A stretch of DNA of 64,000 nt from an uncultured candidate division Zixibacteria bacterium (GTDB taxonomy: Bacteria > Zixibacteria > MSB-5A5 > RBG-16-43-9), in the NCBI GenBank assembly GCA_963713865.1, contig OY970208.1:1408001-1472000 (forward strand), written 5' to 3'. Below, one piece after another: positions 1 to 64,000 of this stretch (the stretch's first letter is position 1; each line of letters opens with the position of its first letter). Made by a program: the position numbers and the translations under genes. The notes beneath the pieces were generated by a model, which was not told the origin of the DNA, made no database searches, and saw only the letters and a program-made list of their open reading frames with translations.

Positions 1-543
1 GGCAATCCTGATATCTATTATCAGATCTATTATTTTAACGAAGGTATTCCCCTGGGAGCAAATTCAATTCTGAGTACTGATTTTGCAAATGCTCTCAATT
101 TCGATCCAGATGTCACTCTTTCTCCACCCAATATTTACACTGCCTGGATGGATAACCGGATTCCAGGTTCCGGGTTTGATATCTTTGCCAGTGCCATCAA
201 ATACAGACAGACTAAGGTCGAAGAGGAGGAAGTTAACCATCCGTTTTCGTTTGATTTGGGGCAGAATTATCCGAATCCCTTTAACCCAACCACCACCATA
301 CCCTTCATAGCAAGTAGCAAGGAGCTTGCAGCTGGTAGTCCCATCCGTACAACCCTGATTATCTATAATATACTGGGGGAGAAGATAAGGACTTTGGTGG
401 ATGATAAAAGACAGCCGGGGAACTATAAGATTATTTGGGATGGAAAGGATGAAAAAGGTAAAGATGTAGCCAGCGGGATTTATTTCTATAGATTGAAAAT
501 GGGAGAGAACTCTATTTCAAAAAGGATGGTGCTTTTGAGGTAA
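1..543 (+). CDS. 5'-truncated secreted protein with C-terminal FlgD-Ig/T9SS type A-like sorting domain
   Basis: Frame 1 is open from base 1 (GNPDIYYQIYY...YTAWMDNR) into ORF 148..543; tail has QNYPNPFNPTT...IYNILGEKIRTL...WDGKD...VASGIYFYRL. Confidence 0.85.
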   Translation, partial: GNPDIYYQIYYFNEGIPLGANSILSTDFANALNFDPDVTLSPPNIYTAWMDNRIPGSGFDIFASAIKYRQTKVEEEEVNHPFSFDLGQNYPNPFNPTTTIPFIASSKELAAGSPIRTTLIIYNILGEKIRTLVDDKRQPGNYKIIWDGKDEKGKDVASGIYFYRLKMGENSISKRMVLLR

Positions 544-640
544 AGTCGAACAGAACGGTATACCCAGATTGCCCCCAATGTGGGCAATTCAATCCGTCTT
601 GAGGGCAAAGCCGGATTACCTATTATTGTAGCAATAACTC

Positions 641-795
641 TTCATAGCGCCCGATCTTTGTGTCGGGCGTAATCGTTTTGTAGTGACAGAATAGTGTTAT
701 GTCTTTTATAGAGGGGAAATGTAGGAACAATTTCCAATTGGATCCATACTGTGCTTGAATTACTCCACAGGCGACCCTGAAAGGGTCGCACTTCG
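641..795. repeat. Cluster of REP-like palindromes, one with a nested 21-nt insert
   Basis: atagcgcccgatctttgtgtcgggcgt (644-670); gtaggaacaatt-[21 nt]-cttgaattactcc (721-766); gcgaccctgaaagggtcgc (771-789). Confidence 0.7.
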
Positions 796-1005
796 AAAAT
801 ACTGTGAACGCTGGGATTCCCAGCCAACAATGGGCAAGCCCACCTTTAATGATTCGCACCATTAGCATAATAATCTGGTTTAAGTAAACCTTAAAATCCT
901 AAAATATACAACGAGTTATAAATGTTCTATAATTACCACTTGACTAATTCTACATTTTGGTTAAATTAAAATCGAAAAAGAGTTTTTACTTTAATAAGGA
1001 CCAAA

Positions 1006-2625
1006 ATGAAAATAACCCGTCTCAATTTATTTTTCTTTTTTATACTTGATCTTTTCATATTTCAATTCTTAATCCTATCTGCCTTCGCAGTCATCCCCTT
1101 GGAAACTTCTCCTTCCTGGCGTTCGACTGAAACTAATGTATATTCTACAGGTGCGGTTTTTGGAGATATGGATGGGAACGGGTTTTTAGATTTAGTGGTC
1201 TCAAATGGGAACGATATGATTAAAGCTCCGAATTTCGTTTATTTCAATTATAACGGTAGATTAGATACTATTGCTGGTTGGGTCTCGGCTAATTCCGAAT
1301 TCTCCGGTCACTGTGCTTTGGGGGATATTGATAAAGATGGTTATCCGGAACTGGCAGTTTCAAACTATACTGAAAATAGCTGGGGGAAAACAGTTGTTCA
1401 GCTCTATGATAATGTCAATGGCTCTCTTTCTGTTTCACCTACCTGGTCATCTGCTGATTCGATGCATACTTTCACCTGCGCTTTCGGTGATGCGGATGGG
1501 GACGGGGATTTAGATTTAGCAGTTGCCTGTGGTGAGGCTTATAACCATTATTATGAACGTAACAGGATCTATTATAATCACAATGGAGTTTTAGAAACGA
1601 CCCCCTCCTGGATCTCCGGGGATTCTGGGTACTGTTACGACGTGGATTGGGGAGACGTGGATAATGATGGCGATCTGGATTTAGCTTTTATCTCTTCTGG
1701 AGGGCAGATAAGAGTTTATAAAAATTATAGTGATTCCATTGAAACTTTCCCCTCCTGGAAGTCAAAAGATTCAGATAACGGGAATAGTTTAGCCTGGGAC
1801 GATTTGAACAACGATGGTTATATGGATTTAGCAGTAGCTAATAATACTCAGTTGAGCGGAAAAGGTTATTTTGAAGTCTATCTGAATTATTCCGGAGTTT
1901 TAGATACACTTCCTTTCTGGACCTCATCCACCAAGGGTTATGGTTCTGCAGTTTCCTTTTGCGATGTGGATAACGATGGAGATAAAGATTTAGCTGCCGG
2001 GAGATGGTGGGGTTATTCAATGGTCTATGAAAATACAGGTGGTAATCTAACTACAACCCCTGTCTGGAGCTGTATATCTTCATATCAAAGTGTTATCGAA
2101 GAGATGGTCTGGGCAGATTTAGATGGGGATGGGTTGATAAAGATTAAAAATGAAGCTCACTCAGCAGATGGGATAAAAAAAGTTTATTATTTGAACCATT
2201 ATCCTGCTCATAAATTAGATCGGGTTATAGCAGATGAAGATACTTTGACTATAGATGACTATTGTTATAGTTTAGCCTCTGGCTGGGTCTCTTTTAAAAA
2301 CCCTCCGGTTTCTCAGGTCCTATTTGATTATAAGTTTTCTTTGAAACCGGATCTGGCTGTTAGTAACTGGGACCGGGAGAATTATTGTTTTTACAATTTG
2401 AATCAGTTATATCTAAGCGGAGATGCAAATCAGGACCAGAAGGTCTCGGTCTCAGATGTGGTATATCTGATTAATTATCTTTTAAAAGGAGGACAGGAGC
2501 CTTATTTTTTAGCCAGTGGTGATGTGACCCGCGACTGTCAAATCAACATCAATGACGTTATTTATCTGATCAATTATCTTTTCAAAGATGGACCAGCACC
2601 TTTAACCGGATGTGTAAAAGCATAA
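1006..2625 (+). CDS. Secreted FG-GAP/VCBS repeat protein with C-terminal dockerin-like domain
   Basis: Signal peptide; about seven DxDxDGxxDLAV repeats; C-terminal GDANQDQKVSVSDVVYLINYL...GDVTRDCQININDVIYLINYLF. Confidence 0.9.
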   Translation: MKITRLNLFFFFILDLFIFQFLILSAFAVIPLETSPSWRSTETNVYSTGAVFGDMDGNGFLDLVVSNGNDMIKAPNFVYFNYNGRLDTIAGWVSANSEFSGHCALGDIDKDGYPELAVSNYTENSWGKTVVQLYDNVNGSLSVSPTWSSADSMHTFTCAFGDADGDGDLDLAVACGEAYNHYYERNRIYYNHNGVLETTPSWISGDSGYCYDVDWGDVDNDGDLDLAFISSGGQIRVYKNYSDSIETFPSWKSKDSDNGNSLAWDDLNNDGYMDLAVANNTQLSGKGYFEVYLNYSGVLDTLPFWTSSTKGYGSAVSFCDVDNDGDKDLAAGRWWGYSMVYENTGGNLTTTPVWSCISSYQSVIEEMVWADLDGDGLIKIKNEAHSADGIKKVYYLNHYPAHKLDRVIADEDTLTIDDYCYSLASGWVSFKNPPVSQVLFDYKFSLKPDLAVSNWDRENYCFYNLNQLYLSGDANQDQKVSVSDVVYLINYLLKGGQEPYFLASGDVTRDCQININDVIYLINYLFKDGPAPLTGCVKA

Positions 2626-2656
2626 CATCAGATCCTATATTAGAATTATAAAATAA

Positions 2657-2722
2657 AAGGACAGCCATAGTGGCTGTCCTTACTAGATTCAATCAGGGCG
2701 AACCTGAAAGGTTCGTCCTACG
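2657..2722. repeat. Hairpin (probable terminator between convergent genes) plus REP-like palindrome
   Basis: aaggacagcca-tag-tggctgtcctt; gggcgaacctgaaaggttcgtcctacg. Confidence 0.6.
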
Positions 2723-2729
2723 AAATTAA

Positions 2730-4073
2730 TTACTTTCCGCTGACTACCATCTCAGAGAATTTTAGTGTAGGGGAGGTGATGCTTCCCCTGAAAACCAGAT
2801 CATTACCTACCATCTCTATCCCTTTTAACATATCCATAATCGTTCCAGCAATGGTTACCTGGGAGACCGGAAAAGTAAGCTCTCCATCTTCTATCCAGAG
2901 ACCTTCTGCCATCTGGGAATAATCTCCGGTGACGATATTCATTCCAAAACCAGCTAAATCGGTTACATAAAAACCCTTTTTAACACTGCGGATAATATCT
3001 TTCGGATCAGTTTTTCCGTTCTCCAGGTAGAAATTCGAAGCTGAAATTCTGGGGATGGAGTCATAACCCCGGGAAGCATTACCGGTGGAAAAGGTTTTCA
3101 TCTTTCTGGCGGAATAATTGTTATGCAGAAAAGTTTTCAGAATCCCGTTCTCGAACACTTTTTTCCTCTGGGTAGGAATTCCTTCGCCATCGAAAAGACA
3201 GGAACCCACCCCTCTGGGTAAGAGAGCATCATCCCAAACAGTCAAAAGGTCTGAGCCGATTTTTTCATTCATCTTTCCGGCCAAAAAAGTAGAATTTTTT
3301 GCGGCTAATTCTCCGTTTACCCCATAAGAAAGTCCAGCCAGAAAACCAGAAGCAGTTAACGGGTCAAAAATAATGGGCACTTTTTGAGTTTCTATCTTTT
3401 TGGAACCGAGCATCCTTAAAGCTCTTTCTGCAGATATTTTGCCAATTCTTTCAGGAGATTCTAAATCCTCTAAAAGAGATTTATAATCCCAGAAACCATT
3501 CCCTCTTTTCTCACCATCTTTTTCAGCTATGGGTGAACAGGATAAGCTGACTGATGTTCTTTGATAGCTCAAATTCACGCCAGAGGAATTAGCCAGATGA
3601 ATCTGCGTTTCATTGTCTCGGTACTCTGCACCATCGGAATTGGTTATCCTCGAATCAGTACTGAAAGCAGTATCTTCCGCCCTTCGGGCTAATTCTATCT
3701 TCATCTCAGTTGGGAAATTCTTCAACTGGCTATCGTATATTTTTAAATCGGTTTTTTCAGGGATTGGCTCTACTTTCTCAGGTAGTCCGTTAAATTCATC
3801 CTCACTTGTATTTTTAGCCAGAAAGATGGTTTTTTCGATCAGGTCATCTAAAGGTTTTAGAGTGAAATCTGAAGTATAGGAGAAGCCTAATTTTTTATTG
3901 AGGAAAATCCTTAATCCTAATCCTTTGGTACGGGTTTGTTTCAAGACCTCGATTTCTCCTTTTCTGACCCGGATTAAAAACTCTCTGCCTTCCTCCAGAT
4001 AAACCTCAGCCTGGTCAGCCCCGGTTTTGAGTGATTTTTTTATGAGTTCTGCAGGTAATTCCTTATATTCCAT
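2730..4073 (-). CDS. pmbA: PmbA/TldE family protein
   Basis: GADQAEVY N-terminus, FDGEG, TGNASR, GDYS..AEG; lacks HExxxH; directly downstream of tldD. Confidence 0.9.
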   Translation of the reverse strand: MEYKELPAELIKKSLKTGADQAEVYLEEGREFLIRVRKGEIEVLKQTRTKGLGLRIFLNKKLGFSYTSDFTLKPLDDLIEKTIFLAKNTSEDEFNGLPEKVEPIPEKTDLKIYDSQLKNFPTEMKIELARRAEDTAFSTDSRITNSDGAEYRDNETQIHLANSSGVNLSYQRTSVSLSCSPIAEKDGEKRGNGFWDYKSLLEDLESPERIGKISAERALRMLGSKKIETQKVPIIFDPLTASGFLAGLSYGVNGELAAKNSTFLAGKMNEKIGSDLLTVWDDALLPRGVGSCLFDGEGIPTQRKKVFENGILKTFLHNNYSARKMKTFSTGNASRGYDSIPRISASNFYLENGKTDPKDIIRSVKKGFYVTDLAGFGMNIVTGDYSQMAEGLWIEDGELTFPVSQVTIAGTIMDMLKGIEMVGNDLVFRGSITSPTLKFSEMVVSGK

Positions 4074-4120
4074 TTTTTCTCCTTCTACAAGGGCGTATTT
4101 TAATACACCCCTACCTGATA

Positions 4121-5659
4121 TTAAATTACTGTGGGTTTAAAGGCGGTTCCTCCAATGGTTATTTCTGAGAACTTGATTGTCGGTTGACCCACCCCCGCAT
4201 AAACCCATTGTCCATCTTTTCCACAGGTGCCGGTGGTTTGGTCAACCAGCAAGTCATTTCCTACCATCTCAATTTTCTGGATAGCCTCCGGTCCATTACC
4301 TATCAGGACTGCACCCTTTATCGGTTTAGTTATTTTACCATCTTCAATCAAATATGCTTCACGAACCAAGAAGTTGAAGTTACCGGAGGTAGTGTCAACT
4401 GAACCGCCTCCCATTTTTTGAGCATAAATTCCTTTTTTTACAGATTTGATTATATCTTCCGGATCAGTTTTTCCCTGTTCTATAAAGGTATTGGTCATCC
4501 GGGGTATGGGAAATTCTCGATAGGAGGTTCTTCTACCGTTTCCGGTTGATTTGGTTTTCATCAAACCAGCATTCAGTTTATCATACATATAACCTTCTAA
4601 AATGCCATCCTTGACCAGCATCTTTCTCTGTCCGGGAGTTCCTTCATCGTCGATGTTGAAAGAACCTCTGCCGTAGGGGATGGTGGCATCATCTATCACA
4701 CTAACTACCTCGGAAGCAACTTTCTTTCCAAGTTTATCCGCCATTAAAGAGGTATTTTTTCTAATGCCGTCACCTTCCAAAGAATGCCCGAACGCTTCAT
4801 GGATTAAAACGCCTCCCCAGCCAGGTCCGACAACTACCGGGTTTAATCCGGCTGGAGCATCTTCTGCCTGAAGCATAACGATAGCCTGTCTAACTCCATC
4901 TTTACCTACCTTCTCCGGGGAGTTTTTCTGAAAATAATCAAAATCTACTCTTCCACCGGCAGAGGCATAACCTTCAAACCTGTTACTTCCTTCGACTGCT
5001 AAAGGATAAACCGCTAATCTGGTTATGAACTGGTCATCCTTAGCTTTCAAACCTTCAGAGTTTACTATCATAATCTTCTTAGCTTCGTCATAATAATCTA
5101 CCCTTACTTGCTCAATCCTTTTATCATAATCCCGGGATGATTGATTGGCTTTCTTTAAGAGTTCAATTTTTTTCGCCTCAGAAGCTAAAGCCACTGGTGA
5201 TTTAAGGGTGAAATATGGGTTAAGTTTTTGCAGGCTTAAATTAGCCGGTTTCTGGATATTGTCTGAGCTGGCGATAAATGCTGCCACCTCTGCGGCTTCT
5301 TTCAGCTCGGGATAGCTTAAATCATCTGAGAATGCATATCCGGTTTTTTCTCCGGAGATTACCCTGACACCAGCCCCTTGAATGATACCGTAAGTAAAGG
5401 ATTTAATTTTATCCTCATCCAGTTGTATCTCAGTTCGGATAAGATGCTGGAGATAAATCTCTGCAAATTCCCCCCCTCTGGATAAAGCAGTTTCGAGTAC
5501 CTTTTTCAAATCCTCATCTGCAAGGGTTTGTTCTAAAATATTTTTAGTATCTTCTGTGAACCCGAAGGCAGAGTTAAGCCAGAAAGGTGCGGTAAGCAAA
5601 GCTACTCCTCCTTTCAAGAAGCTCCTCCGATTGAGCTTGTTTTGATTTTTGTTAATCAT
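4121..5659 (-). CDS. tldD: TldD metalloprotease with twin-arginine signal peptide
   Basis: IHEAFGHSLEGD metal motif, DDEG, TGNGRR, PRMTNT, GTCGKDGQ; N-terminal NRRSFLKG. Confidence 0.92.
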   Translation of the reverse strand: MINKNQNKLNRRSFLKGGVALLTAPFWLNSAFGFTEDTKNILEQTLADEDLKKVLETALSRGGEFAEIYLQHLIRTEIQLDEDKIKSFTYGIIQGAGVRVISGEKTGYAFSDDLSYPELKEAAEVAAFIASSDNIQKPANLSLQKLNPYFTLKSPVALASEAKKIELLKKANQSSRDYDKRIEQVRVDYYDEAKKIMIVNSEGLKAKDDQFITRLAVYPLAVEGSNRFEGYASAGGRVDFDYFQKNSPEKVGKDGVRQAIVMLQAEDAPAGLNPVVVGPGWGGVLIHEAFGHSLEGDGIRKNTSLMADKLGKKVASEVVSVIDDATIPYGRGSFNIDDEGTPGQRKMLVKDGILEGYMYDKLNAGLMKTKSTGNGRRTSYREFPIPRMTNTFIEQGKTDPEDIIKSVKKGIYAQKMGGGSVDTTSGNFNFLVREAYLIEDGKITKPIKGAVLIGNGPEAIQKIEMVGNDLLVDQTTGTCGKDGQWVYAGVGQPTIKFSEITIGGTAFKPTVI

Positions 5660-5881
5660 AAAAAATCTCCTGTATGAAAATGATGTTTAGATTGCAATTT
5701 AAGGTTTTTTCGAAAGATGTCAAGGGGAAAGAAAAACAAACGAATGACGGATAAAACGTAGGGGAAGAGCTTGTCCCCTCCAGATTTTTTGTTTTTCGTA
5801 GCACTGCCCTTAAGGAGATTTTTGTAGGGACAACCCTTGTGGTTGTCCTTTTTTCTGTCCCTACGTTTTTTGGGCTCTGAA

Positions 5882-6054
5882 AGGGACTGTTGAAAAAGTG
5901 TTTTTGGAGTGCAAAGCTTGCTTTTACGATTTTTTTTGAAATTTAGATCTCTTTAGAGTTTAACTACTTAGATTTTTGAGAAAAACAGCACCAGCCTCAA
6001 GGTCAACTTCGACAAGCTGGTGCACTCCGATTCAGGATTTTTCAACATACCCTG
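5882..6054. mobile_element. ~173-bp MITE/REPIN-like non-autonomous element within a REP cluster (5757-6069)
   Basis: Terminal inverted repeats agggactgttgaaaaa / tttttcaacataccct; internal inverted tggagtgca (5905) and gtgcactcc (6020) matching the flanks of the RAYT at 41.5 kb. Confidence 0.6.
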
Positions 6055-6155
6055 AAGGGTCGCGCTACGATAAAAAAGCAGAAAATTATTTTTATCATAA
6101 AAAAACCCCGGTCTTTCAAAAAGATCGGGGCTTAAAAAATAATTAAAAGATAAGG

Positions 6156-9100
6156 TCAGCACCCAGGAGCAGGTCCTCCTTTGAAAAGATAATTAATCAT
6201 AAAGATCACATCTGAGACATTAACCTTACCGTCACATTGTATATCCCCGCAGGTTAAGATGGGTTGTGGAGGAGGGCCGCCCTTGAAAAGATAGTTAATC
6301 AAATAGATAACATCCGTCACATTAGCCTTGGCATCGGCGTTGGCATCACCCGGCATACAGGAGGGCACATAGAAACTGAAGGTTTGGGTAGACCAGGTCC
6401 CTTGAGTATTGGTATCTTTAGCTTTGACCTTCCACCAGTAGAATATTCCGATCTCCAGTTGAGGAGTAGTATAGGTTGAATCAGTTAAATTAGCCACCAC
6501 AACCGCTGTGCTGAAATCCGGAATGGTATCATAGTAGAGGTCGTATTTGACAACATCTCCGGGGTCAGGGTCCTTTGCCTTTCTCCAGATCAAAGTAGGT
6601 TCCAGGGAGGAAAGGGTATCCTCGTTTGGAGGAGAAACTAAACTGAAGGGTTTGGGTGGCTGAGGCACATAAAGGGTTACCTTGAAAGTTCCGGTTGACC
6701 ATCTGCCTGAGGTATTGATATCTCTTGCCTGAACTTTCCAGTAGTAACTGCTGTCATCCCTTACTGTGACAGTTCTTGTGGTGTCTTTCAGGTTGATAAT
6801 CTTCCTGGGATTGGTAAAGCCGGAATTAATATCATACCAGAGGTCATAGAGTATCGAGTCGCCAGGATCAGGGTCGGTAGTAGACTGCCAGTAGAAGGTG
6901 AAAGTGGAGTCGCTCAAAGTAGCATTATTTAACGGAGATAATAAAGTAAAAGTATTGGGTTGCTGAGGATAATAAACATGGAAACTCCAGTATGGATCTG
7001 TGCTCCAGCTTTCTCCTCCATAACTATCTTTTGCCTTGACCTTCCAGTAATAAGTGGAATCATCATAAAGACTGGTGGTCAGGGTTTCCAAGGTGTCGGT
7101 GGATAAGACTGAATCGTAGACTGCAAAAGTATTATCGCGGGAGTAATAAACTATGTAACTTATCGCGTCAAGTGGGTCAGGGTCAGATGGTTTATTCCAT
7201 CTCAAGGTTGGGGTGAGGACTGAAACTGTGCTTCCATTTGAAGGAGAGATCAAGGCGAATGAAGATGGTGCCACATTCAATGTGCGGAAACTCCAGTAAG
7301 GCTGGGTGCTCCAGGTTGTCAAATTAAATTTGTCTTTTACCCTTACTTTCCAGTAGTAGATAATATCATTCAATAGTCCGGGCAAAGTATAGGAAGTATC
7401 CGTGATTGCACCTGATGAATCTGTGTAAATCAGGGAATCAAGTGACCAGAAAACTTTGTAGGATAACTGGTCATTAGGATCAGGGTCTGTTGCTTTGTGC
7501 CAGTATAATTTGGGATGTAAAATTAATGTGTCCTTATCATCCGGCGAGGCTAAGCTGAAAGAATTAGGAGCTTGCGGCACATAGACATTAAACCGCCAGT
7601 TAATCTGGGTACTCCAGCGGCCGGAGGTATTTATATCTTTTGCCAGGACTTTCCAGTAATAGGTGCTATCGTCCTGGCCAGTAAAATAGTAAAAGGTATC
7701 AGGTAAGTTCGCAACAATAACGGGATTGGGGAAACCTGAACGTGAATCGTAATAAAGGTCATAGAGAATAGAATCACCAGGGTCAGGATCTGTGGTTGAG
7801 CGCCATCTCAAAGTATCTGAATACTGATAGATAGTATCAAGGTTAGGAGGGTAGACCAGGCTAAAGGTTGCAGGCTGTTGCGGGTAATAGACACGGAAAT
7901 TCCAGGTGTTGTTGCTCAAAGTAGTCTTTCCCCATTTATCCACTGCCTTGACTTTCCAGTAATACACTGTATCATCGCTTAGAGCGGGCATAACCCGGAA
8001 GGTATCTGCTATATTATAAAAAGAGTCAATTGGGGTGAAGTCACTTTCCTTAGAATAGTAAAGAGTATATTTGACAGTATCCAGTGGGTCAGGGTCGGTT
8101 GCCTTGTGCCATCTGAGTGTAGGAGTTAAGGTGGAAACAGTGGAGCCGCTATCTGGTGAAATCAAAGTAAAGGCGGCCGGGGCAACATTTACCACCAGGA
8201 TCACTGTAGTTGAATGGGTCTGGCTTCCTGTTCCCTGTATGGTCAGGGTATAAGTTCCAGCAGGTGTGGAGCCAGTGGTGTTAACATTCATAACAGAAGA
8301 GGTGGTTGGTGATTTTACAGGGTTTGGACTGAAACTGGCTGTTGTTCCACCAGGCAGACCCGAGACAGATAAGGTGCAGGGATGTGCAAATCCGTAAAGA
8401 TAACCCAGGTTTACAGTGTAGTTAGTAGAGGCACCCACATCGATCGTCCTTGAACCTGGTGTTGCTCCAATGGTAAAGTCAGGTATGGAGAAATCAGCAT
8501 CACTTCTATCCTTAGGAGCACCATCTGCAGCGTCTGAGACCCTCACCCGGTTATTAGCAGATGGCGTATTCGGGATGGTCCAGGTATGAGTTCCATCATT
8601 CGGGGTGCTGGCTATGATGGTTGTCCAGGCGGTTCCAGAATTAGTTGAATTTTCGAGTTTGACATTTCCAGTAAAGCCCACTGATCTCCAGAGTATATCC
8701 TTATTCTCCCCCACATACCAGACCTCTCCTCCATCTGGATCTAAAATCTCAAGAGCAGAGCCTAAACATCCGGCTACATACTTGGGAGTAAATCCAAGCG
8801 CGGTGGCGGAATTGGTGAACTCCAGTTGATTAGCAGGGGGGACAAAGGTAGAATCGATTATTATCCCGATGTCTGATTTCCAAGTTGAGCTGGTGGTGAA
8901 ATAGATGGTGCATATTGGACCACTGCCAGCGTTAAAAGCTCCACTCCATACTGCCCAGATATTCATTCTATAATTTGCAGTATCCACATAATTAGGGGAA
9001 GTTGGATCTCCAGCATAACTTTGCGCTGGGTTAGAAGTGAATCTTGACTCCCAATGAATAGAATCACAGCGCAGATCTAAGTTATCAGGGTTGTAAAAAG

Positions 9101-9296
9101 TTAAAGGAATGGTAAACCCTCCCAAATTCTGGTCATTATAAATATAGACTTTAACTGTAACCTGCTGGCTGGGACCCACGGTGAGCTTTTGTTCTACTCT
9201 ACAGGTGTCAGGGTTACCGGTGTCCTGGGAGAAGGCAGGGGGAGTAAGGAAAAGAAATAACAGAAGCATTAAAAAAACTAATCCTCTTTCTTTCAT
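6156..9296 (-). CDS. Large secreted modular protein: cohesin-like domain, Ig-like domains, six FN3-like repeats, C-terminal dockerin-like domain
   Basis: Signal peptide; GNPDTCRV..V.VYIYNDQNLGGFTIPLTF domain; PDGGEVW..G...I.W Ig; six P..F.L.SP..W....DPDP.D..YYWKV.A.D repeats; GDANADAKANVTDVIYLINYLFKGGPPP tail. Confidence 0.85.
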   Translation of the reverse strand: MKERGLVFLMLLLFLFLTPPAFSQDTGNPDTCRVEQKLTVGPSQQVTVKVYIYNDQNLGGFTIPLTFYNPDNLDLRCDSIHWESRFTSNPAQSYAGDPTSPNYVDTANYRMNIWAVWSGAFNAGSGPICTIYFTTSSTWKSDIGIIIDSTFVPPANQLEFTNSATALGFTPKYVAGCLGSALEILDPDGGEVWYVGENKDILWRSVGFTGNVKLENSTNSGTAWTTIIASTPNDGTHTWTIPNTPSANNRVRVSDAADGAPKDRSDADFSIPDFTIGATPGSRTIDVGASTNYTVNLGYLYGFAHPCTLSVSGLPGGTTASFSPNPVKSPTTSSVMNVNTTGSTPAGTYTLTIQGTGSQTHSTTVILVVNVAPAAFTLISPDSGSTVSTLTPTLRWHKATDPDPLDTVKYTLYYSKESDFTPIDSFYNIADTFRVMPALSDDTVYYWKVKAVDKWGKTTLSNNTWNFRVYYPQQPATFSLVYPPNLDTIYQYSDTLRWRSTTDPDPGDSILYDLYYDSRSGFPNPVIVANLPDTFYYFTGQDDSTYYWKVLAKDINTSGRWSTQINWRFNVYVPQAPNSFSLASPDDKDTLILHPKLYWHKATDPDPNDQLSYKVFWSLDSLIYTDSSGAITDTSYTLPGLLNDIIYYWKVRVKDKFNLTTWSTQPYWSFRTLNVAPSSFALISPSNGSTVSVLTPTLRWNKPSDPDPLDAISYIVYYSRDNTFAVYDSVLSTDTLETLTTSLYDDSTYYWKVKAKDSYGGESWSTDPYWSFHVYYPQQPNTFTLLSPLNNATLSDSTFTFYWQSTTDPDPGDSILYDLWYDINSGFTNPRKIINLKDTTRTVTVRDDSSYYWKVQARDINTSGRWSTGTFKVTLYVPQPPKPFSLVSPPNEDTLSSLEPTLIWRKAKDPDPGDVVKYDLYYDTIPDFSTAVVVANLTDSTYTTPQLEIGIFYWWKVKAKDTNTQGTWSTQTFSFYVPSCMPGDANADAKANVTDVIYLINYLFKGGPPPQPILTCGDIQCDGKVNVSDVIFMINYLFKGGPAPGC

Positions 9297-9805
9297 ACTA
9301 ACCTCCTTTCTTTGGGTTTTAATTTAGATAACTATTCTTAAGAAACTTAAATGATGGGAATTTCTCAAAGTCGATCTCGGTTTCCATTTTTGAATTACAA
9401 AAAAGAGGAAAAAAGACTTATATACTTAATGTAAATAATACTTTCATTTTGTCAAGTTAAAATTAGTGTTTTTTTAGGAATTAACCCAATAAAGATAGGT
9501 TTTGTTTGGTTTTAATCTAAGAATATCAAGAGGTTAAGGGTTAGAAGGTTAAAGAGGATTGATCTGATGATTAATGACAAATATCGAATGATTTATAATA
9601 AAACCATTCTTTGCTTATTCCTTTTAAAAAGGAGGTTATAGATTGGTATGGGCGAGGACTTCTCGCCCTTTACTTATCTACCCTTACAACTACACCTTTT
9701 TATAATTTTCATTTTCCTTGACAAAACAATGAATGAGATTTAGTTTATTTAGATAGAGGAGTATAATTATCGTTTTAACAAATATAATTTTCAAGAGGAG
9801 AAAAG

Positions 9806-11977
9806 ATGAAAAGAGTATTTAGATATTTTGTGTTTATCATCTCTATTCTAACCCTTTGCTCTTCGGTTTATGCACAAAGGTATATGCAAGCAAGAATACA
9901 CTTTAAAGATAAAGCGGAGATGAAAAAGGTTTTAAGCCTGGATTTAGATAGAGCTTATCTAAAGTATGGTGAGTATTTAGATATAGTTACAGATTCAGCC
10001 GAGGTTGAAGAGCTAAGAGCTTCAGGCTATCAGGTCGAAGTGGTAATTGAAGATCTGGTTCAGTATTATCAAAGGAGGATGAAAAAGGCTTTAGATATGG
10101 GTGGGTTTCATACTTATGATGAGACCGGGTTAGCTCTGGATTCGATTCATAACCTGTATCCGCAGATTACTACCTCTAAAATTACCATTGGCTATTCTTT
10201 AGAGGGAAGGCCAATCTGGGGAATGAAGATCTCTGATAATCCGGATATAAATGAAGATGAGCCGGAGGTGTTCTATAGTGCCCTGATTCACGCACGGGAG
10301 CCTATAACTATTGAAGTATTGCTATACTTTATGCGATATCTGTGCGGGAATTATGGTTCTGATTCTCTGGCTACTTTTCTGGTGAATAACCGGGAGTTAT
10401 GGTTTGTCCCGATTATAAATCCAGATGGTTATGAATTTAATCGTTTGACTGAACCGTATGGTGGAGGGATGTGGAGGAAGAATAGAAGACTTAATTCAGG
10501 CGGTTCTTACGGAGTGGATTTAAACCGGAACTTCGGGTATATGTGGGGATATGATAACATAGGTTCTTCTTCTGTTCAGAGCTCTGAGATCTACAGGGGA
10601 ACAGGACCGTTTTCCGAGCCAGAAACGCAGGCTATCAGAGCATTCGTTGATTCCTCAGAATTTGTCTTAGCCTTGAATTATCATTCTTATGGAAATGATT
10701 TTCTCTATTCATGGTGCTATGATGACCTCTATACGCCAGATCAACAAATTTTCAAAGCTATAGGGGATAGCGTTCAAACTCTGACCGGATTCTGGGCTGG
10801 AACCAGCTGGGAGATATTGTATAATACTAATGGAGATTCGGATGACTGGATGTATGGGGAACAAACTGAGAAGAACAAAATCTTTGCCTTTACTCCGGAA
10901 GTAGGAGATGAGTATGATGGTTTCTGGCCTGACCCTTCGAGGATAATCCCTTTAAGCGAGTTAATGCTCGGAACTAACCTTCTGATAGCTACAATAGCAG
11001 AAAATCCTTATATATTTTTATCTCCCGATCCACCGGTTTTAGCTGAACTGGATAGTGTGGCTACTGATAGCTTTAGTTTAAGCTGGATTCATTCTGATAC
11101 TCTTAATCCAGCAGTAAGCTACACTTTATTGGAACTCAAAGACCTTAACGTTGAAAGCTATGATGGCGAGAGTGGAACTGCTGGCTGGGATTTAAGCGGG
11201 TTTACGCTTTCCACAACCAAAAGTTATTCCCCCACTCACTCTCTTTTCTCAGGCTCCGGTGATGACCTGGATAATTACGTGGTAACATCAGATTTCATCT
11301 CTATTCAGCCGGGTGATACTCTGACCTTCTGGTGTAATTATGAAATAGAGGAGGGATATGACTATCTCTATGTAGAGGTATCATTTGATGGAAAAACATT
11401 TCAGTCCATTCCTGGAAATATCACTACCAATGATAATCCTTATAGTCAGAACCTGGGGAACGGGATAACCGGAAGCTCTGGAGGCTGGATTAAAGGGATT
11501 TTCGATTTAAGCCAGTTTGAAGATAAAGATATCCTTTTACGTTTCCATTATAAGACAGATGTGTGGATAGCTTATTCGGGGTTTTATGTGGATGATATTT
11601 ATCCTGTGGCGAAATTTCAGAGGAGTTCCATCTTAGCAGATACTATATCTCAAAAGAATTATCTGGTTCAGAGGAAATGTTCGGATGTTTACTACTATAA
11701 ATTGAAAGCTAAAGATGCTCAGGGTCAGGAGAGCCTGTGGAGCAAAAGGGAAAGAGTGGCAGTTGGTCTTGATTTCATACGGGGTGATACCAATTCTGAT
11801 GACAAGCTCTCCTTAGGGGATATAGTTTTTCTCATAAATTATCTTTTCAAGTTTGGACCTGCACCTGAACATTCGCAATCCGGTGATGCTAATTACGATG
11901 GTAAAGTCAGCCTTGGGGATATCGTCTATTTGATCAACTATCTATTTAAAAGCGGATCGCCGCCGTGCGTGGATTAA
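9806..11977 (+). CDS. Secreted M14 zinc carboxypeptidase (carboxypeptidase T-like) with jelly-roll domain and dockerin-like tail
   Basis: HARE, NPDG, WRKNR, GVDLNRN, FSEPE, NYHSY, FTPEV motifs; YDYLYVEVS..DD domain; double dockerin-like tail. Confidence 0.92.
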   Translation: MKRVFRYFVFIISILTLCSSVYAQRYMQARIHFKDKAEMKKVLSLDLDRAYLKYGEYLDIVTDSAEVEELRASGYQVEVVIEDLVQYYQRRMKKALDMGGFHTYDETGLALDSIHNLYPQITTSKITIGYSLEGRPIWGMKISDNPDINEDEPEVFYSALIHAREPITIEVLLYFMRYLCGNYGSDSLATFLVNNRELWFVPIINPDGYEFNRLTEPYGGGMWRKNRRLNSGGSYGVDLNRNFGYMWGYDNIGSSSVQSSEIYRGTGPFSEPETQAIRAFVDSSEFVLALNYHSYGNDFLYSWCYDDLYTPDQQIFKAIGDSVQTLTGFWAGTSWEILYNTNGDSDDWMYGEQTEKNKIFAFTPEVGDEYDGFWPDPSRIIPLSELMLGTNLLIATIAENPYIFLSPDPPVLAELDSVATDSFSLSWIHSDTLNPAVSYTLLELKDLNVESYDGESGTAGWDLSGFTLSTTKSYSPTHSLFSGSGDDLDNYVVTSDFISIQPGDTLTFWCNYEIEEGYDYLYVEVSFDGKTFQSIPGNITTNDNPYSQNLGNGITGSSGGWIKGIFDLSQFEDKDILLRFHYKTDVWIAYSGFYVDDIYPVAKFQRSSILADTISQKNYLVQRKCSDVYYYKLKAKDAQGQESLWSKRERVAVGLDFIRGDTNSDDKLSLGDIVFLINYLFKFGPAPEHSQSGDANYDGKVSLGDIVYLINYLFKSGSPPCVD

Positions 11978-12046
11978 ATTGAAATTCACAGGGGCATCCC
12001 GTTAGGTGCTGGACAAATTGAACTTAAAGTTCTGCAGGGATATGAT

Positions 12047-12973
12047 ATGAAATCAAAGTTGATTTATTCTGTGGTTTTGATTTTTCTAATATCAGTTCCA
12101 TTAGCTTTAGCAGATGATGGGTTCTTTGCAGGTGAAGGAGAGACGGTCTGGCCAATTGAAAGTAAAGAGATTGAAATGGTGGCTGAGACGGTTAAAGTTC
12201 AGAGTGGGGAAGTAGGTTGGGAGGCTAAATGTATTTTCATCTTGAGGAATACGGGAGAGGAAATTATGGCTCAAGTTGGATTCCCGGATATGGTCGAAGA
12301 AGGTGATGGTGCAGATACAAGTAAGGGAACAATTGAAAATTTCAGATGTTTTGTAGATGGTGAAGAGATTCAAGTTGAACATAAGATAGCGGTGCAAAAT
12401 CTCTTGAAACCTGAGCTTAATTATCCTTTTGCCTATATCTGGAAAATGTCATTCAAAAAAGGACAGATACGTAAGATAACAAACACTTACAGTTTCAAGG
12501 GAATAGGTATTTCTGATGGTTCAGTTTCGTTAATTTACATACTGAAGACTGGTTCCTTATGGAAAGGTACCATTAAAAGTGCAGTTATTGAGTTTGATTT
12601 GGGTAAATTTGATCCTGAGTTATGTTATTCTATAAAACCTTCAGGATACGAAATTGAAAAGAATAAAATAATCTGGGGTTTTTCAGATTTTGAGCCTGCA
12701 GAGGATATCGATATATATTTTAATGCATTAGTTCAATATTGGTTGATACAAGCAGATGAATGTCTTAAATCAGATTCTATACAAGCATTGAAAAATTTGT
12801 TAGATGAAGGGCTTTTACACTGGAACTTTTATATCTATCCATCACTGAATAAAAAATTCATTCCAACAGCAGAAAAAATAATTAAAAGATTAAAGCCATA
12901 TATGGATGTAAAAGTCTATGAACAATCTCTTGCTGAGAGGGGAAAAGATCTTAAAGATATCGGACATAAATGA
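12047..12973 (+). CDS. Secreted DUF4424-like protein
   Basis: Signal peptide; I.MVAETV, VGFP, F..FVDG, YILKTGSLWKGTI, DFEPAEDI motifs recalled for DUF4424. Confidence 0.65.
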   Translation: MKSKLIYSVVLIFLISVPLALADDGFFAGEGETVWPIESKEIEMVAETVKVQSGEVGWEAKCIFILRNTGEEIMAQVGFPDMVEEGDGADTSKGTIENFRCFVDGEEIQVEHKIAVQNLLKPELNYPFAYIWKMSFKKGQIRKITNTYSFKGIGISDGSVSLIYILKTGSLWKGTIKSAVIEFDLGKFDPELCYSIKPSGYEIEKNKIIWGFSDFEPAEDIDIYFNALVQYWLIQADECLKSDSIQALKNLLDEGLLHWNFYIYPSLNKKFIPTAEKIIKRLKPYMDVKVYEQSLAERGKDLKDIGHK

Positions 12974-13128
12974 GTAAATATTTTGAAGAACTCAATAATA
13001 AGAAATAGTCATCAGAAATATTATTTTCTATAAAAATCAAAAAGCGCCATCTTTCCGCCAGGGGCGGGATAATAAAAATGGCGCTTAAGTTTTTTATAAG
13101 CTAAGATATCTGTCTTGACAAAAAAAGC

Positions 13129-13452
13129 TTATTTCTTCTTAGTTTTCTTGGCCTCATCCACTTTCTTGGTGAGCATTCCCTTGGTCCAATCGTTTGCCAT
13201 CATCTTATCGACCATGGTCGTAACCAGAGTAGTATCGTTCAGGAAGGAATCCATTACCTGGGTCATAATTGCCGGGTCCTGCATCATCTTCTGCATAACC
13301 TCTGCCTTCATCTCCGGATTTTCCATCATCTTGGTCATCATCATGGTGGCTATCTCCTTGTTAGCCATCATCCGTTCTACTGCTTTCTCCTGGCTGCAGC
13401 TTAAAAAGACTAAGAATAATACGGGGATTAGAAGGATTAGAAATTTTTTCAT
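13129..13452 (-). CDS. Small methionine-rich lipoprotein
   Basis: MKK + hydrophobic stretch + FLSC lipobox; strong SD (aggaggtg) upstream; 17 Met in the mature part. Confidence 0.8.
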   Translation of the reverse strand: MKKFLILLIPVLFLVFLSCSQEKAVERMMANKEIATMMMTKMMENPEMKAEVMQKMMQDPAIMTQVMDSFLNDTTLVTTMVDKMMANDWTKGMLTKKVDEAKKTKKK

Positions 13453-13551
13453 TTAGTTCACCTCCTCGGGTTAAAAAGTTTTAGTGAATTTAATCTCCAG
13501 TGAAGTAGTTTGTCAAGTAAAATTAGTAAAATTTGTAAAGAATGGTTAGGG

Positions 13552-13767
13552 GTAAGACGTGAGACGACAGATGTAGGGGCGAGGTAACCTCGCCCAAAAG
13601 TAATCCCACCTTTTAGTTGGTTCGGGAATTCCAATTTCTGCACAAACGAGCATGTGGGTTTAAAATAGGTAAACCCACGTTACCCTCAACGTGGGTTAAA
13701 AAATGTAGAGACGCATTGCATGCGTCTCCATTATCTTTCATCGTCGGGCGTAAAGCCCGACGCTACG
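13552..13767. repeat. Heptamer array followed by GTAG-type REP cluster
   Basis: gtaagacgtgagac; gtaggggcgaggtaacctcgccc; gtagagacgcattgcatgcgtctc; cgtcgggcgtaaagcccgacgctacg. Confidence 0.75.
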
Positions 13768-14508
13768 TTAAGAGGTATTCTCTGCCATTTTCAATACATA
13801 AATAGTCCAGGGAGCAATCCTGGTTTCATTGACCCATTGGTAGGGCTCATTCCCTTTGGCTAAGGGCTTGTGGGTTTTGACTAATTCTAATCCTGCCTGC
13901 TTAAAGGTCTCCCGGTAATACTCATCCGTCCAGATAATATCCTCTACCGGTCTTTTATCCTCCAAATCTGTTACGATTATTTTTACTATGTCTCCGCTTT
14001 TTGCATATTTATTCTCCGGGAAATCCTTAGTAGAAAATGATGCCCATTCATTTGTGTATATTTCAGGTGATGAGACCAGGTTAACTATTCTTCCTTCGCT
14101 TTTCAGCAGACTACGGAGTTCTCTGAATAGTTTGACCTTCTTTTCCATGGTGGGGATATTATCAAATGTAAATGCGGACAGGACAAGATCACAGGTATTA
14201 CATTTCAACTGGCTAAAGCCTTCATCTTGAATAAGACGATAATCTCCATTTGGATCAGTTTCTCTGGCTTTCTTTATCATACTCTCTGATATATCGATTC
14301 CGGTAACATCAAATCCAAGTTTTTGCAGAAATCTGGTAGAGCGTCCGGTGCCGCATCCAAAATCTATGGCTTTTCTTCCTTTTACCTGTTCAAATATGAT
14401 TTCAGGTAAATCCCTGTAGGCTAAATAATAGGTGTTATGAAACTCCAATTTAGCATAGGCTTCCGCATACTTAGCATCTTCATAGGTATTGGAAAAGTCC
14501 ATAATCAT
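13768..14508 (-). CDS. Class I SAM-dependent methyltransferase
   Basis: IDFGCGTG motif I, GIDISESMI. Confidence 0.88.
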   Translation of the reverse strand: MIMDFSNTYEDAKYAEAYAKLEFHNTYYLAYRDLPEIIFEQVKGRKAIDFGCGTGRSTRFLQKLGFDVTGIDISESMIKKARETDPNGDYRLIQDEGFSQLKCNTCDLVLSAFTFDNIPTMEKKVKLFRELRSLLKSEGRIVNLVSSPEIYTNEWASFSTKDFPENKYAKSGDIVKIIVTDLEDKRPVEDIIWTDEYYRETFKQAGLELVKTHKPLAKGNEPYQWVNETRIAPWTIYVLKMAENTS

Positions 14509-14679
14509 CTTTTCAATATTGCGCTAAAAATAATAATAACCGCGTTCCCGTTCTTGAGTCAAGAGATTTTTACACGATAATTAGTAAATCTGTTTGCAAC
14601 TCTGTGATGTACTACCCATACAGAAGAGGAGTCGAGCAATCTTTAACCGCCCAGCCCATGATGACTTAGCACAAAGGAG

Positions 14680-16503
14680 TTATCTATTCTTTAAACTTAT
14701 TTTAGATTTTGTATGGATTTTAGTCCGGTAAGATTTACATTTTTCTTTGATTAAACTCAATTGAATTTCCGAAAGCTGATAGGTACCATTATTCGTTTTT
14801 TTAAATTCAGACATTCCTGTTGTTCTTGCCGCAGCTGTAACCTCACCCCAGTTAATAAAATATTCGTCAAAGTAATTAATAGGGAATTTGCTTAGTTTTA
14901 TGACGTCATCTCTATTCGGTATTCGTCCGAGTTGTTTAGATATATTTTTTACTTCAAGTTGAAGCACCTTTTTACTAACCTGATACTTTTGTTTTTTGAG
15001 TCTTTTGACAGGGCTATTCTTTGCTTTAGGAATATCACCATTCTTTCTAAATGGATCAAGACCAAATTCCAATTCTTTGTGCCTTTTAGATGCAAGCCTG
15101 TAATAATACTCTGAAAATTCAATACCAACATATCGCCTTCGCAATTGTTGCGTGGCCAAAGTTGTAGTTCCCACTCCATTAAATGGATCAAGAACTATCT
15201 CATCTTCATGCGTAAACAAAGCTATCAAGCGATACATAAAGTTCGGTGGAAGTTGGCAAGGATGATCGACTCTACGGCTATTATGTTTCAGACGGTGAAT
15301 ATCCCACCAAAGATTTGAAGTTGTTTCAGCATCCTTGTGTTTCAATAATTTTCTCGTATTCATACAGTTCGGTCTGATACAATAATTTTCCGACAATGTC
15401 TGAATTGCCATCTTCTCAAGGGCAGTTTGATTTTGACGCGTCAATCCTGGTAACGGTCTTGGTTTGCCTTTTGAAAAACAGAGTATTGAATAATGGGCTG
15501 GCATTATCATTCTGACTGGCATACTGAGCCCTTCCCAAACTATCCAGTCTTGGTAATCCATTATGGTTTTTAAATATCTAAAATACCTTATACACCATTG
15601 TGGTATATTTAATACTGCAAGAGTCCTGCCAGGTTTTAATACCCTTGCTAATGAACTTAGCCATTTGTCGCACCAACCAAAATAGGTCTGAATATCAATA
15701 CCATCATTCCAGCTTTCGTATTTTTTGTTTAGGTTGTATGGGGGGTCTGCGAAACAAAAATCTATACTGTTATCCGGAATGCGATCTAATTCTTCTAAAC
15801 AATCTCCCTTTATTAAGGCCGAATGTTTTGGATATTGATTTTCAGTATGAGAATATTTCTTATAATTTAATTTGGCATACAAAATTGGTTTGTAATATTT
15901 TCTTTGATCATATATATTCACCGATTCGTATTCAGCTAAACCGAATAAATCCTGCAATCTTTTTACGACATCCTGAGGATAGGTTTCGAAATCAACCGTT
16001 ATGTCACGCCAAACATCTGACACTAATGTTCCAAATTCGTGATAAAGATGTTTCTTGCCACCATAATCTTTTGTTGTTCTATGGCAGGAGGGACAATACG
16101 TATAGGCAATCCTTGTTTTTGTATGCCGCAAGCTCCCATGGTATCGTGTGAATATCAGCAAGGCAGCATGCCTTTGAACTAGCCCTCCCTCCTTTGAAAA
16201 GGAGTGGTCGAGCTTTACTGCTACCCAAAGCTTTAGATAGGATCGATTTTTATTTGACGCCGAACAAAAGTCTGCCGCAAATATTGGGGAACTCAGAATC
16301 GCTATAGTAGAAGTTGGATTGGCTCTGTTAAAAAAATCATTAAGATCTTTATATAGGGCTTCTTTATTTGGAATTTCCTCGATTGTTTTGAAGTAAGGTA
16401 GAATTATAAATTCTACATTTGCTCTATTAGGCATGCACATAGTGAGATTATCATTTATATTTCTTTCTTTCATAGGACTGGGATTTTCACTTAAATGTGA
16501 CAT
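14680..16503 (-). CDS. N4-C/N6-A DNA methyltransferase (beta order) with degenerate N-terminal MTase-like region and C-terminal HNH-associated-repeat-like domain
   Basis: FADPPYN precedes HPCQ..VLDPFNGVGTT; N-terminal half has DVWRDI; C-terminal LGRIP..YF.NW...AAA. Confidence 0.85.
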   Translation of the reverse strand: MSHLSENPSPMKERNINDNLTMCMPNRANVEFIILPYFKTIEEIPNKEALYKDLNDFFNRANPTSTIAILSSPIFAADFCSASNKNRSYLKLWVAVKLDHSFSKEGGLVQRHAALLIFTRYHGSLRHTKTRIAYTYCPSCHRTTKDYGGKKHLYHEFGTLVSDVWRDITVDFETYPQDVVKRLQDLFGLAEYESVNIYDQRKYYKPILYAKLNYKKYSHTENQYPKHSALIKGDCLEELDRIPDNSIDFCFADPPYNLNKKYESWNDGIDIQTYFGWCDKWLSSLARVLKPGRTLAVLNIPQWCIRYFRYLKTIMDYQDWIVWEGLSMPVRMIMPAHYSILCFSKGKPRPLPGLTRQNQTALEKMAIQTLSENYCIRPNCMNTRKLLKHKDAETTSNLWWDIHRLKHNSRRVDHPCQLPPNFMYRLIALFTHEDEIVLDPFNGVGTTTLATQQLRRRYVGIEFSEYYYRLASKRHKELEFGLDPFRKNGDIPKAKNSPVKRLKKQKYQVSKKVLQLEVKNISKQLGRIPNRDDVIKLSKFPINYFDEYFINWGEVTAAARTTGMSEFKKTNNGTYQLSEIQLSLIKEKCKSYRTKIHTKSKISLKNR

Positions 16504-16510
16504 GCCGCAC

Positions 16511-17524
16511 CTAATTTTTGTCGATATTTTTAAGGAAATCTAAAAGTTTATCAAGCTCGCTATCTTTGAAGGTGACAATACAATCGCTAAACTGGCATAT
16601 ACTCTTCAGCGCCGAGGCTCGTTCAAAATTGCCAGCCCCATCAATGACATAAGCAATTTTGTGGCCATATTTATGAAGAAGTCTTTGTCTTGCTTGAGCC
16701 TGTCCTGCTTTTCTTTCAATGGTGCTATTAGTTGTAACCTGGAAGCTGACTTCGATCGCACAAAACTTGCCTTTAGGGGAAGAAGCAACAATGTCAAACG
16801 ACAGCGAAGTTCGATCATTCTGGCTGATTTTCGGAATCTGTTTTTTTGTCAAATCCCAGGTAGGAAGTTTGCTCTTAAGGTAGTTAACCACGTATTTTTG
16901 AGCTAAATTTCCTAGCGCATTTGCAGTCGCTCCACCGGTTATTCTACTTACCCAAATATAACGTTGTCTGACGAAAGCATCCAATTCCTTTTTCTGCCCG
17001 ATTAACGTTCCAATTAAGCATTTTTCTGTAATAACTGACGGTAACTTTTCCACTGCAGCAGTGCTGCCAAATAGAATCAGACTAATTACATCTTCCATCA
17101 TTGGAGAAAGCCGTTCACTTTGTGCAAGTCCATTGCCATCAACTTTCAAGTGCGGATTACTCCATGTCTTTCGTTTCCGAAGCGTTTGGAACTTATAACT
17201 ATGATTTGAGCCATTCCAGATAAATTCCATTGTTGAGTTTGGGAATATCATCGGCAATTCCTTCTTGAAACGCATGAGTTTTTCGCCACCTATATCGGAG
17301 AGAACAATAAGATGTTTTAAGAATAGATTTGCAGACAACTTCTTTGATGTGGCAAGCACATTCTTCCATGCAGTCGGTGATGAGTCAGCAATATTTAGTA
17401 AACTAATGAATTTATCCTGGGTCTCAAGCAGCATCGGTATTATGCTTGCATCTCGTTCTATCTCGGATAATTGATCAGGCCACCATTTGATTGCATTTCT
17501 TTCCAAATCAATTAAATCCCGCAT
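16511..17524 (-). CDS. Type II restriction endonuclease, BanI-like
   Basis: LERNAIKWWPD, NLFLKHL.VL.D.GGE, VSRITGGA.AN.LG, FD..IEVSFQVTTNSTIERKAGQA, IAY.IDGAGNF match my recollection of R.BanI; adjacent MTase. Confidence 0.8.
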   Translation of the reverse strand: MRDLIDLERNAIKWWPDQLSEIERDASIIPMLLETQDKFISLLNIADSSPTAWKNVLATSKKLSANLFLKHLIVLSDIGGEKLMRFKKELPMIFPNSTMEFIWNGSNHSYKFQTLRKRKTWSNPHLKVDGNGLAQSERLSPMMEDVISLILFGSTAAVEKLPSVITEKCLIGTLIGQKKELDAFVRQRYIWVSRITGGATANALGNLAQKYVVNYLKSKLPTWDLTKKQIPKISQNDRTSLSFDIVASSPKGKFCAIEVSFQVTTNSTIERKAGQAQARQRLLHKYGHKIAYVIDGAGNFERASALKSICQFSDCIVTFKDSELDKLLDFLKNIDKN

Positions 17525-17662
17525 TTATTTACTATCTCCAATTTTGTATTTACTGTTTTGCATCTGTTTTGAATTAGGTCAGAAATTCTAAGTATTTCGC
17601 ATATACCAACTCTGGCTAAGATATATTAATACTGTACTTCAACATTGGAGTCAAGACATTTT

Positions 17663-18724
17663 TTACTGTCCTTCTTCCAGCGCTTTAGCAAATGCAGGCC
17701 AAAAGGGGTCAACTCTCGGATGCTCTAACGGTTTTTCCCTGCCTTTTTCAACTAAGATTATTCTTTTGCTCTCAGGAATAACCTCGCCCACAACTGAAGC
17801 CGGGATTTTCTTCTGAGAGAGTTTCTTTAAAAGTAAATCTACTTTTTTCTCCTTGCAAGTCAGGATTAAAGTCCCTTCGGATATGGAGGAATAAGGGTCC
17901 ATTCCGAATTTAGAGCAGATTTTTTCCACTTCATCTAAGACGATTATTTTTTCTTTTTCAATTCTCATTCCTACTTTTGAGGCTTTAGCGACTTCGTATA
18001 ACCCTCCCCAGATTCCGCATTCGGTCGCATCGTGCATTGCGGTTACCCCTTTTTCTCTGGTGCCAATTGAGGCAGCGATCAGGGCATCCTCAACCACGGA
18101 CATCATATAAAAAATCTTTTCAGCTCTAAGACTGAATTCTTCACCGAAATATTCTGTGATTCTGTCTTTGAATGCCAGGGCAAAAATACCGGAAGCTTCG
18201 ATAGCAGCGCCTTTAGTGATTACTATCAAGTCACCTTTTTTTGCCATCTGTGGGGTAACATATCTGGATTTTTCTCCAACGCTGATCACAGTTGCCCCGC
18301 CTACCATCGGATAATTGCACCCGGTATATCTGGCAGTATGCCCGCAGACAACAGCGACTCCCATTTTCTTGCATTCGTAATCTATCTTTTTCCAGACTAT
18401 CTCTAACTGTTCTTTGGTCATACTCAAAGGCAGGTTCAGGTCTATCGAGAGGTAGGTGGGTTTTAAACCGGAGGTGACTGCATCTGAGCATAGGATATGA
18501 ATGGCAAACCAGGCTGCCCTTTCAAAACCATATTCCGGAACAATAAATACCGGGTCAGTGGTGATTGCCATCACTTTTCCACCACCTATGTCGATTATGC
18601 CGATATCCACTCCATGCTGTGGTCCAACTAAAACTGATTTCGATTTTTTGCCCAGATGAGGATAGATTAACTCATCGAAGATCTCCGGTGAGATTTTACC
18701 GATATCGGGCAATTGATTAGACAT
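17663..18724 (-). CDS. AIR synthase-related protein (PurM/ThiL/HypE superfamily)
   Basis: GP..GVD, TTDP, GHT, AMHDATECG, DPY..ISEGTL. Confidence 0.85.
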   Translation of the reverse strand: MSNQLPDIGKISPEIFDELIYPHLGKKSKSVLVGPQHGVDIGIIDIGGGKVMAITTDPVFIVPEYGFERAAWFAIHILCSDAVTSGLKPTYLSIDLNLPLSMTKEQLEIVWKKIDYECKKMGVAVVCGHTARYTGCNYPMVGGATVISVGEKSRYVTPQMAKKGDLIVITKGAAIEASGIFALAFKDRITEYFGEEFSLRAEKIFYMMSVVEDALIAASIGTREKGVTAMHDATECGIWGGLYEVAKASKVGMRIEKEKIIVLDEVEKICSKFGMDPYSSISEGTLILTCKEKKVDLLLKKLSQKKIPASVVGEVIPESKRIILVEKGREKPLEHPRVDPFWPAFAKALEEGQ

Positions 18725-18763
18725 TTAAACCTCCAGGTTTTAATTTGATTTTCTCAATGAGAC

Positions 18764-18865
18764 TGTCATTCTGACCCCGCCTTTGGCGGGGGAAGAATCT
18801 GTTTGACTAAGCTAAACAGAGATTCTTCGGTCGTCCACCTTTGGCGGGACATCCTCAGAATGACA
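18764..18865. repeat. ~100-bp palindromic element (TGTCATTCTGA...GAAGAATCT / AGATTCTTC...TCAGAATGACA) in the riboswitch leader
   Basis: Matching inverted ends; two nested ccgcc-nnn-ggcgg-type hairpins; partial relatives near 19476-19513 and 38064-38098. Confidence 0.75.
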
Positions 18866-18898
18866 AAAAGATAAACCGTTACCTGATTGGTAACGGTT
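18866..18898 (-). terminator. Intrinsic terminator, probable expression platform of the TPP riboswitch
   Basis: Minus strand aaccgttacc-aatca-ggtaacggtt followed by tatcttttt. Confidence 0.75.
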
Positions 18899-18918
18899 CG
18901 ATTTTCATCTAATTCATT

Positions 18919-19013
18919 TTTTCCCTCCGCTGGCATTACCCAGATCAGGTTCTTAGGGTTTTCTCTCAGCCTGTCCTCGCCCGCCTTTGAGCGGGAAAAC
19001 AAGCACCCCGGTT
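18919..19013 (-). promoter_or_regulatory. TPP (THI-box) riboswitch
   Basis: Minus strand ggggtgc...ggctgagag..aaccctaagaacctgatctgggtaatgccagcggagggaa contains the canonical TPP core motifs. Confidence 0.92.
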
Positions 19014-19101
19014 TTTAGAGAAAATATGAAAATTTATTTAGCTGTCAAGGATTAATTAATAAAAGTTCAGGGATTTAAGAGACAAGGGAAAATTAAAGAA
19101 G

Positions 19102-19368
19102 GAAGACGGAAGATAAGAAAAGTGAGAAGTAAGACGGAAAACGAGAGTAGAGCAAGGTTTTGATCTTGTGAAATAGGTAGGGGTGGGATTACCCCGCCTT
19201 ACAAAATATTTCATAAGTTCTATAAGTGCTGTCAGGAAGAAACTCGTAACACCACTGTAATTTATCAGTTGCAGAGCACATGACCTACGAAACTACGAGG
19301 CTGACACACGAGGTTCGTAGCGCGACCCTTTTAGGGTCGCAATGCGAGGCTGAAAGCCTCGCGCTACG
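19102..19368. repeat. Heptamer array and GTAG REP doublet
   Basis: gaagacggaagataag..gtgagaagtaagacggaaaac; gtaggggtgggattaccccgcc; cgtagcgcgacccttttagggtcgc..gcgaggctgaaagcctcgcgctacg. Confidence 0.7.
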
Positions 19369-19526
19369 ATGAACTTGCAATGGCAGCAAACTTTCATGGT
19401 CGAGCCTTGGGGGAGCAGTTTTACGTTACAGAAATCTGAATCCTCTGCTATGCACTATACGTTTGAGAGAGGAAGGATTGCTTCATCTCGCTTTTGGCGG
19501 ACCCACAATGACAAATGATAGAAAAT

Positions 19527-19643
19527 AAAAGTCGCCAAGGTTAATCTGGGAGCGCTGCTTTACGGATTCAGATGATGATTTCCTCTGGGGGGTGTGATCA
19601 GAGGTCTTGGATCATTCTCTGAATTCCCCCTTGGCGACTTTTT
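19527..19643 (-). ncRNA. Candidate structured RNA or extended terminator at the 3' end of the sigma54 operon
   Basis: Closing stem aaagtcgccaagg/ccttggcgacttt, nested ttcaga/tctgaa and cctctg/cagagg, C-rich apical loop, U-rich tail on the minus strand. Confidence 0.45.
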
Positions 19644-19664
19644 AGTGAAACTATCCTCGGTTAA

Positions 19665-19856
19665 TTATCCGCTAAGCGGATGCGTGGGAGAGGAGAGTTT
19701 CGACTTTGGGCTTTCTGTCTCCCTCATCCAGGAGGGAAGAAAACTTTTCTTCACTCTTCGAATTCTATCCTTATCGGGTTTATTGTTTTTACCGTTGTCC
19801 GGTCCGCCTTTAGCGGGTTCGTCTTTAGATCCTCTGGTTTTCAAACACTGGTCCAT
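19665..19856 (-). CDS. Putative 63-aa hydrophilic small protein
   Basis: GGAGG SD upstream of ATG at 19856 (MDQCLKTRG...), just after the barrel gene stop. Confidence 0.4.
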   Translation of the reverse strand: MDQCLKTRGSKDEPAKGGPDNGKNNKPDKDRIRRVKKSFLPSWMRETESPKSKLSSPTHPLSG

Positions 19857-19882
19857 CTTTCCTCCAGTAGAGAGAGCTTTTT

Positions 19883-21142
19883 TTAAAATCTTAATCCACA
19901 ACCAAGGGATATACCTATACCTTTGCTATCATCTGGCATTAACGCTTTTTTATTAGCTATACCTATATCAAGAAAAACTGCTCCGAAGTCCAAACCGAAA
20001 CCGCCACTTAAAGATAATCCCTCTTTACCTCCAAAAGAGATTCCACTTCTCAGGGGCAAGAAGCTTATTATTTTCAGTTCTGTGCCCAGGGAAAACTTAG
20101 GGGTTTTAGTCACTCCAGGTCCGTTTTCAAAACCCTGTTCCCAGTCAAAAGCAAGTAATATCTTCCTGGCTTTATAGGCAACTCCAGCTTTAGCTATCAA
20201 CGGGAGATGGGTGATAAAAGGGTCGATATCCTTTTCGTAGTCTTCGCTTAAAACTACCGAATCATCATCCGAGTTGGAGAGGTTAAGGGAATCGATCTTG
20301 AATTCGTAGCCTTTTTCCTCTGTTTCCCGGTCCCATTTAATTCTGCTGATGGGATTAGACAGGAATAGACTCAGGGACCATTTCCGGTTTAACCTGGTAG
20401 CTATTCCCAAATCCAATCCATAACCTTTTCCTCCTGTGGCTGAATGAAGGATAAGATCGGACTCGCCTTCGATCTGGTCCTCGTTTACCCTTACTTCTCC
20501 CGAAGCTTTGATTACTTTCTGGTAGATTATCCCCCGGAGGTATTTCAAATTTACACCAATACCGAATTCCTTTTCCCCTTTCCGGTACAAAGATTTTCCA
20601 TAGGACAATGATAAAACACCATAAGCATAGGCTTCACCAGAGGTTCCTTCAAGGCTCATAGTATCATTTGTCTGATTACCCATAAGGAGCAGCTCAAACG
20701 GGTCTTTGGGGAAACTTAAATCCGAGACTCCAGAAGCCCAGGTTACCAAAGATAAAGAACCAATGGATAATCCGAGGGCAGATGCTTCTACCTGGGCATT
20801 CAGGTTTAAGCCGGTAGAGGGGATCAGACTCAAAATTTTATCTTTATCCTCATCTTCCCAGAATTTACCGTTATATTGGTTATAATCGTTTAAGTTGAAA
20901 GCATTGTTCTCAACAAAGACACCTACTGAGAATAAATTCAAGCTGAAGCCACGATTATCTTTAAAAGAAAGATTGGCCGGGTTCCATAGAGGTGCTTCAT
21001 TATCTCTCGCCACTGCAGTATAAGCTCCTCCCAAACCCAGACTGCGTGCATTGGATAATCCCAGGGGAGCCGATTGATCTGTCCAGAGAAGGATTAAAAA
21101 TAAAGCTAAAAATAACGCTTTGATTATCGATTTAGCCCCCAT
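19883..21142 (-). CDS. Outer-membrane beta-barrel protein (DUF5723/TraF-like)
   Basis: ARSLGLGGAY.A...WNPANL start, G.G.DLG, PLRSG, terminal F. Confidence 0.75.
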   Translation of the reverse strand: MGAKSIIKALFLALFLILLWTDQSAPLGLSNARSLGLGGAYTAVARDNEAPLWNPANLSFKDNRGFSLNLFSVGVFVENNAFNLNDYNQYNGKFWEDEDKDKILSLIPSTGLNLNAQVEASALGLSIGSLSLVTWASGVSDLSFPKDPFELLLMGNQTNDTMSLEGTSGEAYAYGVLSLSYGKSLYRKGEKEFGIGVNLKYLRGIIYQKVIKASGEVRVNEDQIEGESDLILHSATGGKGYGLDLGIATRLNRKWSLSLFLSNPISRIKWDRETEEKGYEFKIDSLNLSNSDDDSVVLSEDYEKDIDPFITHLPLIAKAGVAYKARKILLAFDWEQGFENGPGVTKTPKFSLGTELKIISFLPLRSGISFGGKEGLSLSGGFGLDFGAVFLDIGIANKKALMPDDSKGIGISLGCGLRF

Positions 21143-23141
21143 TTTTTACCTCCAGTTCTAAATGTGAATTTATCTGGATATAATCTGTAACTAAAAACTT
21201 GACTTTTTGACCATTAGTTCCCTGAAAAGTGATTTTTCCTCCAGAACAGAAGGTTGGATTCTGGAAAACATTTAAATCGTCTTTAGTTAATTGAATTATA
21301 TTTTCAGTGATTACCGGATTTGTAACTAGTCCGGAACTGTCGGTTTCAGCCGGATCGAGTAAGACCGGACCTACTAAAAGTTGTGGATTAGTATATAAAT
21401 TATCTGAATTCCGGCTGAAAAATAGCTCAACTTTTGCTCCCAGGGGAAGGTGATTTTCCAGATTAAGATAGACCTTTGCCCAGTTGACCTTGTCGTTTAA
21501 TCCATCTCTTAAGTCTTCATCCAGTGAATTCGTATCCGGATCAACTTCGATCTGGGTTGAGTCCAGAACAAATTCAAAGGGGGAACTTAAAAGGAATTCC
21601 CCGGTTATGAAATCGTTTTCCGTTACCGAACCTGCACTTCTTCCATCTCCGCAGATTGCATTTCCATTCAGAAACACCTGTTCCGGGACCGGGTTAAGAA
21701 AACTACCTGGATTATTTTCTCTAATCTCGGTGATTACCGGATTTTCAGGTGAGCCTGGCTGAATTCCTCCACTTATTATGAGGGATTGACCATCTTCACC
21801 CGCAAGATTCAAATCTAAAGAGCCGGGAAAACCAACTCCGTTTTTAATCCTCAAACTTAGCACAGCATCAGTTAAAGAAACAGAAGAGAGTCCCTGGGGA
21901 AGGTCTAAATTTATCTGCATTGGCTCTATCTGAACAGTAGTTGGCTGGATTATGCCCGACAGAGCAGAGAAAAATAGCGTGTCTGTATAGACAGAGAAAG
22001 AGATCGAGTCTGAGCTGCTTATGCTCACTAAGTTTTCTCCACTGCCTTCAGTCTGGCCACTTATCTCTATTCTGAGATTCTGTTCTGACGGCTGGAAATC
22101 ATAACCCTGTAGCGGGATGGAAATCTCCAAACTGTTCAAAGCTTCGATATATCTGGATAAACCAAAAGGTTCACCAGATGAAGTTAAGTTTGGCAAGATG
22201 ATATTAAGATTTGCCGGGAGATTGGTCCCGTTATAGAGCTGTAAGTATAGGTTGCCGGATTTAATCTGAGCCAAGTGAATGATATTTTCGGTTGGAAGCT
22301 CAACTGTCTGGCTCTTCGATAAATTTATAGCTGGAACCCTGGCAATTGCAGAGTGTACTACTACGGTCTCCGGAAAACAAAGGCTGAAGCCAATATATTT
22401 ATCTGCCAGGCTGAGGATGGTTCCACCAGGGGTATGACCTTTATTATTTCCTGAAAATCTGGAAGAAAAAGATTTCTCTGAGAGATTAAAATCTCTTATG
22501 GCGGAGCTGTCCTGCGGTATTCCAGACTCAAAGACCACAGTGCCTATGGAGGTACCAGAAGCTGAATCTATCAATTCTACGGAGAATGAATCTAGATCTA
22601 ATCCTAAATGGTTTTCCGCTTTCAGCCGGGCTATACCTCTTTTTATGGCTACTTCCTGAAGGTCATTTAACTCTGGAAAATTTAGATCTATGTTGAAACT
22701 AAAGGGAGGAACTGAGCCTTCGCCTCCAGGATAAATCTCGGATAGAAAGACCTCTGAGCTCTGAGTATCAGAGGAGATAAAAGGTATCTCCCCTATGGTA
22801 TCCTTGAAAATATCAGACAAGGGAGAAAGGTCTAAATTTTCCCTTACATAGATGGTATCGATATCTTTTTGAATCGATATTCCCAGGTTCCCTGAAGAAT
22901 CGATTATCAGAGAAGGATCGTCGATTTTATCAAACAGAGTTCGCATATCATAGGTTTTTACCAATAGAGGGAGATTGTAACGGCTGTTCCAGGTCGGAGC
23001 GGAAGGTTTTTTAACTGAACACTGCACCAGGGTCAGAAAGATCAGAAAAAAGATAATCCCGCACAAGCTCCAGAAAACCCAGCTTACTAACTTGTCTAAA
23101 AAACTTTTTTCTCCTCTTCTTCTCATTGTTTTAGCCCCCAT
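21132..23141 (-). CDS. Putative lipoprotein, beta-rich partner of the barrel
   Basis: Hydrophobic stretch ending LVQC, then P.APTW...YNLPL; stop overlaps the barrel start. Confidence 0.75.
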   Translation of the reverse strand: MGAKTMRRRGEKSFLDKLVSWVFWSLCGIIFFLIFLTLVQCSVKKPSAPTWNSRYNLPLLVKTYDMRTLFDKIDDPSLIIDSSGNLGISIQKDIDTIYVRENLDLSPLSDIFKDTIGEIPFISSDTQSSEVFLSEIYPGGEGSVPPFSFNIDLNFPELNDLQEVAIKRGIARLKAENHLGLDLDSFSVELIDSASGTSIGTVVFESGIPQDSSAIRDFNLSEKSFSSRFSGNNKGHTPGGTILSLADKYIGFSLCFPETVVVHSAIARVPAINLSKSQTVELPTENIIHLAQIKSGNLYLQLYNGTNLPANLNIILPNLTSSGEPFGLSRYIEALNSLEISIPLQGYDFQPSEQNLRIEISGQTEGSGENLVSISSSDSISFSVYTDTLFFSALSGIIQPTTVQIEPMQINLDLPQGLSSVSLTDAVLSLRIKNGVGFPGSLDLNLAGEDGQSLIISGGIQPGSPENPVITEIRENNPGSFLNPVPEQVFLNGNAICGDGRSAGSVTENDFITGEFLLSSPFEFVLDSTQIEVDPDTNSLDEDLRDGLNDKVNWAKVYLNLENHLPLGAKVELFFSRNSDNLYTNPQLLVGPVLLDPAETDSSGLVTNPVITENIIQLTKDDLNVFQNPTFCSGGKITFQGTNGQKVKFLVTDYIQINSHLELEVKNGG

Positions 23142-23184
23142 AGATGAAAGTTAAATTTTTATTGATTGTAACGATTATATTTTA

Positions 23185-23200
23185 TGCAACAATTGTGCCA
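23185..23200 (-). promoter_or_regulatory. sigma54 (-24/-12) promoter
   Basis: Minus strand TGGCAC-AATTG-TTGCA, exact consensus and spacing, about 45 nt upstream of the lipoprotein start. Confidence 0.8.
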
Positions 23201-23652
23201 GAAGAAAGCTAAATATGCCAAATATTTGGTGAGGAGTAACCTCTTTCAAATAAACGGATTAGAGGTTAAACCCTGATTGAGTGCAAAACGGATTTATCAA
23301 ATAGTTATCTCCATCAGTTAAAAATGTGGGAGAAAGTCAATAGTTTATTGGGGAAATGCAAGTTGAAAGCAATTACGGATGACGAATGATGGATGATGAA
23401 ATAATGATAAGAAAGACTGCTCTATCCTAATTTATCATCAGGACCCAAAATCGTGGATCCATAGTATTGGTTTACTCCAACGAAGTTGAACATAAAGATA
23501 TTGGTTAGGAGACCAACGTCCAGCAGGATATGTTTAGAATTCAATTAAAAAACTCTTTACAAAGAAGAAAGATAAATATATAATAAACTGATGTTTTGGA
23601 TAACTTAGAGTGGCATCAAGGTTAATTCTTTAAAACTCTTTTGATCAGGTAG

Positions 23653-26600
23653 ATGGGAAGAGAGCTTTTCTTAGGAATCGATATCGGCTCAGTCTCGGTT
23701 AAGATTGTCCTTTTATCTCCGGTAGGGGCAATTTCCGAATGGATCCATACTGGACATGAATTGCTCCTACAAAGAGGGGATACTTCAAAGCAAATAATTT
23801 ATCATTCTTATACCCGTCATGAAGGACAGCCCTATAAGGTCCTTTTTGACCAGCTTCAAAAACTATTTCATAATTACGACTACAGAGAGATAAAAGGAGT
23901 TGCCACGACCGGTACAGGGGGAAAGCTTGCGGCTGAGCTCCTGGGGAGTAAGTTTGTCAACGAGGTTATCTCTCAGGTTAAAGCTACTTCTTTTCTTTGT
24001 CCTGAGGTAAGATCAATAATCGAGATGGGGGGAGAGGATTCCAAACTCCTTTTGCTCAAAGAAGATAGTAATTCCGGTGCCCTTTTATTAGATGATTTCT
24101 CTATGAATACCCTGTGTGCGGCTGGAACTGGCTCTTTTTTGGACCAGCAGGCAAAAAGGTTAAATATAAATATTGAAAATGAGTTTAGCCAGTTAGCTCT
24201 TAAATCAAAAAATCCACCCCGGATTGCTGGAAGGTGCAGTGTCTTTGCTAAATCGGATATGATTCACCTTCAGCAGATAGCTACTCCGGATTATGATATT
24301 GTGGCAGGGCTGTGTTATGCTATGGCCAGGAATTTTAAATCGAGCATTGCCCGGGGTAAAGAATTAAGAAAAAAAATATCGTTTCAGGGTGGTGTAGCAG
24401 CCAATTCAGGGATGGTTAGAGCTTTCCAGGATGTCTTTGAACTGGATGTAGATGAGTTAATCATTCCGCAGTTTCATTCAGAGATGGGCGCAATAGGTTC
24501 AGCTCTGAGCCTTTTAGAAGATGGAAGAGAAGAAGCTGATTTTAAAGGTTTAAATAGACTGAGTGAATATCTCTCCACACCCAGGAATCGTAAGGGAAAA
24601 GAGAAACTTCATTTCAACTATCCTGAAACTAAATATTACTCTCAAACTTCAGCTTTTCAAGTACCAGAGGGGAAAGATATTCCAGCTTATCTGGGGATTG
24701 ATGTGGGCTCTTTGTCCACTAATGTTGTGGTGATTGATGAAGATAACATGGTGCTCTCCAGAACGCTATCTAATGACCGAAGGGAGACCGATTGAGGCGG
24801 TAAGAAGAGGGTTAGAAGAGGTGGGGAATGAAATTGGAGATAGGGTGAAAATTTTAGGAGCAGGTACTACTGGCTCAGGCAGGTACCTGATTGGTGATTT
24901 TATAGGGGCAGACATCGTACACAACGAGATAACCGCCCAGGCAAGAGCAGCAATTGAGTTCGATCCCGAAGTAGATACCATCTTTGAGATAGGGGGACAG
25001 GATTCTAAATATATAAGCTTAGAAAACGGCATCATAGTTGATTTCGAGATGAATAAGGTCTGTGCTGCTGGAACAGGCTCCTTTTTGCAGGAACAGGCAG
25101 AAAAGTTAAATATAAAAATCGAAGAGGAGTTTGGGAAGTTAGCCCTGCAGGCCGATTATCCGGTAAACTGCGGCGAGAGATGCACGGTATTTATGGAATC
25201 AGACCTGAATGCTCATCAGCAAGCAGGCGTGAATAAAGATGATTTAGTCGCCGGGCTGGCTTATTCTATAGTCTTTAATTATCTGAATAAAGTAGTTGGG
25301 AAGAAAAGAATCGGGAATAAGATTTTCTTCCAGGGTGGGGTTGCCTGGAATGAAGGGGTGGTTTCAGCTTTCGAGAAAGTCCTGGGTAAAGAAATTGTCG
25401 TGCCACCTCATCACGATGTCACCGGGGCAATAGGGGTGGCTATCTTAGCTAAAGAAAGGAATGATACTGGAAAGACTAATTTCAAAGGGTTCGACCTTTC
25501 AACCAGAAAATATGAGATAGAGACTTTTGAATGTCAGGATTGTGCCAATCATTGCGAGATAAAAAAAGTTTCAGTGGAAAGGGAGAAACCTCTTTTTTAC
25601 GGGAGCAGGTGTGAAAAATACGATTTAGAGAAAAGAAGCTCTAAAAAATCTGATCTTCCAGATCTATTTGAGGTAAGGGATAGAATTCTTTTATCATTAC
25701 ATCAGGAGTTTACTCCTAAACTTGAGAAAAAAGGGGAAATCGGTATTCCAAGAGCTCTTTTCTTTTACGAGTATTTCCCCTTCTGGGCAACTTTTTTTGG
25801 GAACTTAGGGTATGAGGTGATCTTATCAGACAGGACTTCCAAGCGGATTATTCGTCAGGGGGTGGAAACAGTTTTAGCTGAAACCTGTTATCCAATAAAA
25901 GTTGCTTTTGGACATATTCAAAATCTTTTAGAGAAGAAAGTCGATTACATCTTTTTCCCCAGCCTGATTAACCTGAAGAAAGATGATCCAGACTCAGAGA
26001 GCTATTCCTGCCCTTATGTTCAGGCTTTTCCTTATATCCTTAAAGCTACATATGACTTTGAGCAGAAGGGGATAAAGCTTCTTTCGGCTCCGGTTCACTT
26101 CCAGAGAAGGAAAGGAGCTTTGTTAAAAGAACTGGTCGAACTATGCAAGGACTTGAAGGTCAAGAGATCATTACTTAATACAGCTTTTAATAAAGCAGAG
26201 GCTTGTCAAAATGAATTCTACAGGAGAATCCGTTCATGCGGAGAGGAGATACTGAAAGATTTGAAAGGAAGAAATACACTGGTGGTGCTGGGAAGACCTT
26301 ATAATACCTGCGATCCTCTCTTGAGCTTAGAGCTTTCTAAGAAATTAAAAGAATTAAGATGTTTAAGTCTGCCTTTAGATTTTCTTCCTTTGAAATCATC
26401 CGCATATAATTCCATCATGCAGAATATGTACTGGAAATATGGGCAGAAAATCTTAGCGGCCACAGAATTTATCAAGAAAACTCCAGGGCTTTTCCCGGTC
26501 TATGTGACCAATTTCGGATGCGGTCCTGATTCCTTTATCCTTCATTTTTTCAAATACAGTCTGGGCAAGAAACCTTTTCTTCAATTAGAATTAGATGAAC

Positions 26601-27964
26601 ATTCTGCAGATGCAGGGATCATCACCCGGTGTGAGGCTTTCTTAGATAGCCTTGGAGGTTATAAGGAAGATAGAAAGAGTCTCCCCGTACAAGCACCATA
26701 CCTGTCCCCCAATGGTCATAAAAAAGTCTTATATATACCTTATATGGCTGAGCACGCTTTTGCTATAAAAAGTGCCTTTATAGCCTGCGACATAAAAGCG
26801 GAAGTTATGCCAGAGTCGGATGAGAAGACTTTGATTTTAGGACGAAAATATACCTCTGGAAAAGAATGTTATCCCTGTATCCTGACCACAGGAGATATAG
26901 TCAAATTAGTCCAGAGTCCGGATTTCGACAGAGATAGATCAGCGATTTTTATGCCCCAGGCAGATGGTCCCTGCAGGTTCGGGCAATATCAGAATCTCCA
27001 GCGGATAATCCTGGATGAATTAGGTTATAGGGATATCCCCATTTGTTCTCCGAATTCGAAAGACTCCTATAGTCAGATTCTGAATTTAGATGACAATTTC
27101 AGACGGGTTGCCTGGAAAGGTATAGTGGTAGTTGATATTCTAAACAAACTTTTGTGGAAAACCCGTCCTTATGAGTTAAACCAGGGAGAGAGTGAAAAAA
27201 GATATGGAGAAGGACTGGAGGAAATCTGCCAGGCATTAGAAGGAAAAAAGGACTTGGAAAAGCTCTTAGAACATATCCAGAATGTTTTTTCACAGATTAA
27301 GGTAGAAAAAGATGGCAGAAAACCTTTGATCGGGGTAGTCGGGGAGATATATATCAGAACCAATCGGTTTTCCAATCACGATGTAGTAAAAAAGATAGAA
27401 GAGTTGGGAGGAGAGGTAAGGGTGGCTCCGATGGCAGAGTGGTTTTTCTATACCAACTTTATGTATAAGAAGATGAGTTTGGCTGAGAAAAGGTACGGAG
27501 AGTATCTGAAGGCAATACTCAAAGACCGGGTTCAGAAAAAAGATGAAGAGATTTTGTATGAAAAGTTAAAAATACTCTTAGAGGGAGAGCATGAGCTTCC
27601 AATAGAAAAAATCATAGAACTTGCCAGTCCTTATCTGCACTTCACCTTTGGAGGTGAAGCTATACTTTCAGTGGGGAAGTCAATAGATTTTATTAAAAAA
27701 GGATTTTGTGGGGTGGTAAACACGATGCCTTTTACCTGTATGCCGGGGACTATCGTTACAGCCATTGCCAAAATAATCCGGGAAAAATATCATAACTTCC
27801 CCTGGCTGGATATGGCCTATGAAGGATTAGAGGATTCAAATGAGTTAACCCGCCTGGAAGCATTTATGTATCAGGCAAAGGAGATGCAGAAAAAAACGTT
27901 TAATCCGCCTTTGGCGGACAAAGGTTTAAAGGTTCAAGGAGTTATAAATAAAACCTCTCCCTGA
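23653..27964 (+). pseudogene. Multidomain acyl-CoA dehydratase activase (two BcrAD/BadFG ATPase domains + DUF2229), split by a +1 frameshift near 24762
   Basis: GIDIGSVS, EMGGEDSK, CAAGTGSFLDQQA, then second GIDVGSLS; removing one A in tccagaacgc gives continuous VLSRRYLMTEGRPI; may be an assembly error. Confidence 0.8.
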
Positions 27965-28215
27965 CCCTCTACTTTCCTCCGGTGGCTATGAGCCCGCCCT
28001 TTGGGCGTCAAGCGTAGTCTCCGTTCAGGAAAAAAGGAGAGGGAATTATTCCTGGTGGTCGTCCACTGAACGGAAAATGTAGCGGAGGTCTTCAGACCTC
28101 TATAGGTTAAAAATGAAGGTTCGTTCATGCATGAATTGGTCCGCCTCGGGTTTGTAGGTCAAGCATGTCCGCCCTTCGACAAGCTCCTTTCGGTCTGAGC
28201 CTCAAGGTCGAAGAC
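27951..28215. repeat. Composite repeat region (CCTCTCCCTGACCCTCT...GGAGAGGG element, REP, CTTCGACAAGCTC...GTCGAAG element)
   Basis: Motifs read directly at 27954-27970, 28036-28043, 28079-28101 and 28174-28213. Confidence 0.55.
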
Positions 28216-28369
28216 AGGGTAGTGAGTGGATTGACCTTGTTCACCATCCTTAGAAAATTGAGGAGCAGAGCTGAACCGGAAGACTGCTTGACAAAAGAAT
28301 ATTTGAACAGACAGAGTAAATTTAGATGATTGATTAAAGATAAATAAAAAGTTACTAAAGGAGAAATAG

Positions 28370-30010
28370 ATGAACAAAGGATTTCAAGCCTTAGTTGAAC
28401 AGATATTGGAATACAGATGGAAGGCTAATCCAGTAGAGGCGACTTTTACAGGTATTCATAAATATGATGGACAATTCGAAAACTTTTCCTTGGCTTTCAG
28501 AAGAAATTATCATAACAAATTAAAAGGATTTTCTAAAAAGCTAAAAAAGTTTTATTCAAAGAAAGAAAAACTATCAGAGGGAGAACTTTTAGATCTTGAA
28601 ATCCTTTATTCCACCTTAGAAACAGAAGTTAAATACGAAAAGGTATATAATAGATTTATGCGGGATGCAAGTTTTTATCCGTCTTTAGCCTTGAGTGGTT
28701 GTAATGTTTTTATCATCCGGGACTTTGCTCCACCAGAACAGAGGGGTAGAAGTCTTTTGCAGAGGTTAAAACAAATTTCGGCTTTCTTAAAACAGGGAGA
28801 AAGGAATTTAAAAAAAGTGAGTAAAATTCCAAGAGTTTGGACTGAAATCGGGATGGAAACGACCATGAGTGGAAAAACTTTCTTCCAGACTTCCATTCCG
28901 GAATTTGCGGAAAAAGTTCCTCAACTCAAGAATTCGATTTTGAAAGCAGCGCAGGTAGCAGAGAAAAGCTTTGAACGATATTATAATTTCTTGAAAGAAA
29001 AGGTCCTGTCAAAATCCAGAGGGGATTTTGCCTGTGGTAAAAAACTTTTTGATTACCTTTTATCCAGCTATCATCAGCTCCCTTATGATACAAAAGACCT
29101 TTTGAAAATTGGGGTAAAAGTGATTAGTAATACACAGGATGAACTGGAAAATATTTCTAAAAGAATTGATCCAGGAAAAAACTGGTCTGAGATTTTGACT
29201 GATATTAAAAAGCTTCACCCGGACAGAAAAAATCTTTTGAATTTCTATAAAGAAGAGATGATGAAAAGTTATGATTTCGTTAAAAGTAAAGAGCTGGCAA
29301 CTTTACCTAAGGAAGAAGAGTTGGAAGTGATTGAAACTCCAGTCTACGTAAGGCATCTTATCCCTTATGCGGCGTATATGTCCCCGGCTCCATTTGAGAA
29401 AACCCAAAAAGGATTTTACTGGGTTACTCCCGTGGCCCAGAATCTACCTATTGAAAAGCAGGAACAACAACTTCAAGGACATAATGTTTTCAAATCCGTA
29501 GTCACCACTTTGCACGAAGGGTATCCAGGCCATCATTTGCAATTAGTTCTGGGCAATCGGATAGATTCCAAAGTCAGAAGGGTTTTTGGTACTACCGTTT
29601 TTGTGGAAGGCTGGGCTTTATATTGTGAAGAGATGATGTATGAACAGGGTTACTACACTGATATCAGAACCAGGTTTTTTCAACTCAAAGACCAGCTCTG
29701 GCGAGGATGTCGGGTAGTGATTGATGTTAAACTCCATACTAAGAAGATGAGCTTTGACCAGGCAGTGGATATGCTGGTGAACGTAGCTAAGTTAGAAAGA
29801 GTAAATGCCATAGCAGAAGTGAAAAGATATACCCAGGAGCCAACCCAGCCAATGAGCTATGTGATAGGGAAATTGGAGGTTTTAAAGCTTAGAGATGAAT
29901 ATAAAAAACTAAAAGGAGCAGAGTTCGACTTGAAGAAATTTCATGACCAGCTTTTGAGTTATGGCTCAATCCCGGTCAGATTAGTCAGGGAGAAGATGCT
30001 TGCAAGATAG
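28370..30010 (+). CDS. DUF885 family protein (putative metallopeptidase)
   Basis: LHEGYPGHHLQ, FVEGWALYCE, RVVIDVKLH, EVKRY...P.Q..SY..G. Confidence 0.9.
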   Translation: MNKGFQALVEQILEYRWKANPVEATFTGIHKYDGQFENFSLAFRRNYHNKLKGFSKKLKKFYSKKEKLSEGELLDLEILYSTLETEVKYEKVYNRFMRDASFYPSLALSGCNVFIIRDFAPPEQRGRSLLQRLKQISAFLKQGERNLKKVSKIPRVWTEIGMETTMSGKTFFQTSIPEFAEKVPQLKNSILKAAQVAEKSFERYYNFLKEKVLSKSRGDFACGKKLFDYLLSSYHQLPYDTKDLLKIGVKVISNTQDELENISKRIDPGKNWSEILTDIKKLHPDRKNLLNFYKEEMMKSYDFVKSKELATLPKEEELEVIETPVYVRHLIPYAAYMSPAPFEKTQKGFYWVTPVAQNLPIEKQEQQLQGHNVFKSVVTTLHEGYPGHHLQLVLGNRIDSKVRRVFGTTVFVEGWALYCEEMMYEQGYYTDIRTRFFQLKDQLWRGCRVVIDVKLHTKKMSFDQAVDMLVNVAKLERVNAIAEVKRYTQEPTQPMSYVIGKLEVLKLRDEYKKLKGAEFDLKKFHDQLLSYGSIPVRLVREKMLAR

Positions 30011-30171
30011 CAGGTAAACGGTAAACCCTATGTGGTCGTCGTCCGCCTCAGGTGGACTGCCCCGATTCGCCAGAGGCGAACCAGGTCAAGGGACCTGGCA
30101 AGCACAGGAACGATGCTTTATTAATCGATAGAGGGATTTAATCCGCCTGAGGGGGATGAACCCTCAGGATA

Positions 30172-30657
30172 TCATTTTTTCATCTTAGAAAGATAATAAG
30201 AATAAGCCTCTTCTAAGTGGGTTTTTAATAATTCGAGGCTGAAATCTTTAAAAGTCATTTCTTTTTCTGTGTGGGAATAGATAATCTTTATTTTATCTTC
30301 GTATCCTTCTAATCTTTTTATGGCTTCAGGATGGGGGAATTCTATTTGAGCGATTAGTTTTTCTACTGGCTCATCTGGTTTTAGCCAGTTTAAAAGTGAA
30401 CTTTTTTGTCTGGTGATTTCAAGGATTACTCCTCCAGTATAATATTTTTTACCAGTAAGCTCATCTATCTCTTTATGCCTGAGGTTAAAAAGCTTTACTT
30501 TTGCCTTGCTTACCTGAGCAAACTCTTTAGCTAAATTCTCAGCTTTTTCTATCCAGTAACTCACCCGGCTGGCTAAGGCACTTGCCTCATCTTTTTGTTT
30601 TTCTTTAGATGTTTGTGCTTCGGTCTTAATTTTTTTTAGCTTTTCTTTCCAGCTCAT
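30172..30657 (-). CDS. Hypothetical protein
   Basis: Open frame; ATG start MSWKEKLKK preferred over the upstream TTG at 30708. Confidence 0.6.
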   Translation of the reverse strand: MSWKEKLKKIKTEAQTSKEKQKDEASALASRVSYWIEKAENLAKEFAQVSKAKVKLFNLRHKEIDELTGKKYYTGGVILEITRQKSSLLNWLKPDEPVEKLIAQIEFPHPEAIKRLEGYEDKIKIIYSHTEKEMTFKDFSLELLKTHLEEAYSYYLSKMKK

Positions 30658-30878
30658 ATTGATTTGAGGTTTTTCCCTTATATATAGTTCCAGAATTGAT
30701 TTTGTCAAGGATAACCTGAGAAATTTCTGAAAAAGTCAAATTTGGGGAAATAAGCATTGGAGTATATCCGCCTTAGGTGGACAGCTTCACCTTTTTTGTT
30801 TATACTCCAATTTCCCTCGAATAACTAATTTTAAGAGCTATCTTTATACCGGAGTGACTTTCTACCTATGGTCTTCAA

Positions 30879-30910
30879 TAAAAAAATCCCCCCTCGAAGG
30901 GGGGGATTTT
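30879..30910 (-). terminator. Intrinsic terminator
   Basis: Minus strand aaaatcccccc-cttcga-ggggggattttttt. Confidence 0.8.
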
Positions 30911-31022
30911 ATAATTTCAATGGGAGTGGTGGAGGGGGGATGCCCCGAATCCATCGGGGTGGCTGGGTTTTAGTATACCAGCACTCACCACTCCCAAGTC
31001 CTTAGTAATATCACTCGACCTT
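30879..31022 (-). ncRNA. Candidate sigma54-dependent small RNA
   Basis: Lies between a -24/-12 box and a strong intrinsic terminator; multi-stem fold; no ORF in the track. Confidence 0.55.
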
Positions 31023-31033
31023 TCTAAATTATA

Positions 31034-31049
31034 TGCAACTTATATGCCG
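31034..31049 (-). promoter_or_regulatory. sigma54 (-24/-12) promoter
   Basis: Minus strand CGGCAT-ATAAG-TTGCA with correct GG-N10-GC spacing. Confidence 0.65.
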
Positions 31050-31382
31050 AACCGTTTCACTTACTAAAGTATTAGTTTAAGTCAAGGCATTGTCTTTATC
31101 CTCAACTTTACATAGATGACATAACTATCTATTGATTATAGAGTTAATATATCCAAGGTCAATTATTAATTTAGATGGTATGGATTTTTTGAAAACCAGT
31201 TATTTTTGGTAAAGCCAAAATATAAACCCGATTTTATGCAAGTAAATTCATACATTTTGCAACTATTTTAACAAAGATATGGGGTGTATTTATCATATAC
31301 CCCTAAGAGTTTTTCGTTGAAACAACAACCCCTTGTGGGACAGGAGTCAAACTCCTGCCCCAGTTGTTAGAGAGATTATAAA

Positions 31383-32303
31383 CTACGGATTAGTATCAAC
31401 TTTGTAAGTAATACCCCAGATTCTGGAGTCATAGGAGTAAGTGGAGTCTCCATAAATCGAAGAGTATTTAATCACGTCAATGGCAGCATGTCGTATTACC
31501 ACATCATATGTATCTACCGAACAGTCTCCTATGACCCAGGTGCCGGTGAAAGTCCCGTCACCGTTATTGTAAAAAGGCTGACGGTGAGGTTTGCAATTAT
31601 AATAGTAACAGGGTGGTCTATGTAAATAGACTAAATCTGATGGGTCTCCCGTAAAAACAGTCAGGGTTACTGAATCTCCAGCATTGAAGATTAGTAAACT
31701 GTCTCTGGAGGTAATCTTGGTAATATCATCTTCAGTAAATATGCGGTCATATCCGGGAGAGAGAAGATGAACTGAATTTATCTGTCGGGTATTATTCGGG
31801 AATGAGTGAACCAGAACCTCCGAGATCCCTATCAATCTCCAGCCACGATGCACATCTTCATTGGTTCCTCTTTTTTCAAAATAAGCCCTCTTTACGGCTT
31901 CGTCCGTTAAAGATTTGATTGTCCGAACTAAAGAATGAGAACTATCCTGGCTTATAATTATCAGGCGCCCAAAAAGAGTATCAATCACAGTAACATAAGC
32001 ATAGGGATAAGTGTGGGTAGAATCTGCAGAATAAATAGAAACGTTTATGGTTCTGCTTACCCGGTTTATCTTCCTCCACCAGAATTTAACTGAGTCCGCA
32101 CCTACAATCTTTGGTGTTCCCATACTGTCCAGATCAGTTATTTCTGAAGTAAATGAGGTTGAGTCTTCAGCTACTGCTTTCAGTATCGCATCCTTATCTA
32201 AATTTGTAGTTGGGCTGGTTGATTTCTTGCAAGCGGAGAAGGACAAAATCATAAAAACTAAAACCACCCCTCCAATTATCCATTTCACTTTACTTCCTTT
32301 CAT
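31383..32303 (-). CDS. Hypothetical lipoprotein
   Basis: MKGSK + hydrophobic + FSAC lipobox, then KKSTSP linker; aggagg SD. Confidence 0.8.
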   Translation of the reverse strand: MKGSKVKWIIGGVVLVFMILSFSACKKSTSPTTNLDKDAILKAVAEDSTSFTSEITDLDSMGTPKIVGADSVKFWWRKINRVSRTINVSIYSADSTHTYPYAYVTVIDTLFGRLIIISQDSSHSLVRTIKSLTDEAVKRAYFEKRGTNEDVHRGWRLIGISEVLVHSFPNNTRQINSVHLLSPGYDRIFTEDDITKITSRDSLLIFNAGDSVTLTVFTGDPSDLVYLHRPPCYYYNCKPHRQPFYNNGDGTFTGTWVIGDCSVDTYDVVIRHAAIDVIKYSSIYGDSTYSYDSRIWGITYKVDTNP

Positions 32304-32690
32304 TTATGACCTCCTTTAGGTTAATATTCTATGGTCTAAAAAATCTTTTTTTGATATCACCTCCCTTTAAGTTGTTTTTATATGTTGTTATACCTGGAAA
32401 GGTATTAAAAGGTTTAATTTTTTCTTATTATTAAAATTGGTTTTAGATAAATGAAAATTTATAACAATTATGAAATTATTCTAAATTGAGTGCAGTTATG
32501 TAAAGTTAAGCTTGATATATGATGGTAATGTTTGAATCTGTGCTTAGATTTTTAGACCCCCAATTTTTTCATAAAAAAATAGTTGGCTAAAGTTTATTTT
32601 TAAGTTATATTTAAATTTAAGAGACTATTTCTAATTTACCGGTCTATAATTCGCCACAGGCGGATACGACCTGCAGGGAAGGAGAAAAGC

Positions 32691-33155
32691 ATGAACAATA
32701 TCAAGATCATAGCAAATCCGGATGTAGCTAAGGTGACTTTTCATGCTGTGCCGGATAAGCCTGGGATAGCAGCTGAGATCTTCGGATTTTTGGGTGAATT
32801 AGGTTTTAATGTTGAGCTGGTGGTTTCCACCCCAACTGAAAAGGGAAAAAGTGACATCTCTTTTGTAATTGCCCGAAAAGAAATTTTATCCCTTTTAGGA
32901 GTGTTAAGCAATCTAAAGAACAAGGTTCGTACAGAGGAGATTACCCATGATGACAAGATCGCCTTAATCTCGATTACCGGACACGGTTTTTCAGCCCAGC
33001 CAGGGATTGCCGGCAGGGTTTTCAAATCTCTGTCAAAAGCCGGGATAAATTTAGAGACGGTCTCTACCTCCTTACATGCTATTACCTGCGTGGTAAGAGA
33101 AGAGGTTTTGCCTGAAGCTCAAAGAGCTTTAGATGAAGAGTTTAAAGCGGAATAA
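32691..33155 (+). CDS. Stand-alone tandem ACT protein (aspartate kinase beta-subunit-like)
   Basis: VPDKPGIAAEIF, DISF, ISITG.G....PGIAGRVF..L...GIN...VSTS. Confidence 0.85.
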   Translation: MNNIKIIANPDVAKVTFHAVPDKPGIAAEIFGFLGELGFNVELVVSTPTEKGKSDISFVIARKEILSLLGVLSNLKNKVRTEEITHDDKIALISITGHGFSAQPGIAGRVFKSLSKAGINLETVSTSLHAITCVVREEVLPEAQRALDEEFKAE

Positions 33156-33279
33156 AAATAATTCAAGGGCTACAGGGTTTAAGGGTTCCAGGGAAAAGAA
33201 GAATATAAAGTCGCGTAGAGGTGGAGCTTATTTCCACCCCTAAATAATTGAGAAATAAGTTTAGGAAAACAGTATAAGT

Positions 33280-33810
33280 ATGAAGATTGAGAAAGATTTT
33301 AAAAATAAAAAAATACTTCTACTTCAAGCTGATATTACAGATTTAGAAACAGATGCCATTGTGAATGCAGCAAACGATCTTTTATGGATGGGTTCGGGTG
33401 TGGCTGGAGCGATAAGAACAAAAGGAGGGGATGACATTGAGAAAGAAGCAATGTCAAAAGGACCAGCTAAAATTGGTGAGGCAATTGTAACTACTGCTGG
33501 AAAGTTAAAAGCTAAATATGTAATACACGCTGTTTTGATGGGCCAGGATTTACTGACGAGCGAGAATTATATTAGAGATGCGACTTTAAACAGCTTGAAA
33601 AGAGCAGAGGAACTGAAGTTAAATTCAATTGCCTTTCCGGCTCTTGGAACTGGCGTAGGAGGATTTCCTGTGAACAGATGCGCGGAGGTGATAATAAATA
33701 CTACAGCAGGATTTTTAAGGAATAACCAATTTGTAAAAGAAGTGTATTTTGCATTATTCCATAAAAGTGATTTAGATGTTTTTAGTTTAGTATTAGAGAA
33801 AAAAACGTAA
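33280..33810 (+). CDS. Macro domain protein (ADP-ribose binding/hydrolase)
   Basis: DIT..DAIVNAAN..L.MGSGVAGAI, VIHAV, SIAFPALGTGVGG. Confidence 0.92.
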   Translation: MKIEKDFKNKKILLLQADITDLETDAIVNAANDLLWMGSGVAGAIRTKGGDDIEKEAMSKGPAKIGEAIVTTAGKLKAKYVIHAVLMGQDLLTSENYIRDATLNSLKRAEELKLNSIAFPALGTGVGGFPVNRCAEVIINTTAGFLRNNQFVKEVYFALFHKSDLDVFSLVLEKKT

Positions 33811-33868
33811 CGCCCGACACGATGGTCAAGCGTTATGAATTGAAGTGTAACAACGTGTAGGTTTGCCC

Positions 33869-34969
33869 CTATAGTTTCTGAGGCAAAGATACGTTCCGAG
33901 ACAGGTGCGAAAAGATGCGGACTAAGGTTAGCACATCCTGACGGTTATGCTCTACTATCGGTTTTAGAAGACCGTAGTTTTTAGTCTTGAGATAATCCGA
34001 ATAAAATTCTGGCACCAAGGAGCTGGGCAGGTCAGTTTCCCTTTTGTTTTTTAAAATATTTCTTTCAATGGTATCCAAACAAAAATCCGGCAGTTGGTTT
34101 TTCCAGGCTCTTCTGGAGAAGTGTAATAAATCGAAATGGTCCTTTTGTAAGTCAGGTCTTATCCCGTAATACCTCATCCTACCTTCTAAAAAAGGAAGAT
34201 CAAAGGCTTTGCCATTAAAGCTGACTATAGATTTTGATTTTATAAGATATTCGGAAAAAGCTTTCAGAACTGCTATCTCCTCTTTAACCTCTAAAGCTAA
34301 GAATTGATGTAATCTGATCTTTTTGTCTTGCTCAATGGTTGCAATTCCGATTAAGATGACTAAATTACCGCTAAATAAGCCCAGGGTTTCTATATCTAAA
34401 AAGATAAAGTCTTTCCAGGGATAAAAAGAGGATAGGCTTAAGATCAAAGGATGAGATTTAGGCAAACGAGAGGATAATACCTGATGGAGTTTCGATCTAT
34501 CTTCTTCGGAGATAATTTGCAGGAGAAATTCTGCTTCCTTTCCCCAGTGAGGATGTGAGATTAAATCTTCAAGGGTCTGATAACCAGCTTTTCTGAGCTG
34601 ATCTTCTCTGAATTCCCTTATCCCGGGGAGAAGAGAAAAGAAGGAAAGTATAGATTTTTCCAGAGTTTCTCTCCCTGGCTTGAAGCATTCCTCTTCGAAT
34701 TCTTCGAAAAGATAAAAGAAGGTACCATACTCATTAGAAATTTTTTCTCCTGGTATAACTTTATTCAGAGGGGAATTTCTGTATCTTTCTACTAATTCCC
34801 CTTTAAATTCTTGAGCCCGGGTATATTCATACTGGGTGAGTTTAGGAGCAAAACCTGTTTTATTTTGTCTTTCTATTTCAGTTCCAGATAGTTCTTTCTC
34901 TTTAACCACCGTCTCTAACTTGCCTAACTTCTGGCTTAATCTCTGGATAATTTTATCGTATTGGGACAT
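33869..34969 (-). CDS. YprB/MrfB-like RNase H-fold 3'-5' exonuclease with N-terminal HhH-like region
   Basis: FLDIETLGL, SFNGKAFDLPFL, HFDLLH, HNRQDV (DEDDh). Confidence 0.88.
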   Translation of the reverse strand: MSQYDKIIQRLSQKLGKLETVVKEKELSGTEIERQNKTGFAPKLTQYEYTRAQEFKGELVERYRNSPLNKVIPGEKISNEYGTFFYLFEEFEEECFKPGRETLEKSILSFFSLLPGIREFREDQLRKAGYQTLEDLISHPHWGKEAEFLLQIISEEDRSKLHQVLSSRLPKSHPLILSLSSFYPWKDFIFLDIETLGLFSGNLVILIGIATIEQDKKIRLHQFLALEVKEEIAVLKAFSEYLIKSKSIVSFNGKAFDLPFLEGRMRYYGIRPDLQKDHFDLLHFSRRAWKNQLPDFCLDTIERNILKNKRETDLPSSLVPEFYSDYLKTKNYGLLKPIVEHNRQDVLTLVRIFSHLSRNVSLPQKL

Positions 34970-35244
34970 TTTTTTACTCTTGTGAACTTTTCACCAGGAA
35001 TAATAATATGAATTTACATAAAATACAATTGATATTTTGACTTGGCATTCGCAATTTGCTGTTCGCTATTAAATATAGGTTTTTTTATTTTTTATTTTCC
35101 ATCTTTCATCTTCCTTATCCCTTTTCTGAAGATTTCTTCATCGTCTCTACTCATTCATCAGTTTGCTTTAAAAAAGGCTTGACAAATAACGTTATAAGAT
35201 ATATTTAACTTGAAAAATTATAGTTTCCATAAAGGAGGAAACGG

Positions 35245-36459
35245 ATGAAAAGAAGCTCGAAAGTTTTCCGGGGAGTAATTCTGGGATTAGCCAGTATACT
35301 TTTTTTCTCCTGTGCGAAAAAGGAGGATGTGGTGGTTTTAGGAGAATTTGGTTCCCTGACCGGGGTTACTGCTACCTTTGGTAAATCAACCCAAAAAGGG
35401 ATTCAGATGGCTATAGATGAATTAAATAAAGGGGGAGGAATAGAAGGGAAATTGATTAAAATCGTAGTCGAGGATGATCAATCCAAGCCAGAAGAAGCAG
35501 CAACGGTTGTCAAGAAGCTGGTTAATCAGGATAAAGTGCTTATAGTTTTAGGTGAGGTGGCTTCTTCCAGAAGCTTGGCTGGTGCTCCCATCTGTCAGGA
35601 GGGCAAAGTGCCGATGATCACTCCTTCCTCCACCAATCCCAAGGTAACCCAGGTGGGCGATTATATTTTCAGAGTTTGTTTTATAGATCCTTTTCAAGGT
35701 GAGGTGATGGCTAAGTTTGCCCGGAATACTCTCAAGGTTAGCAAAGCGGCAATATTAAAAGATATTAAAAATGATTACAGTGTTGGGCTGGCTCACTTTT
35801 TCACCGAGACCTTCAAGGCTTTGGGTGGAACAGTTATGGCGGAGGAATCTTATTCTGAAGGAGATATTGAGTTCAGGGCTCAATTGACTTCCCTCAAGGC
35901 TAAAAGTCCTGAGGTTATCTTCATCCCCGGTTATTACACTGAGGTGGGCTTGATTGCCCGCCAGGCAAGGGATTTAGGGATTAACGTTCCCCTGATCGGA
36001 GGGGATGGCTGGGATTCCCCACGCCTGATAGAAATAGGGGGAAAAGCCTTAGAGAATACTTTTTACAGTAACCATTACACTCCAGAGGATCCCAGACCAG
36101 AAATTCAGAATTTTATCTCAGAGTATAAAACAAAATATAATGAGATACCGGATGCAATGGCACCTTTAGGTTATGATGCGACCCGAATAGCCTTTGATGC
36201 TATAAAAAGATCAGGAATTTTGGAGGAGAAGAATATTAAAGAGTCTTATTCTGAGAATCCAAAAGCTAAATCTTTAATGGACGCAGTTAACACCGAGCGA
36301 AATCGGGAACGGATTAGAGATGCTATAGCCCGGACCAGGGATTTCCCGGGAGTAACGGGAGTTATCACCATCGACCAGAATCGTAATGCCAAGAAATCGG
36401 CAGTGGTCCTTAAATACGAAGATGGAAAATATAAATATGTGGAGACGATAAATCCGTAA
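35245..36459 (+). CDS. livK: Branched-chain amino acid ABC transporter substrate-binding lipoprotein
   Basis: FSC lipobox; GEVASS, SSTNP.VT, FRVCFIDPFQG, GGDGWD. Confidence 0.9.
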   Translation: MKRSSKVFRGVILGLASILFFSCAKKEDVVVLGEFGSLTGVTATFGKSTQKGIQMAIDELNKGGGIEGKLIKIVVEDDQSKPEEAATVVKKLVNQDKVLIVLGEVASSRSLAGAPICQEGKVPMITPSSTNPKVTQVGDYIFRVCFIDPFQGEVMAKFARNTLKVSKAAILKDIKNDYSVGLAHFFTETFKALGGTVMAEESYSEGDIEFRAQLTSLKAKSPEVIFIPGYYTEVGLIARQARDLGINVPLIGGDGWDSPRLIEIGGKALENTFYSNHYTPEDPRPEIQNFISEYKTKYNEIPDAMAPLGYDATRIAFDAIKRSGILEEKNIKESYSENPKAKSLMDAVNTERNRERIRDAIARTRDFPGVTGVITIDQNRNAKKSAVVLKYEDGKYKYVETINP

Positions 36460-36466
36460 AGAGAAT

Positions 36467-36508
36467 GACGGATTCCGAATGACGAATGACTGATAACGGA
36501 TTTCGAAT
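36467..36508 (+). repeat. Heptamer tandem array (NNCGRAT x6), left flank of four-helix-bundle gene
   Basis: gacggat tccgaat gacgaat gactgat aacggat ttcgaat. Confidence 0.8.
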
Positions 36509-36535
36509 AAAAGAATAATAACCATTGTTAAAAAA

Positions 36536-36907
36536 ATGGCTGTTTATAGAAATTTTGAGGACTTACCAATCAGGAAAGAAGCGAAAGATTTAGCAGTACG
36601 AATATATAAAATAACCAAAGACGATAAACTTAAAAGAGATTTTGGTTTGTCTGAACAGATAAGGAGAACAGCTCTTTCTAAATCAGGCAATATTGCTGAA
36701 GGATTTGATCGAAGTTCGAGGAAAGAATTTATAAAGTATTTATATATAGCCAAAGGCTCTGTCTCAGAGGTGAGAAGCCAACTATTCATCTGTAAAGAAT
36801 TGGGTTATTTAGATAATGGTATCTCAGAAGAACTCTTAGGAAGGACAACATCCCTGACCAGGCAGATTAGCGCTCTCATATCTTTTTTAAAGAAAAGAAA
36901 CCTTTAG
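36536..36907 (+). CDS. Four helix bundle protein (23S rRNA-intervening-sequence protein / bAvd-like)
   Basis: FEDL...A..L...IY, DFGL..QIRR.A.S...NIAEG..R.S.KEF..YL.IAKGS..E.RSQL. Confidence 0.9.
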   Translation: MAVYRNFEDLPIRKEAKDLAVRIYKITKDDKLKRDFGLSEQIRRTALSKSGNIAEGFDRSSRKEFIKYLYIAKGSVSEVRSQLFICKELGYLDNGISEELLGRTTSLTRQISALISFLKKRNL

Positions 36908-36965
36908 AATGAACCAGTCGTTCTCTATATTATTTATCTTGTCAAATCTTCTATTTTTATTAATC

Positions 36966-36989
36966 ATCCGTTATCCGATATCCGTCATT
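36966..36989 (-). repeat. Inverted heptamer array, right flank of four-helix-bundle gene
   Basis: atccgtt atccgat atccgtc are the reverse complements of aacggat/atcggat/gacggat. Confidence 0.75.
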
Positions 36990-37002
36990 TTAGTTTATAA
37001 TT

Positions 37003-37905
37003 ATGTCTGAATTTCTACAACAGTTGATTAACGGGGTTGCCTGGGGCTCAATTTATGCTTTAATAGCTCTGGGTTATACTATGGTCTACGGGGTCTTAAG
37101 GCTGATAAATTTTGCGCACGGGGATATTTATATGGTGGGGGCTTTTGCTGGATATTATGTGGTTAGGTGGCTAAAGGTATCTGAAGGGCTTACCCTTACA
37201 GGTGTGGTGGGGGTGTTTTTGTTCTCTATGTTAGCCTGTTCTCTTTTAGGATTTGTGATCGAAAGATGTGCCTATAAACCTTTGAGAAAGGCTCCCCGTT
37301 TAACTGCTCTGATCACCGCTATCGGTGTATCTTTGTTTTTAGAGAATGCCGGCCAGCTTATCTTTGGCGCTGACCCGAAGTTCTTTCCACAAATTATAGT
37401 TAAAAAAGACCTTATCTCCAGCGGGGGAGTAATCTTAACTAATCAACAGGTGATCGTCCTGGGAGTATCTTTATTTTTAATGGCATCGCTCCAGCTTTTT
37501 ATTCAGAAGACAAAAACCGGCAAGGCTATGCGAGCGGTCTCTTTTAACCGGGAAGCAGCCTCTTTAATGGGGATCTCCATTGACAGAATTATCTCGATAA
37601 CTTTTGTGGTTGGCTCGGCTTTAGCTGCAGCCGCTGGAATACTGGTAGCCTTGACCAATCCAAAGATAGAGCCATTGATGGGGATAATGCCAGGGATAAA
37701 GGCTTTCGTTGCCGCAGTTTTAGGTGGCATAGGTAATATCCCTGGGGCAATGTTAGGCGGGATGATAATGGGCATCGCTGAGGTAATGGTGGTTGGTTAT
37801 TTATCTTCTACTTACAGAGATGCTATCGCCTTCGCTATTCTCATCTTGATATTATTGTTCAAGCCCTCTGGCTTGATGGGTGGATTTAGGGGGGAGAAAG
37901 TATAG
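37003..37905 (+). CDS. livH: BCAA ABC permease LivH
   Basis: YALIALGYTMVYGVLRLINFAHG, KAFVAAVLGGIG. Confidence 0.95.
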   Translation: MSEFLQQLINGVAWGSIYALIALGYTMVYGVLRLINFAHGDIYMVGAFAGYYVVRWLKVSEGLTLTGVVGVFLFSMLACSLLGFVIERCAYKPLRKAPRLTALITAIGVSLFLENAGQLIFGADPKFFPQIIVKKDLISSGGVILTNQQVIVLGVSLFLMASLQLFIQKTKTGKAMRAVSFNREAASLMGISIDRIISITFVVGSALAAAAGILVALTNPKIEPLMGIMPGIKAFVAAVLGGIGNIPGAMLGGMIMGIAEVMVVGYLSSTYRDAIAFAILILILLFKPSGLMGGFRGEKV

Positions 37906-37990
37906 ACCGCCAAAATGAAAAAAGGAAAATGAAAGAAGGAAGATGGGAAAAGAAAAATAGAAAAAGAAATGACGAATATCGAATATAATA

Positions 37991-38178
37991 TGTAGGGGCG
38001 GGGTTACCCCGCCCCAATCCACCAGATGCAGAGGGCGAGGAGACCTCGCCTCTACAGAAATACTGTCATTGCGGGTCCCCGTAGGGGGCGAAGCAATTCC
38101 ACTAATAATGAAATGACGAATGAAAGATATCAAATAGCCAATAGCGAAGAACGAACAGTGAATAGCTAAAAAGCGAAC
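37991..38178. repeat. REP doublet, TGTCATTGCG half-element and long heptamer array
   Basis: tgtaggggcggggttaccccgcccc...gggcgaggagacctcgcctctaca; gacgaat gaaagat atcaaat agccaat agcgaag aacgaac agtgaat. Confidence 0.75.
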
Positions 38179-38180
38179 TT

Positions 38181-39179
38181 ATGCAACCTAAAAAAATCAT
38201 CTTCATAATTCTGGTGTTGGGGCTTCTCCTTCTGGTGAATTATTATCTCCCCTCACGAATGAATCCTTATCTTTTTCAGATATTGATCCTCATAGGTATA
38301 AATATCATGCTGGCGGTAAGCCTGAATTTGATAAATGGTTTTACCGGACAATTCTCCATCGGACATGCTGGTTTTATGGCTATTGGTGGATATACTTCAG
38401 CTTTTCTGACCTACTATTTTGGAGCAAATTTGATCCAGAGTTTAAGCTCAATTCTTTTTTTCCCCTGGCTGGCAAAATCGATAATCTTTGTTTTCGCCTT
38501 AATCGCAGGAGGACTTTTGGCCGCCCTGGCAGGTTTGGTTGTAGGGATTCCTTCATTAAGATTAAAAGGAGATTATTTAGCTATAGCTACCTTAGGTTTT
38601 GGGGAGATCATCCGGGTTTTAATCCTGAATATAGATGCAGTTGGTGGTGCCAGAGGGTTTGCGGATATTCCGGGGTACACAAATCTTTTCTGGGTTTTAT
38701 TTTTTATGCTTCTTACTATCATAGTAGTTAGAAATCTGGTCTTTTCCACTCATGGACGGGCATTCCTTTCAGTTAGAGAAGATGAAGTGGCAGCTGAGGC
38801 TATGGGGATTAATACTACTTATTATAAAATATATGCTTTTATAATCGGTGCGTTTTTTGCCGGGATTGCTGGCGGTCTTTTCGGGCATTATCTGATGTAT
38901 CTGCATACTAACAGCTTCACCTTTATGAAATCGATAGAGGTGATTATAATGGTGGTTTTAGGCGGGATGGGCAGTATTACCGGCTCAATACTGGCAGCAA
39001 TTATTATGACCATACTACCTGAATTCTTAAGAATCGTCAAAGACTATCGGATGGTGATTTATTCCCTTACATTAATAATTCTAATGTTGACGCGACCACA
39101 GGGTATATTTGGAGTGGAAGAGTTCAGCCTAAAAATGTTGAGAAATGTGTTTGTTAGAAAAGGACAGGTGGTAAAATAA
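38181..39179 (+). CDS. livM: BCAA ABC permease LivM
   Basis: SLNLINGFTGQFSIGHAGF, LRLKGDYLAIATLGFGEI. Confidence 0.95.
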   Translation: MQPKKIIFIILVLGLLLLVNYYLPSRMNPYLFQILILIGINIMLAVSLNLINGFTGQFSIGHAGFMAIGGYTSAFLTYYFGANLIQSLSSILFFPWLAKSIIFVFALIAGGLLAALAGLVVGIPSLRLKGDYLAIATLGFGEIIRVLILNIDAVGGARGFADIPGYTNLFWVLFFMLLTIIVVRNLVFSTHGRAFLSVREDEVAAEAMGINTTYYKIYAFIIGAFFAGIAGGLFGHYLMYLHTNSFTFMKSIEVIIMVVLGGMGSITGSILAAIIMTILPEFLRIVKDYRMVIYSLTLIILMLTRPQGIFGVEEFSLKMLRNVFVRKGQVVK

Positions 39180-39180
39180 A

Positions 39181-39471
39181 GTAAGACGTTAGACGTAAGA
39201 TGTGAGAAGATTATTATAACATCCCGCTTCTGGCGGGACGAAAGAAAGTCTTCGCGGGTAAGGACACCAACGAAGAGCAAAGATTATTTTTTCGTAGTGC
39301 GACCCTTTTCCTAATTACGGATCCGTAGGACAGGGTCGCCAGGAGGAAGATAGAATGTAGGGCAAGGCTTTAGCCTTGCTAAAATAACTTTTGTGAGGAT
39401 ACCAGTGAAGAGCTGAAAAACAATATAAGCAAACCTGAAGGTCCAGAATGGATCTTGAAATTTGTCCTACG
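39181..39471. repeat. Heptamer array plus REPs carrying nested GGATC micro-inserts
   Basis: gtaagac gttagac gtaagat gtgagaa; gtagtgcgacccttt[22 nt]cagggtcgc; gtagggcaaggctttagccttgc; gcaaacctgaagg[19 nt]tttgtcctac. Confidence 0.75.
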
Positions 39472-39515
39472 AAAAATAAAAAACTGAACGATAAACGAAC
39501 AATGTTCACGTTATT

Positions 39516-40283
39516 ATGCCTTTACTTGAGATAAAAAACTGCTCGATGCATTTCGGGGGATTAAAAGCGGTTGACAAATTAGACCTCTTCCTGGAAAAAG
39601 GAGAGCTGGTGGGATTGATCGGACCCAATGGTGCGGGTAAAACAACGTTGTTTAATCTGATTACCGGAGTGTATAATCCCACTTTTGGGGATATAATTTT
39701 CCAGGATAAGAGACTAAATGGTAAAAAGCCCTATCAGATAACCTCCTATGGAGTGGGAAGAACTTTTCAGAATATAAGACTATTCAGTAATCTTACTGTT
39801 TTGGATAATGTCAAAACTGCCTGCCATCTGCATTCCAGAGAGGGGATGTGGAGCTCGGTTACCCGAAGTAAAAGATTTTTTGAGGAAGAAGAGGGACTGA
39901 CCAAAAGGTCTTTGGATCTTTTGAAGACTTTCGGATTAGATTTTCTCAAGGATGAAAAGGCGATTAATCTGCCCTACGGTCAACAAAGAAGATTGGAAAT
40001 TGCACGAGCTCTGGCAACTGAGCCCAAGCTTTTGCTTTTAGATGAGCCAACCGCCGGGATGAACCCTCAAGAGAGCCAAGTTTTGATGGAATTGATAAAA
40101 CAAATCAGAAAGGATTTCGATCTGACTATACTTCTGATCGAGCATGATATGAGGGTGGTGATGGGTTGCTGTGAGCGGATTGCAGTTTTAGATTACGGAG
40201 TCAAAATCGCTGAAGGTCCACCGGAGAAAATAAAAAAAGACCCGAAAGTGATTGAGGCGTATTTGGGAGAGGAGATGGTATAA
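39516..40283 (+). CDS. livG: BCAA ABC ATPase LivG
   Basis: GPNGAGKTT, RTFQNIRLF, LPYGQQR, LLLLDEP. Confidence 0.95.
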   Translation: MPLLEIKNCSMHFGGLKAVDKLDLFLEKGELVGLIGPNGAGKTTLFNLITGVYNPTFGDIIFQDKRLNGKKPYQITSYGVGRTFQNIRLFSNLTVLDNVKTACHLHSREGMWSSVTRSKRFFEEEEGLTKRSLDLLKTFGLDFLKDEKAINLPYGQQRRLEIARALATEPKLLLLDEPTAGMNPQESQVLMELIKQIRKDFDLTILLIEHDMRVVMGCCERIAVLDYGVKIAEGPPEKIKKDPKVIEAYLGEEMV

Positions 40284-40471
40284 AGGTTCAAGGGAGAGAA
40301 ACAAGGGAAAAGGTAAGACGTGAGACGTGAGATGTAAAACGAAAATAAAAAATCGTAAGGCTCCGACTTTGACGGAGCGAAAAAATGTAGCGTCGGGCTT
40401 TATACCCGACGAGAATTTATAGTCGTGTAGTGGTAGAGCTTATCTCCATCCTCGTTAACCAGTGGTGAACA

Positions 40472-41197
40472 ATGATCGAAGATTCAAAATTATTAGAAGT
40501 CGATTCGCTGAATGTATATTATGGGGCTATTCATGCTTTAAAAGGGATATCGTTTTATATTAAAAAAGGTGAGATCGTTACCCTGATTGGTGCAAATGGT
40601 GCCGGCAAATCGACCACCATTAATACTATCTCAGGTCTTCTGAAACCTAAAAAAGGCACGATTACTTTTGAAGGAAAAAGGCTGGATAGACTTTTACCAC
40701 ACAAGATCGTAGAGTCTGGCATTTCTCAAGCACCTGAAGGAAGAAAGATTTTCCCCAACCTTTCAACCCTGGAGAATTTGGATTTGGGAGCTTATTGCCG
40801 GAGAGATAAAGAAGGGATAAAAAAAGACCTGGGAATAGTATTTACTCTTTTCCCCAGGCTGAAAGAAAGGATAAAACAAAATGCTGGTACTTTGAGTGGT
40901 GGCGAACAGCAGATGCTCTCCATTGGTAGAGCCTTAATGTCCCATCCAAAACTTCTGCTTTTAGACGAGCCTTCCCTGGGTTTAGCCCCTATCCTCGTAA
41001 AATCGATCTTCAACACTATATTAGAGATCAATCAGCAGGGAACTACTATTCTTTTGGTTGAGCAAAATGCCCATATGGCTCTGCAAATTGCTCACCGCGG
41101 TTATGTCTTAGAAACCGGCAGGATAGTCTTAGAAGATACCGCTGTGAATCTTTTAAATAATCAGCAGGTGAAAGAAGCGTATCTGGGAGGAAAATAA
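40472..41197 (+). CDS. livF: BCAA ABC ATPase LivF
   Basis: GANGAGKST, LSGGEQQML, LDEPSLGLAP, LVEQNA. Confidence 0.95.
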   Translation: MIEDSKLLEVDSLNVYYGAIHALKGISFYIKKGEIVTLIGANGAGKSTTINTISGLLKPKKGTITFEGKRLDRLLPHKIVESGISQAPEGRKIFPNLSTLENLDLGAYCRRDKEGIKKDLGIVFTLFPRLKERIKQNAGTLSGGEQQMLSIGRALMSHPKLLLLDEPSLGLAPILVKSIFNTILEINQQGTTILLVEQNAHMALQIAHRGYVLETGRIVLEDTAVNLLNNQQVKEAYLGGK

Positions 41198-41455
41198 AAA
41201 AAGGCTCAAAGGTTTAAAGGTTCAAAAGCTTAAGGGTAAAAAAAGAAAAGGTAAGACGTGAGACGTAAGAAGTGAGATGACTGTATCGTCCCGCCTTCGG
41301 TGAGACGAAGGAATGTTTCCGAGCTTGATGAATCGAATCCCCTACACAAGCAACCCTGAAAGGGTCGCACTACCTTTTTATTCAACATTCGACATCTGGG
41401 GGACGAGTATAAACGAGATCATCAAGCAGTTGAAAAAATAAAAGTGATATAGAAA

Positions 41456-42183
41456 CTGGAGTGCATCAGCTTGCTGATGCTTAAAAAGATACAAAGCAAA
41501 CTATTGCACTTCAGAAAGTAACAAATACTAACGAAGAATATCTAAAAATGAAAAGTGAATATCTTAAAAAATACAAGCATGCACCTGCTCACCTCTTTTT
41601 GGATACCTATCCCTATTTCATCACTTCAGGAATATATTTAAAGAAATATTATTTCGAAAACGATCAAGAGAAAAAAATATTGTTTGAGATAATAACGGAG
41701 ATATTACAGAAAAATGCAGTGGAACTTTTAGCTTGGGTGATATTATCAAATCATTATCATCTTCTTATAAATTTAAAAGAACCTGTTTACTTGCCAGAAA
41801 TCATAAGGAAAATACATAGTAAGAGCTCAGTAATAATAAATAGAGAAGAGAAAATAACAGATAGAAGGATCTGGCATAACTACTGGGATAGATGTATCAG
41901 AGATGAAAAAGATTATTACTCCAAATTAAATTATATCCATTATAATCCGGTTTAACATAATTATGCGAAAGACCCTTCACAATATGACTTTTCAAGTTAT
42001 AAAGTTTACTTGGAGGAATTAGGAAGCAAGCGATTGACAAAACTTGTAACTGATTATCCTGTAGAAGAACTTGGTTTTAAAGATGATTATTAGAATTGGA
42101 GTGCATCAGCTTGCTGATGCTCAAATAGACAAAAACAAGCTTTTCACTCCAGTGCAAAAAGCAAGAGCAAGCTCTTGCACTCC
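41456..42183. mobile_element. REPtron-like locus: RAYT gene flanked by GGAG-footed REP doublets
   Basis: tggagtgcatcagcttgctgatgct at 41457 and 42097, each followed by inverted ...gcacttcag / ...tcactccag / ...gcactcc. Confidence 0.8.
41548..42093 (+). pseudogene. REP-associated tyrosine (Y1/HUH) transposase with internal nonsense codon
   Basis: YFIT, AWVILSNHYHLL (HUH), W.NYWDR.IRDE, YIHYNPV then TAA (41953-41955) where K is expected; frame continues HNYAKDPSQYDFSSY to TAG at 42093. Confidence 0.85.
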
Positions 42184-42192
42184 TGAGAAATA

Positions 42193-44454
42193 ATGAACGA
42201 GATTATCGAAGCTTTAAAGAAATATAAATGGTACAGGGAACAGATCGTCCATCTTAAAGTAATACAAGCAAAAGCAGGGGAATTTGGTGAGGTTTCTCCT
42301 CCTCTATCTCCTTCTCTGCAGAACTATCTTACTTCCAAAGGGATTAAGAAATTATACTCTCATCAGTCTGAAAGTATAAAGAAAATCAGGGAAGGAATAA
42401 ATTTAATCATTACCACTGGAACTGCCTCAGGCAAAACCCTCTGTTTTAATCTTCCGATCTTGGAAAGATTAGAAAAAGATAAAGGAGCTACCGCTCTATA
42501 TCTTTATCCACTTAAAGCCCTGACTAATGACCAGTTGAAAGTGTTAAAAGAAATGGAGCGTTTTCTTGAGATCAAATTCGAATTCGAATCTGGATCCATT
42601 GGACCTGCTATCTATGACGGAGATACCCCTAAGGAGGGAAGAGCTTCTATCCGAGAAAAATCCAGGATTATCCTTTCAAATCCATATGAGCTTCATCAGG
42701 TCCTGCCCTATCATTACAAATGGGAGAACTTCTTGAAGAATCTGAAATTCGTGGTCATAGATGAGGCACACCGGTATAAAGGGATATTGGGCTCAAATTT
42801 TGCCCTTTTAATCCGCAGGTTCCTTTCAGTGTGCGAAGTTTATGGCTCATCTCCTCAATTTATTCTTTCGTCTGCTTCAATCGCTAATCCGATAGAGTTC
42901 GCAGAAAAGTTAACCTCCAAAAGTTTTGAGTTGATAGACGAAGATGGCTCACCCCGGGGAAGAAAATTTTACTTATTCTGGAACCCATCTAAATATAAAG
43001 AAAGGTCGGTTCATGTTCAGACCAAAGACCTTTTAGTTCACTCGGTGAAAAATAATCTTCAGACTTTGTGTTTTGTGGTTTCCCGAAGGCTTTCTGAGCT
43101 TATCTCTTTCTGGATAAAGAATGAAGAACCAAAACTGAGAATTTCCTCTTATCGTGCCGGATATCTCCCTTTAGAAAGAAGAGAGATCGAAAGGAAATTA
43201 AGACTGAAAGAATTGGAAGGGGTGGTCTCGACCACAGCTTTGGAATTAGGAATAGATATAGGCGGGCTGGATTGTGTTATCATCTCAGGGTATCCGGGAA
43301 CAATTGCTTCTTTTTTTCAACAGGCAGGTAGAGCCGGTAGGAAAACGCAGGATTCCTTAGTTATTTTCGTAGGGTTTGAAGATGCACTGGATCAGTATCT
43401 TTTGAAACATCCTGAAGTTTTATTGTCTGGAAATTTTGAAAATGCCGTAATCGACCTGTCCAACCCCTATATTTTGAGCGGGCATCTTTTGTGCGCTGCA
43501 TCAGAGCTACCCATAAAAAAAGATAATTATCAATCCTTAGGACCGATAACCAGAGAGATATTAGAATCTCTTCAAAAAGAAAATTTAGTCCGAGAGACTC
43601 CTGAAGGTTTTATCTATTGCGGAAAAGAAAGACCACAGCAGGTTGTCTCATTAGACAGTATCTCCAGCCAGCAGGTGAAGGTGGTCTGTGAAGACCAGAT
43701 TCTGGAGACCCTGGATTTACAAAGGGCTTATGCGGCAGCTCATACTGGTGCAGTTTTGATTCATCAAGGAGAAAGCTATATCGTGGAGGAATTGGATTTA
43801 AAGAATCTGAAAGCTAAAGTAAAGAAGGAAGAGGTGGACTATTTTACGGAGAGCATAGATATAGATGAGGTGAAGATAATCGAGGAGGAGGAAAGGAAAG
43901 TTTTCCGGGATTTCAGTTTATTTTTGGGTAAGGTAGAGGTTCAGGATAAATATATTGGATATAAGATCAAAAAATACGAGCAGGTGGTCAATTTTGTTCA
44001 ATTAGACTTACCTCTGATTATTTTCCAGACTATGGGGCTATGGTTTGATTTGCCAATTCATCTAAGAAACGAGTGTGAGTTCAGGGGTCTGGATTTTGCC
44101 GGAGGTATGCATGCGGTTGAGCATGCGATGATTTCTATCTCTCCTCTTTTGGCGATGTGCGACCGCAGGGATTTAGGTGGAGTTTCTTATCCATTTTATC
44201 CTGAAACGGGCAAGGCATTGATCTTCATCTACGATGCGTATGAGGGCGGGATAGGCATCTCAGAGAAATTGTTTGAAACCTTCAAAGCTTTAGTGCAGAT
44301 GACCCATAATCTGATCAAAGATTGCGAATGCGAGGAAGGCTGCCCGACCTGTATTTTATCTTCTAAATGCGGTAATAATAACCGCCCGATGGATAAAGAA
44401 GCAGCCCTTTATATTCTGGAGAATATGCTTAAGAACATATCGAATGTCGAATAG
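42193..44454 (+). CDS. MrfA/YprA-like DEAH-box helicase with C-terminal DUF1998 Zn domain
   Basis: TGTASGKT, YDGDTP, DEAH, ALELGIDIG, QQAGRAGR, CECEEGCPTC. Confidence 0.92.
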   Translation: MNEIIEALKKYKWYREQIVHLKVIQAKAGEFGEVSPPLSPSLQNYLTSKGIKKLYSHQSESIKKIREGINLIITTGTASGKTLCFNLPILERLEKDKGATALYLYPLKALTNDQLKVLKEMERFLEIKFEFESGSIGPAIYDGDTPKEGRASIREKSRIILSNPYELHQVLPYHYKWENFLKNLKFVVIDEAHRYKGILGSNFALLIRRFLSVCEVYGSSPQFILSSASIANPIEFAEKLTSKSFELIDEDGSPRGRKFYLFWNPSKYKERSVHVQTKDLLVHSVKNNLQTLCFVVSRRLSELISFWIKNEEPKLRISSYRAGYLPLERREIERKLRLKELEGVVSTTALELGIDIGGLDCVIISGYPGTIASFFQQAGRAGRKTQDSLVIFVGFEDALDQYLLKHPEVLLSGNFENAVIDLSNPYILSGHLLCAASELPIKKDNYQSLGPITREILESLQKENLVRETPEGFIYCGKERPQQVVSLDSISSQQVKVVCEDQILETLDLQRAYAAAHTGAVLIHQGESYIVEELDLKNLKAKVKKEEVDYFTESIDIDEVKIIEEEERKVFRDFSLFLGKVEVQDKYIGYKIKKYEQVVNFVQLDLPLIIFQTMGLWFDLPIHLRNECEFRGLDFAGGMHAVEHAMISISPLLAMCDRRDLGGVSYPFYPETGKALIFIYDAYEGGIGISEKLFETFKALVQMTHNLIKDCECEEGCPTCILSSKCGNNNRPMDKEAALYILENMLKNISNVE

Positions 44455-44515
44455 CGAATGACGTATAAAGAAGAAGGAAGATGAAAAAAATCGTTCATCG
44501 TCCAGGCTGAAGTTT

Positions 44516-46129
44516 ATGAATGAAATAAAAAATTACTATCCGGTTCTTGTCCTTCTACTTTTGTGCGCATTATTATACGTTGTGGGAATTAACTCCATCT
44601 CAATAACAGATCCAGATGAAGCTTTTTATGCTGAGACTGCCGGGGAAATGCTTGCTCATCACAGTTTTCTTGCTCCACTTATCTTTGAAAAGCCTCAGTT
44701 TGAAAAACCTCCTTTGTTTTACTGGATGCTCATACTCTCATTTAAGCTCTTTGGGATAAGCACATTCTCAGTCAGGTTAGTCCCAGCATTTTTCGGGATA
44801 ATCGGGGTTTTGGGCACATATCTTTTCATGAAAAAAATATTCGACGAGAAGATCTCATTTTATTCCTCTTTAATTCTGGCGACGAACTTTTTAGTTTTTG
44901 TCTCCTCCCGTATGGCGCTAACCGATATAGTCTTTTCTGTATTTGTAGCATTCAGTCTTTACAGTTTTTACATCTGGCATAAGTTAAAAAGAAGTAATTA
45001 CCTGATTGCGTTTGCAATATTTTCCGCTTTAGCGGTTTTAACCAAAGGCCCTTTAGGAATTGTGATTCCCGTGCTTGCGGCTATTTTGTTTTTAATCTTA
45101 ACAAAAGATTCCGCTGGTTTAACGAATTTTATGTTTAATAAATGGTGGCTGGTGTTTTTAGGGATAAGCCTTCCCTGGTATATCTATGCCTCTTTGAAAT
45201 TTGGCAAAGAATTTTTATGGGAATTTTTTGTACACGACCACTGGCATAGGATTCTTTATGCCGAGCATAAGAATTTTGATAAATGGTACTTTTACCCCTC
45301 GGTAATTTTAACAGGGATGTTTCCCTGGACTTTTTATTTTTTACGGTCAGGGGTAAATTTCAAGAAATACAAAAGCGTTTACCTGTTTCTTTTTTCCTGG
45401 ATACTGGTGGTATTTTCTGTTTTCAGCCTGGCTCACTCTAAACTGGCAAGTTATATAGTTCCTTTAGCTCCTGCTCTGGCAGTGATTTTAGGTATCTCTT
45501 TAGCTTCTTTAGAAGGAAAATCCAGGAGGACGGTTCTCATAGGGGTTTTGGATATAATTTTGGGGATCGGCTTATTTTTTTCTCTCGGTTTTCTTAAAAG
45601 AGATTACCCCGGTTTATATTTACAGGGATTCATAATTTCTGGCGTATTTTCCTGCTTTCTCATAATAGCAGGCATATTTCTGATTTTTAATAAATTTAAA
45701 CCGGCGATAATTTTGAATGTATCAGGATTTGTATTATTTGTTTTAATCGCAGACTTCATTATGCCTAATAAATTAGAAATTGCCTTTACAAACAGAGATC
45801 TGGTAAAAATAGTTTCCGAATATAATTATTTTAATCAACCTATAGTGTGTGACAAAATGTATGTAAGGGGAGCATATTTTTATACTCATAATCCGGTCCT
45901 GGTATTGGATACAGATAAAAATCCTTTCTGGAGCAGACATCCCCTGGAAGTATTATCCAGGGATGAAGAGGTTTTAAATTATTTTGAAGACAAAGAAAAA
46001 GTTTTATGCGTGATAAAAAGTGGTGATTTAGAACGTCTTAACCGGGTATTCTCTGATAAAAGAGTAAATAAAATTATCTCCAACAGTTTAGACAGATTGG
46101 TAGTGTTGTGTCAGAAATCCCATCCCTGA
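44516..46129 (+). CDS. ArnT/PMT-family (GT-C) membrane glycosyltransferase
   Basis: DPDEAFYA...EM, FEKPPLFYW, LTKGP.G, SKL..YI.P; many TM helices. Confidence 0.9.
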   Translation: MNEIKNYYPVLVLLLLCALLYVVGINSISITDPDEAFYAETAGEMLAHHSFLAPLIFEKPQFEKPPLFYWMLILSFKLFGISTFSVRLVPAFFGIIGVLGTYLFMKKIFDEKISFYSSLILATNFLVFVSSRMALTDIVFSVFVAFSLYSFYIWHKLKRSNYLIAFAIFSALAVLTKGPLGIVIPVLAAILFLILTKDSAGLTNFMFNKWWLVFLGISLPWYIYASLKFGKEFLWEFFVHDHWHRILYAEHKNFDKWYFYPSVILTGMFPWTFYFLRSGVNFKKYKSVYLFLFSWILVVFSVFSLAHSKLASYIVPLAPALAVILGISLASLEGKSRRTVLIGVLDIILGIGLFFSLGFLKRDYPGLYLQGFIISGVFSCFLIIAGIFLIFNKFKPAIILNVSGFVLFVLIADFIMPNKLEIAFTNRDLVKIVSEYNYFNQPIVCDKMYVRGAYFYTHNPVLVLDTDKNPFWSRHPLEVLSRDEEVLNYFEDKEKVLCVIKSGDLERLNRVFSDKRVNKIISNSLDRLVVLCQKSHP

Positions 46130-46317
46130 TTCTATGGTTTTTTGATATATTAATCGAATAGTTAAAATCAGTTTGGGGAGTTTCTCTCAATATTCCAACA
46201 AAAGACACGGGAGTATAAACCTTTCCTACGGATCCGCTTAGAGGACAGGCTTGCCAAAGTTAAAAATAAAGCTAAAGCTTTATAATAAATTATTTTCAAA
46301 ATAAAATTAAAAAACAC

Positions 46318-46346
46318 TTGACAATCTCCTGATTACTTGTTATAAA
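46318..46346 (+). promoter_or_regulatory. sigma70 promoter of riboswitch-btuB unit
   Basis: TTGACA-17 nt-TATAAA directly upstream of the riboswitch. Confidence 0.7.
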
Positions 46347-46350
46347 AGAA

Positions 46351-46497
46351 ATGAATCTGTAAGGGAAGGCGGTGAAAATCCGTCACAGCCCCGCTACTGT
46401 TAACGGCTACGAAAGCTTTTTTGAGCCACTCCCGTAGGGGAGGAAGGTAAAGCAAGTAGGTCCGAAGCCGTAAAGTCAGGAAACCTGATAGGTTCAA
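46351..46497 (+). promoter_or_regulatory. Cobalamin riboswitch
   Basis: aagggaa.gcggtgaaaatccgt, gccccgctactgt, gccact..gaagg, agtcaggaaacctg (B12 box); upstream of a TonB receptor. Confidence 0.88.
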
Positions 46498-46587
46498 ATC
46501 CCTGAGGTAGGGATAAATTATGAATCATCCCTACTTGATGAAATCAGGTTAACTCTTCGCGGGAGGAGTTTTATGGGAAGGTAATTT

Positions 46588-46625
46588 GACCCAGCTTCAC
46601 TGTGAAGACTGGGTTTTTTGTTTTC
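46588..46625 (+). terminator. Riboswitch-associated intrinsic terminator
   Basis: acccagcttca-ctg-tgaagactggg followed by a T run. Confidence 0.75.
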
Positions 46626-46685
46626 GAGATTCGATCTTTGAATATTTGAGGATTTAAACTTTTAAATTATAGAAAGGAGGATGAG

Positions 46686-48701
46686 ATGAAAAGATTATTG
46701 ATCCTCGGTCTAAGTTTGCTTTTTTCGATTAGCGGCAGGGCGGAAGAATCATCTGAACTTGCCAGAGGTGGAAAAGTATATCCGCTTGAGCCTGTTATCG
46801 TTACTGCTACCCGGTATCCGGAATATCTCAAAAATATCCCGATCCATTCCACTTCTTTAAGCTTTTCCAGGTTGAAAAACTTCAATTTCCTGTCTTTAGG
46901 TGAGGTCTTAAAGAATTTCTCTGCTGGAGAGGTCAACTCCTCCGGTTCCTTGGGGCAGGTGCAGACTTTGAGCCTGAGAGGTTCTTCCTCATCTCAAGTA
47001 CTGTTTTTGTTAGAGGGGAGAAGAATAAACTATATTACGAACGGGATTTTCAACTCAAGCGATCTCTCTTTAGAGAATCTGGATAAAGTTGAAATAGTTC
47101 GCGGGCCGCTTTCCTCTTTATATGGTGCTAATGCCTTAGGAGGGGTGGTTAATTTAATCCCGGCTCTACCTTTGAAAAAAAATTTATCCATCTCGGTTCA
47201 AGGCGGGGTAGAAAACACCTTAATTTCTTCTATCAATTTCAGCTCGGGGATAAAAAGTCTCAGATTCGATTCAGGTTTAGAAAACAAGAAAACCAAGGGG
47301 GAAAGAGAAAATTCAGATTATTCTGCTCTGTTCTTTCATTCTAACCTTTTTTACCATTTATCCTCCAATGCTTATTTTAAGCTCTATCTCCTGACTCAGA
47401 GAGATGATTTAGGTCTTCCCGGACCGGTTCCTGACCCGATGAATATACCGGCTTTCGGCAATTCGGAGGTCTCATCGCTTTTTGATCATCAGAAGGACAA
47501 GAATTTCTCCCTGGATTTTACTTTCAATTTCTGTTCAGAAGAAAAATCCCAGGAGGTTTTAACCCGTCTTTTCTTTGACAGGAAGAAGATGAACTACTCC
47601 ACCCGCTATGATTTTTTAGGCGAAGTAGATGAAAATTATTCTTATCTTACTAAAAACTTAGGTGGGTTTATCCAGTACTCCTTTTTACTTAAAAATGTAA
47701 ACCGAATCCTTTTTGGCATAGATTTCTCCTCTGATCTACTTGAGGCCCGGAAGTCCTCCGCTTATGTTGCCTCCCAGACAAATTCTACTCTATCCTGGAA
47801 TCCAAACTCGAATAATTTTGGCATGTGGGGAAATTCCTCGTGGAATATAAGCAGGTTCACCTTTCAAGCAGGCACAAGATATGATCTTCCCAGTGATTTT
47901 GAAAGGTCCTTCTCTCCCAGTTTAGGTTTAATCTATCATTTAGGAGATGATTTCTCCTTAAAACTTAATTATGGAAAAGCCTATCGAGCCCCTACTTTCA
48001 ATGACCTTTACTGGCCGGATGGGGGGAATAAGGATTTAAAACCGGAAAGGGGCAGAAATTATGAAACCGGCTTGTCGTTTAACAGTAAGAGGATCTCCGG
48101 TCAAATTTCCTTATATTACCGTAAGGTAAAGAATCTGATCTCCTGGCAGCCACTGGGCGAGAACGGTTTATGGCAGCCTTTTAACTTAGACCTTTTTAAT
48201 TCTAAAGGGATAGAATCAGAACTGGATTATAAACTCTCGGAGGGCTTCGATCTGAACTTGAATTATACCTATAATAAAGGAGAGGAAATAAAAAAAGAGC
48301 TGGTCTATGATGATTTCTTTTCCGGAGAGAAGAGGTTTGAGGAACTGAAAAGGAAGGCACGCTTTCTGCCTGAGAACATTTTGAATCTGAATCTAAATCT
48401 GAAAATATTCTCGTCTTTTTCCGCTCAGGTCTCTTTCAATTACCGCAGTGGTAAGCTGAACTATTACCCGGATTATTCTTTCTATCCGGAGATAAAATAT
48501 CTGACCAAGAAGCTTCCAGCTTATGCTAATTTCGATCTTAATTTTAATCAGGAAATCAGGAACTTCACCTTCTTCTTGAAAATAAATAACCTCTGGGGGG
48601 ATAAAACCCCAACCCAGTTCGGAAACTCCATCTCGGATTTAGATTACCCCAACCCGGGGAGGAAAATATTTGGCGGAATTAAATTTGAGATCCGAAATTA
48701 G
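46686..48701 (+). CDS. btuB: TonB-dependent receptor, probably cobalamin (BtuB-like)
   Basis: VIVTATR TonB box, VEIVRGP.SSLYGANALGGVVN plug, YRAPTFNDLYW, LKPE; cobalamin riboswitch upstream. Confidence 0.8.
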   Translation: MKRLLILGLSLLFSISGRAEESSELARGGKVYPLEPVIVTATRYPEYLKNIPIHSTSLSFSRLKNFNFLSLGEVLKNFSAGEVNSSGSLGQVQTLSLRGSSSSQVLFLLEGRRINYITNGIFNSSDLSLENLDKVEIVRGPLSSLYGANALGGVVNLIPALPLKKNLSISVQGGVENTLISSINFSSGIKSLRFDSGLENKKTKGERENSDYSALFFHSNLFYHLSSNAYFKLYLLTQRDDLGLPGPVPDPMNIPAFGNSEVSSLFDHQKDKNFSLDFTFNFCSEEKSQEVLTRLFFDRKKMNYSTRYDFLGEVDENYSYLTKNLGGFIQYSFLLKNVNRILFGIDFSSDLLEARKSSAYVASQTNSTLSWNPNSNNFGMWGNSSWNISRFTFQAGTRYDLPSDFERSFSPSLGLIYHLGDDFSLKLNYGKAYRAPTFNDLYWPDGGNKDLKPERGRNYETGLSFNSKRISGQISLYYRKVKNLISWQPLGENGLWQPFNLDLFNSKGIESELDYKLSEGFDLNLNYTYNKGEEIKKELVYDDFFSGEKRFEELKRKARFLPENILNLNLNLKIFSSFSAQVSFNYRSGKLNYYPDYSFYPEIKYLTKKLPAYANFDLNFNQEIRNFTFFLKINNLWGDKTPTQFGNSISDLDYPNPGRKIFGGIKFEIRN

Positions 48702-48955
48702 AACAGGCGATTCATGAATTACCCTTCAGGTCTCTTGTTTAAAGAGGTAAGAGAGGGAGATTTCTGAAGATTAAAATTTTAGTTTAATTATAAAAGCGTC
48801 TAAAATAAATCCTGATGCTACTAATTCTGGGCAGGGATCAGAAATTTTACCCCTATTTCGCTTGCTCTCGAGAAAATATTTTTTTGAGTCTCTTAATCCT
48901 TATGATAAATTAATTCTCCGAATTGCCGATTAAATAATTTAGAAGAAGGGGAAAT

Positions 48956-50929
48956 ATGGATTCGTTTCAAGATAAAATAAAGGATTTAGAGAAGAAAGAC
49001 CGGTATCTGTGGATTTTAATGTCTCTGGTTTTCCTTCTTTTTGTTGCTTTCATCACCTCTTTAGTTTTCTACTCTGATATCAGAAGATTTTATGAAGAAG
49101 AGTTGGGGGGTTATTCCTTCAATCTCCTTTTTATAGGTTTCTTAGGACTTTCCCTTTTATTCTTAGCCTATATTATCACCCAGGAGATCTCTTTAAAGAA
49201 ATTCCGGGTTAAACTGATCGAGGAAAGAGCCTCCACCAGTGCTTTAGAAAGACGTTTCCAAGAGATAAAAGATTTATTTGAGATCAGCAGTTTGGTTAAT
49301 AGCAAAACAGACCTGCCTTCTATTTTAGATACCATGACCAAGGATATAATCTTCTGCCTGCAGGCAGATCAATCCTCATTGATGTTTTACAATCCGAATA
49401 TTGACAAGTTAGAATGTATTGCCGCCTATGGATTGGACAGTGAAAAGATTAAAGGTAATGAGCTGGAGCTGGGCAAAAGCGTTTCCGGCTGGGTAATCAA
49501 AAATAATCAGCCGCTGCTTCTGCAGGATGAGGTCAACCCCTCTCAGTATGATGGTTACGTGGAAAACGATCGTAATATTACTTCTGCTCTGTGTGTCCCC
49601 TTGAGAGTAAACGGGCTGGTTAAAGGGGTGTTAAACGTAAACCTGATTAATGGTACCAGGAAATTCGATGAGGATGACCTCCAGCTTTTATCCATTTTTG
49701 CAGAAAGTGTCAGCATTGCTATTGAAAAAGCTTCCCTTCATCAAGAACTGAAAGAAAGGATGAATCAGCTTATCCAGGCTGAGAAATTCAAGGCAGTGGG
49801 GAAATTGACCAGCGCACTGATGCACGATTTTAATAACTTTTTGTCCATTATTATCGGGAGAGCTCAGCTCTTGTCGGTTCAGACTAACGATCCCAATCTG
49901 TCCAAACATGCTGAGGCAATCGTAAAGGTCTCAACCCAGGCAGCTGATATAATTCAACGCCTGAATCAATTTGGCGTGCCGATTCCGGAAAAGGAATTCG
50001 GAAATTTAGATTTAAATCAGATAATCAAGGAGGCGTTTGAACTTACCAGGCCTAAATGGAATGCATGGGCAAAATTGAAAGGGATAAAGATAAAAATTGA
50101 ACAGGAGCTTTCCCAGCTTCCTCCGGTATTTGGTAATCCGGCAGATTTGAGAGAAGTAGTAATAAATATGATCTTAAACTCCATCGATGCCCTTTCCAAA
50201 GGGGGAGTAATTTCCTTTCGTACCTGGCAGGAGGAGCAATATATTTATCTTTCGCTAAAAGACAACGGGATAGGGATGAATGACGAGGTTAAAAAGAAGC
50301 TTTTCGATCCTTTCTTCAGTTCCAAACCTGAAAAAGGAAACGGCCTGGGATTAGCAGTAGCACAGAGTATAATTCTTCAGCATAACGGTAAAATCACAGT
50401 TGAAAGCAAAGAAGATAAAGGGACTACCTTTATTATCAGAATGCCGGTATCCAAAGTAAAGGAAAAAGAGGAAGAGACTGCTAAAACAGAGCCGCCTCTG
50501 GAAAAGGTGAGCGTACTTCTTATTGAAGATAATGAAGACCTGCAAGGGGTTTTAGCGGAGATGCTTTCAGACGAAGGTTATGAGGTCAAAGCAGCTAACA
50601 GTGGAACCGAGGGGATCTCTTTACTAAAGATAGAAAAATATGATTTGATTATCTCCGACTTAGGCATATCCGGAATGACCGGCTGGGACTTTGCAGCTGA
50701 GGCTAAAGAGATAAATCCCAAAATACCGGTTATCCTGGTCAGCGAGTGGGGAGATCAGATTTTGACCAAAGAAGCTAAAGACCTGGGAGTAGAATTAATT
50801 TTGTCCAAGCCCATAAAAAGAGAAGATCTAAAGAGAGCTATCGATAAAGCCCTGAAGCTCAAACCCAAAAAAGCAGAAGCTCCAATCGAGCCTCCCTCCA
50901 AAGAAAAGAATTTTGTCCGCGCGTTATAA
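48956..50929 (+). CDS. Membrane hybrid sensor histidine kinase (GAF-HisKA-HATPase-REC)
   Basis: Two TM helices, GAF (LCVPL..GVLNV), HDFNN, N..DA, DNGIGM, FDPFF, GLGL, receiver ISDLG..KP. Confidence 0.92.
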   Translation: MDSFQDKIKDLEKKDRYLWILMSLVFLLFVAFITSLVFYSDIRRFYEEELGGYSFNLLFIGFLGLSLLFLAYIITQEISLKKFRVKLIEERASTSALERRFQEIKDLFEISSLVNSKTDLPSILDTMTKDIIFCLQADQSSLMFYNPNIDKLECIAAYGLDSEKIKGNELELGKSVSGWVIKNNQPLLLQDEVNPSQYDGYVENDRNITSALCVPLRVNGLVKGVLNVNLINGTRKFDEDDLQLLSIFAESVSIAIEKASLHQELKERMNQLIQAEKFKAVGKLTSALMHDFNNFLSIIIGRAQLLSVQTNDPNLSKHAEAIVKVSTQAADIIQRLNQFGVPIPEKEFGNLDLNQIIKEAFELTRPKWNAWAKLKGIKIKIEQELSQLPPVFGNPADLREVVINMILNSIDALSKGGVISFRTWQEEQYIYLSLKDNGIGMNDEVKKKLFDPFFSSKPEKGNGLGLAVAQSIILQHNGKITVESKEDKGTTFIIRMPVSKVKEKEEETAKTEPPLEKVSVLLIEDNEDLQGVLAEMLSDEGYEVKAANSGTEGISLLKIEKYDLIISDLGISGMTGWDFAAEAKEINPKIPVILVSEWGDQILTKEAKDLGVELILSKPIKREDLKRAIDKALKLKPKKAEAPIEPPSKEKNFVRAL

Positions 50930-51139
50930 TCCCGTACAAGCATTCATCTATAATCTATTAATTTTAAACCCTTAAATCTAAGTTTCGTTTTGAAGGATTG
51001 AACCCTCTTATTCGGTATTCGCTTCTATAATATTTTTGGATTGAAGGTTGCAGGGGGTTCATCCCGTTTTTGGAGGGATGAACCCTTACTTCTTAAAAAA
51101 AGGGCGTATTGCCTTACGGTCCTATACGTCTACTGAAAT

Positions 51140-53399
51140 CTATCTCAACAAAATCATCTTTCTGGTATCAGAGTAATCCCTGGTTTTCAACTGATAGAAA
51201 TATATTCCGCTTGCCACTTCTTTACCTGAATTGTCTTTCCCATCCCAGAATACCTGATAATATCCAAGCAGCCTTTCATCATCCACCAATGTTCTCACCA
51301 ACTGCCCCCGAATATTATAAATCTTCAATGTGGTATGGATGGGGCTATGAACTATGAGCTGTGAGCCATAAACCGTGAAGGGTATGGTGGTGTTGGGATT
51401 AAAAGGATTAGGATAGTTCTGGAAAAGCTCAAAAGAGTTAGGGATATTGTTCTGAACTGGTTCATCCGGCACGGAGGTGGGCACACCAAGATATGCTACC
51501 CCTCCAGAAGTAGCAAACCACTTGTTTCCTGAGCCATCTATGGCTATAGCATATACAAAATCATCAGGCAGTCCGCTGTTTATGGTGTTATAAGTAGTCC
51601 AGTTAGTCCCATCAAATTTACTCACCCCACTACCAAAAGACCCTAACCACTTATTATCTGAACCATCCACAATAACTGAATAAACATCATTAGAAGCCAA
51701 GCCACTGTTAGAGGTGTTATAAGTAGTCCAGTTGGTCCCATCAAATTTGCTTACACCATTCAAGGTCCCGAACCACTTATTATCTGAACCATCTACGACC
51801 ATAGACTGAACATACTTAGAAGCCAAGCCACTGTTAGAGGTGGTATAGGTAGTCCAGTTTGTCCCATCAAATTTGCTTACACCATTCCAGGTCCCGAACC
51901 AGATGTTTCCTGAACTATCTATGGCTATAGACCAAACATCATCGTAAACCAGAACCGCTATTGGATTCGTTGTATGTAGTCCAGTTTATCCCGTCAAACT
52001 TACTTACACCATCAGCAGTTCCGAACCATTTATTCACTGAGTCATCAATAACTATAGATCTTACCCAGTTTCTTACCAAACCGCTATTGGATTCGTTGAA
52101 AGTAGTCCAATTGATACCATCAAACTTACTTACCCCACTACCCCAAGTTCCGAACCATTTGTTCCCGGAATCATCTACTGCTATAGAGAAAACATCATTG
52201 GCAGCCAATCCGCTGTTAGAGGTGTTAAAAGTTTCCCAGTTTGTCCCATCGAACTTACTTACCCCGGATTCCCGGGTTCCGAACCACTTATTTCCTAAAC
52301 CATCTATGCTCATAGACCTGACAAAATTATCCACCAGACCATTGTAGCAATTATTATAAGTTGTCCAGTTGGTCCCATCGAATCTGCTCACCCCACTACC
52401 AAAAGTCCCGAACCATTTATTACCAGAAGTATCTGAAGTTATAAACCAGATAGAATCATTGGCTAAACCACTGTTGGAGGTGTTATAAGTAGTCCAATTG
52501 GTCCCGTCGAATTTGCTCACGCCAGAAAACCAGGTGCCAAACCACTTATTGTCCCATTTATCTATGGCCATAGAAAAAATCTCATTAGAAACCAGACCAC
52601 TGTTACCTGTATTATAGTTAGTCCAATTGGTTCCATCAAATTTGCTTATTCCAAAATCAAAAGTACCAACCCATTTGTTATCTGAACTGTCTATGGCAAT
52701 ATAAGTAACTGCATTTGAAATCAGTCCGCTATTTGACCGGTTATAGTTGGTCCAGTTGGTTCCATCAAATTTATCCACACCATAAGCGGCAAACCAGATA
52801 TTCCCATATCTATCTACGGCCATGGAAAAAACCCAGTCAGAAGAGAGCCCGCTGTTAGAGGTATCATAGGTAGTCCAGTTTGTCCCATCAAATTTGCTTA
52901 ATCCGCTTCCATAAGTCCCGAACCATTTGTTCCCTGAACTGTCTATAGCTATCGAAATAATATGATTATTAACCAGGCCGCTGTTAGAGGTGTTATAAGT
53001 AGTCCAGTTGGTCCCATCGAACTTGCTCACTCCACCAGCCGTAGTCCCGAACCACTTGTTACCTGAACCATCTACGGCTACAAAAAAGACAAAGTTAAAA
53101 GCCAAACCGCTGTTAGCATTGGTATAGTAAACAACGTCCGTTAAGGGATTGGTAATGCTCCTTTTTACCACACCTCCTGTGGTCCCCTGCCATAGATAAT
53201 CTCCTTCTATTGCTAAGCCATAAACAAGTCTGTCATTGGTGTAGCTTTTCCAGACCTCCTGGGCTCGGGCAATGTTTGTTAGAAAAAGGATTATAAGAAG
53301 GAGAAATGTGAATTTGAATAAAGACGGGAGGGGACAAGCCCCTCCCCTACAAAAAATCCTCTTTATATGCGATGGTATGATAATATTTAAGTTTCTCAT
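51140..53399 (-). pseudogene. Two-component-regulator-propeller repeat protein with FlgD-Ig tail, copy 1; split by +1 frameshift near 51953
   Basis: GNKWFGT..GVSKFDGTNWTTYNTSNSGL repeats; deleting one T gives continuous NSGLVYDDVWSIAID into ORF 51140..51826; ATG at 53399 has an SD. Confidence 0.8.
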
Positions 53400-53413
53400 C
53401 TTATTCTCTCCTC

Positions 53414-53720
53414 TTAAGGTTGAGAGCAATCGGTGTAACATAAGGAAGGTGCGGAACCTCCTTTGAAAAGATAGTTGATCAGGTAAACAGTATCGGCTAC
53501 GGAAACACGCTTATCACAGTTTGCATCTGCCATACCCATAACTGGAACAGGAGGAGGACCAAATTTAAAAAGATAATTAATAAGATAGGTTATATCGTTT
53601 ACATCGATTCGACTATCGTTATTAACATCCCCGTGACTTACCGCCACCAGAGCTCTAAAAGCATTAGCCCTGCCCCAGCCGTAGAATTTATCCCAGCAAA
53701 GAGTATCTTCCAGTTCTTCC
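53414..53720 (-). pseudogene. 3' remnant of a second S8 peptidase-dockerin gene
   Basis: EDTLCWDKFYGWGRANAFRALVAVSHG + dockerin, paralogous to EDTPCFDEFYGWGRANAFKSLVAVSHG in 56012..57754; no real start. Confidence 0.8.
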
Positions 53721-53741
53721 CACCTACACGTCTGCTAAAAA

Positions 53742-55997
53742 CTATCTCAACAAAATCATCTTTCTGGTATCAGAATAATCCCTGGTTTTTAATTGATAGA
53801 AATATATTCCGCTTGCCACTTCTTTGCCTGAGTTATCTTTCCCATCCCAGAATACTTGATAATATCCAGGCAGCCTTTCATCATCCACCAATGTTCTCAC
53901 CAACTGCCCCCGAATATTATAAATCTTCAAGGAGGTGTGGATGGGACTATGAACTATGAGCTGTGAGCCATAAACCGTGAAGGTTATGGTGGTTGTTGGA
54001 TTAAAAGGATTAGGATAGTTCTGGAAAAGCTCAAAAACAAGCGGGATATTTGGCTGTTCTTCTTCAGGCACGGAGGTAGGTGAACCAAGATAACCCACCC
54101 CATCTCCAGTGGCAAACCACTTGTTCCCTGAACCGTCTAAAACTATGGCGTCTATATAATCTCCTGGTAAGCCACTATTCCAGGTGTTATAAGTGGTCCA
54201 GTTAATTCCATCAAACTTACTCACTCCACTGCCAAAAGTCCCAAACCACTTATTACCTGAACCATCTATAGCCATACAGCTAATCTCGTTAGAAACCAGT
54301 CCACTGTTTGAAGTGGTATAATTTGTCCAGTTAGTATCATCAAACACGCTTACTCCACCATCAGTGCCGAACCACTTGTTATTTGAATAATCGACTATTA
54401 CGTAATAAACATCATCGTTAGCTAAACCACTATTTGTGGTATTATAAGTTGTCCAGTTTATCCCATCAAACTTGCTAACACCATCCCAGGTTGCAAACCA
54501 TTTATTATTTGAACTGTCTATGGCGATAGACCAAACCGCATCATAAATTAGCCCGCTATTGGAGTCATTATAAGTAGTCCAGTTTATTTCATCATACTTA
54601 CTTACACCACCCCAAGTCCCAAACCATTTGTTCCCCGAACCATCAACTACTATACTGGTGATAAAATCGTCAGCTAATCCACTATTGGATTCGTTGAAAG
54701 TAGTCCAATTGATACCATCAAACTTACTTACCCCACTACCCCAAGTTCCGAACCATTTGTTCCCGGAATCATCTACTGCTATAGAGAAAACATCATTGGC
54801 AGCCAATCCGCTGTTAGAGGTGTTAAAAGTTTCCCAGTTTGTCCCATCGAACTTACTTACCCCGGATTCCCGGGTTCCGAACCACTTATTTCCTAAACCA
54901 TCTATGCTCATAGACCTGACAAAATTATCCACCAGACCATTGTAGCAATTATTATAAGTTGTCCAGTTGGTCCCATCGAATCTGCTCACCCCACTACCAA
55001 AAGTCCCGAACCATTTATTACCAGAAGTATCTGAAGTTATAAACCAGATAGAATCATTGGCTAAACCACTGTTGGAGGTGTTATAAGTAGTCCAATTGGT
55101 CCCGTCGAATTTGCTCACGCCAGAAAACCAGGTGCCAAACCACTTATTGTCCCATTTATCTATGGCCATAGAAAAAATCTCATTAGAAACCAGACCACTG
55201 TTACCTGTATTATAGTTAGTCCAATTGGTTCCATCAAATTTGCTTATTCCAAAATCAAAAGTACCAACCCATTTGTTATCTGAACTGTCTATGGCAATAT
55301 AAGTAACTGCATTTGAAATCAGTCCGCTATTTGACCGGTTATAGTTGGTCCAGTTGGTTCCATCAAATTTATCCACACCATAAGCGGCAAACCAGATATT
55401 CCCATATCTATCTACGGCCATGGAAAAAACCCAGTCAGAAGAGAGCCCGCTGTTAGAGGTATCATAGGTAGTCCAGTTTGTCCCATCAAATTTGCTTAAT
55501 CCGCTTCCATAAGTCCCGAACCATTTGTTCCCTGAACTGTCTATAGCTATCGAAATAATATGATTATTAACCAGGCCGCTGTTAGAGGTGTTATAAGTAG
55601 TCCAGTTGGTCCCATCGAACTTGCTCACTCCACCAGCCGTAGTCCCGAACCACTTGTTACCTGAACCATCTACGGCTACAAAAAAGACAAAGTTAAAAGC
55701 CAAACCGCTGTTAGCATTGGTATAGTAAACAACGTCCGTTAAGGGATTGGTAATGCTCCTTTTTACCACACCTCCTGTGGTCCCCTGCCATAGATAATCT
55801 CCTTCTATTGCTAAGCCATAAACAAGTCTGTCATTGGTGTAGCTTTTCCAGACCTCCTGGGCCCGGGCAACGTCTGTTAGAAAAAGGACTATAAGAAGGA
55901 GAAATGTGAATTTGAATAAAGACGGGAGGGGGCAAGCCCCTCCCCTACAAAAAATCCTCTTTATATGCGATGGTATGATAATATTTAAGTTTCTCAT
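53742..55997 (-). CDS. Two-component-regulator-propeller repeat protein with FlgD-Ig tail, copy 2 (intact)
   Basis: Many ~45-aa propeller repeats, signal peptide ending ARA-Q, QNYPNPFNP tail; start placed at ATG 55997 with SD. Confidence 0.88.
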   Translation of the reverse strand: MRNLNIIIPSHIKRIFCRGGACPLPSLFKFTFLLLIVLFLTDVARAQEVWKSYTNDRLVYGLAIEGDYLWQGTTGGVVKRSITNPLTDVVYYTNANSGLAFNFVFFVAVDGSGNKWFGTTAGGVSKFDGTNWTTYNTSNSGLVNNHIISIAIDSSGNKWFGTYGSGLSKFDGTNWTTYDTSNSGLSSDWVFSMAVDRYGNIWFAAYGVDKFDGTNWTNYNRSNSGLISNAVTYIAIDSSDNKWVGTFDFGISKFDGTNWTNYNTGNSGLVSNEIFSMAIDKWDNKWFGTWFSGVSKFDGTNWTTYNTSNSGLANDSIWFITSDTSGNKWFGTFGSGVSRFDGTNWTTYNNCYNGLVDNFVRSMSIDGLGNKWFGTRESGVSKFDGTNWETFNTSNSGLAANDVFSIAVDDSGNKWFGTWGSGVSKFDGINWTTFNESNSGLADDFITSIVVDGSGNKWFGTWGGVSKYDEINWTTYNDSNSGLIYDAVWSIAIDSSNNKWFATWDGVSKFDGINWTTYNTTNSGLANDDVYYVIVDYSNNKWFGTDGGVSVFDDTNWTNYTTSNSGLVSNEISCMAIDGSGNKWFGTFGSGVSKFDGINWTTYNTWNSGLPGDYIDAIVLDGSGNKWFATGDGVGYLGSPTSVPEEEQPNIPLVFELFQNYPNPFNPTTTITFTVYGSQLIVHSPIHTSLKIYNIRGQLVRTLVDDERLPGYYQVFWDGKDNSGKEVASGIYFYQLKTRDYSDTRKMILLR

Positions 55998-56011
55998 CTC
56001 ATTCTCTCCTC

Positions 56012-57754
56012 TTAAGGTTGAGAGCAATCGGTGTAACATAAGGAAGGTGCGGAACCTCCTTTGAAAAGATAGTTGATCAGGTAAACAGTATCGGCTACGG
56101 AAACACGCTTATCACAGTTTGCATCTGCCATATCCGAAACCGGAACAGGAGGAGGACCAAATTTAAAAAGATAATTAATAAGATAGGTTATATCGTTTAC
56201 ATCGATTCGACTATCGTTATTTACATCCCCGTGACTCACTGCCACCAGGGATTTGAAAGCATTAGCCCTGCCCCAGCCGTAAAATTCGTCAAAGCAGGGA
56301 GTATCCTCAGGGTAGAGCGTATCTCCTTCCCAATAAGTGTGTCCAACCGTATCATCTGCTGTATGGCGCAAAACCTCATATACCTGTTCAGCAGTTAATA
56401 CCTCATTCGGTATCAATTTTTTTCGATGGGTAATTACTAAAGATGTTATACCAGAAACGAAAGCAGTTGAGGTTGAAGTTCCGCTTGTATAACCATAGGG
56501 CTGAATGGCTGTTACGATGTATGACCCGGGAGCGACCAAATCTATATGTGAACCGTAACTGCTCTCCCACCAACTAGTTAATTCTGTTACTCTATCGTCA
56601 TTCCAATTGGTGGCACCCACTGCCAGAGTTTTGGTAGAAGTGGCAGGATAGTAAGCGTGATATTTAGTTGGTTCTCCTCCATTCCCCATACCGGTAATAG
56701 TTACAATTCCTCCATTATAAGCGTATTCAAGGGCATCCTCTACTACCTGATCTGTACGTGGAAGAGGATACTTCATATCAATCAAACGGGCTAAAGATAT
56801 GTTTATCACCTTAGCCCCCATATTTGTGGCATAATAAATTGCTAGTGATACTGCCTTAGCTGTAATGGAAATATAGAGAGTATCATTTCTTACAATGTAA
56901 GTATCTACTTTAAGATTCATTAATTTACATTTCCAATTTATACCAGCGACATCTTGGCAGTAATTAGTTGAGTCTGTTTCTGAACCTATAATAGCCGCCA
57001 TCTCAGTACCGTGTAGAGAAAGATTTGGATCCACAAAAGGTGTGCTGTCTGCAAAATTCCATCCAAGGCTGTCATCAACGTAATTGTTGCCATCATCGTC
57101 TACACCAGGTAATCCATTCCTTTCTGCATAGTTAACCCAGATCCTGTTTTGAAGCTCTGACAGAAATCTGTCAATGCCTGAATCTACTATAGCCACAATC
57201 AGATTTGTATCCCCTTTCTCAATCTGCCAGGCCTCTGGGGCTTTTATATCCGCCCTTAGCTTTGTCTCAGGACCATCAGGACCAAAGGGATGCCCATCGT
57301 TATAAAGACCCCATTGGGAAAATTCATATTCGTCGGACCATCTAAAGAACCAATCGCACGGGTAAACCTCCAGCGGTCGTAGATACATATTGGGTTCTGC
57401 ATATTCTATATCAGTAAGATTTTTATAAGTTTCCACGGCGTTTAAAATGTCAGTTGTATCTGGCAAAGACAAAACATAAATTCTGCCCATGCCTATCTGA
57501 TTATACAGCTCAAGCTTCTGCGGGTCAAGGCCTGCAGAGCTGAAAATCTGCTCAATTGAAATAACACCAAATAATTGGTTCAGGCTGTCAATTGAAGAAA
57601 TGCCTGTATAACCTATGGTCTGCAAGTTCAAAGACTGAGTTGTTTTAATAATTAGCTTTCCTGGTTCAAAATCCATATTCGGCTCTTGGGCTAAGGTATA
57701 GTTGACTATAATCAAAAAAGCAAATACCGTCAATCCTAAAATAAATTTTTTCAT
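56012..57754 (-). CDS. Secreted S8 subtilase with dockerin-like tail
   Basis: YAEPN propeptide end, IVDSG, HGTEMA, GMGN, SGTS catalytic motifs, YGWGR.NA; dockerin-like tail. Confidence 0.92.
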   Translation of the reverse strand: MKKFILGLTVFAFLIIVNYTLAQEPNMDFEPGKLIIKTTQSLNLQTIGYTGISSIDSLNQLFGVISIEQIFSSAGLDPQKLELYNQIGMGRIYVLSLPDTTDILNAVETYKNLTDIEYAEPNMYLRPLEVYPCDWFFRWSDEYEFSQWGLYNDGHPFGPDGPETKLRADIKAPEAWQIEKGDTNLIVAIVDSGIDRFLSELQNRIWVNYAERNGLPGVDDDGNNYVDDSLGWNFADSTPFVDPNLSLHGTEMAAIIGSETDSTNYCQDVAGINWKCKLMNLKVDTYIVRNDTLYISITAKAVSLAIYYATNMGAKVINISLARLIDMKYPLPRTDQVVEDALEYAYNGGIVTITGMGNGGEPTKYHAYYPATSTKTLAVGATNWNDDRVTELTSWWESSYGSHIDLVAPGSYIVTAIQPYGYTSGTSTSTAFVSGITSLVITHRKKLIPNEVLTAEQVYEVLRHTADDTVGHTYWEGDTLYPEDTPCFDEFYGWGRANAFKSLVAVSHGDVNNDSRIDVNDITYLINYLFKFGPPPVPVSDMADANCDKRVSVADTVYLINYLFKGGSAPSLCYTDCSQP

Positions 57755-57810
57755 CTTACACCCCGTTATTTTATAGATAAATATTTTTATTAGCCTCTAT
57801 TTAAAAAATA

Positions 57811-57851
57811 AAAACACCCAGCTCTCCTATTAATAACAGAAGAGCTGGGTT
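57811..57851 (-). terminator. Terminator-like hairpin in the 5' leader of the S8 operon
   Basis: Minus strand acccagctct..agagctgggt then gtttttattttt, between a TTGACA near 57979 and the ATG. Confidence 0.55.
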
Positions 57852-58218
57852 AACCATATAAACTTTCGGCAATCGCTATCTCGAGAGAGATATAGAGAAT
57901 TTCTCGAAAACATAATAGCCCTCTTATCAAAAAAGATTGATTTCCTCTTTAAATTTAAACTACTAAAATCTTGTTGTCAAGCTTTTTTGTATAAATTAAT
58001 TTTAAATAACAAATAGCAGAGATCTATCCGCTTTTTAGTAGGGCAAACCATTTCATTATGTAAATAATCATTTTATTATTCATAAACTCCAACAAAACAA
58101 AGATAGTTGATGTAATATATTTTCACAGGCTCAGGCGTCTGCCTGGGTCTTCTTGTTTTGTTGGACAGAGGAGATTTTTCTTGACAAACAGGGTTAAATT
58201 TTTTATTTAATTCAGACT

Positions 58219-58743
58219 ATGAAGATAGATTTGAGATCGCTGAGGGATGAAGTTAACTATTTAGAGCTGGAAGAATCACCATCCCCTTCAGGCGGATTGA
58301 AGCTTGAGGCCGAGGGAGCGGAGTTCTCCTGCCCGGTGAAGTTGAATTTGAAATTATTGAAATCCGGGAAGAATTATATAGGGAAAGGCGAAATCGAAAC
58401 TAAAATCAGCTTAGAATGTTCCCGTTGTCTAAAAAAATTCACTCAAATCCTTAAATCGGAAATCAGATTTCTCCTCAAAGAGGAAAAAGACCAGCTGGTA
58501 CTGGAATCAGATGATAGGGAAAATCAGGTTCAACCCGGAAGTTTTTTCAGGTTAGATGATCTGGTAAGGGAAAGTTTAATACTCGCCCTGCCTTTTAAGC
58601 CATTATGTGCTGAGGATTGTAAAGGGCTTTGTCCGGTTTGCGGTATCGATTTGAATCTGTCAACCTGTAAGTGTAAAAAGGATTTAATCGATCCCCGCTG
58701 GGAGAAGCTGAAGGATCTGAAATTGGGGGGAAAGAATAAGTAA
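58219..58743 (+). CDS. yceD: DUF177/YceD family protein
   Basis: CSRCL, P.KPLC.EDCKGLCPVCG, DPRW..L; precedes rpmF. Confidence 0.9.
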   Translation: MKIDLRSLRDEVNYLELEESPSPSGGLKLEAEGAEFSCPVKLNLKLLKSGKNYIGKGEIETKISLECSRCLKKFTQILKSEIRFLLKEEKDQLVLESDDRENQVQPGSFFRLDDLVRESLILALPFKPLCAEDCKGLCPVCGIDLNLSTCKCKKDLIDPRWEKLKDLKLGGKNK

Positions 58744-58815
58744 AAGAGTAAGAAGTAAAACATAAGATGTGAGAAGAAAGAAGAAAAATAGATAAAAGAT
58801 AATTGAGGAGAAAAA

Positions 58816-58998
58816 ATGCCACTTCCTAAAAGAAGACATTCCAAAGCCAGGGGAGCCAAGAGAAGAACCCACTGGAAACTTGATACCCCGAATGTTACCA
58901 GATGCTCTCATTGTCATCAGCCTAAACTCCCTCATCATATCTGCCCTAATTGCGGGTATTACGATGGGAAAGAGATTATAACCATTGAGGAGACCTAA
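58816..58998 (+). CDS. rpmF: 50S ribosomal protein L32
   Basis: MPLPKRRHSKAR...C..C..H.IC.NCGYY. Confidence 0.97.
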   Translation: MPLPKRRHSKARGAKRRTHWKLDTPNVTRCSHCHQPKLPHHICPNCGYYDGKEIITIEET

Positions 58999-59064
58999 AC
59001 CTTTTTAAGTAGTTCAGTCTTAAATATTGCATAAGGACTTGTCTTTAGCAGGGAGGAGTAAATT

Positions 59065-60096
59065 TTGATCCGGATTGCCTTAGATGCTATGGGTGGCGAT
59101 TATGCACCTCAGTCTATAGTCGAAGGTGCCTATTTAGCCTTTTCCGAATTTGGACCCAGAGGAAAGAAAAGCAGGGAAGATTTTCAAATCACCCTGATTG
59201 GAGAAGAGGATAAAATAAATAAGGAACTTTCCCGGCTGAATTTGCAGAACTCTTTTTTCACCATAGAAAAGGCTACAGAATATATAGGGATGGAAGAACA
59301 TCCCACTGATACGATTAAGAAAAAAAATTCATCTCTTACCGTGGGAACTAGATTACAGAAAGAGAAAAAGGTGGATGCTTTTATCTCCAGCGGGAATACA
59401 GGAGCGGTGATGGCTACCTCCCTTTTGACCTTAGGTCGATTAGAAGGGGTTAGCCGGCCAGCTATTGCTACCTGTTTGCCAACGGAGAAAGGAGTGGCGA
59501 TCATTTTGGATGTTGGGGCTAATGCTGAATGTAAAGCTATAAATCTTTATCAGTTTGGAATAATGGGGGGTATTTATGCATCCCATATTCTAAGAAAGGA
59601 ATCGCCTAAGGTTGGGCTTCTCTCTATTGGCGAGGAAAGCACCAAAGGGAATGAGTTAGTATTTGAAGCCTATAAGCTTCTGGAGAAGGGTCCGGTTAAT
59701 TTCGTGGGGAATGTAGAGGGAACCGATCTGTTGAAGGGAACCTGTGATGTGGTGGTAACAGATGGATTTGTGGGTAATATAGTTTTGAAACTCACAGAAA
59801 GTATTGACGGATTTTTAACCTCTCTGGTTCATAAAAGGGTTAAACAGAGTTTGCTTTTCAGGTTGGGTGCTTTTCTTTTAAAAATCTCCATCCGGGATTT
59901 AAGAAAGGTTTTAGATTATGCCGAGTATGGTGGGGCTCCTCTTTTAGGATTGAATGGTGTGTGTATTATCTGTCATGGCAAGTCTTCTCCCAAAGCGATC
60001 AAGAATGCCATAAAGGTTGGCATAGATATGGTTAAGGAGAAAGTAAATGAGCTAATTCAGGAGAAACTTTCTAATAATAATTTAATCAAGGGATAA
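59065..60096 (+). CDS. plsX: Phosphate acyltransferase PlsX
   Basis: IALDAMGGDYAP, SGNTGA, RPAIA, LDVGAN, DGFVGN; TTG start with SD. Confidence 0.95.
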   Translation: MIRIALDAMGGDYAPQSIVEGAYLAFSEFGPRGKKSREDFQITLIGEEDKINKELSRLNLQNSFFTIEKATEYIGMEEHPTDTIKKKNSSLTVGTRLQKEKKVDAFISSGNTGAVMATSLLTLGRLEGVSRPAIATCLPTEKGVAIILDVGANAECKAINLYQFGIMGGIYASHILRKESPKVGLLSIGEESTKGNELVFEAYKLLEKGPVNFVGNVEGTDLLKGTCDVVVTDGFVGNIVLKLTESIDGFLTSLVHKRVKQSLLFRLGAFLLKISIRDLRKVLDYAEYGGAPLLGLNGVCIICHGKSSPKAIKNAIKVGIDMVKEKVNELIQEKLSNNNLIKG

Positions 60097-60098
60097 AG

Positions 60099-61112
60099 AT
60101 GTTAGAAAAAAAAATTACAGGGCAAAATAAATATAATGCGGTTATTACTGGAACAGGTTCCTCTGTCCCTGAAAGGATTTTAACAAATGCAGATTTAGAG
60201 AAGATAGTGGAAACCTCAGATGAATGGATAACTAGCCGCACCGGGATTAAAGAAAGGAGGATTGCAGATAAAGATACGGCTGCCTCTGATTTATCTTTAC
60301 AAGCGTCAAGGCGAGCGATGGAAGAGGCTAAGGTAAAATCAGAGGAGATCGATTTGATCATTATTGGAACCGTTACTCCGGATTTCCTTTTGCCCTCAAC
60401 TGCCTGTATCATTCAAGATAAATTGAAAGCAAAAAATGCTGCAGTTATGGATATAGTTGCTGCCTGCAGTGGATTTATCTATGGGCTTTCGATTGCGCAG
60501 GCTTTTATCAATTCCGGAAAATATAAAACGATTTTGGTTATCGGAGTAGAAGTTTTAACAAGGATAACAAACTGGACTGACAGGAATACCTGTGTCCTTT
60601 TCGGAGATGGAGCTGGTGCGGCTATTGTTCAGAGTTCTGATGAAGAGAATAAGGGGTTTTTAGCCACCTACATCTCTGGAGATGGCTCCTTAGCTAATCT
60701 TTTACATATTCCGGTTGGCGGCACCAGGACCCCTTTGACTAAAGAAAATATCGATAGAGGGGACCAATATATCAAGATGGCAGGAAGTGAGGTGTTTAAA
60801 TCAGCGGTCAGGTCGATGGGGGATGCGGCTATGCGGGTCCTGAATGAGGCGGGAGTCTCATCGGACCAGGTTGATCTTTTGATTCCGCATCAAGCTAATA
60901 TCAGGATAATTGAGGCAACCGCTAAAAGGCTTAAAATACCTAAGGAAAAGGTTTTCGTGAATATAGCTAAATATGGGAATACTTCATCTGCTTCTATTCC
61001 TATTGCCTTAGATGAAGCTAGAAGAGCTGGCTTGATAAAACCAGGGAATATTACTCTTTTGGTAACCTTTGGTGGGGGATTTACCTGGGGTTCAGCGTTG
61101 ATCAGATGGTAA
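60099..61112 (+). CDS. fabH: 3-oxoacyl-ACP synthase III
   Basis: AACSGF, LFGDGAGA, HQANIRI, YGNTSSAS. Confidence 0.96.
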   Translation: MLEKKITGQNKYNAVITGTGSSVPERILTNADLEKIVETSDEWITSRTGIKERRIADKDTAASDLSLQASRRAMEEAKVKSEEIDLIIIGTVTPDFLLPSTACIIQDKLKAKNAAVMDIVAACSGFIYGLSIAQAFINSGKYKTILVIGVEVLTRITNWTDRNTCVLFGDGAGAAIVQSSDEENKGFLATYISGDGSLANLLHIPVGGTRTPLTKENIDRGDQYIKMAGSEVFKSAVRSMGDAAMRVLNEAGVSSDQVDLLIPHQANIRIIEATAKRLKIPKEKVFVNIAKYGNTSSASIPIALDEARRAGLIKPGNITLLVTFGGGFTWGSALIRW

Positions 61113-61182
61113 AAAGTAAGTAGCAGGCAGCTAGTAGCAAGGAGCTTAAAGAAAGAAGATAAAAACTGATTACGGGTAAAAA

Positions 61183-62133
61183 ATGAGCGATAAAAAATTT
61201 GCGTTTCTTTTTCCAGGTCAGGGTTCTCAATATGTGGGGATGGCTAAGGATTTATATGAATCTTCTCCACAGGTAAAAGAGCTTTACGATAGAGCTTCGA
61301 AAATCTTAGGATACGATTTAGCTAGAGTCTGTTTCGAAGGACCAGAGGAGGTGTTAGTCCAAACTAAATATACCCAGCCAGCTATCTTTGTGCACAGCCT
61401 TTCACTTTATCATTTTTTAGAAAAGGATGGGATCGAACCTTCTTATGTGGCAGGTCACAGTTTAGGTGAATATTCAGCGGCGGTTAGCGCTGGGATTTTC
61501 TCATTTGAGGATGGGCTTTTTGCGGTGAAGAAGCGCAGTAGTTTGATGCAGAAAGCCTGTGATAAGGAAAAAGGGACTATGGTTGCAATCATTGGTTTGT
61601 CCAGAGATAAAATTCTGGAGATCTGTAAACTAGCCTCAGAGTTTGGTATAATCCAGCCAGCTAATTTCAATTCCTCAGACCAGGTAGCTATAACCGGAGA
61701 TCTTAAGGGAGTGGAAAAGGGAGCGGAGTTGGCTAAGGAGGCTGGAGCTAAAAGGGTAATTATGCTTACAGTGGGGGGAGCTTATCATTCTCCTTTGATG
61801 AACTCAGCTAAAGATGGAATGGCTGAGGTTCTGAATAAGGTAAAGATAAATCAGGGGAAGGTGTGGTTGATTGCAAATGTTACTGCCAGACCGGTGGATG
61901 ATCCGGTAGAGATAAAAAATCTTTTAGTAGAGCAGATAACCAGTCCGGTTCTCTGGCATCAGTCGATGGAATATCTTTATGGACAAGGGATAAGAGATTT
62001 TGTTGAAATAGGACCCGGAAAAGTTTTGCAAGGACTGTTAAGAAGATCCTTTAAAGAGATTAATCTATACGGGATAGATAAACTTTCTGAACTTGAGAAG
62101 TTCAGAGATGATTATAAAACGGTGAAGGTTTGA
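61183..62133 (+). CDS. fabD: Malonyl-CoA:ACP transacylase
   Basis: FPGQGSQ, GHSLGEY, AYHS. Confidence 0.96.
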   Translation: MSDKKFAFLFPGQGSQYVGMAKDLYESSPQVKELYDRASKILGYDLARVCFEGPEEVLVQTKYTQPAIFVHSLSLYHFLEKDGIEPSYVAGHSLGEYSAAVSAGIFSFEDGLFAVKKRSSLMQKACDKEKGTMVAIIGLSRDKILEICKLASEFGIIQPANFNSSDQVAITGDLKGVEKGAELAKEAGAKRVIMLTVGGAYHSPLMNSAKDGMAEVLNKVKINQGKVWLIANVTARPVDDPVEIKNLLVEQITSPVLWHQSMEYLYGQGIRDFVEIGPGKVLQGLLRRSFKEINLYGIDKLSELEKFRDDYKTVKV

Positions 62134-62879
62134 AGATGGAATTAAAAGGGAAAGTAGCTTTAATTACCGGTGCGGCTCAGGGAATAGGAAAAGCAATTTC
62201 TGAGAAATTAGCTTCCTTAGGAGTCAATTTGATTATCTGGGACGTAAATTTTGAATTGGCTGAAGAAATAGCTCAGGAATTGAAGGATAAAACTAAGATA
62301 AATGTATTAGCTCAAAAAGTGGATGTCTCGAATTACTTGTCAGTTGAGGAAAGCTTTAAAAAATCTCTGGAGAAATTTCAGCAGATCGATATTTTGGTGA
62401 ATAATGCAGGAATAACCCGGGATGGTCTTTTGATTCGGATGAGTGAAGAGGATTGGAATAAAGTCATAGATGTAAATCTAAAAGGTGCATTTAATTTATG
62501 TAAAGCTGTCTCAAGAATTATGCTTAAACAAAAATCCGGGAAAATCTTAAACATAAGCTCAGATGTGGGTATAATGGGGAATATTGGACAGGTAAACTAT
62601 TCAGCCTCCAAGGCTGGGATTATCGGTTTGACTAAATCTTTAGCCAAGGAGTTAGCTTCTCGTGGTATAACGGTTAATGCTATTGCTCCTGGATATATCA
62701 AGACCGAGATGACTGAAAAAATTTCAGAAGATGCTAAAAAGGCTTTTCTTTCATTGATCCCTTTGAAAAGAGAAGGATTACCGGAAGATGTGGCTAATTT
62801 GGTTGCCTTTTTGGTCTCAAATGAAGCAAGCTATATTACCGGACAGGTTATACAAGTAGATGGGGGACTGTTAATGTAA
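62130..62879 (+). CDS. fabG: 3-oxoacyl-ACP reductase
   Basis: TGAAQGIG, NNAGITRD, YSASK. Confidence 0.95.
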   Translation: MKMELKGKVALITGAAQGIGKAISEKLASLGVNLIIWDVNFELAEEIAQELKDKTKINVLAQKVDVSNYLSVEESFKKSLEKFQQIDILVNNAGITRDGLLIRMSEEDWNKVIDVNLKGAFNLCKAVSRIMLKQKSGKILNISSDVGIMGNIGQVNYSASKAGIIGLTKSLAKELASRGITVNAIAPGYIKTEMTEKISEDAKKAFLSLIPLKREGLPEDVANLVAFLVSNEASYITGQVIQVDGGLLM

Positions 62880-62971
62880 AAGATGGTTTAAGGGTTCAAG
62901 GAATAAAGAGAAAAAGTGATAAATAGATAAAAAACAATCCGTGAGACGCGGATAAAAGAGGAGGTGAAAAG

Positions 62972-63217
62972 ATGGCGTCAATTGAAGAAAAAATAAAAGA
63001 GATTATTGTAGAGCAGTTGGGGGTGGATCCAGCTCAGGTTATTCCAGAGGCTTCATTTGTAAATGACTTAGGTGCAGATTCTCTGGACACGGTAGAGTTA
63101 GTAATGGCATTAGAGGAGGAGTTTAATCTGGAAATACCGGATGAGGAAGCAGAGAAAATTTCCACAGTTGGACAGGCTATCGAATATATTAGGTCAAATA
63201 GTGCTAAGGAGGCGTAG
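62972..63217 (+). CDS. acpP: Acyl carrier protein
   Basis: [14 protein letters not shown]. Confidence 0.97.
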
Positions 63218-63272
63218 AATTCTGAAAAATCTTTCTAAGTATGAGAAAGATTAACAAATTCAATGGAGTTAA

Positions 63273-64000
63273 ATGAAGAAGAGAGTTGTTATTACCGGAT
63301 TAGGGGTTATCTCTCCTGTGGGCAACAATGTTGAAGAGTTCTGGGAAGCTTTGATTAGCGGGAAATCTGGAGCAGGTAAAATTTCTAGATTTGATACTTC
63401 TAATTACACTACCAGGATAGCAGCGGAGGTAAAGGGTTTTGATCCTTTGAATTATTTAGAAAAGAAGGAAGCCCGCAGGATGGATTTAAGTGAACAATAT
63501 TCTTTAGCTGCCGCTTTTCAAGTAATGCAGGATGCTAAACTGGATTCTAATTCTTATGTTCCGGAAAAAACCGGTACGATTATCGGGAGTGGAATTGGAG
63601 GTGTGGATACCTTAGAAAAGCAACATTCTGTCCTTTTAAAAGATGGACCTGGTAGGGTAAGTCCTTTCTTCGTACCGATGATGATTATCGATATGTCTGC
63701 TGGTTTGGTTTCTATCAAGTATAATCTTAAAGGACCAAATTATGCTACAGTCTCTGCCTGTGCTTCTGGTGCAAATGCGATTGGAGATGCTTTTAAGATT
63801 ATTCAGAGAGGGGATGCAGAGGTTATGATAGCTGGAGGTAGCGAAGCTTCAATAACTCCTCTTTCCTTAGCAGGTTTTTGTTCTGCCCGAGCTCTTTCCA
63901 CCAGGAATGAAGAGCCAGAAAAAGCCTCAAGGCCTTTTGACAAATTAAGGGATGGTTTTGTGATGGGTGAAGGTTCCGGGATGATTGTCTTAGAGAGTTT
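63273..64000 (+). CDS. fabF: 3-oxoacyl-ACP synthase II, 3'-truncated by window edge
   Basis: MKKRVVITGLGVISPVG...SACASG...RPFDKLRDGFVMGEG; open to the end of the window. Confidence 0.95.
   Translation, partial: MKKRVVITGLGVISPVGNNVEEFWEALISGKSGAGKISRFDTSNYTTRIAAEVKGFDPLNYLEKKEARRMDLSEQYSLAAAFQVMQDAKLDSNSYVPEKTGTIIGSGIGGVDTLEKQHSVLLKDGPGRVSPFFVPMMIIDMSAGLVSIKYNLKGPNYATVSACASGANAIGDAFKIIQRGDAEVMIAGGSEASITPLSLAGFCSARALSTRNEEPEKASRPFDKLRDGFVMGEGSGMIVLES

Follow-up and report, generated by a model that had tools for sequence, protein, structure and literature searches.

Putative gene-less insertion elements of 21-22 nt nested in REP hairpins and reading frames of Zixibacteria

Introduction

Among published repeats, the small dispersed repeats (SDRs) of cyanobacteria appear to be the closest analogue of the element reported here, to which they are likened by description and not by sequence. 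The families SDR1-8 of Nostoc punctiforme and its relatives, 21-27 nt in length, were reportedly described by Elhai et al. in 2008; their copies are said to nest within copies of SDRs and to share a secondary structure backed by compensatory changes, and an RNA-mediated spread is said to have been proposed. Elements of the IS200/IS605 type generate no target duplication, insert 3' of a short specific flank, a fixed tetra- or pentanucleotide on one side only, have an affinity for hairpin-forming DNA and show an orientation bias with respect to replication. In passages from two reports, SDR5 is placed between the third and fourth base of HIP1 (PMC4390886), and the small dispersed repeats of Nostoc are mentioned as well (PMC3116915). 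Extracts from the REP literature describe REPs and REPINs, associated with RAYT (TnpA-REP), as short palindromic dispersed repeats (PMC3333891, PMC3479197), with a conserved GTAG located 5' of the foot of an imperfect hairpin (PMC3479197). Finally, the Rickettsia palindromic elements (RPEs), as portrayed in part of PMC10969869, measure ~100-150 bp, encode a conserved peptide and lie in frame in unrelated metabolic genes, where they are translated as an extra peptide.

The window analysed here, a stretch of 64,000 nt of Zixibacteria DNA, contains copies of a TCC...GGATCC...GGA motif family which we name E and whose unit is 21-22 nt long. E resembles the SDRs in its size, in being dispersed, gene-less, restricted to one clade and present at high copy number (64-163 in genus g1), and in its precise nesting within other repeats (the loops of five REP families) and within E itself (in fmt); furthermore, neither has a known mobiliser. 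It differs from them in that it occurs in Zixibacteria, where its hosts are the loops of GTAG-type REPs, and in that it lies in frame in at least 16 ORFs. HIP1 is absent as a repeat from this genome, GCGATCGC occurring twice against 16.5 expected. Like the RPEs, E is a repeated palindrome, in frame in unrelated genes and translated as an extra peptide; unlike them, it is 21 nt long, its peptides vary with frame and strand, and it is mostly intergenic.

E copies in the window

A first-pass annotation of the window had reported a 21-nt unit at seven sites, and the seven sequences that it quoted are all present at the positions given. Three of these sites (23734, 39309 and 46224) match the strict pattern TCC-N3-8-GGATCC-N3-8-GGA, and two (42583 and 59143) carry one mismatch and are confirmed as members by their orthologues. 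The remaining two, a decayed copy at 733-753 and a doubtful, at best truncated one at 39442-39460, have no match in the window census at 0-1 mismatch. The list was also incomplete, as a candidate with one mismatch at 19668-19689 had been missed. The relevant features are given below, with gap lengths in nt.

733..753, unstranded: decayed E copy ending in GTG and not GGA, in a decayed REP-B, with the same host and position as the 23734 copy (read directly)
771..789, unstranded: empty REP-A, an unoccupied target, GCGACCCTG^AAAGGGTCGC (read directly)
19668..19689, unstranded: additional candidate E copy, gaps 7+3, core GGATGC (one-mismatch window census)
23722..23770, plus strand: composite of host REP (REP-B) and E, one long hairpin (single-stranded DNA fold of 23721-23770, -11.8 kcal/mol, z -5.77)
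23734..23754, minus strand: E copy of 21 nt, gaps 4+5, strict match, in the loop of REP GTAGGGGCAATT^CATGAATTGCTCCTAC, with both REP and E in frame in the activase ORF, adding SEWIHTG
39309..39330, minus strand: intergenic E copy of 22 nt, gaps 7+3, strict match, in the loop of REP-A GCGACCCTTT^CAGGGTCGC
39442..39460, unstranded: doubtful, at best truncated E copy (TCC AGAAT GGATCT..., without the closing GGA), apparently within the 3' arm of a REP-D-like hairpin (read directly)
41548..41955, plus strand: Y1_Tnp (RAYT/IS200-type HUH) gene (PF01797 match, 44.5 bits)
42583..42603, minus strand: E copy of 21 nt, gaps 6+3, first triplet TTC for TCC, in frame in the helicase gene, adding FESGSIG
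46224..46245, plus strand: E copy of 22 nt, gaps 3+7, strict match, in a degenerate REP-D-like hairpin TATAAACCTT^CAGGCTTGCC
59143..59163, minus strand: E copy of 21 nt, gaps 6+3, core GGACCC for GGATCC, in frame in plsX, adding SEFGPRG

Five copies had been assigned to REPs, and four of these placements are clear (733, 23734, 39309 and 46224). The three coding copies (activase, helicase and PlsX) are, as proposed, exactly 21 nt long and in frame. The filled REP-A at 39309..39330 has an orthologous filled copy in a related MAG, L142 (93.8% identity over 113 nt), while the copy at 46224..46245 lies ~75 nt upstream of a cobalamin riboswitch at 46321-46506.

Genome-wide enrichment and structure of E

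The strict pattern has 68 matches in the whole 2,723,046-bp genome, against 8, 11, 8 and 8 in genomes simulated with order-1 Markov models, 4, 14, 5 and 6 at order 3, and 5, 4, 5 and 4 at order 5, a simulation which preserves hexamer counts. Copies with one mismatch, summed over 11 gap classes, number 139 against ~66 in the controls, an excess of ~73. E takes the form TCC N3 GGATCC N6/7 GGA, or has gaps of 4+5, the variable gaps thus measuring 3-4 and then 5-7 bases. When gaps of 2-9 nt are allowed, the genome yields 30 matches of 21 nt and 27 of 22 nt, so that the unit is not confined to the size originally proposed (21 nt). The word GGATCC is itself not enriched in the genome (394 occurrences against 404 expected from base composition), unlike that of a HIP1-like highly iterated palindrome, and in none of the GGATCC palindromes there do the arms exceed 10 nt. 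E also differs from a MITE, i.e. a derivative of a DDE transposon, in the lack of a target-site duplication and in having inverted ends of only 3 nt.

E approximates an inverted repeat of a 9-nt half, and GTAG (as ...GTAGGA) is present at its 3' end (GGATCC-GTAG-GA) in 31 of 48 copies. By itself, as single-stranded DNA, E does not form a stable hairpin (-0.2 to -2.6 kcal/mol, z -1.3 to +1.1), and any structure-based recognition signal would hence be weak; REP+E composites fold stably (z -4.6 and -5.8). One of two pairing schemes is matched by 45 of the 48 copies, although these copies are related by descent and their folds are weak. At one site, compensated E variants distinguish the genome under study (G000) from a relative, G007.

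Lineage-specific insertions

Alignment of coding E copies with their orthologues revealed clean lineage-specific insertions in 7 of 7 cases. The gain is 7 aa each in PlsX, the helicase, the activase, a HutH-like lyase, DapF and an aldolase, and 14 aa in Fmt because one E sits inside another, the inner copy being placed at G^GATCC of the outer. Nucleotide alignments of the coding sites show that the insertion ends exactly at TCC...GGA, and no target duplication was observed at any empty/filled pair so aligned. The coding target sites are heterogeneous (CTTT, CCGG, CCTK, ATTT and others).

The activase REP holds E in G000, has none in G001 or G003, and is occupied in G007 by a different E copy with complementary inner arms (GGAC/GTCC). 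The activase E copy is missing from one genome of the same genus, and a metagenome contig (X1) with ~97% identity to the window is 21 nt shorter within 23742-23783; the REP-encoded stretch is missing in order-level relatives and in L046/L048. The helicase insertion of 7 aa (21 nt) is present in G000 and G001, with TCC intact in the latter, as well as in contigs X1 and X7, and is missing from 18 other aligned relatives. The 21-nt plsX insertion was found in all three genus-g1 genomes and is missing from 17 other aligned relatives.

The first-pass annotation had suggested a very small mobile unit, a reading which is supported, and had proposed three checks, with the following outcomes: the motif is enriched (68 strict matches against 4-5 in order-5 simulations), PlsX, helicase and activase each carry a clean 7-aa insertion, and the comparison of filled and empty activase REPs showed no target duplication. 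From these presence/absence comparisons we infer that E has moved.

Hairpin hosts and flanks

The claim that the unit favours hairpins is upheld by the flanks. Of the 44 intergenic copies, 16 have flanks that form a stem of at least 7 bp across the junction, as do 37 of 70 copies in related MAGs, whereas only 6.3% of 3000 random intergenic sites do so. Copies favour loops in five or more REP families, the filled/empty counts for families A-E being 7/46, 6/10, 9/54, 11/113 and 1/11 genome-wide (~10% filled). Furthermore, the variable heptamer of E tracks the host REP family (0/12 versus 39/58 of GTTTC type). Both figures agree with the proposal that E hitchhikes on REPs, and amplification of REPs, or gene conversion between them, may account for many copies in place of separate insertions. 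When copies are oriented with the short gap leading, position -4 of the left flank is C in 41 of 48 and position -2 is T in 34 of 48, the right flank signal being weak; in related MAGs, 59 of 70 copies share the C at -4. Neither the direction of replication (20:23 and 4:7 on the two GC-skew arms) nor that of transcription (11:19) biases the orientation of E.

E in reading frames

Although the genome is 86% coding, 44 of 63 strict copies are intergenic and 19 lie within ORFs. Those in ORFs are 21 nt long in 16 of 19 cases, the remaining three being located within 20 codons of the ORF end, as compared with 14 of 44 intergenic copies, which mostly measure 22 nt (Fisher p 2e-4). In-frame insertions occur in at least 16 ORFs, housekeeping genes among them, and 14 of 15 host ORFs tested have Pfam domains. 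E is translated in all three frames and on either strand, and its peptides (S..GS.G,.P.DP.. and.QNGSSG.) differ accordingly. Within genes, E differs at 4 of 147 positions between G000 and G001, against 166 of 1788 in the coding flanks (p 0.004), a lower divergence which suggests constraint on genic E at the nucleotide level.

Search for a mobiliser

The statement that no known mobiliser is in view was not literally right, because the window holds the Y1_Tnp gene at 41548-41955; its flanks bear its own REPs and no E. Nothing links it to E, and it stands only for a type of enzyme that might serve as mobiliser. The genome encodes eight such Y1_Tnp (RAYT/IS200-type) genes, one of them within the window, each flanked by its own GTAG-REPs and none with E within 400 nt (0/8 in G000). 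The surroundings of 88 Y1 loci from 14 genomes, 157,352 nt in all, contain only 2 E copies. The number of Y1 genes does not follow that of E (8 genes and 13 copies in G003, 3 genes and 76 copies in G026), and no Y1 clade was found to be restricted to E-rich genomes. A search of the genome, which is 94% complete, returned no RVT_1 match that would indicate a reverse transcriptase.

E shares with the REP-RAYT system its short, palindromic, dispersed nature, the lack of target duplication and, in 31 of 48 copies, GTAG. However, REPs flank their cognate RAYT, whereas E flanks no Y1 gene (0/8; 2 copies at 88 loci); GTAG stands at the 3' end of E, faces outward and does not precede a hairpin; a REP is a stable stem-loop of ~20-40 nt, whereas E alone folds weakly; and REPs are extragenic, whereas 19 of 63 strict E copies lie in ORFs. 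E is a guest within REPs, and not a REP. With IS200/IS605 elements it has in common the absence of target duplication and hairpin affinity; the one-sided C-N-T-K flank may be a further likeness, although its coding targets vary. It differs in having no replication-strand bias, no subterminal hairpin pair and no linked tnpA.

Proposed mode of spread

The comparisons show E entering DNA as one block bounded by TCC and GGA, the target bases being neither duplicated nor lost. It prefers the tips of existing hairpins, mostly those of REPs but in one case the middle of another E, with a preferred insertion point immediately 3' of C-N-T-G/T in one of the two flanks. Within a REP, E appears to be amplified together with that REP, and the survivors in genes are those of the 21-nt form, translated as a 7-residue loop. 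We propose that insertion would be enzyme-driven, on single-stranded or extruded DNA. Judged from sequence comparison, this explanation in full, in which the motif marks a genuine family of very small insertion elements without genes, is rather probable. The most likely agent would be a transposase of the HUH type that acts on single-stranded DNA and is provided in trans, a class to which the eight Y1 genes of the genome belong, an assignment we offer tentatively; that another, as yet unnamed enzyme moves E seems somewhat doubtful.

An enzyme-free spread by templated repair is unlikely. Here, template switching from a filled hairpin, or microhomology-mediated break repair at hairpin tips, would use short CCT/AGG-type homologies near the loop and make a dedicated transposase unnecessary. 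Indeed, CCTK...MAGG adjoins the junction in many hosts, E variants go with particular host REP families, no linked enzyme or strand bias was found, and the filling of the activase REP could represent gene conversion from a filled paralogue, similar copies being present in the same REP family. Conversion should, however, bring along donor flank of varying length, whereas all seven coding copies, and those in five unrelated REP families, begin and end precisely at TCC...GGA. Moreover, the targets CATG^AATT, TCAA^TTGA and ATTT^CAAA have no homology to the usual hosts, and the flank signal is one-sided (41/48 versus a weak right flank).

An RNA route, whereby a small structured E transcript is reverse-transcribed or otherwise integrated, is quite improbable. 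Read on one strand, the longer loop is closed by A.C in 12 of 48 copies and by G.T in 1 of 48, and since A.C becomes G.T on the other strand, this would fit the folding of one particular single strand. Yet the A.C cases mostly belong to one subfamily (AAATTC) and are hence not independent, G.T pairs form in single-stranded DNA too, orientation is unbiased with transcription, and the 94%-complete genome has no RVT_1 match.

It is very improbable that E is an immobile functional site (protein-binding or GATC methylation-linked), made repeatedly by point mutation and selection in the manner of highly iterated palindromes. The constant portions of E consist of short words around a GATC core, and genic copies are more conserved than their coding flanks (4/147 versus 166/1788, p 0.004), as such a site might be; but the copies are clean 21-nt blocks missing from orthologues and not substitutions, GGATCC is not over-represented (394 versus 404), and copies are depleted from coding DNA. 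The indel data contradict this origin of the copies, while a use may possibly have been acquired after insertion. We give equally little credence to E as the excision scar of a larger transposon with TCCTACGG / CCGTAGGA ends, as its near-inverted repeat of a 9-nt half and its orphan half-sites (39 versus ~21 expected) might suggest, because the listed orphan halves are mostly decayed full copies or another GTAG-REP family, no larger element bounded by halves was seen, and elements that leave scars normally also leave target duplications, none of which are present at E sites.

Distribution among relatives

Returning to E as a gene-less insertion element, strict copies number from 3 to 163 among 31 relatives of one order, with 64-163 in genus g1, and among 251 genomes of the phylum, counts of at least 60 occur only in 7 genomes of two families. 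Such counts show a burst in E copy number in some species of one Zixibacteria order. E would rank among the smallest apparently mobile DNA elements seen.

A composite pattern in excess of chance

All seven strings reported by the first-pass annotation for E, an insertion element of the form TCC-N-GGATCC-N-GGA, are present in the window where it had placed them. Three of these sites match the strict pattern and two further ones are one-mismatch copies confirmed by orthologues, while the string at 733 is a decayed copy and that at 39442 is doubtful. One candidate lies beyond these seven:

window 19668-19689: further candidate copy of E

The genome of origin (G000) was searched as one contig of 2,723,046 bp (40.4% G+C), of which the window forms positions 1,408,001-1,472,000. 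A genome-wide search for the strict pattern, TCC-N3-8-GGATCC-N3-8-GGA, returned 68 matches, compared with 8, 11, 8 and 8 in genomes simulated by an order-1 Markov model, 4, 14, 5 and 6 at order 3, and 5, 4, 5 and 4 at order 5, where hexamer counts are kept. The enrichment of the motif, 68 against 4-5 in the order-5 simulations, is thus real, and these controls rule out a chance origin of the strict matches. GGATCC by itself occurs at the expected frequency in the genome (394 found, 404 expected), which disposes of a HIP-like enrichment of this word; the signal is therefore the composite pattern. With a single mismatch tolerated among the 12 fixed bases, 139 further matches appeared against approximately 66 in the controls (11 gap classes), and this surplus implies that the true family is about twice the strict count. 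The gap combinations 3+6/6+3 and 3+7/7+3 account for 24 copies each, 4+5/5+4 for six and 4+4 for three; no GGATCC palindrome of 28-30 nt was found in the G000 genome. The unit length of 21 nt originally assigned to E holds for 30 matches, with another 27 measuring 22 nt.

Empty and filled sites in orthologous genes

Seven E-carrying genes were compared with their orthologues in related genomes. In plsX, an exact 21-nt block (encoding SEFGPRG) is present in all three genomes of the genus and missing from 17 other aligned relatives, the nucleotide alignment showing gccttt|E|aagaaa opposite a site without interruption. The helicase gene has gained seven residues in G000 and its congener G001, which are missing from 18 other aligned relatives, and the HutH-like lyase, DapF and class II aldolase each carry seven additional residues within the genus that are missing from the tested other genera of the family. 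In Fmt the gain is 14 residues, which at the nucleotide level corresponds to one E nested centrally in a second, at G^GATCC:

G000:C1:2512143-2513117: fmt with nested E; inner copy at G^GATCC of the outer, common to three species of the genus

The activase gene is layered. The whole stretch is missing in order-level relatives, most family members possess a 28-nt GTAG-REP (a palindromic hairpin repeat) in frame, and in G000 the loop of this REP holds E. The same REP is empty in the congener G001 and in the relative G003, and in G007 it is filled by a different E copy, the inner arms of which are complementary (GGAC/GTCC); genus g3 carries another 21-nt E at a second site of this gene. Furthermore, a public metagenome contig of 19.7 kb, approximately 97% identical to the window, lacks 21 nt within 23742-23783 (the aligner split this gap into ten small gaps), and the metagenome run from which it derives does contain the helicase E.

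Each empty/filled pair differs by a block that is exactly TCC...GGA, with no target base duplicated or lost. The coding copies in PlsX, helicase and activase, read by the first-pass annotation as insertions of a small mobile unit, are indeed seven-residue insertions relative to orthologues, and the search for target duplications revealed none at any pair.

Whole-region alignment of G000 and G001 (~87% identity) leaves intergenic DNA too diverged for an indel census; within an 8-kb block of it, the activase E is the only clean 21-nt indel. Flank-BLAST of 12 copies from loci of the congeners G001 and G002 identified a syntenic place in G000 for only two, both filled. Contigs of the public runs break at the repeat cluster at ~39125-39340, so that the comparison does not reach the copy at 39309.

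Two observations concern the activase locus itself. The in-frame REP (window 23680-23790; 28 nt, translated as ..VGAIHELPL..) is found in six of eight family genomes (L041-L048), L046 and L048 being the two without it; REPs themselves can therefore be coding insertions here. The activase-dehydratase is one open frame of ~1404-1443 aa in relatives, but G000 has two ORFs in its place, 23653-24795 and 24734-27964. One base at 24762, in their overlap (24734-24795), is missing from the contigs of all three public runs; the split reflects either a frameshift specific to G000 or an error in the consensus.

Location and target preference

On a crude map in which 2332 ORFs cover 86% of the genome, intergenic DNA holds 44 of the 63 strict copies (binomial p 3e-24). 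Among the 19 copies in ORFs, 16 are 21 nt long and the remaining three lie within 20 codons of an ORF end, whereas only 14 of the 44 intergenic copies are 21 nt long and 25 are 22 nt (length versus ORF copies, Fisher p 2e-4). Such a contrast is the filter expected if both lengths insert and frameshifts are purged. Pfam domains were recognised in 14 of 15 host ORFs (e.g., L-aspartate oxidase type, RecG wedge, PfkB, DapF, Fmt and aconitase small subunit), and the ORF copies are read in all three frames and on both strands.

With E removed, the flanks pair over at least 7 bp across the junction in 16 of 44 intergenic copies, compared with 6.3% of random intergenic sites (n = 3000). Among the hosts are at least five REP families, with filled/empty (with/without E) counts of 7/46, 6/10, 9/54, 11/113 and 1/11. 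When E is read with its short gap first, the four bases of the left flank are C (41/48), C/T/A, T (34/48) and G/T, and the right flank is weakly their mirror image. Four related MAGs, with 70 copies, show the same preferences (C at -4 in 59 copies, flank stems in 37), in contrast to 12 isolated matches at chance level in other phyla (flank stems in 0/12). Coding targets are less regular (CTTT, CCGG, CCTK, ATTT and others). No signal was detected in G000 for the orientation of E relative to replication or transcription, or for its position between genes.

An Rfam scan of the window reported nothing at E, the only matches, both above the gathering score, being a cobalamin riboswitch (46321-46506, + strand) and a TPP riboswitch (18905-19020, - strand). 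The cumulative GC skew of the contig has its minimum at ~2.70 Mb and its maximum at ~1.91 Mb; this implies either very unequal replication arms (~1.9 and 0.8 Mb) or a rearranged assembly.

Structure and constraint

E can be drawn as two mini stem-loops clamped by TCC/GGA with a common GGATCC or, for the TCCTA...TAGGA variants, as one bulged hairpin, and one of these two schemes fits 45 of 48 copies. As single-stranded DNA, E alone is no stabler than shuffled sequences (z -1.3 to +1.1), whereas composites of REP and E are stable (z -4.6 and -5.8). Conservation in E lies in its words and their spacing, not in the energy of folding.

Six gene-borne E sites differ between G000 and G001 at four of 147 nt (fmt counted as 42 nt), against 166 of 1788 in their 150-nt coding flanks (p 0.004). 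Since, in addition, the E peptides are not conserved across sites, this comparison of two genomes suggests that constraint, or homogenisation, acts on the DNA itself.

Spread with REPs and distribution

In related MAGs, the copies of E within REP-A hosts all carry heptamers of the GT(T/A/C)A..A type, with the GTTTC type in 0/12, while 39 of 58 copies in other hosts carry a GTTTC-type heptamer. The variant of E thus follows its host, and many copies therefore descend from a REP that already contained E and spread together with it, in agreement with the hitch-hiking on REPs that had been proposed from the window.

Among 31 relatives, strict counts are 64 in G000, 163 and 114 in the genomes of the same genus and 3-103 within the family; in a sister family, two species have 138 and 76 and their congeners 5-26. 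When 251 genomes were drawn evenly from the phylum, only seven, all from these two families, reached counts of at least 60, and the others had at most 26. A scan for the commonest variant across 185,579 species (one genome each) gave 87 stretches; of the best 80, 68 lie in four MAGs, three labelled Zixibacteria and one Ignavibacteria, and 12 are singletons elsewhere. The Ignavibacteria-labelled MAG holds an orthologue of the window copy at 39309 (93.8% identity, 113 nt). Zero matches of this variant in viral_contigs argue against phage carriage.

Single exact copies of the commonest variant occur on short contigs of MAGs labelled Bradyrhizobium (L116) and Terriglobales (L124). These contigs may be mis-binned rather than reflect transfer, the flanks in L124 resembling a Zixibacteria host hairpin.

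Search for a mobiliser

G000 encodes eight Y1_Tnp (RAYT/IS200-type HUH) genes, a candidate mobiliser class, each with its own REPs on its flanks. One of them lies in the window:

window 41548-41955: Y1_Tnp (RAYT-like) gene; own hairpin repeats (GGAGTGCATCAGCTTGCTGATGC type) on both sides; directly upstream of the E-carrying helicase gene

E flanks none of the eight genes in G000, the number of Y1 genes does not correspond to that of E among relatives, and no Y1 clade follows E among the genomes sampled. Neither REPtron adjacency nor clade tracking, therefore, links these genes to E. A Y1 clade of the L065 type was present in four of eight E-rich and none of six E-poor genomes sampled; as the MAGs are incomplete and a subset of Y1 matches was used, no inference is drawn. 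An IS200-type tnpA (G000:C1:801427-801868), within a locally duplicated region, encodes a protein 81-87% identical to the copies in the relatives G006 and G016, compared with ~65% for PlsX at that distance, which suggests, from protein identity, recent transfer.

The fixed ends, the absence of duplication and the one-sided flank motif favour insertion by an enzyme with recognition of E and speak against DDE-type transposition. E resembles HUH single-strand transposition in these three features and in its taste for hairpin tips, but differs in showing no replication-strand bias and in flanking no Y1 gene. The REP enzyme of E. coli requires GTAG and cleaves at a short word in the flank (PMC3479197). 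An enzyme that would insert E into single-stranded DNA is the best reading, though unproven. The chief alternative to it would be templated repair at hairpin tips. A reverse-transcriptase route was discarded, G000 having no RVT_1 match, as was a model of E as the scar of a larger transposon, orphan halves being mostly decayed copies. Another GTAG-REP family in G000 (..CCTACGGAGGCTT.GCTCCTCGTAGAG..; e.g., at 827031, 2289563 and 2400660) has the 9-nt half TCCTACGGA in common with E, and this shared half is a possible hint at the origin of E.

Relation to known systems and significance

Small dispersed repeats of heterocystous cyanobacteria are reportedly 21-27 nt long, with precise nesting, and to our knowledge their mobilising mechanism has never been solved. 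Compared by description, they are the closest published match to E in size, precise nesting and the lack of a known mobiliser, but E differs in its phylum, its host repeats, its many in-frame coding insertions and its better empty-site evidence. It shares such in-frame coding insertions with the Rickettsia palindromic elements, which are ~150 bp long (PMC10969869). Identification of E as a REP-RAYT system, a MITE or an iterated palindrome was rejected, as it lacks the defining features tested. The literature searched yielded no description of E or of any Zixibacteria repeats, which is no proof of absence; as far as found there, mobile DNA of ~20 nt is barely documented, the small dispersed repeats being the only published case.

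We also entertain a wider reading, which we consider unlikely to be right as a whole: E would be the shortest of a cross-phylum set of GGATCC-centred twin stem-loop insertion elements, a set with duplication-free insertion machinery of its own, directed at hairpin tips, and landed copies would be kept by nucleotide-level selection for a use to the cell or the element, e.g., as a protein-binding or GATC-methylation-dependent site. If true, this would be a novel type of mobile DNA, much smaller than is considered workable for transposition.

The E family provides an unusually clean data set on what moves DNA of ~20 nt: its ends are exact, orthologous sites occur both empty and filled, the target motif is one-sided, copies nest in REPs as well as in E itself, reading frames filter its length, and copy number differs 50-fold between sister species. 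The mobiliser question is therefore testable by comparative genomics (burst versus non-burst genomes) and oligonucleotide assays. Annotators should bear in mind that a short in-frame 'indel' or an odd REP loop can be an insertion, and for the organisms that carry it E is a route to seven-residue loops in housekeeping enzymes (PlsX, DapF, Fmt, HutH and others).
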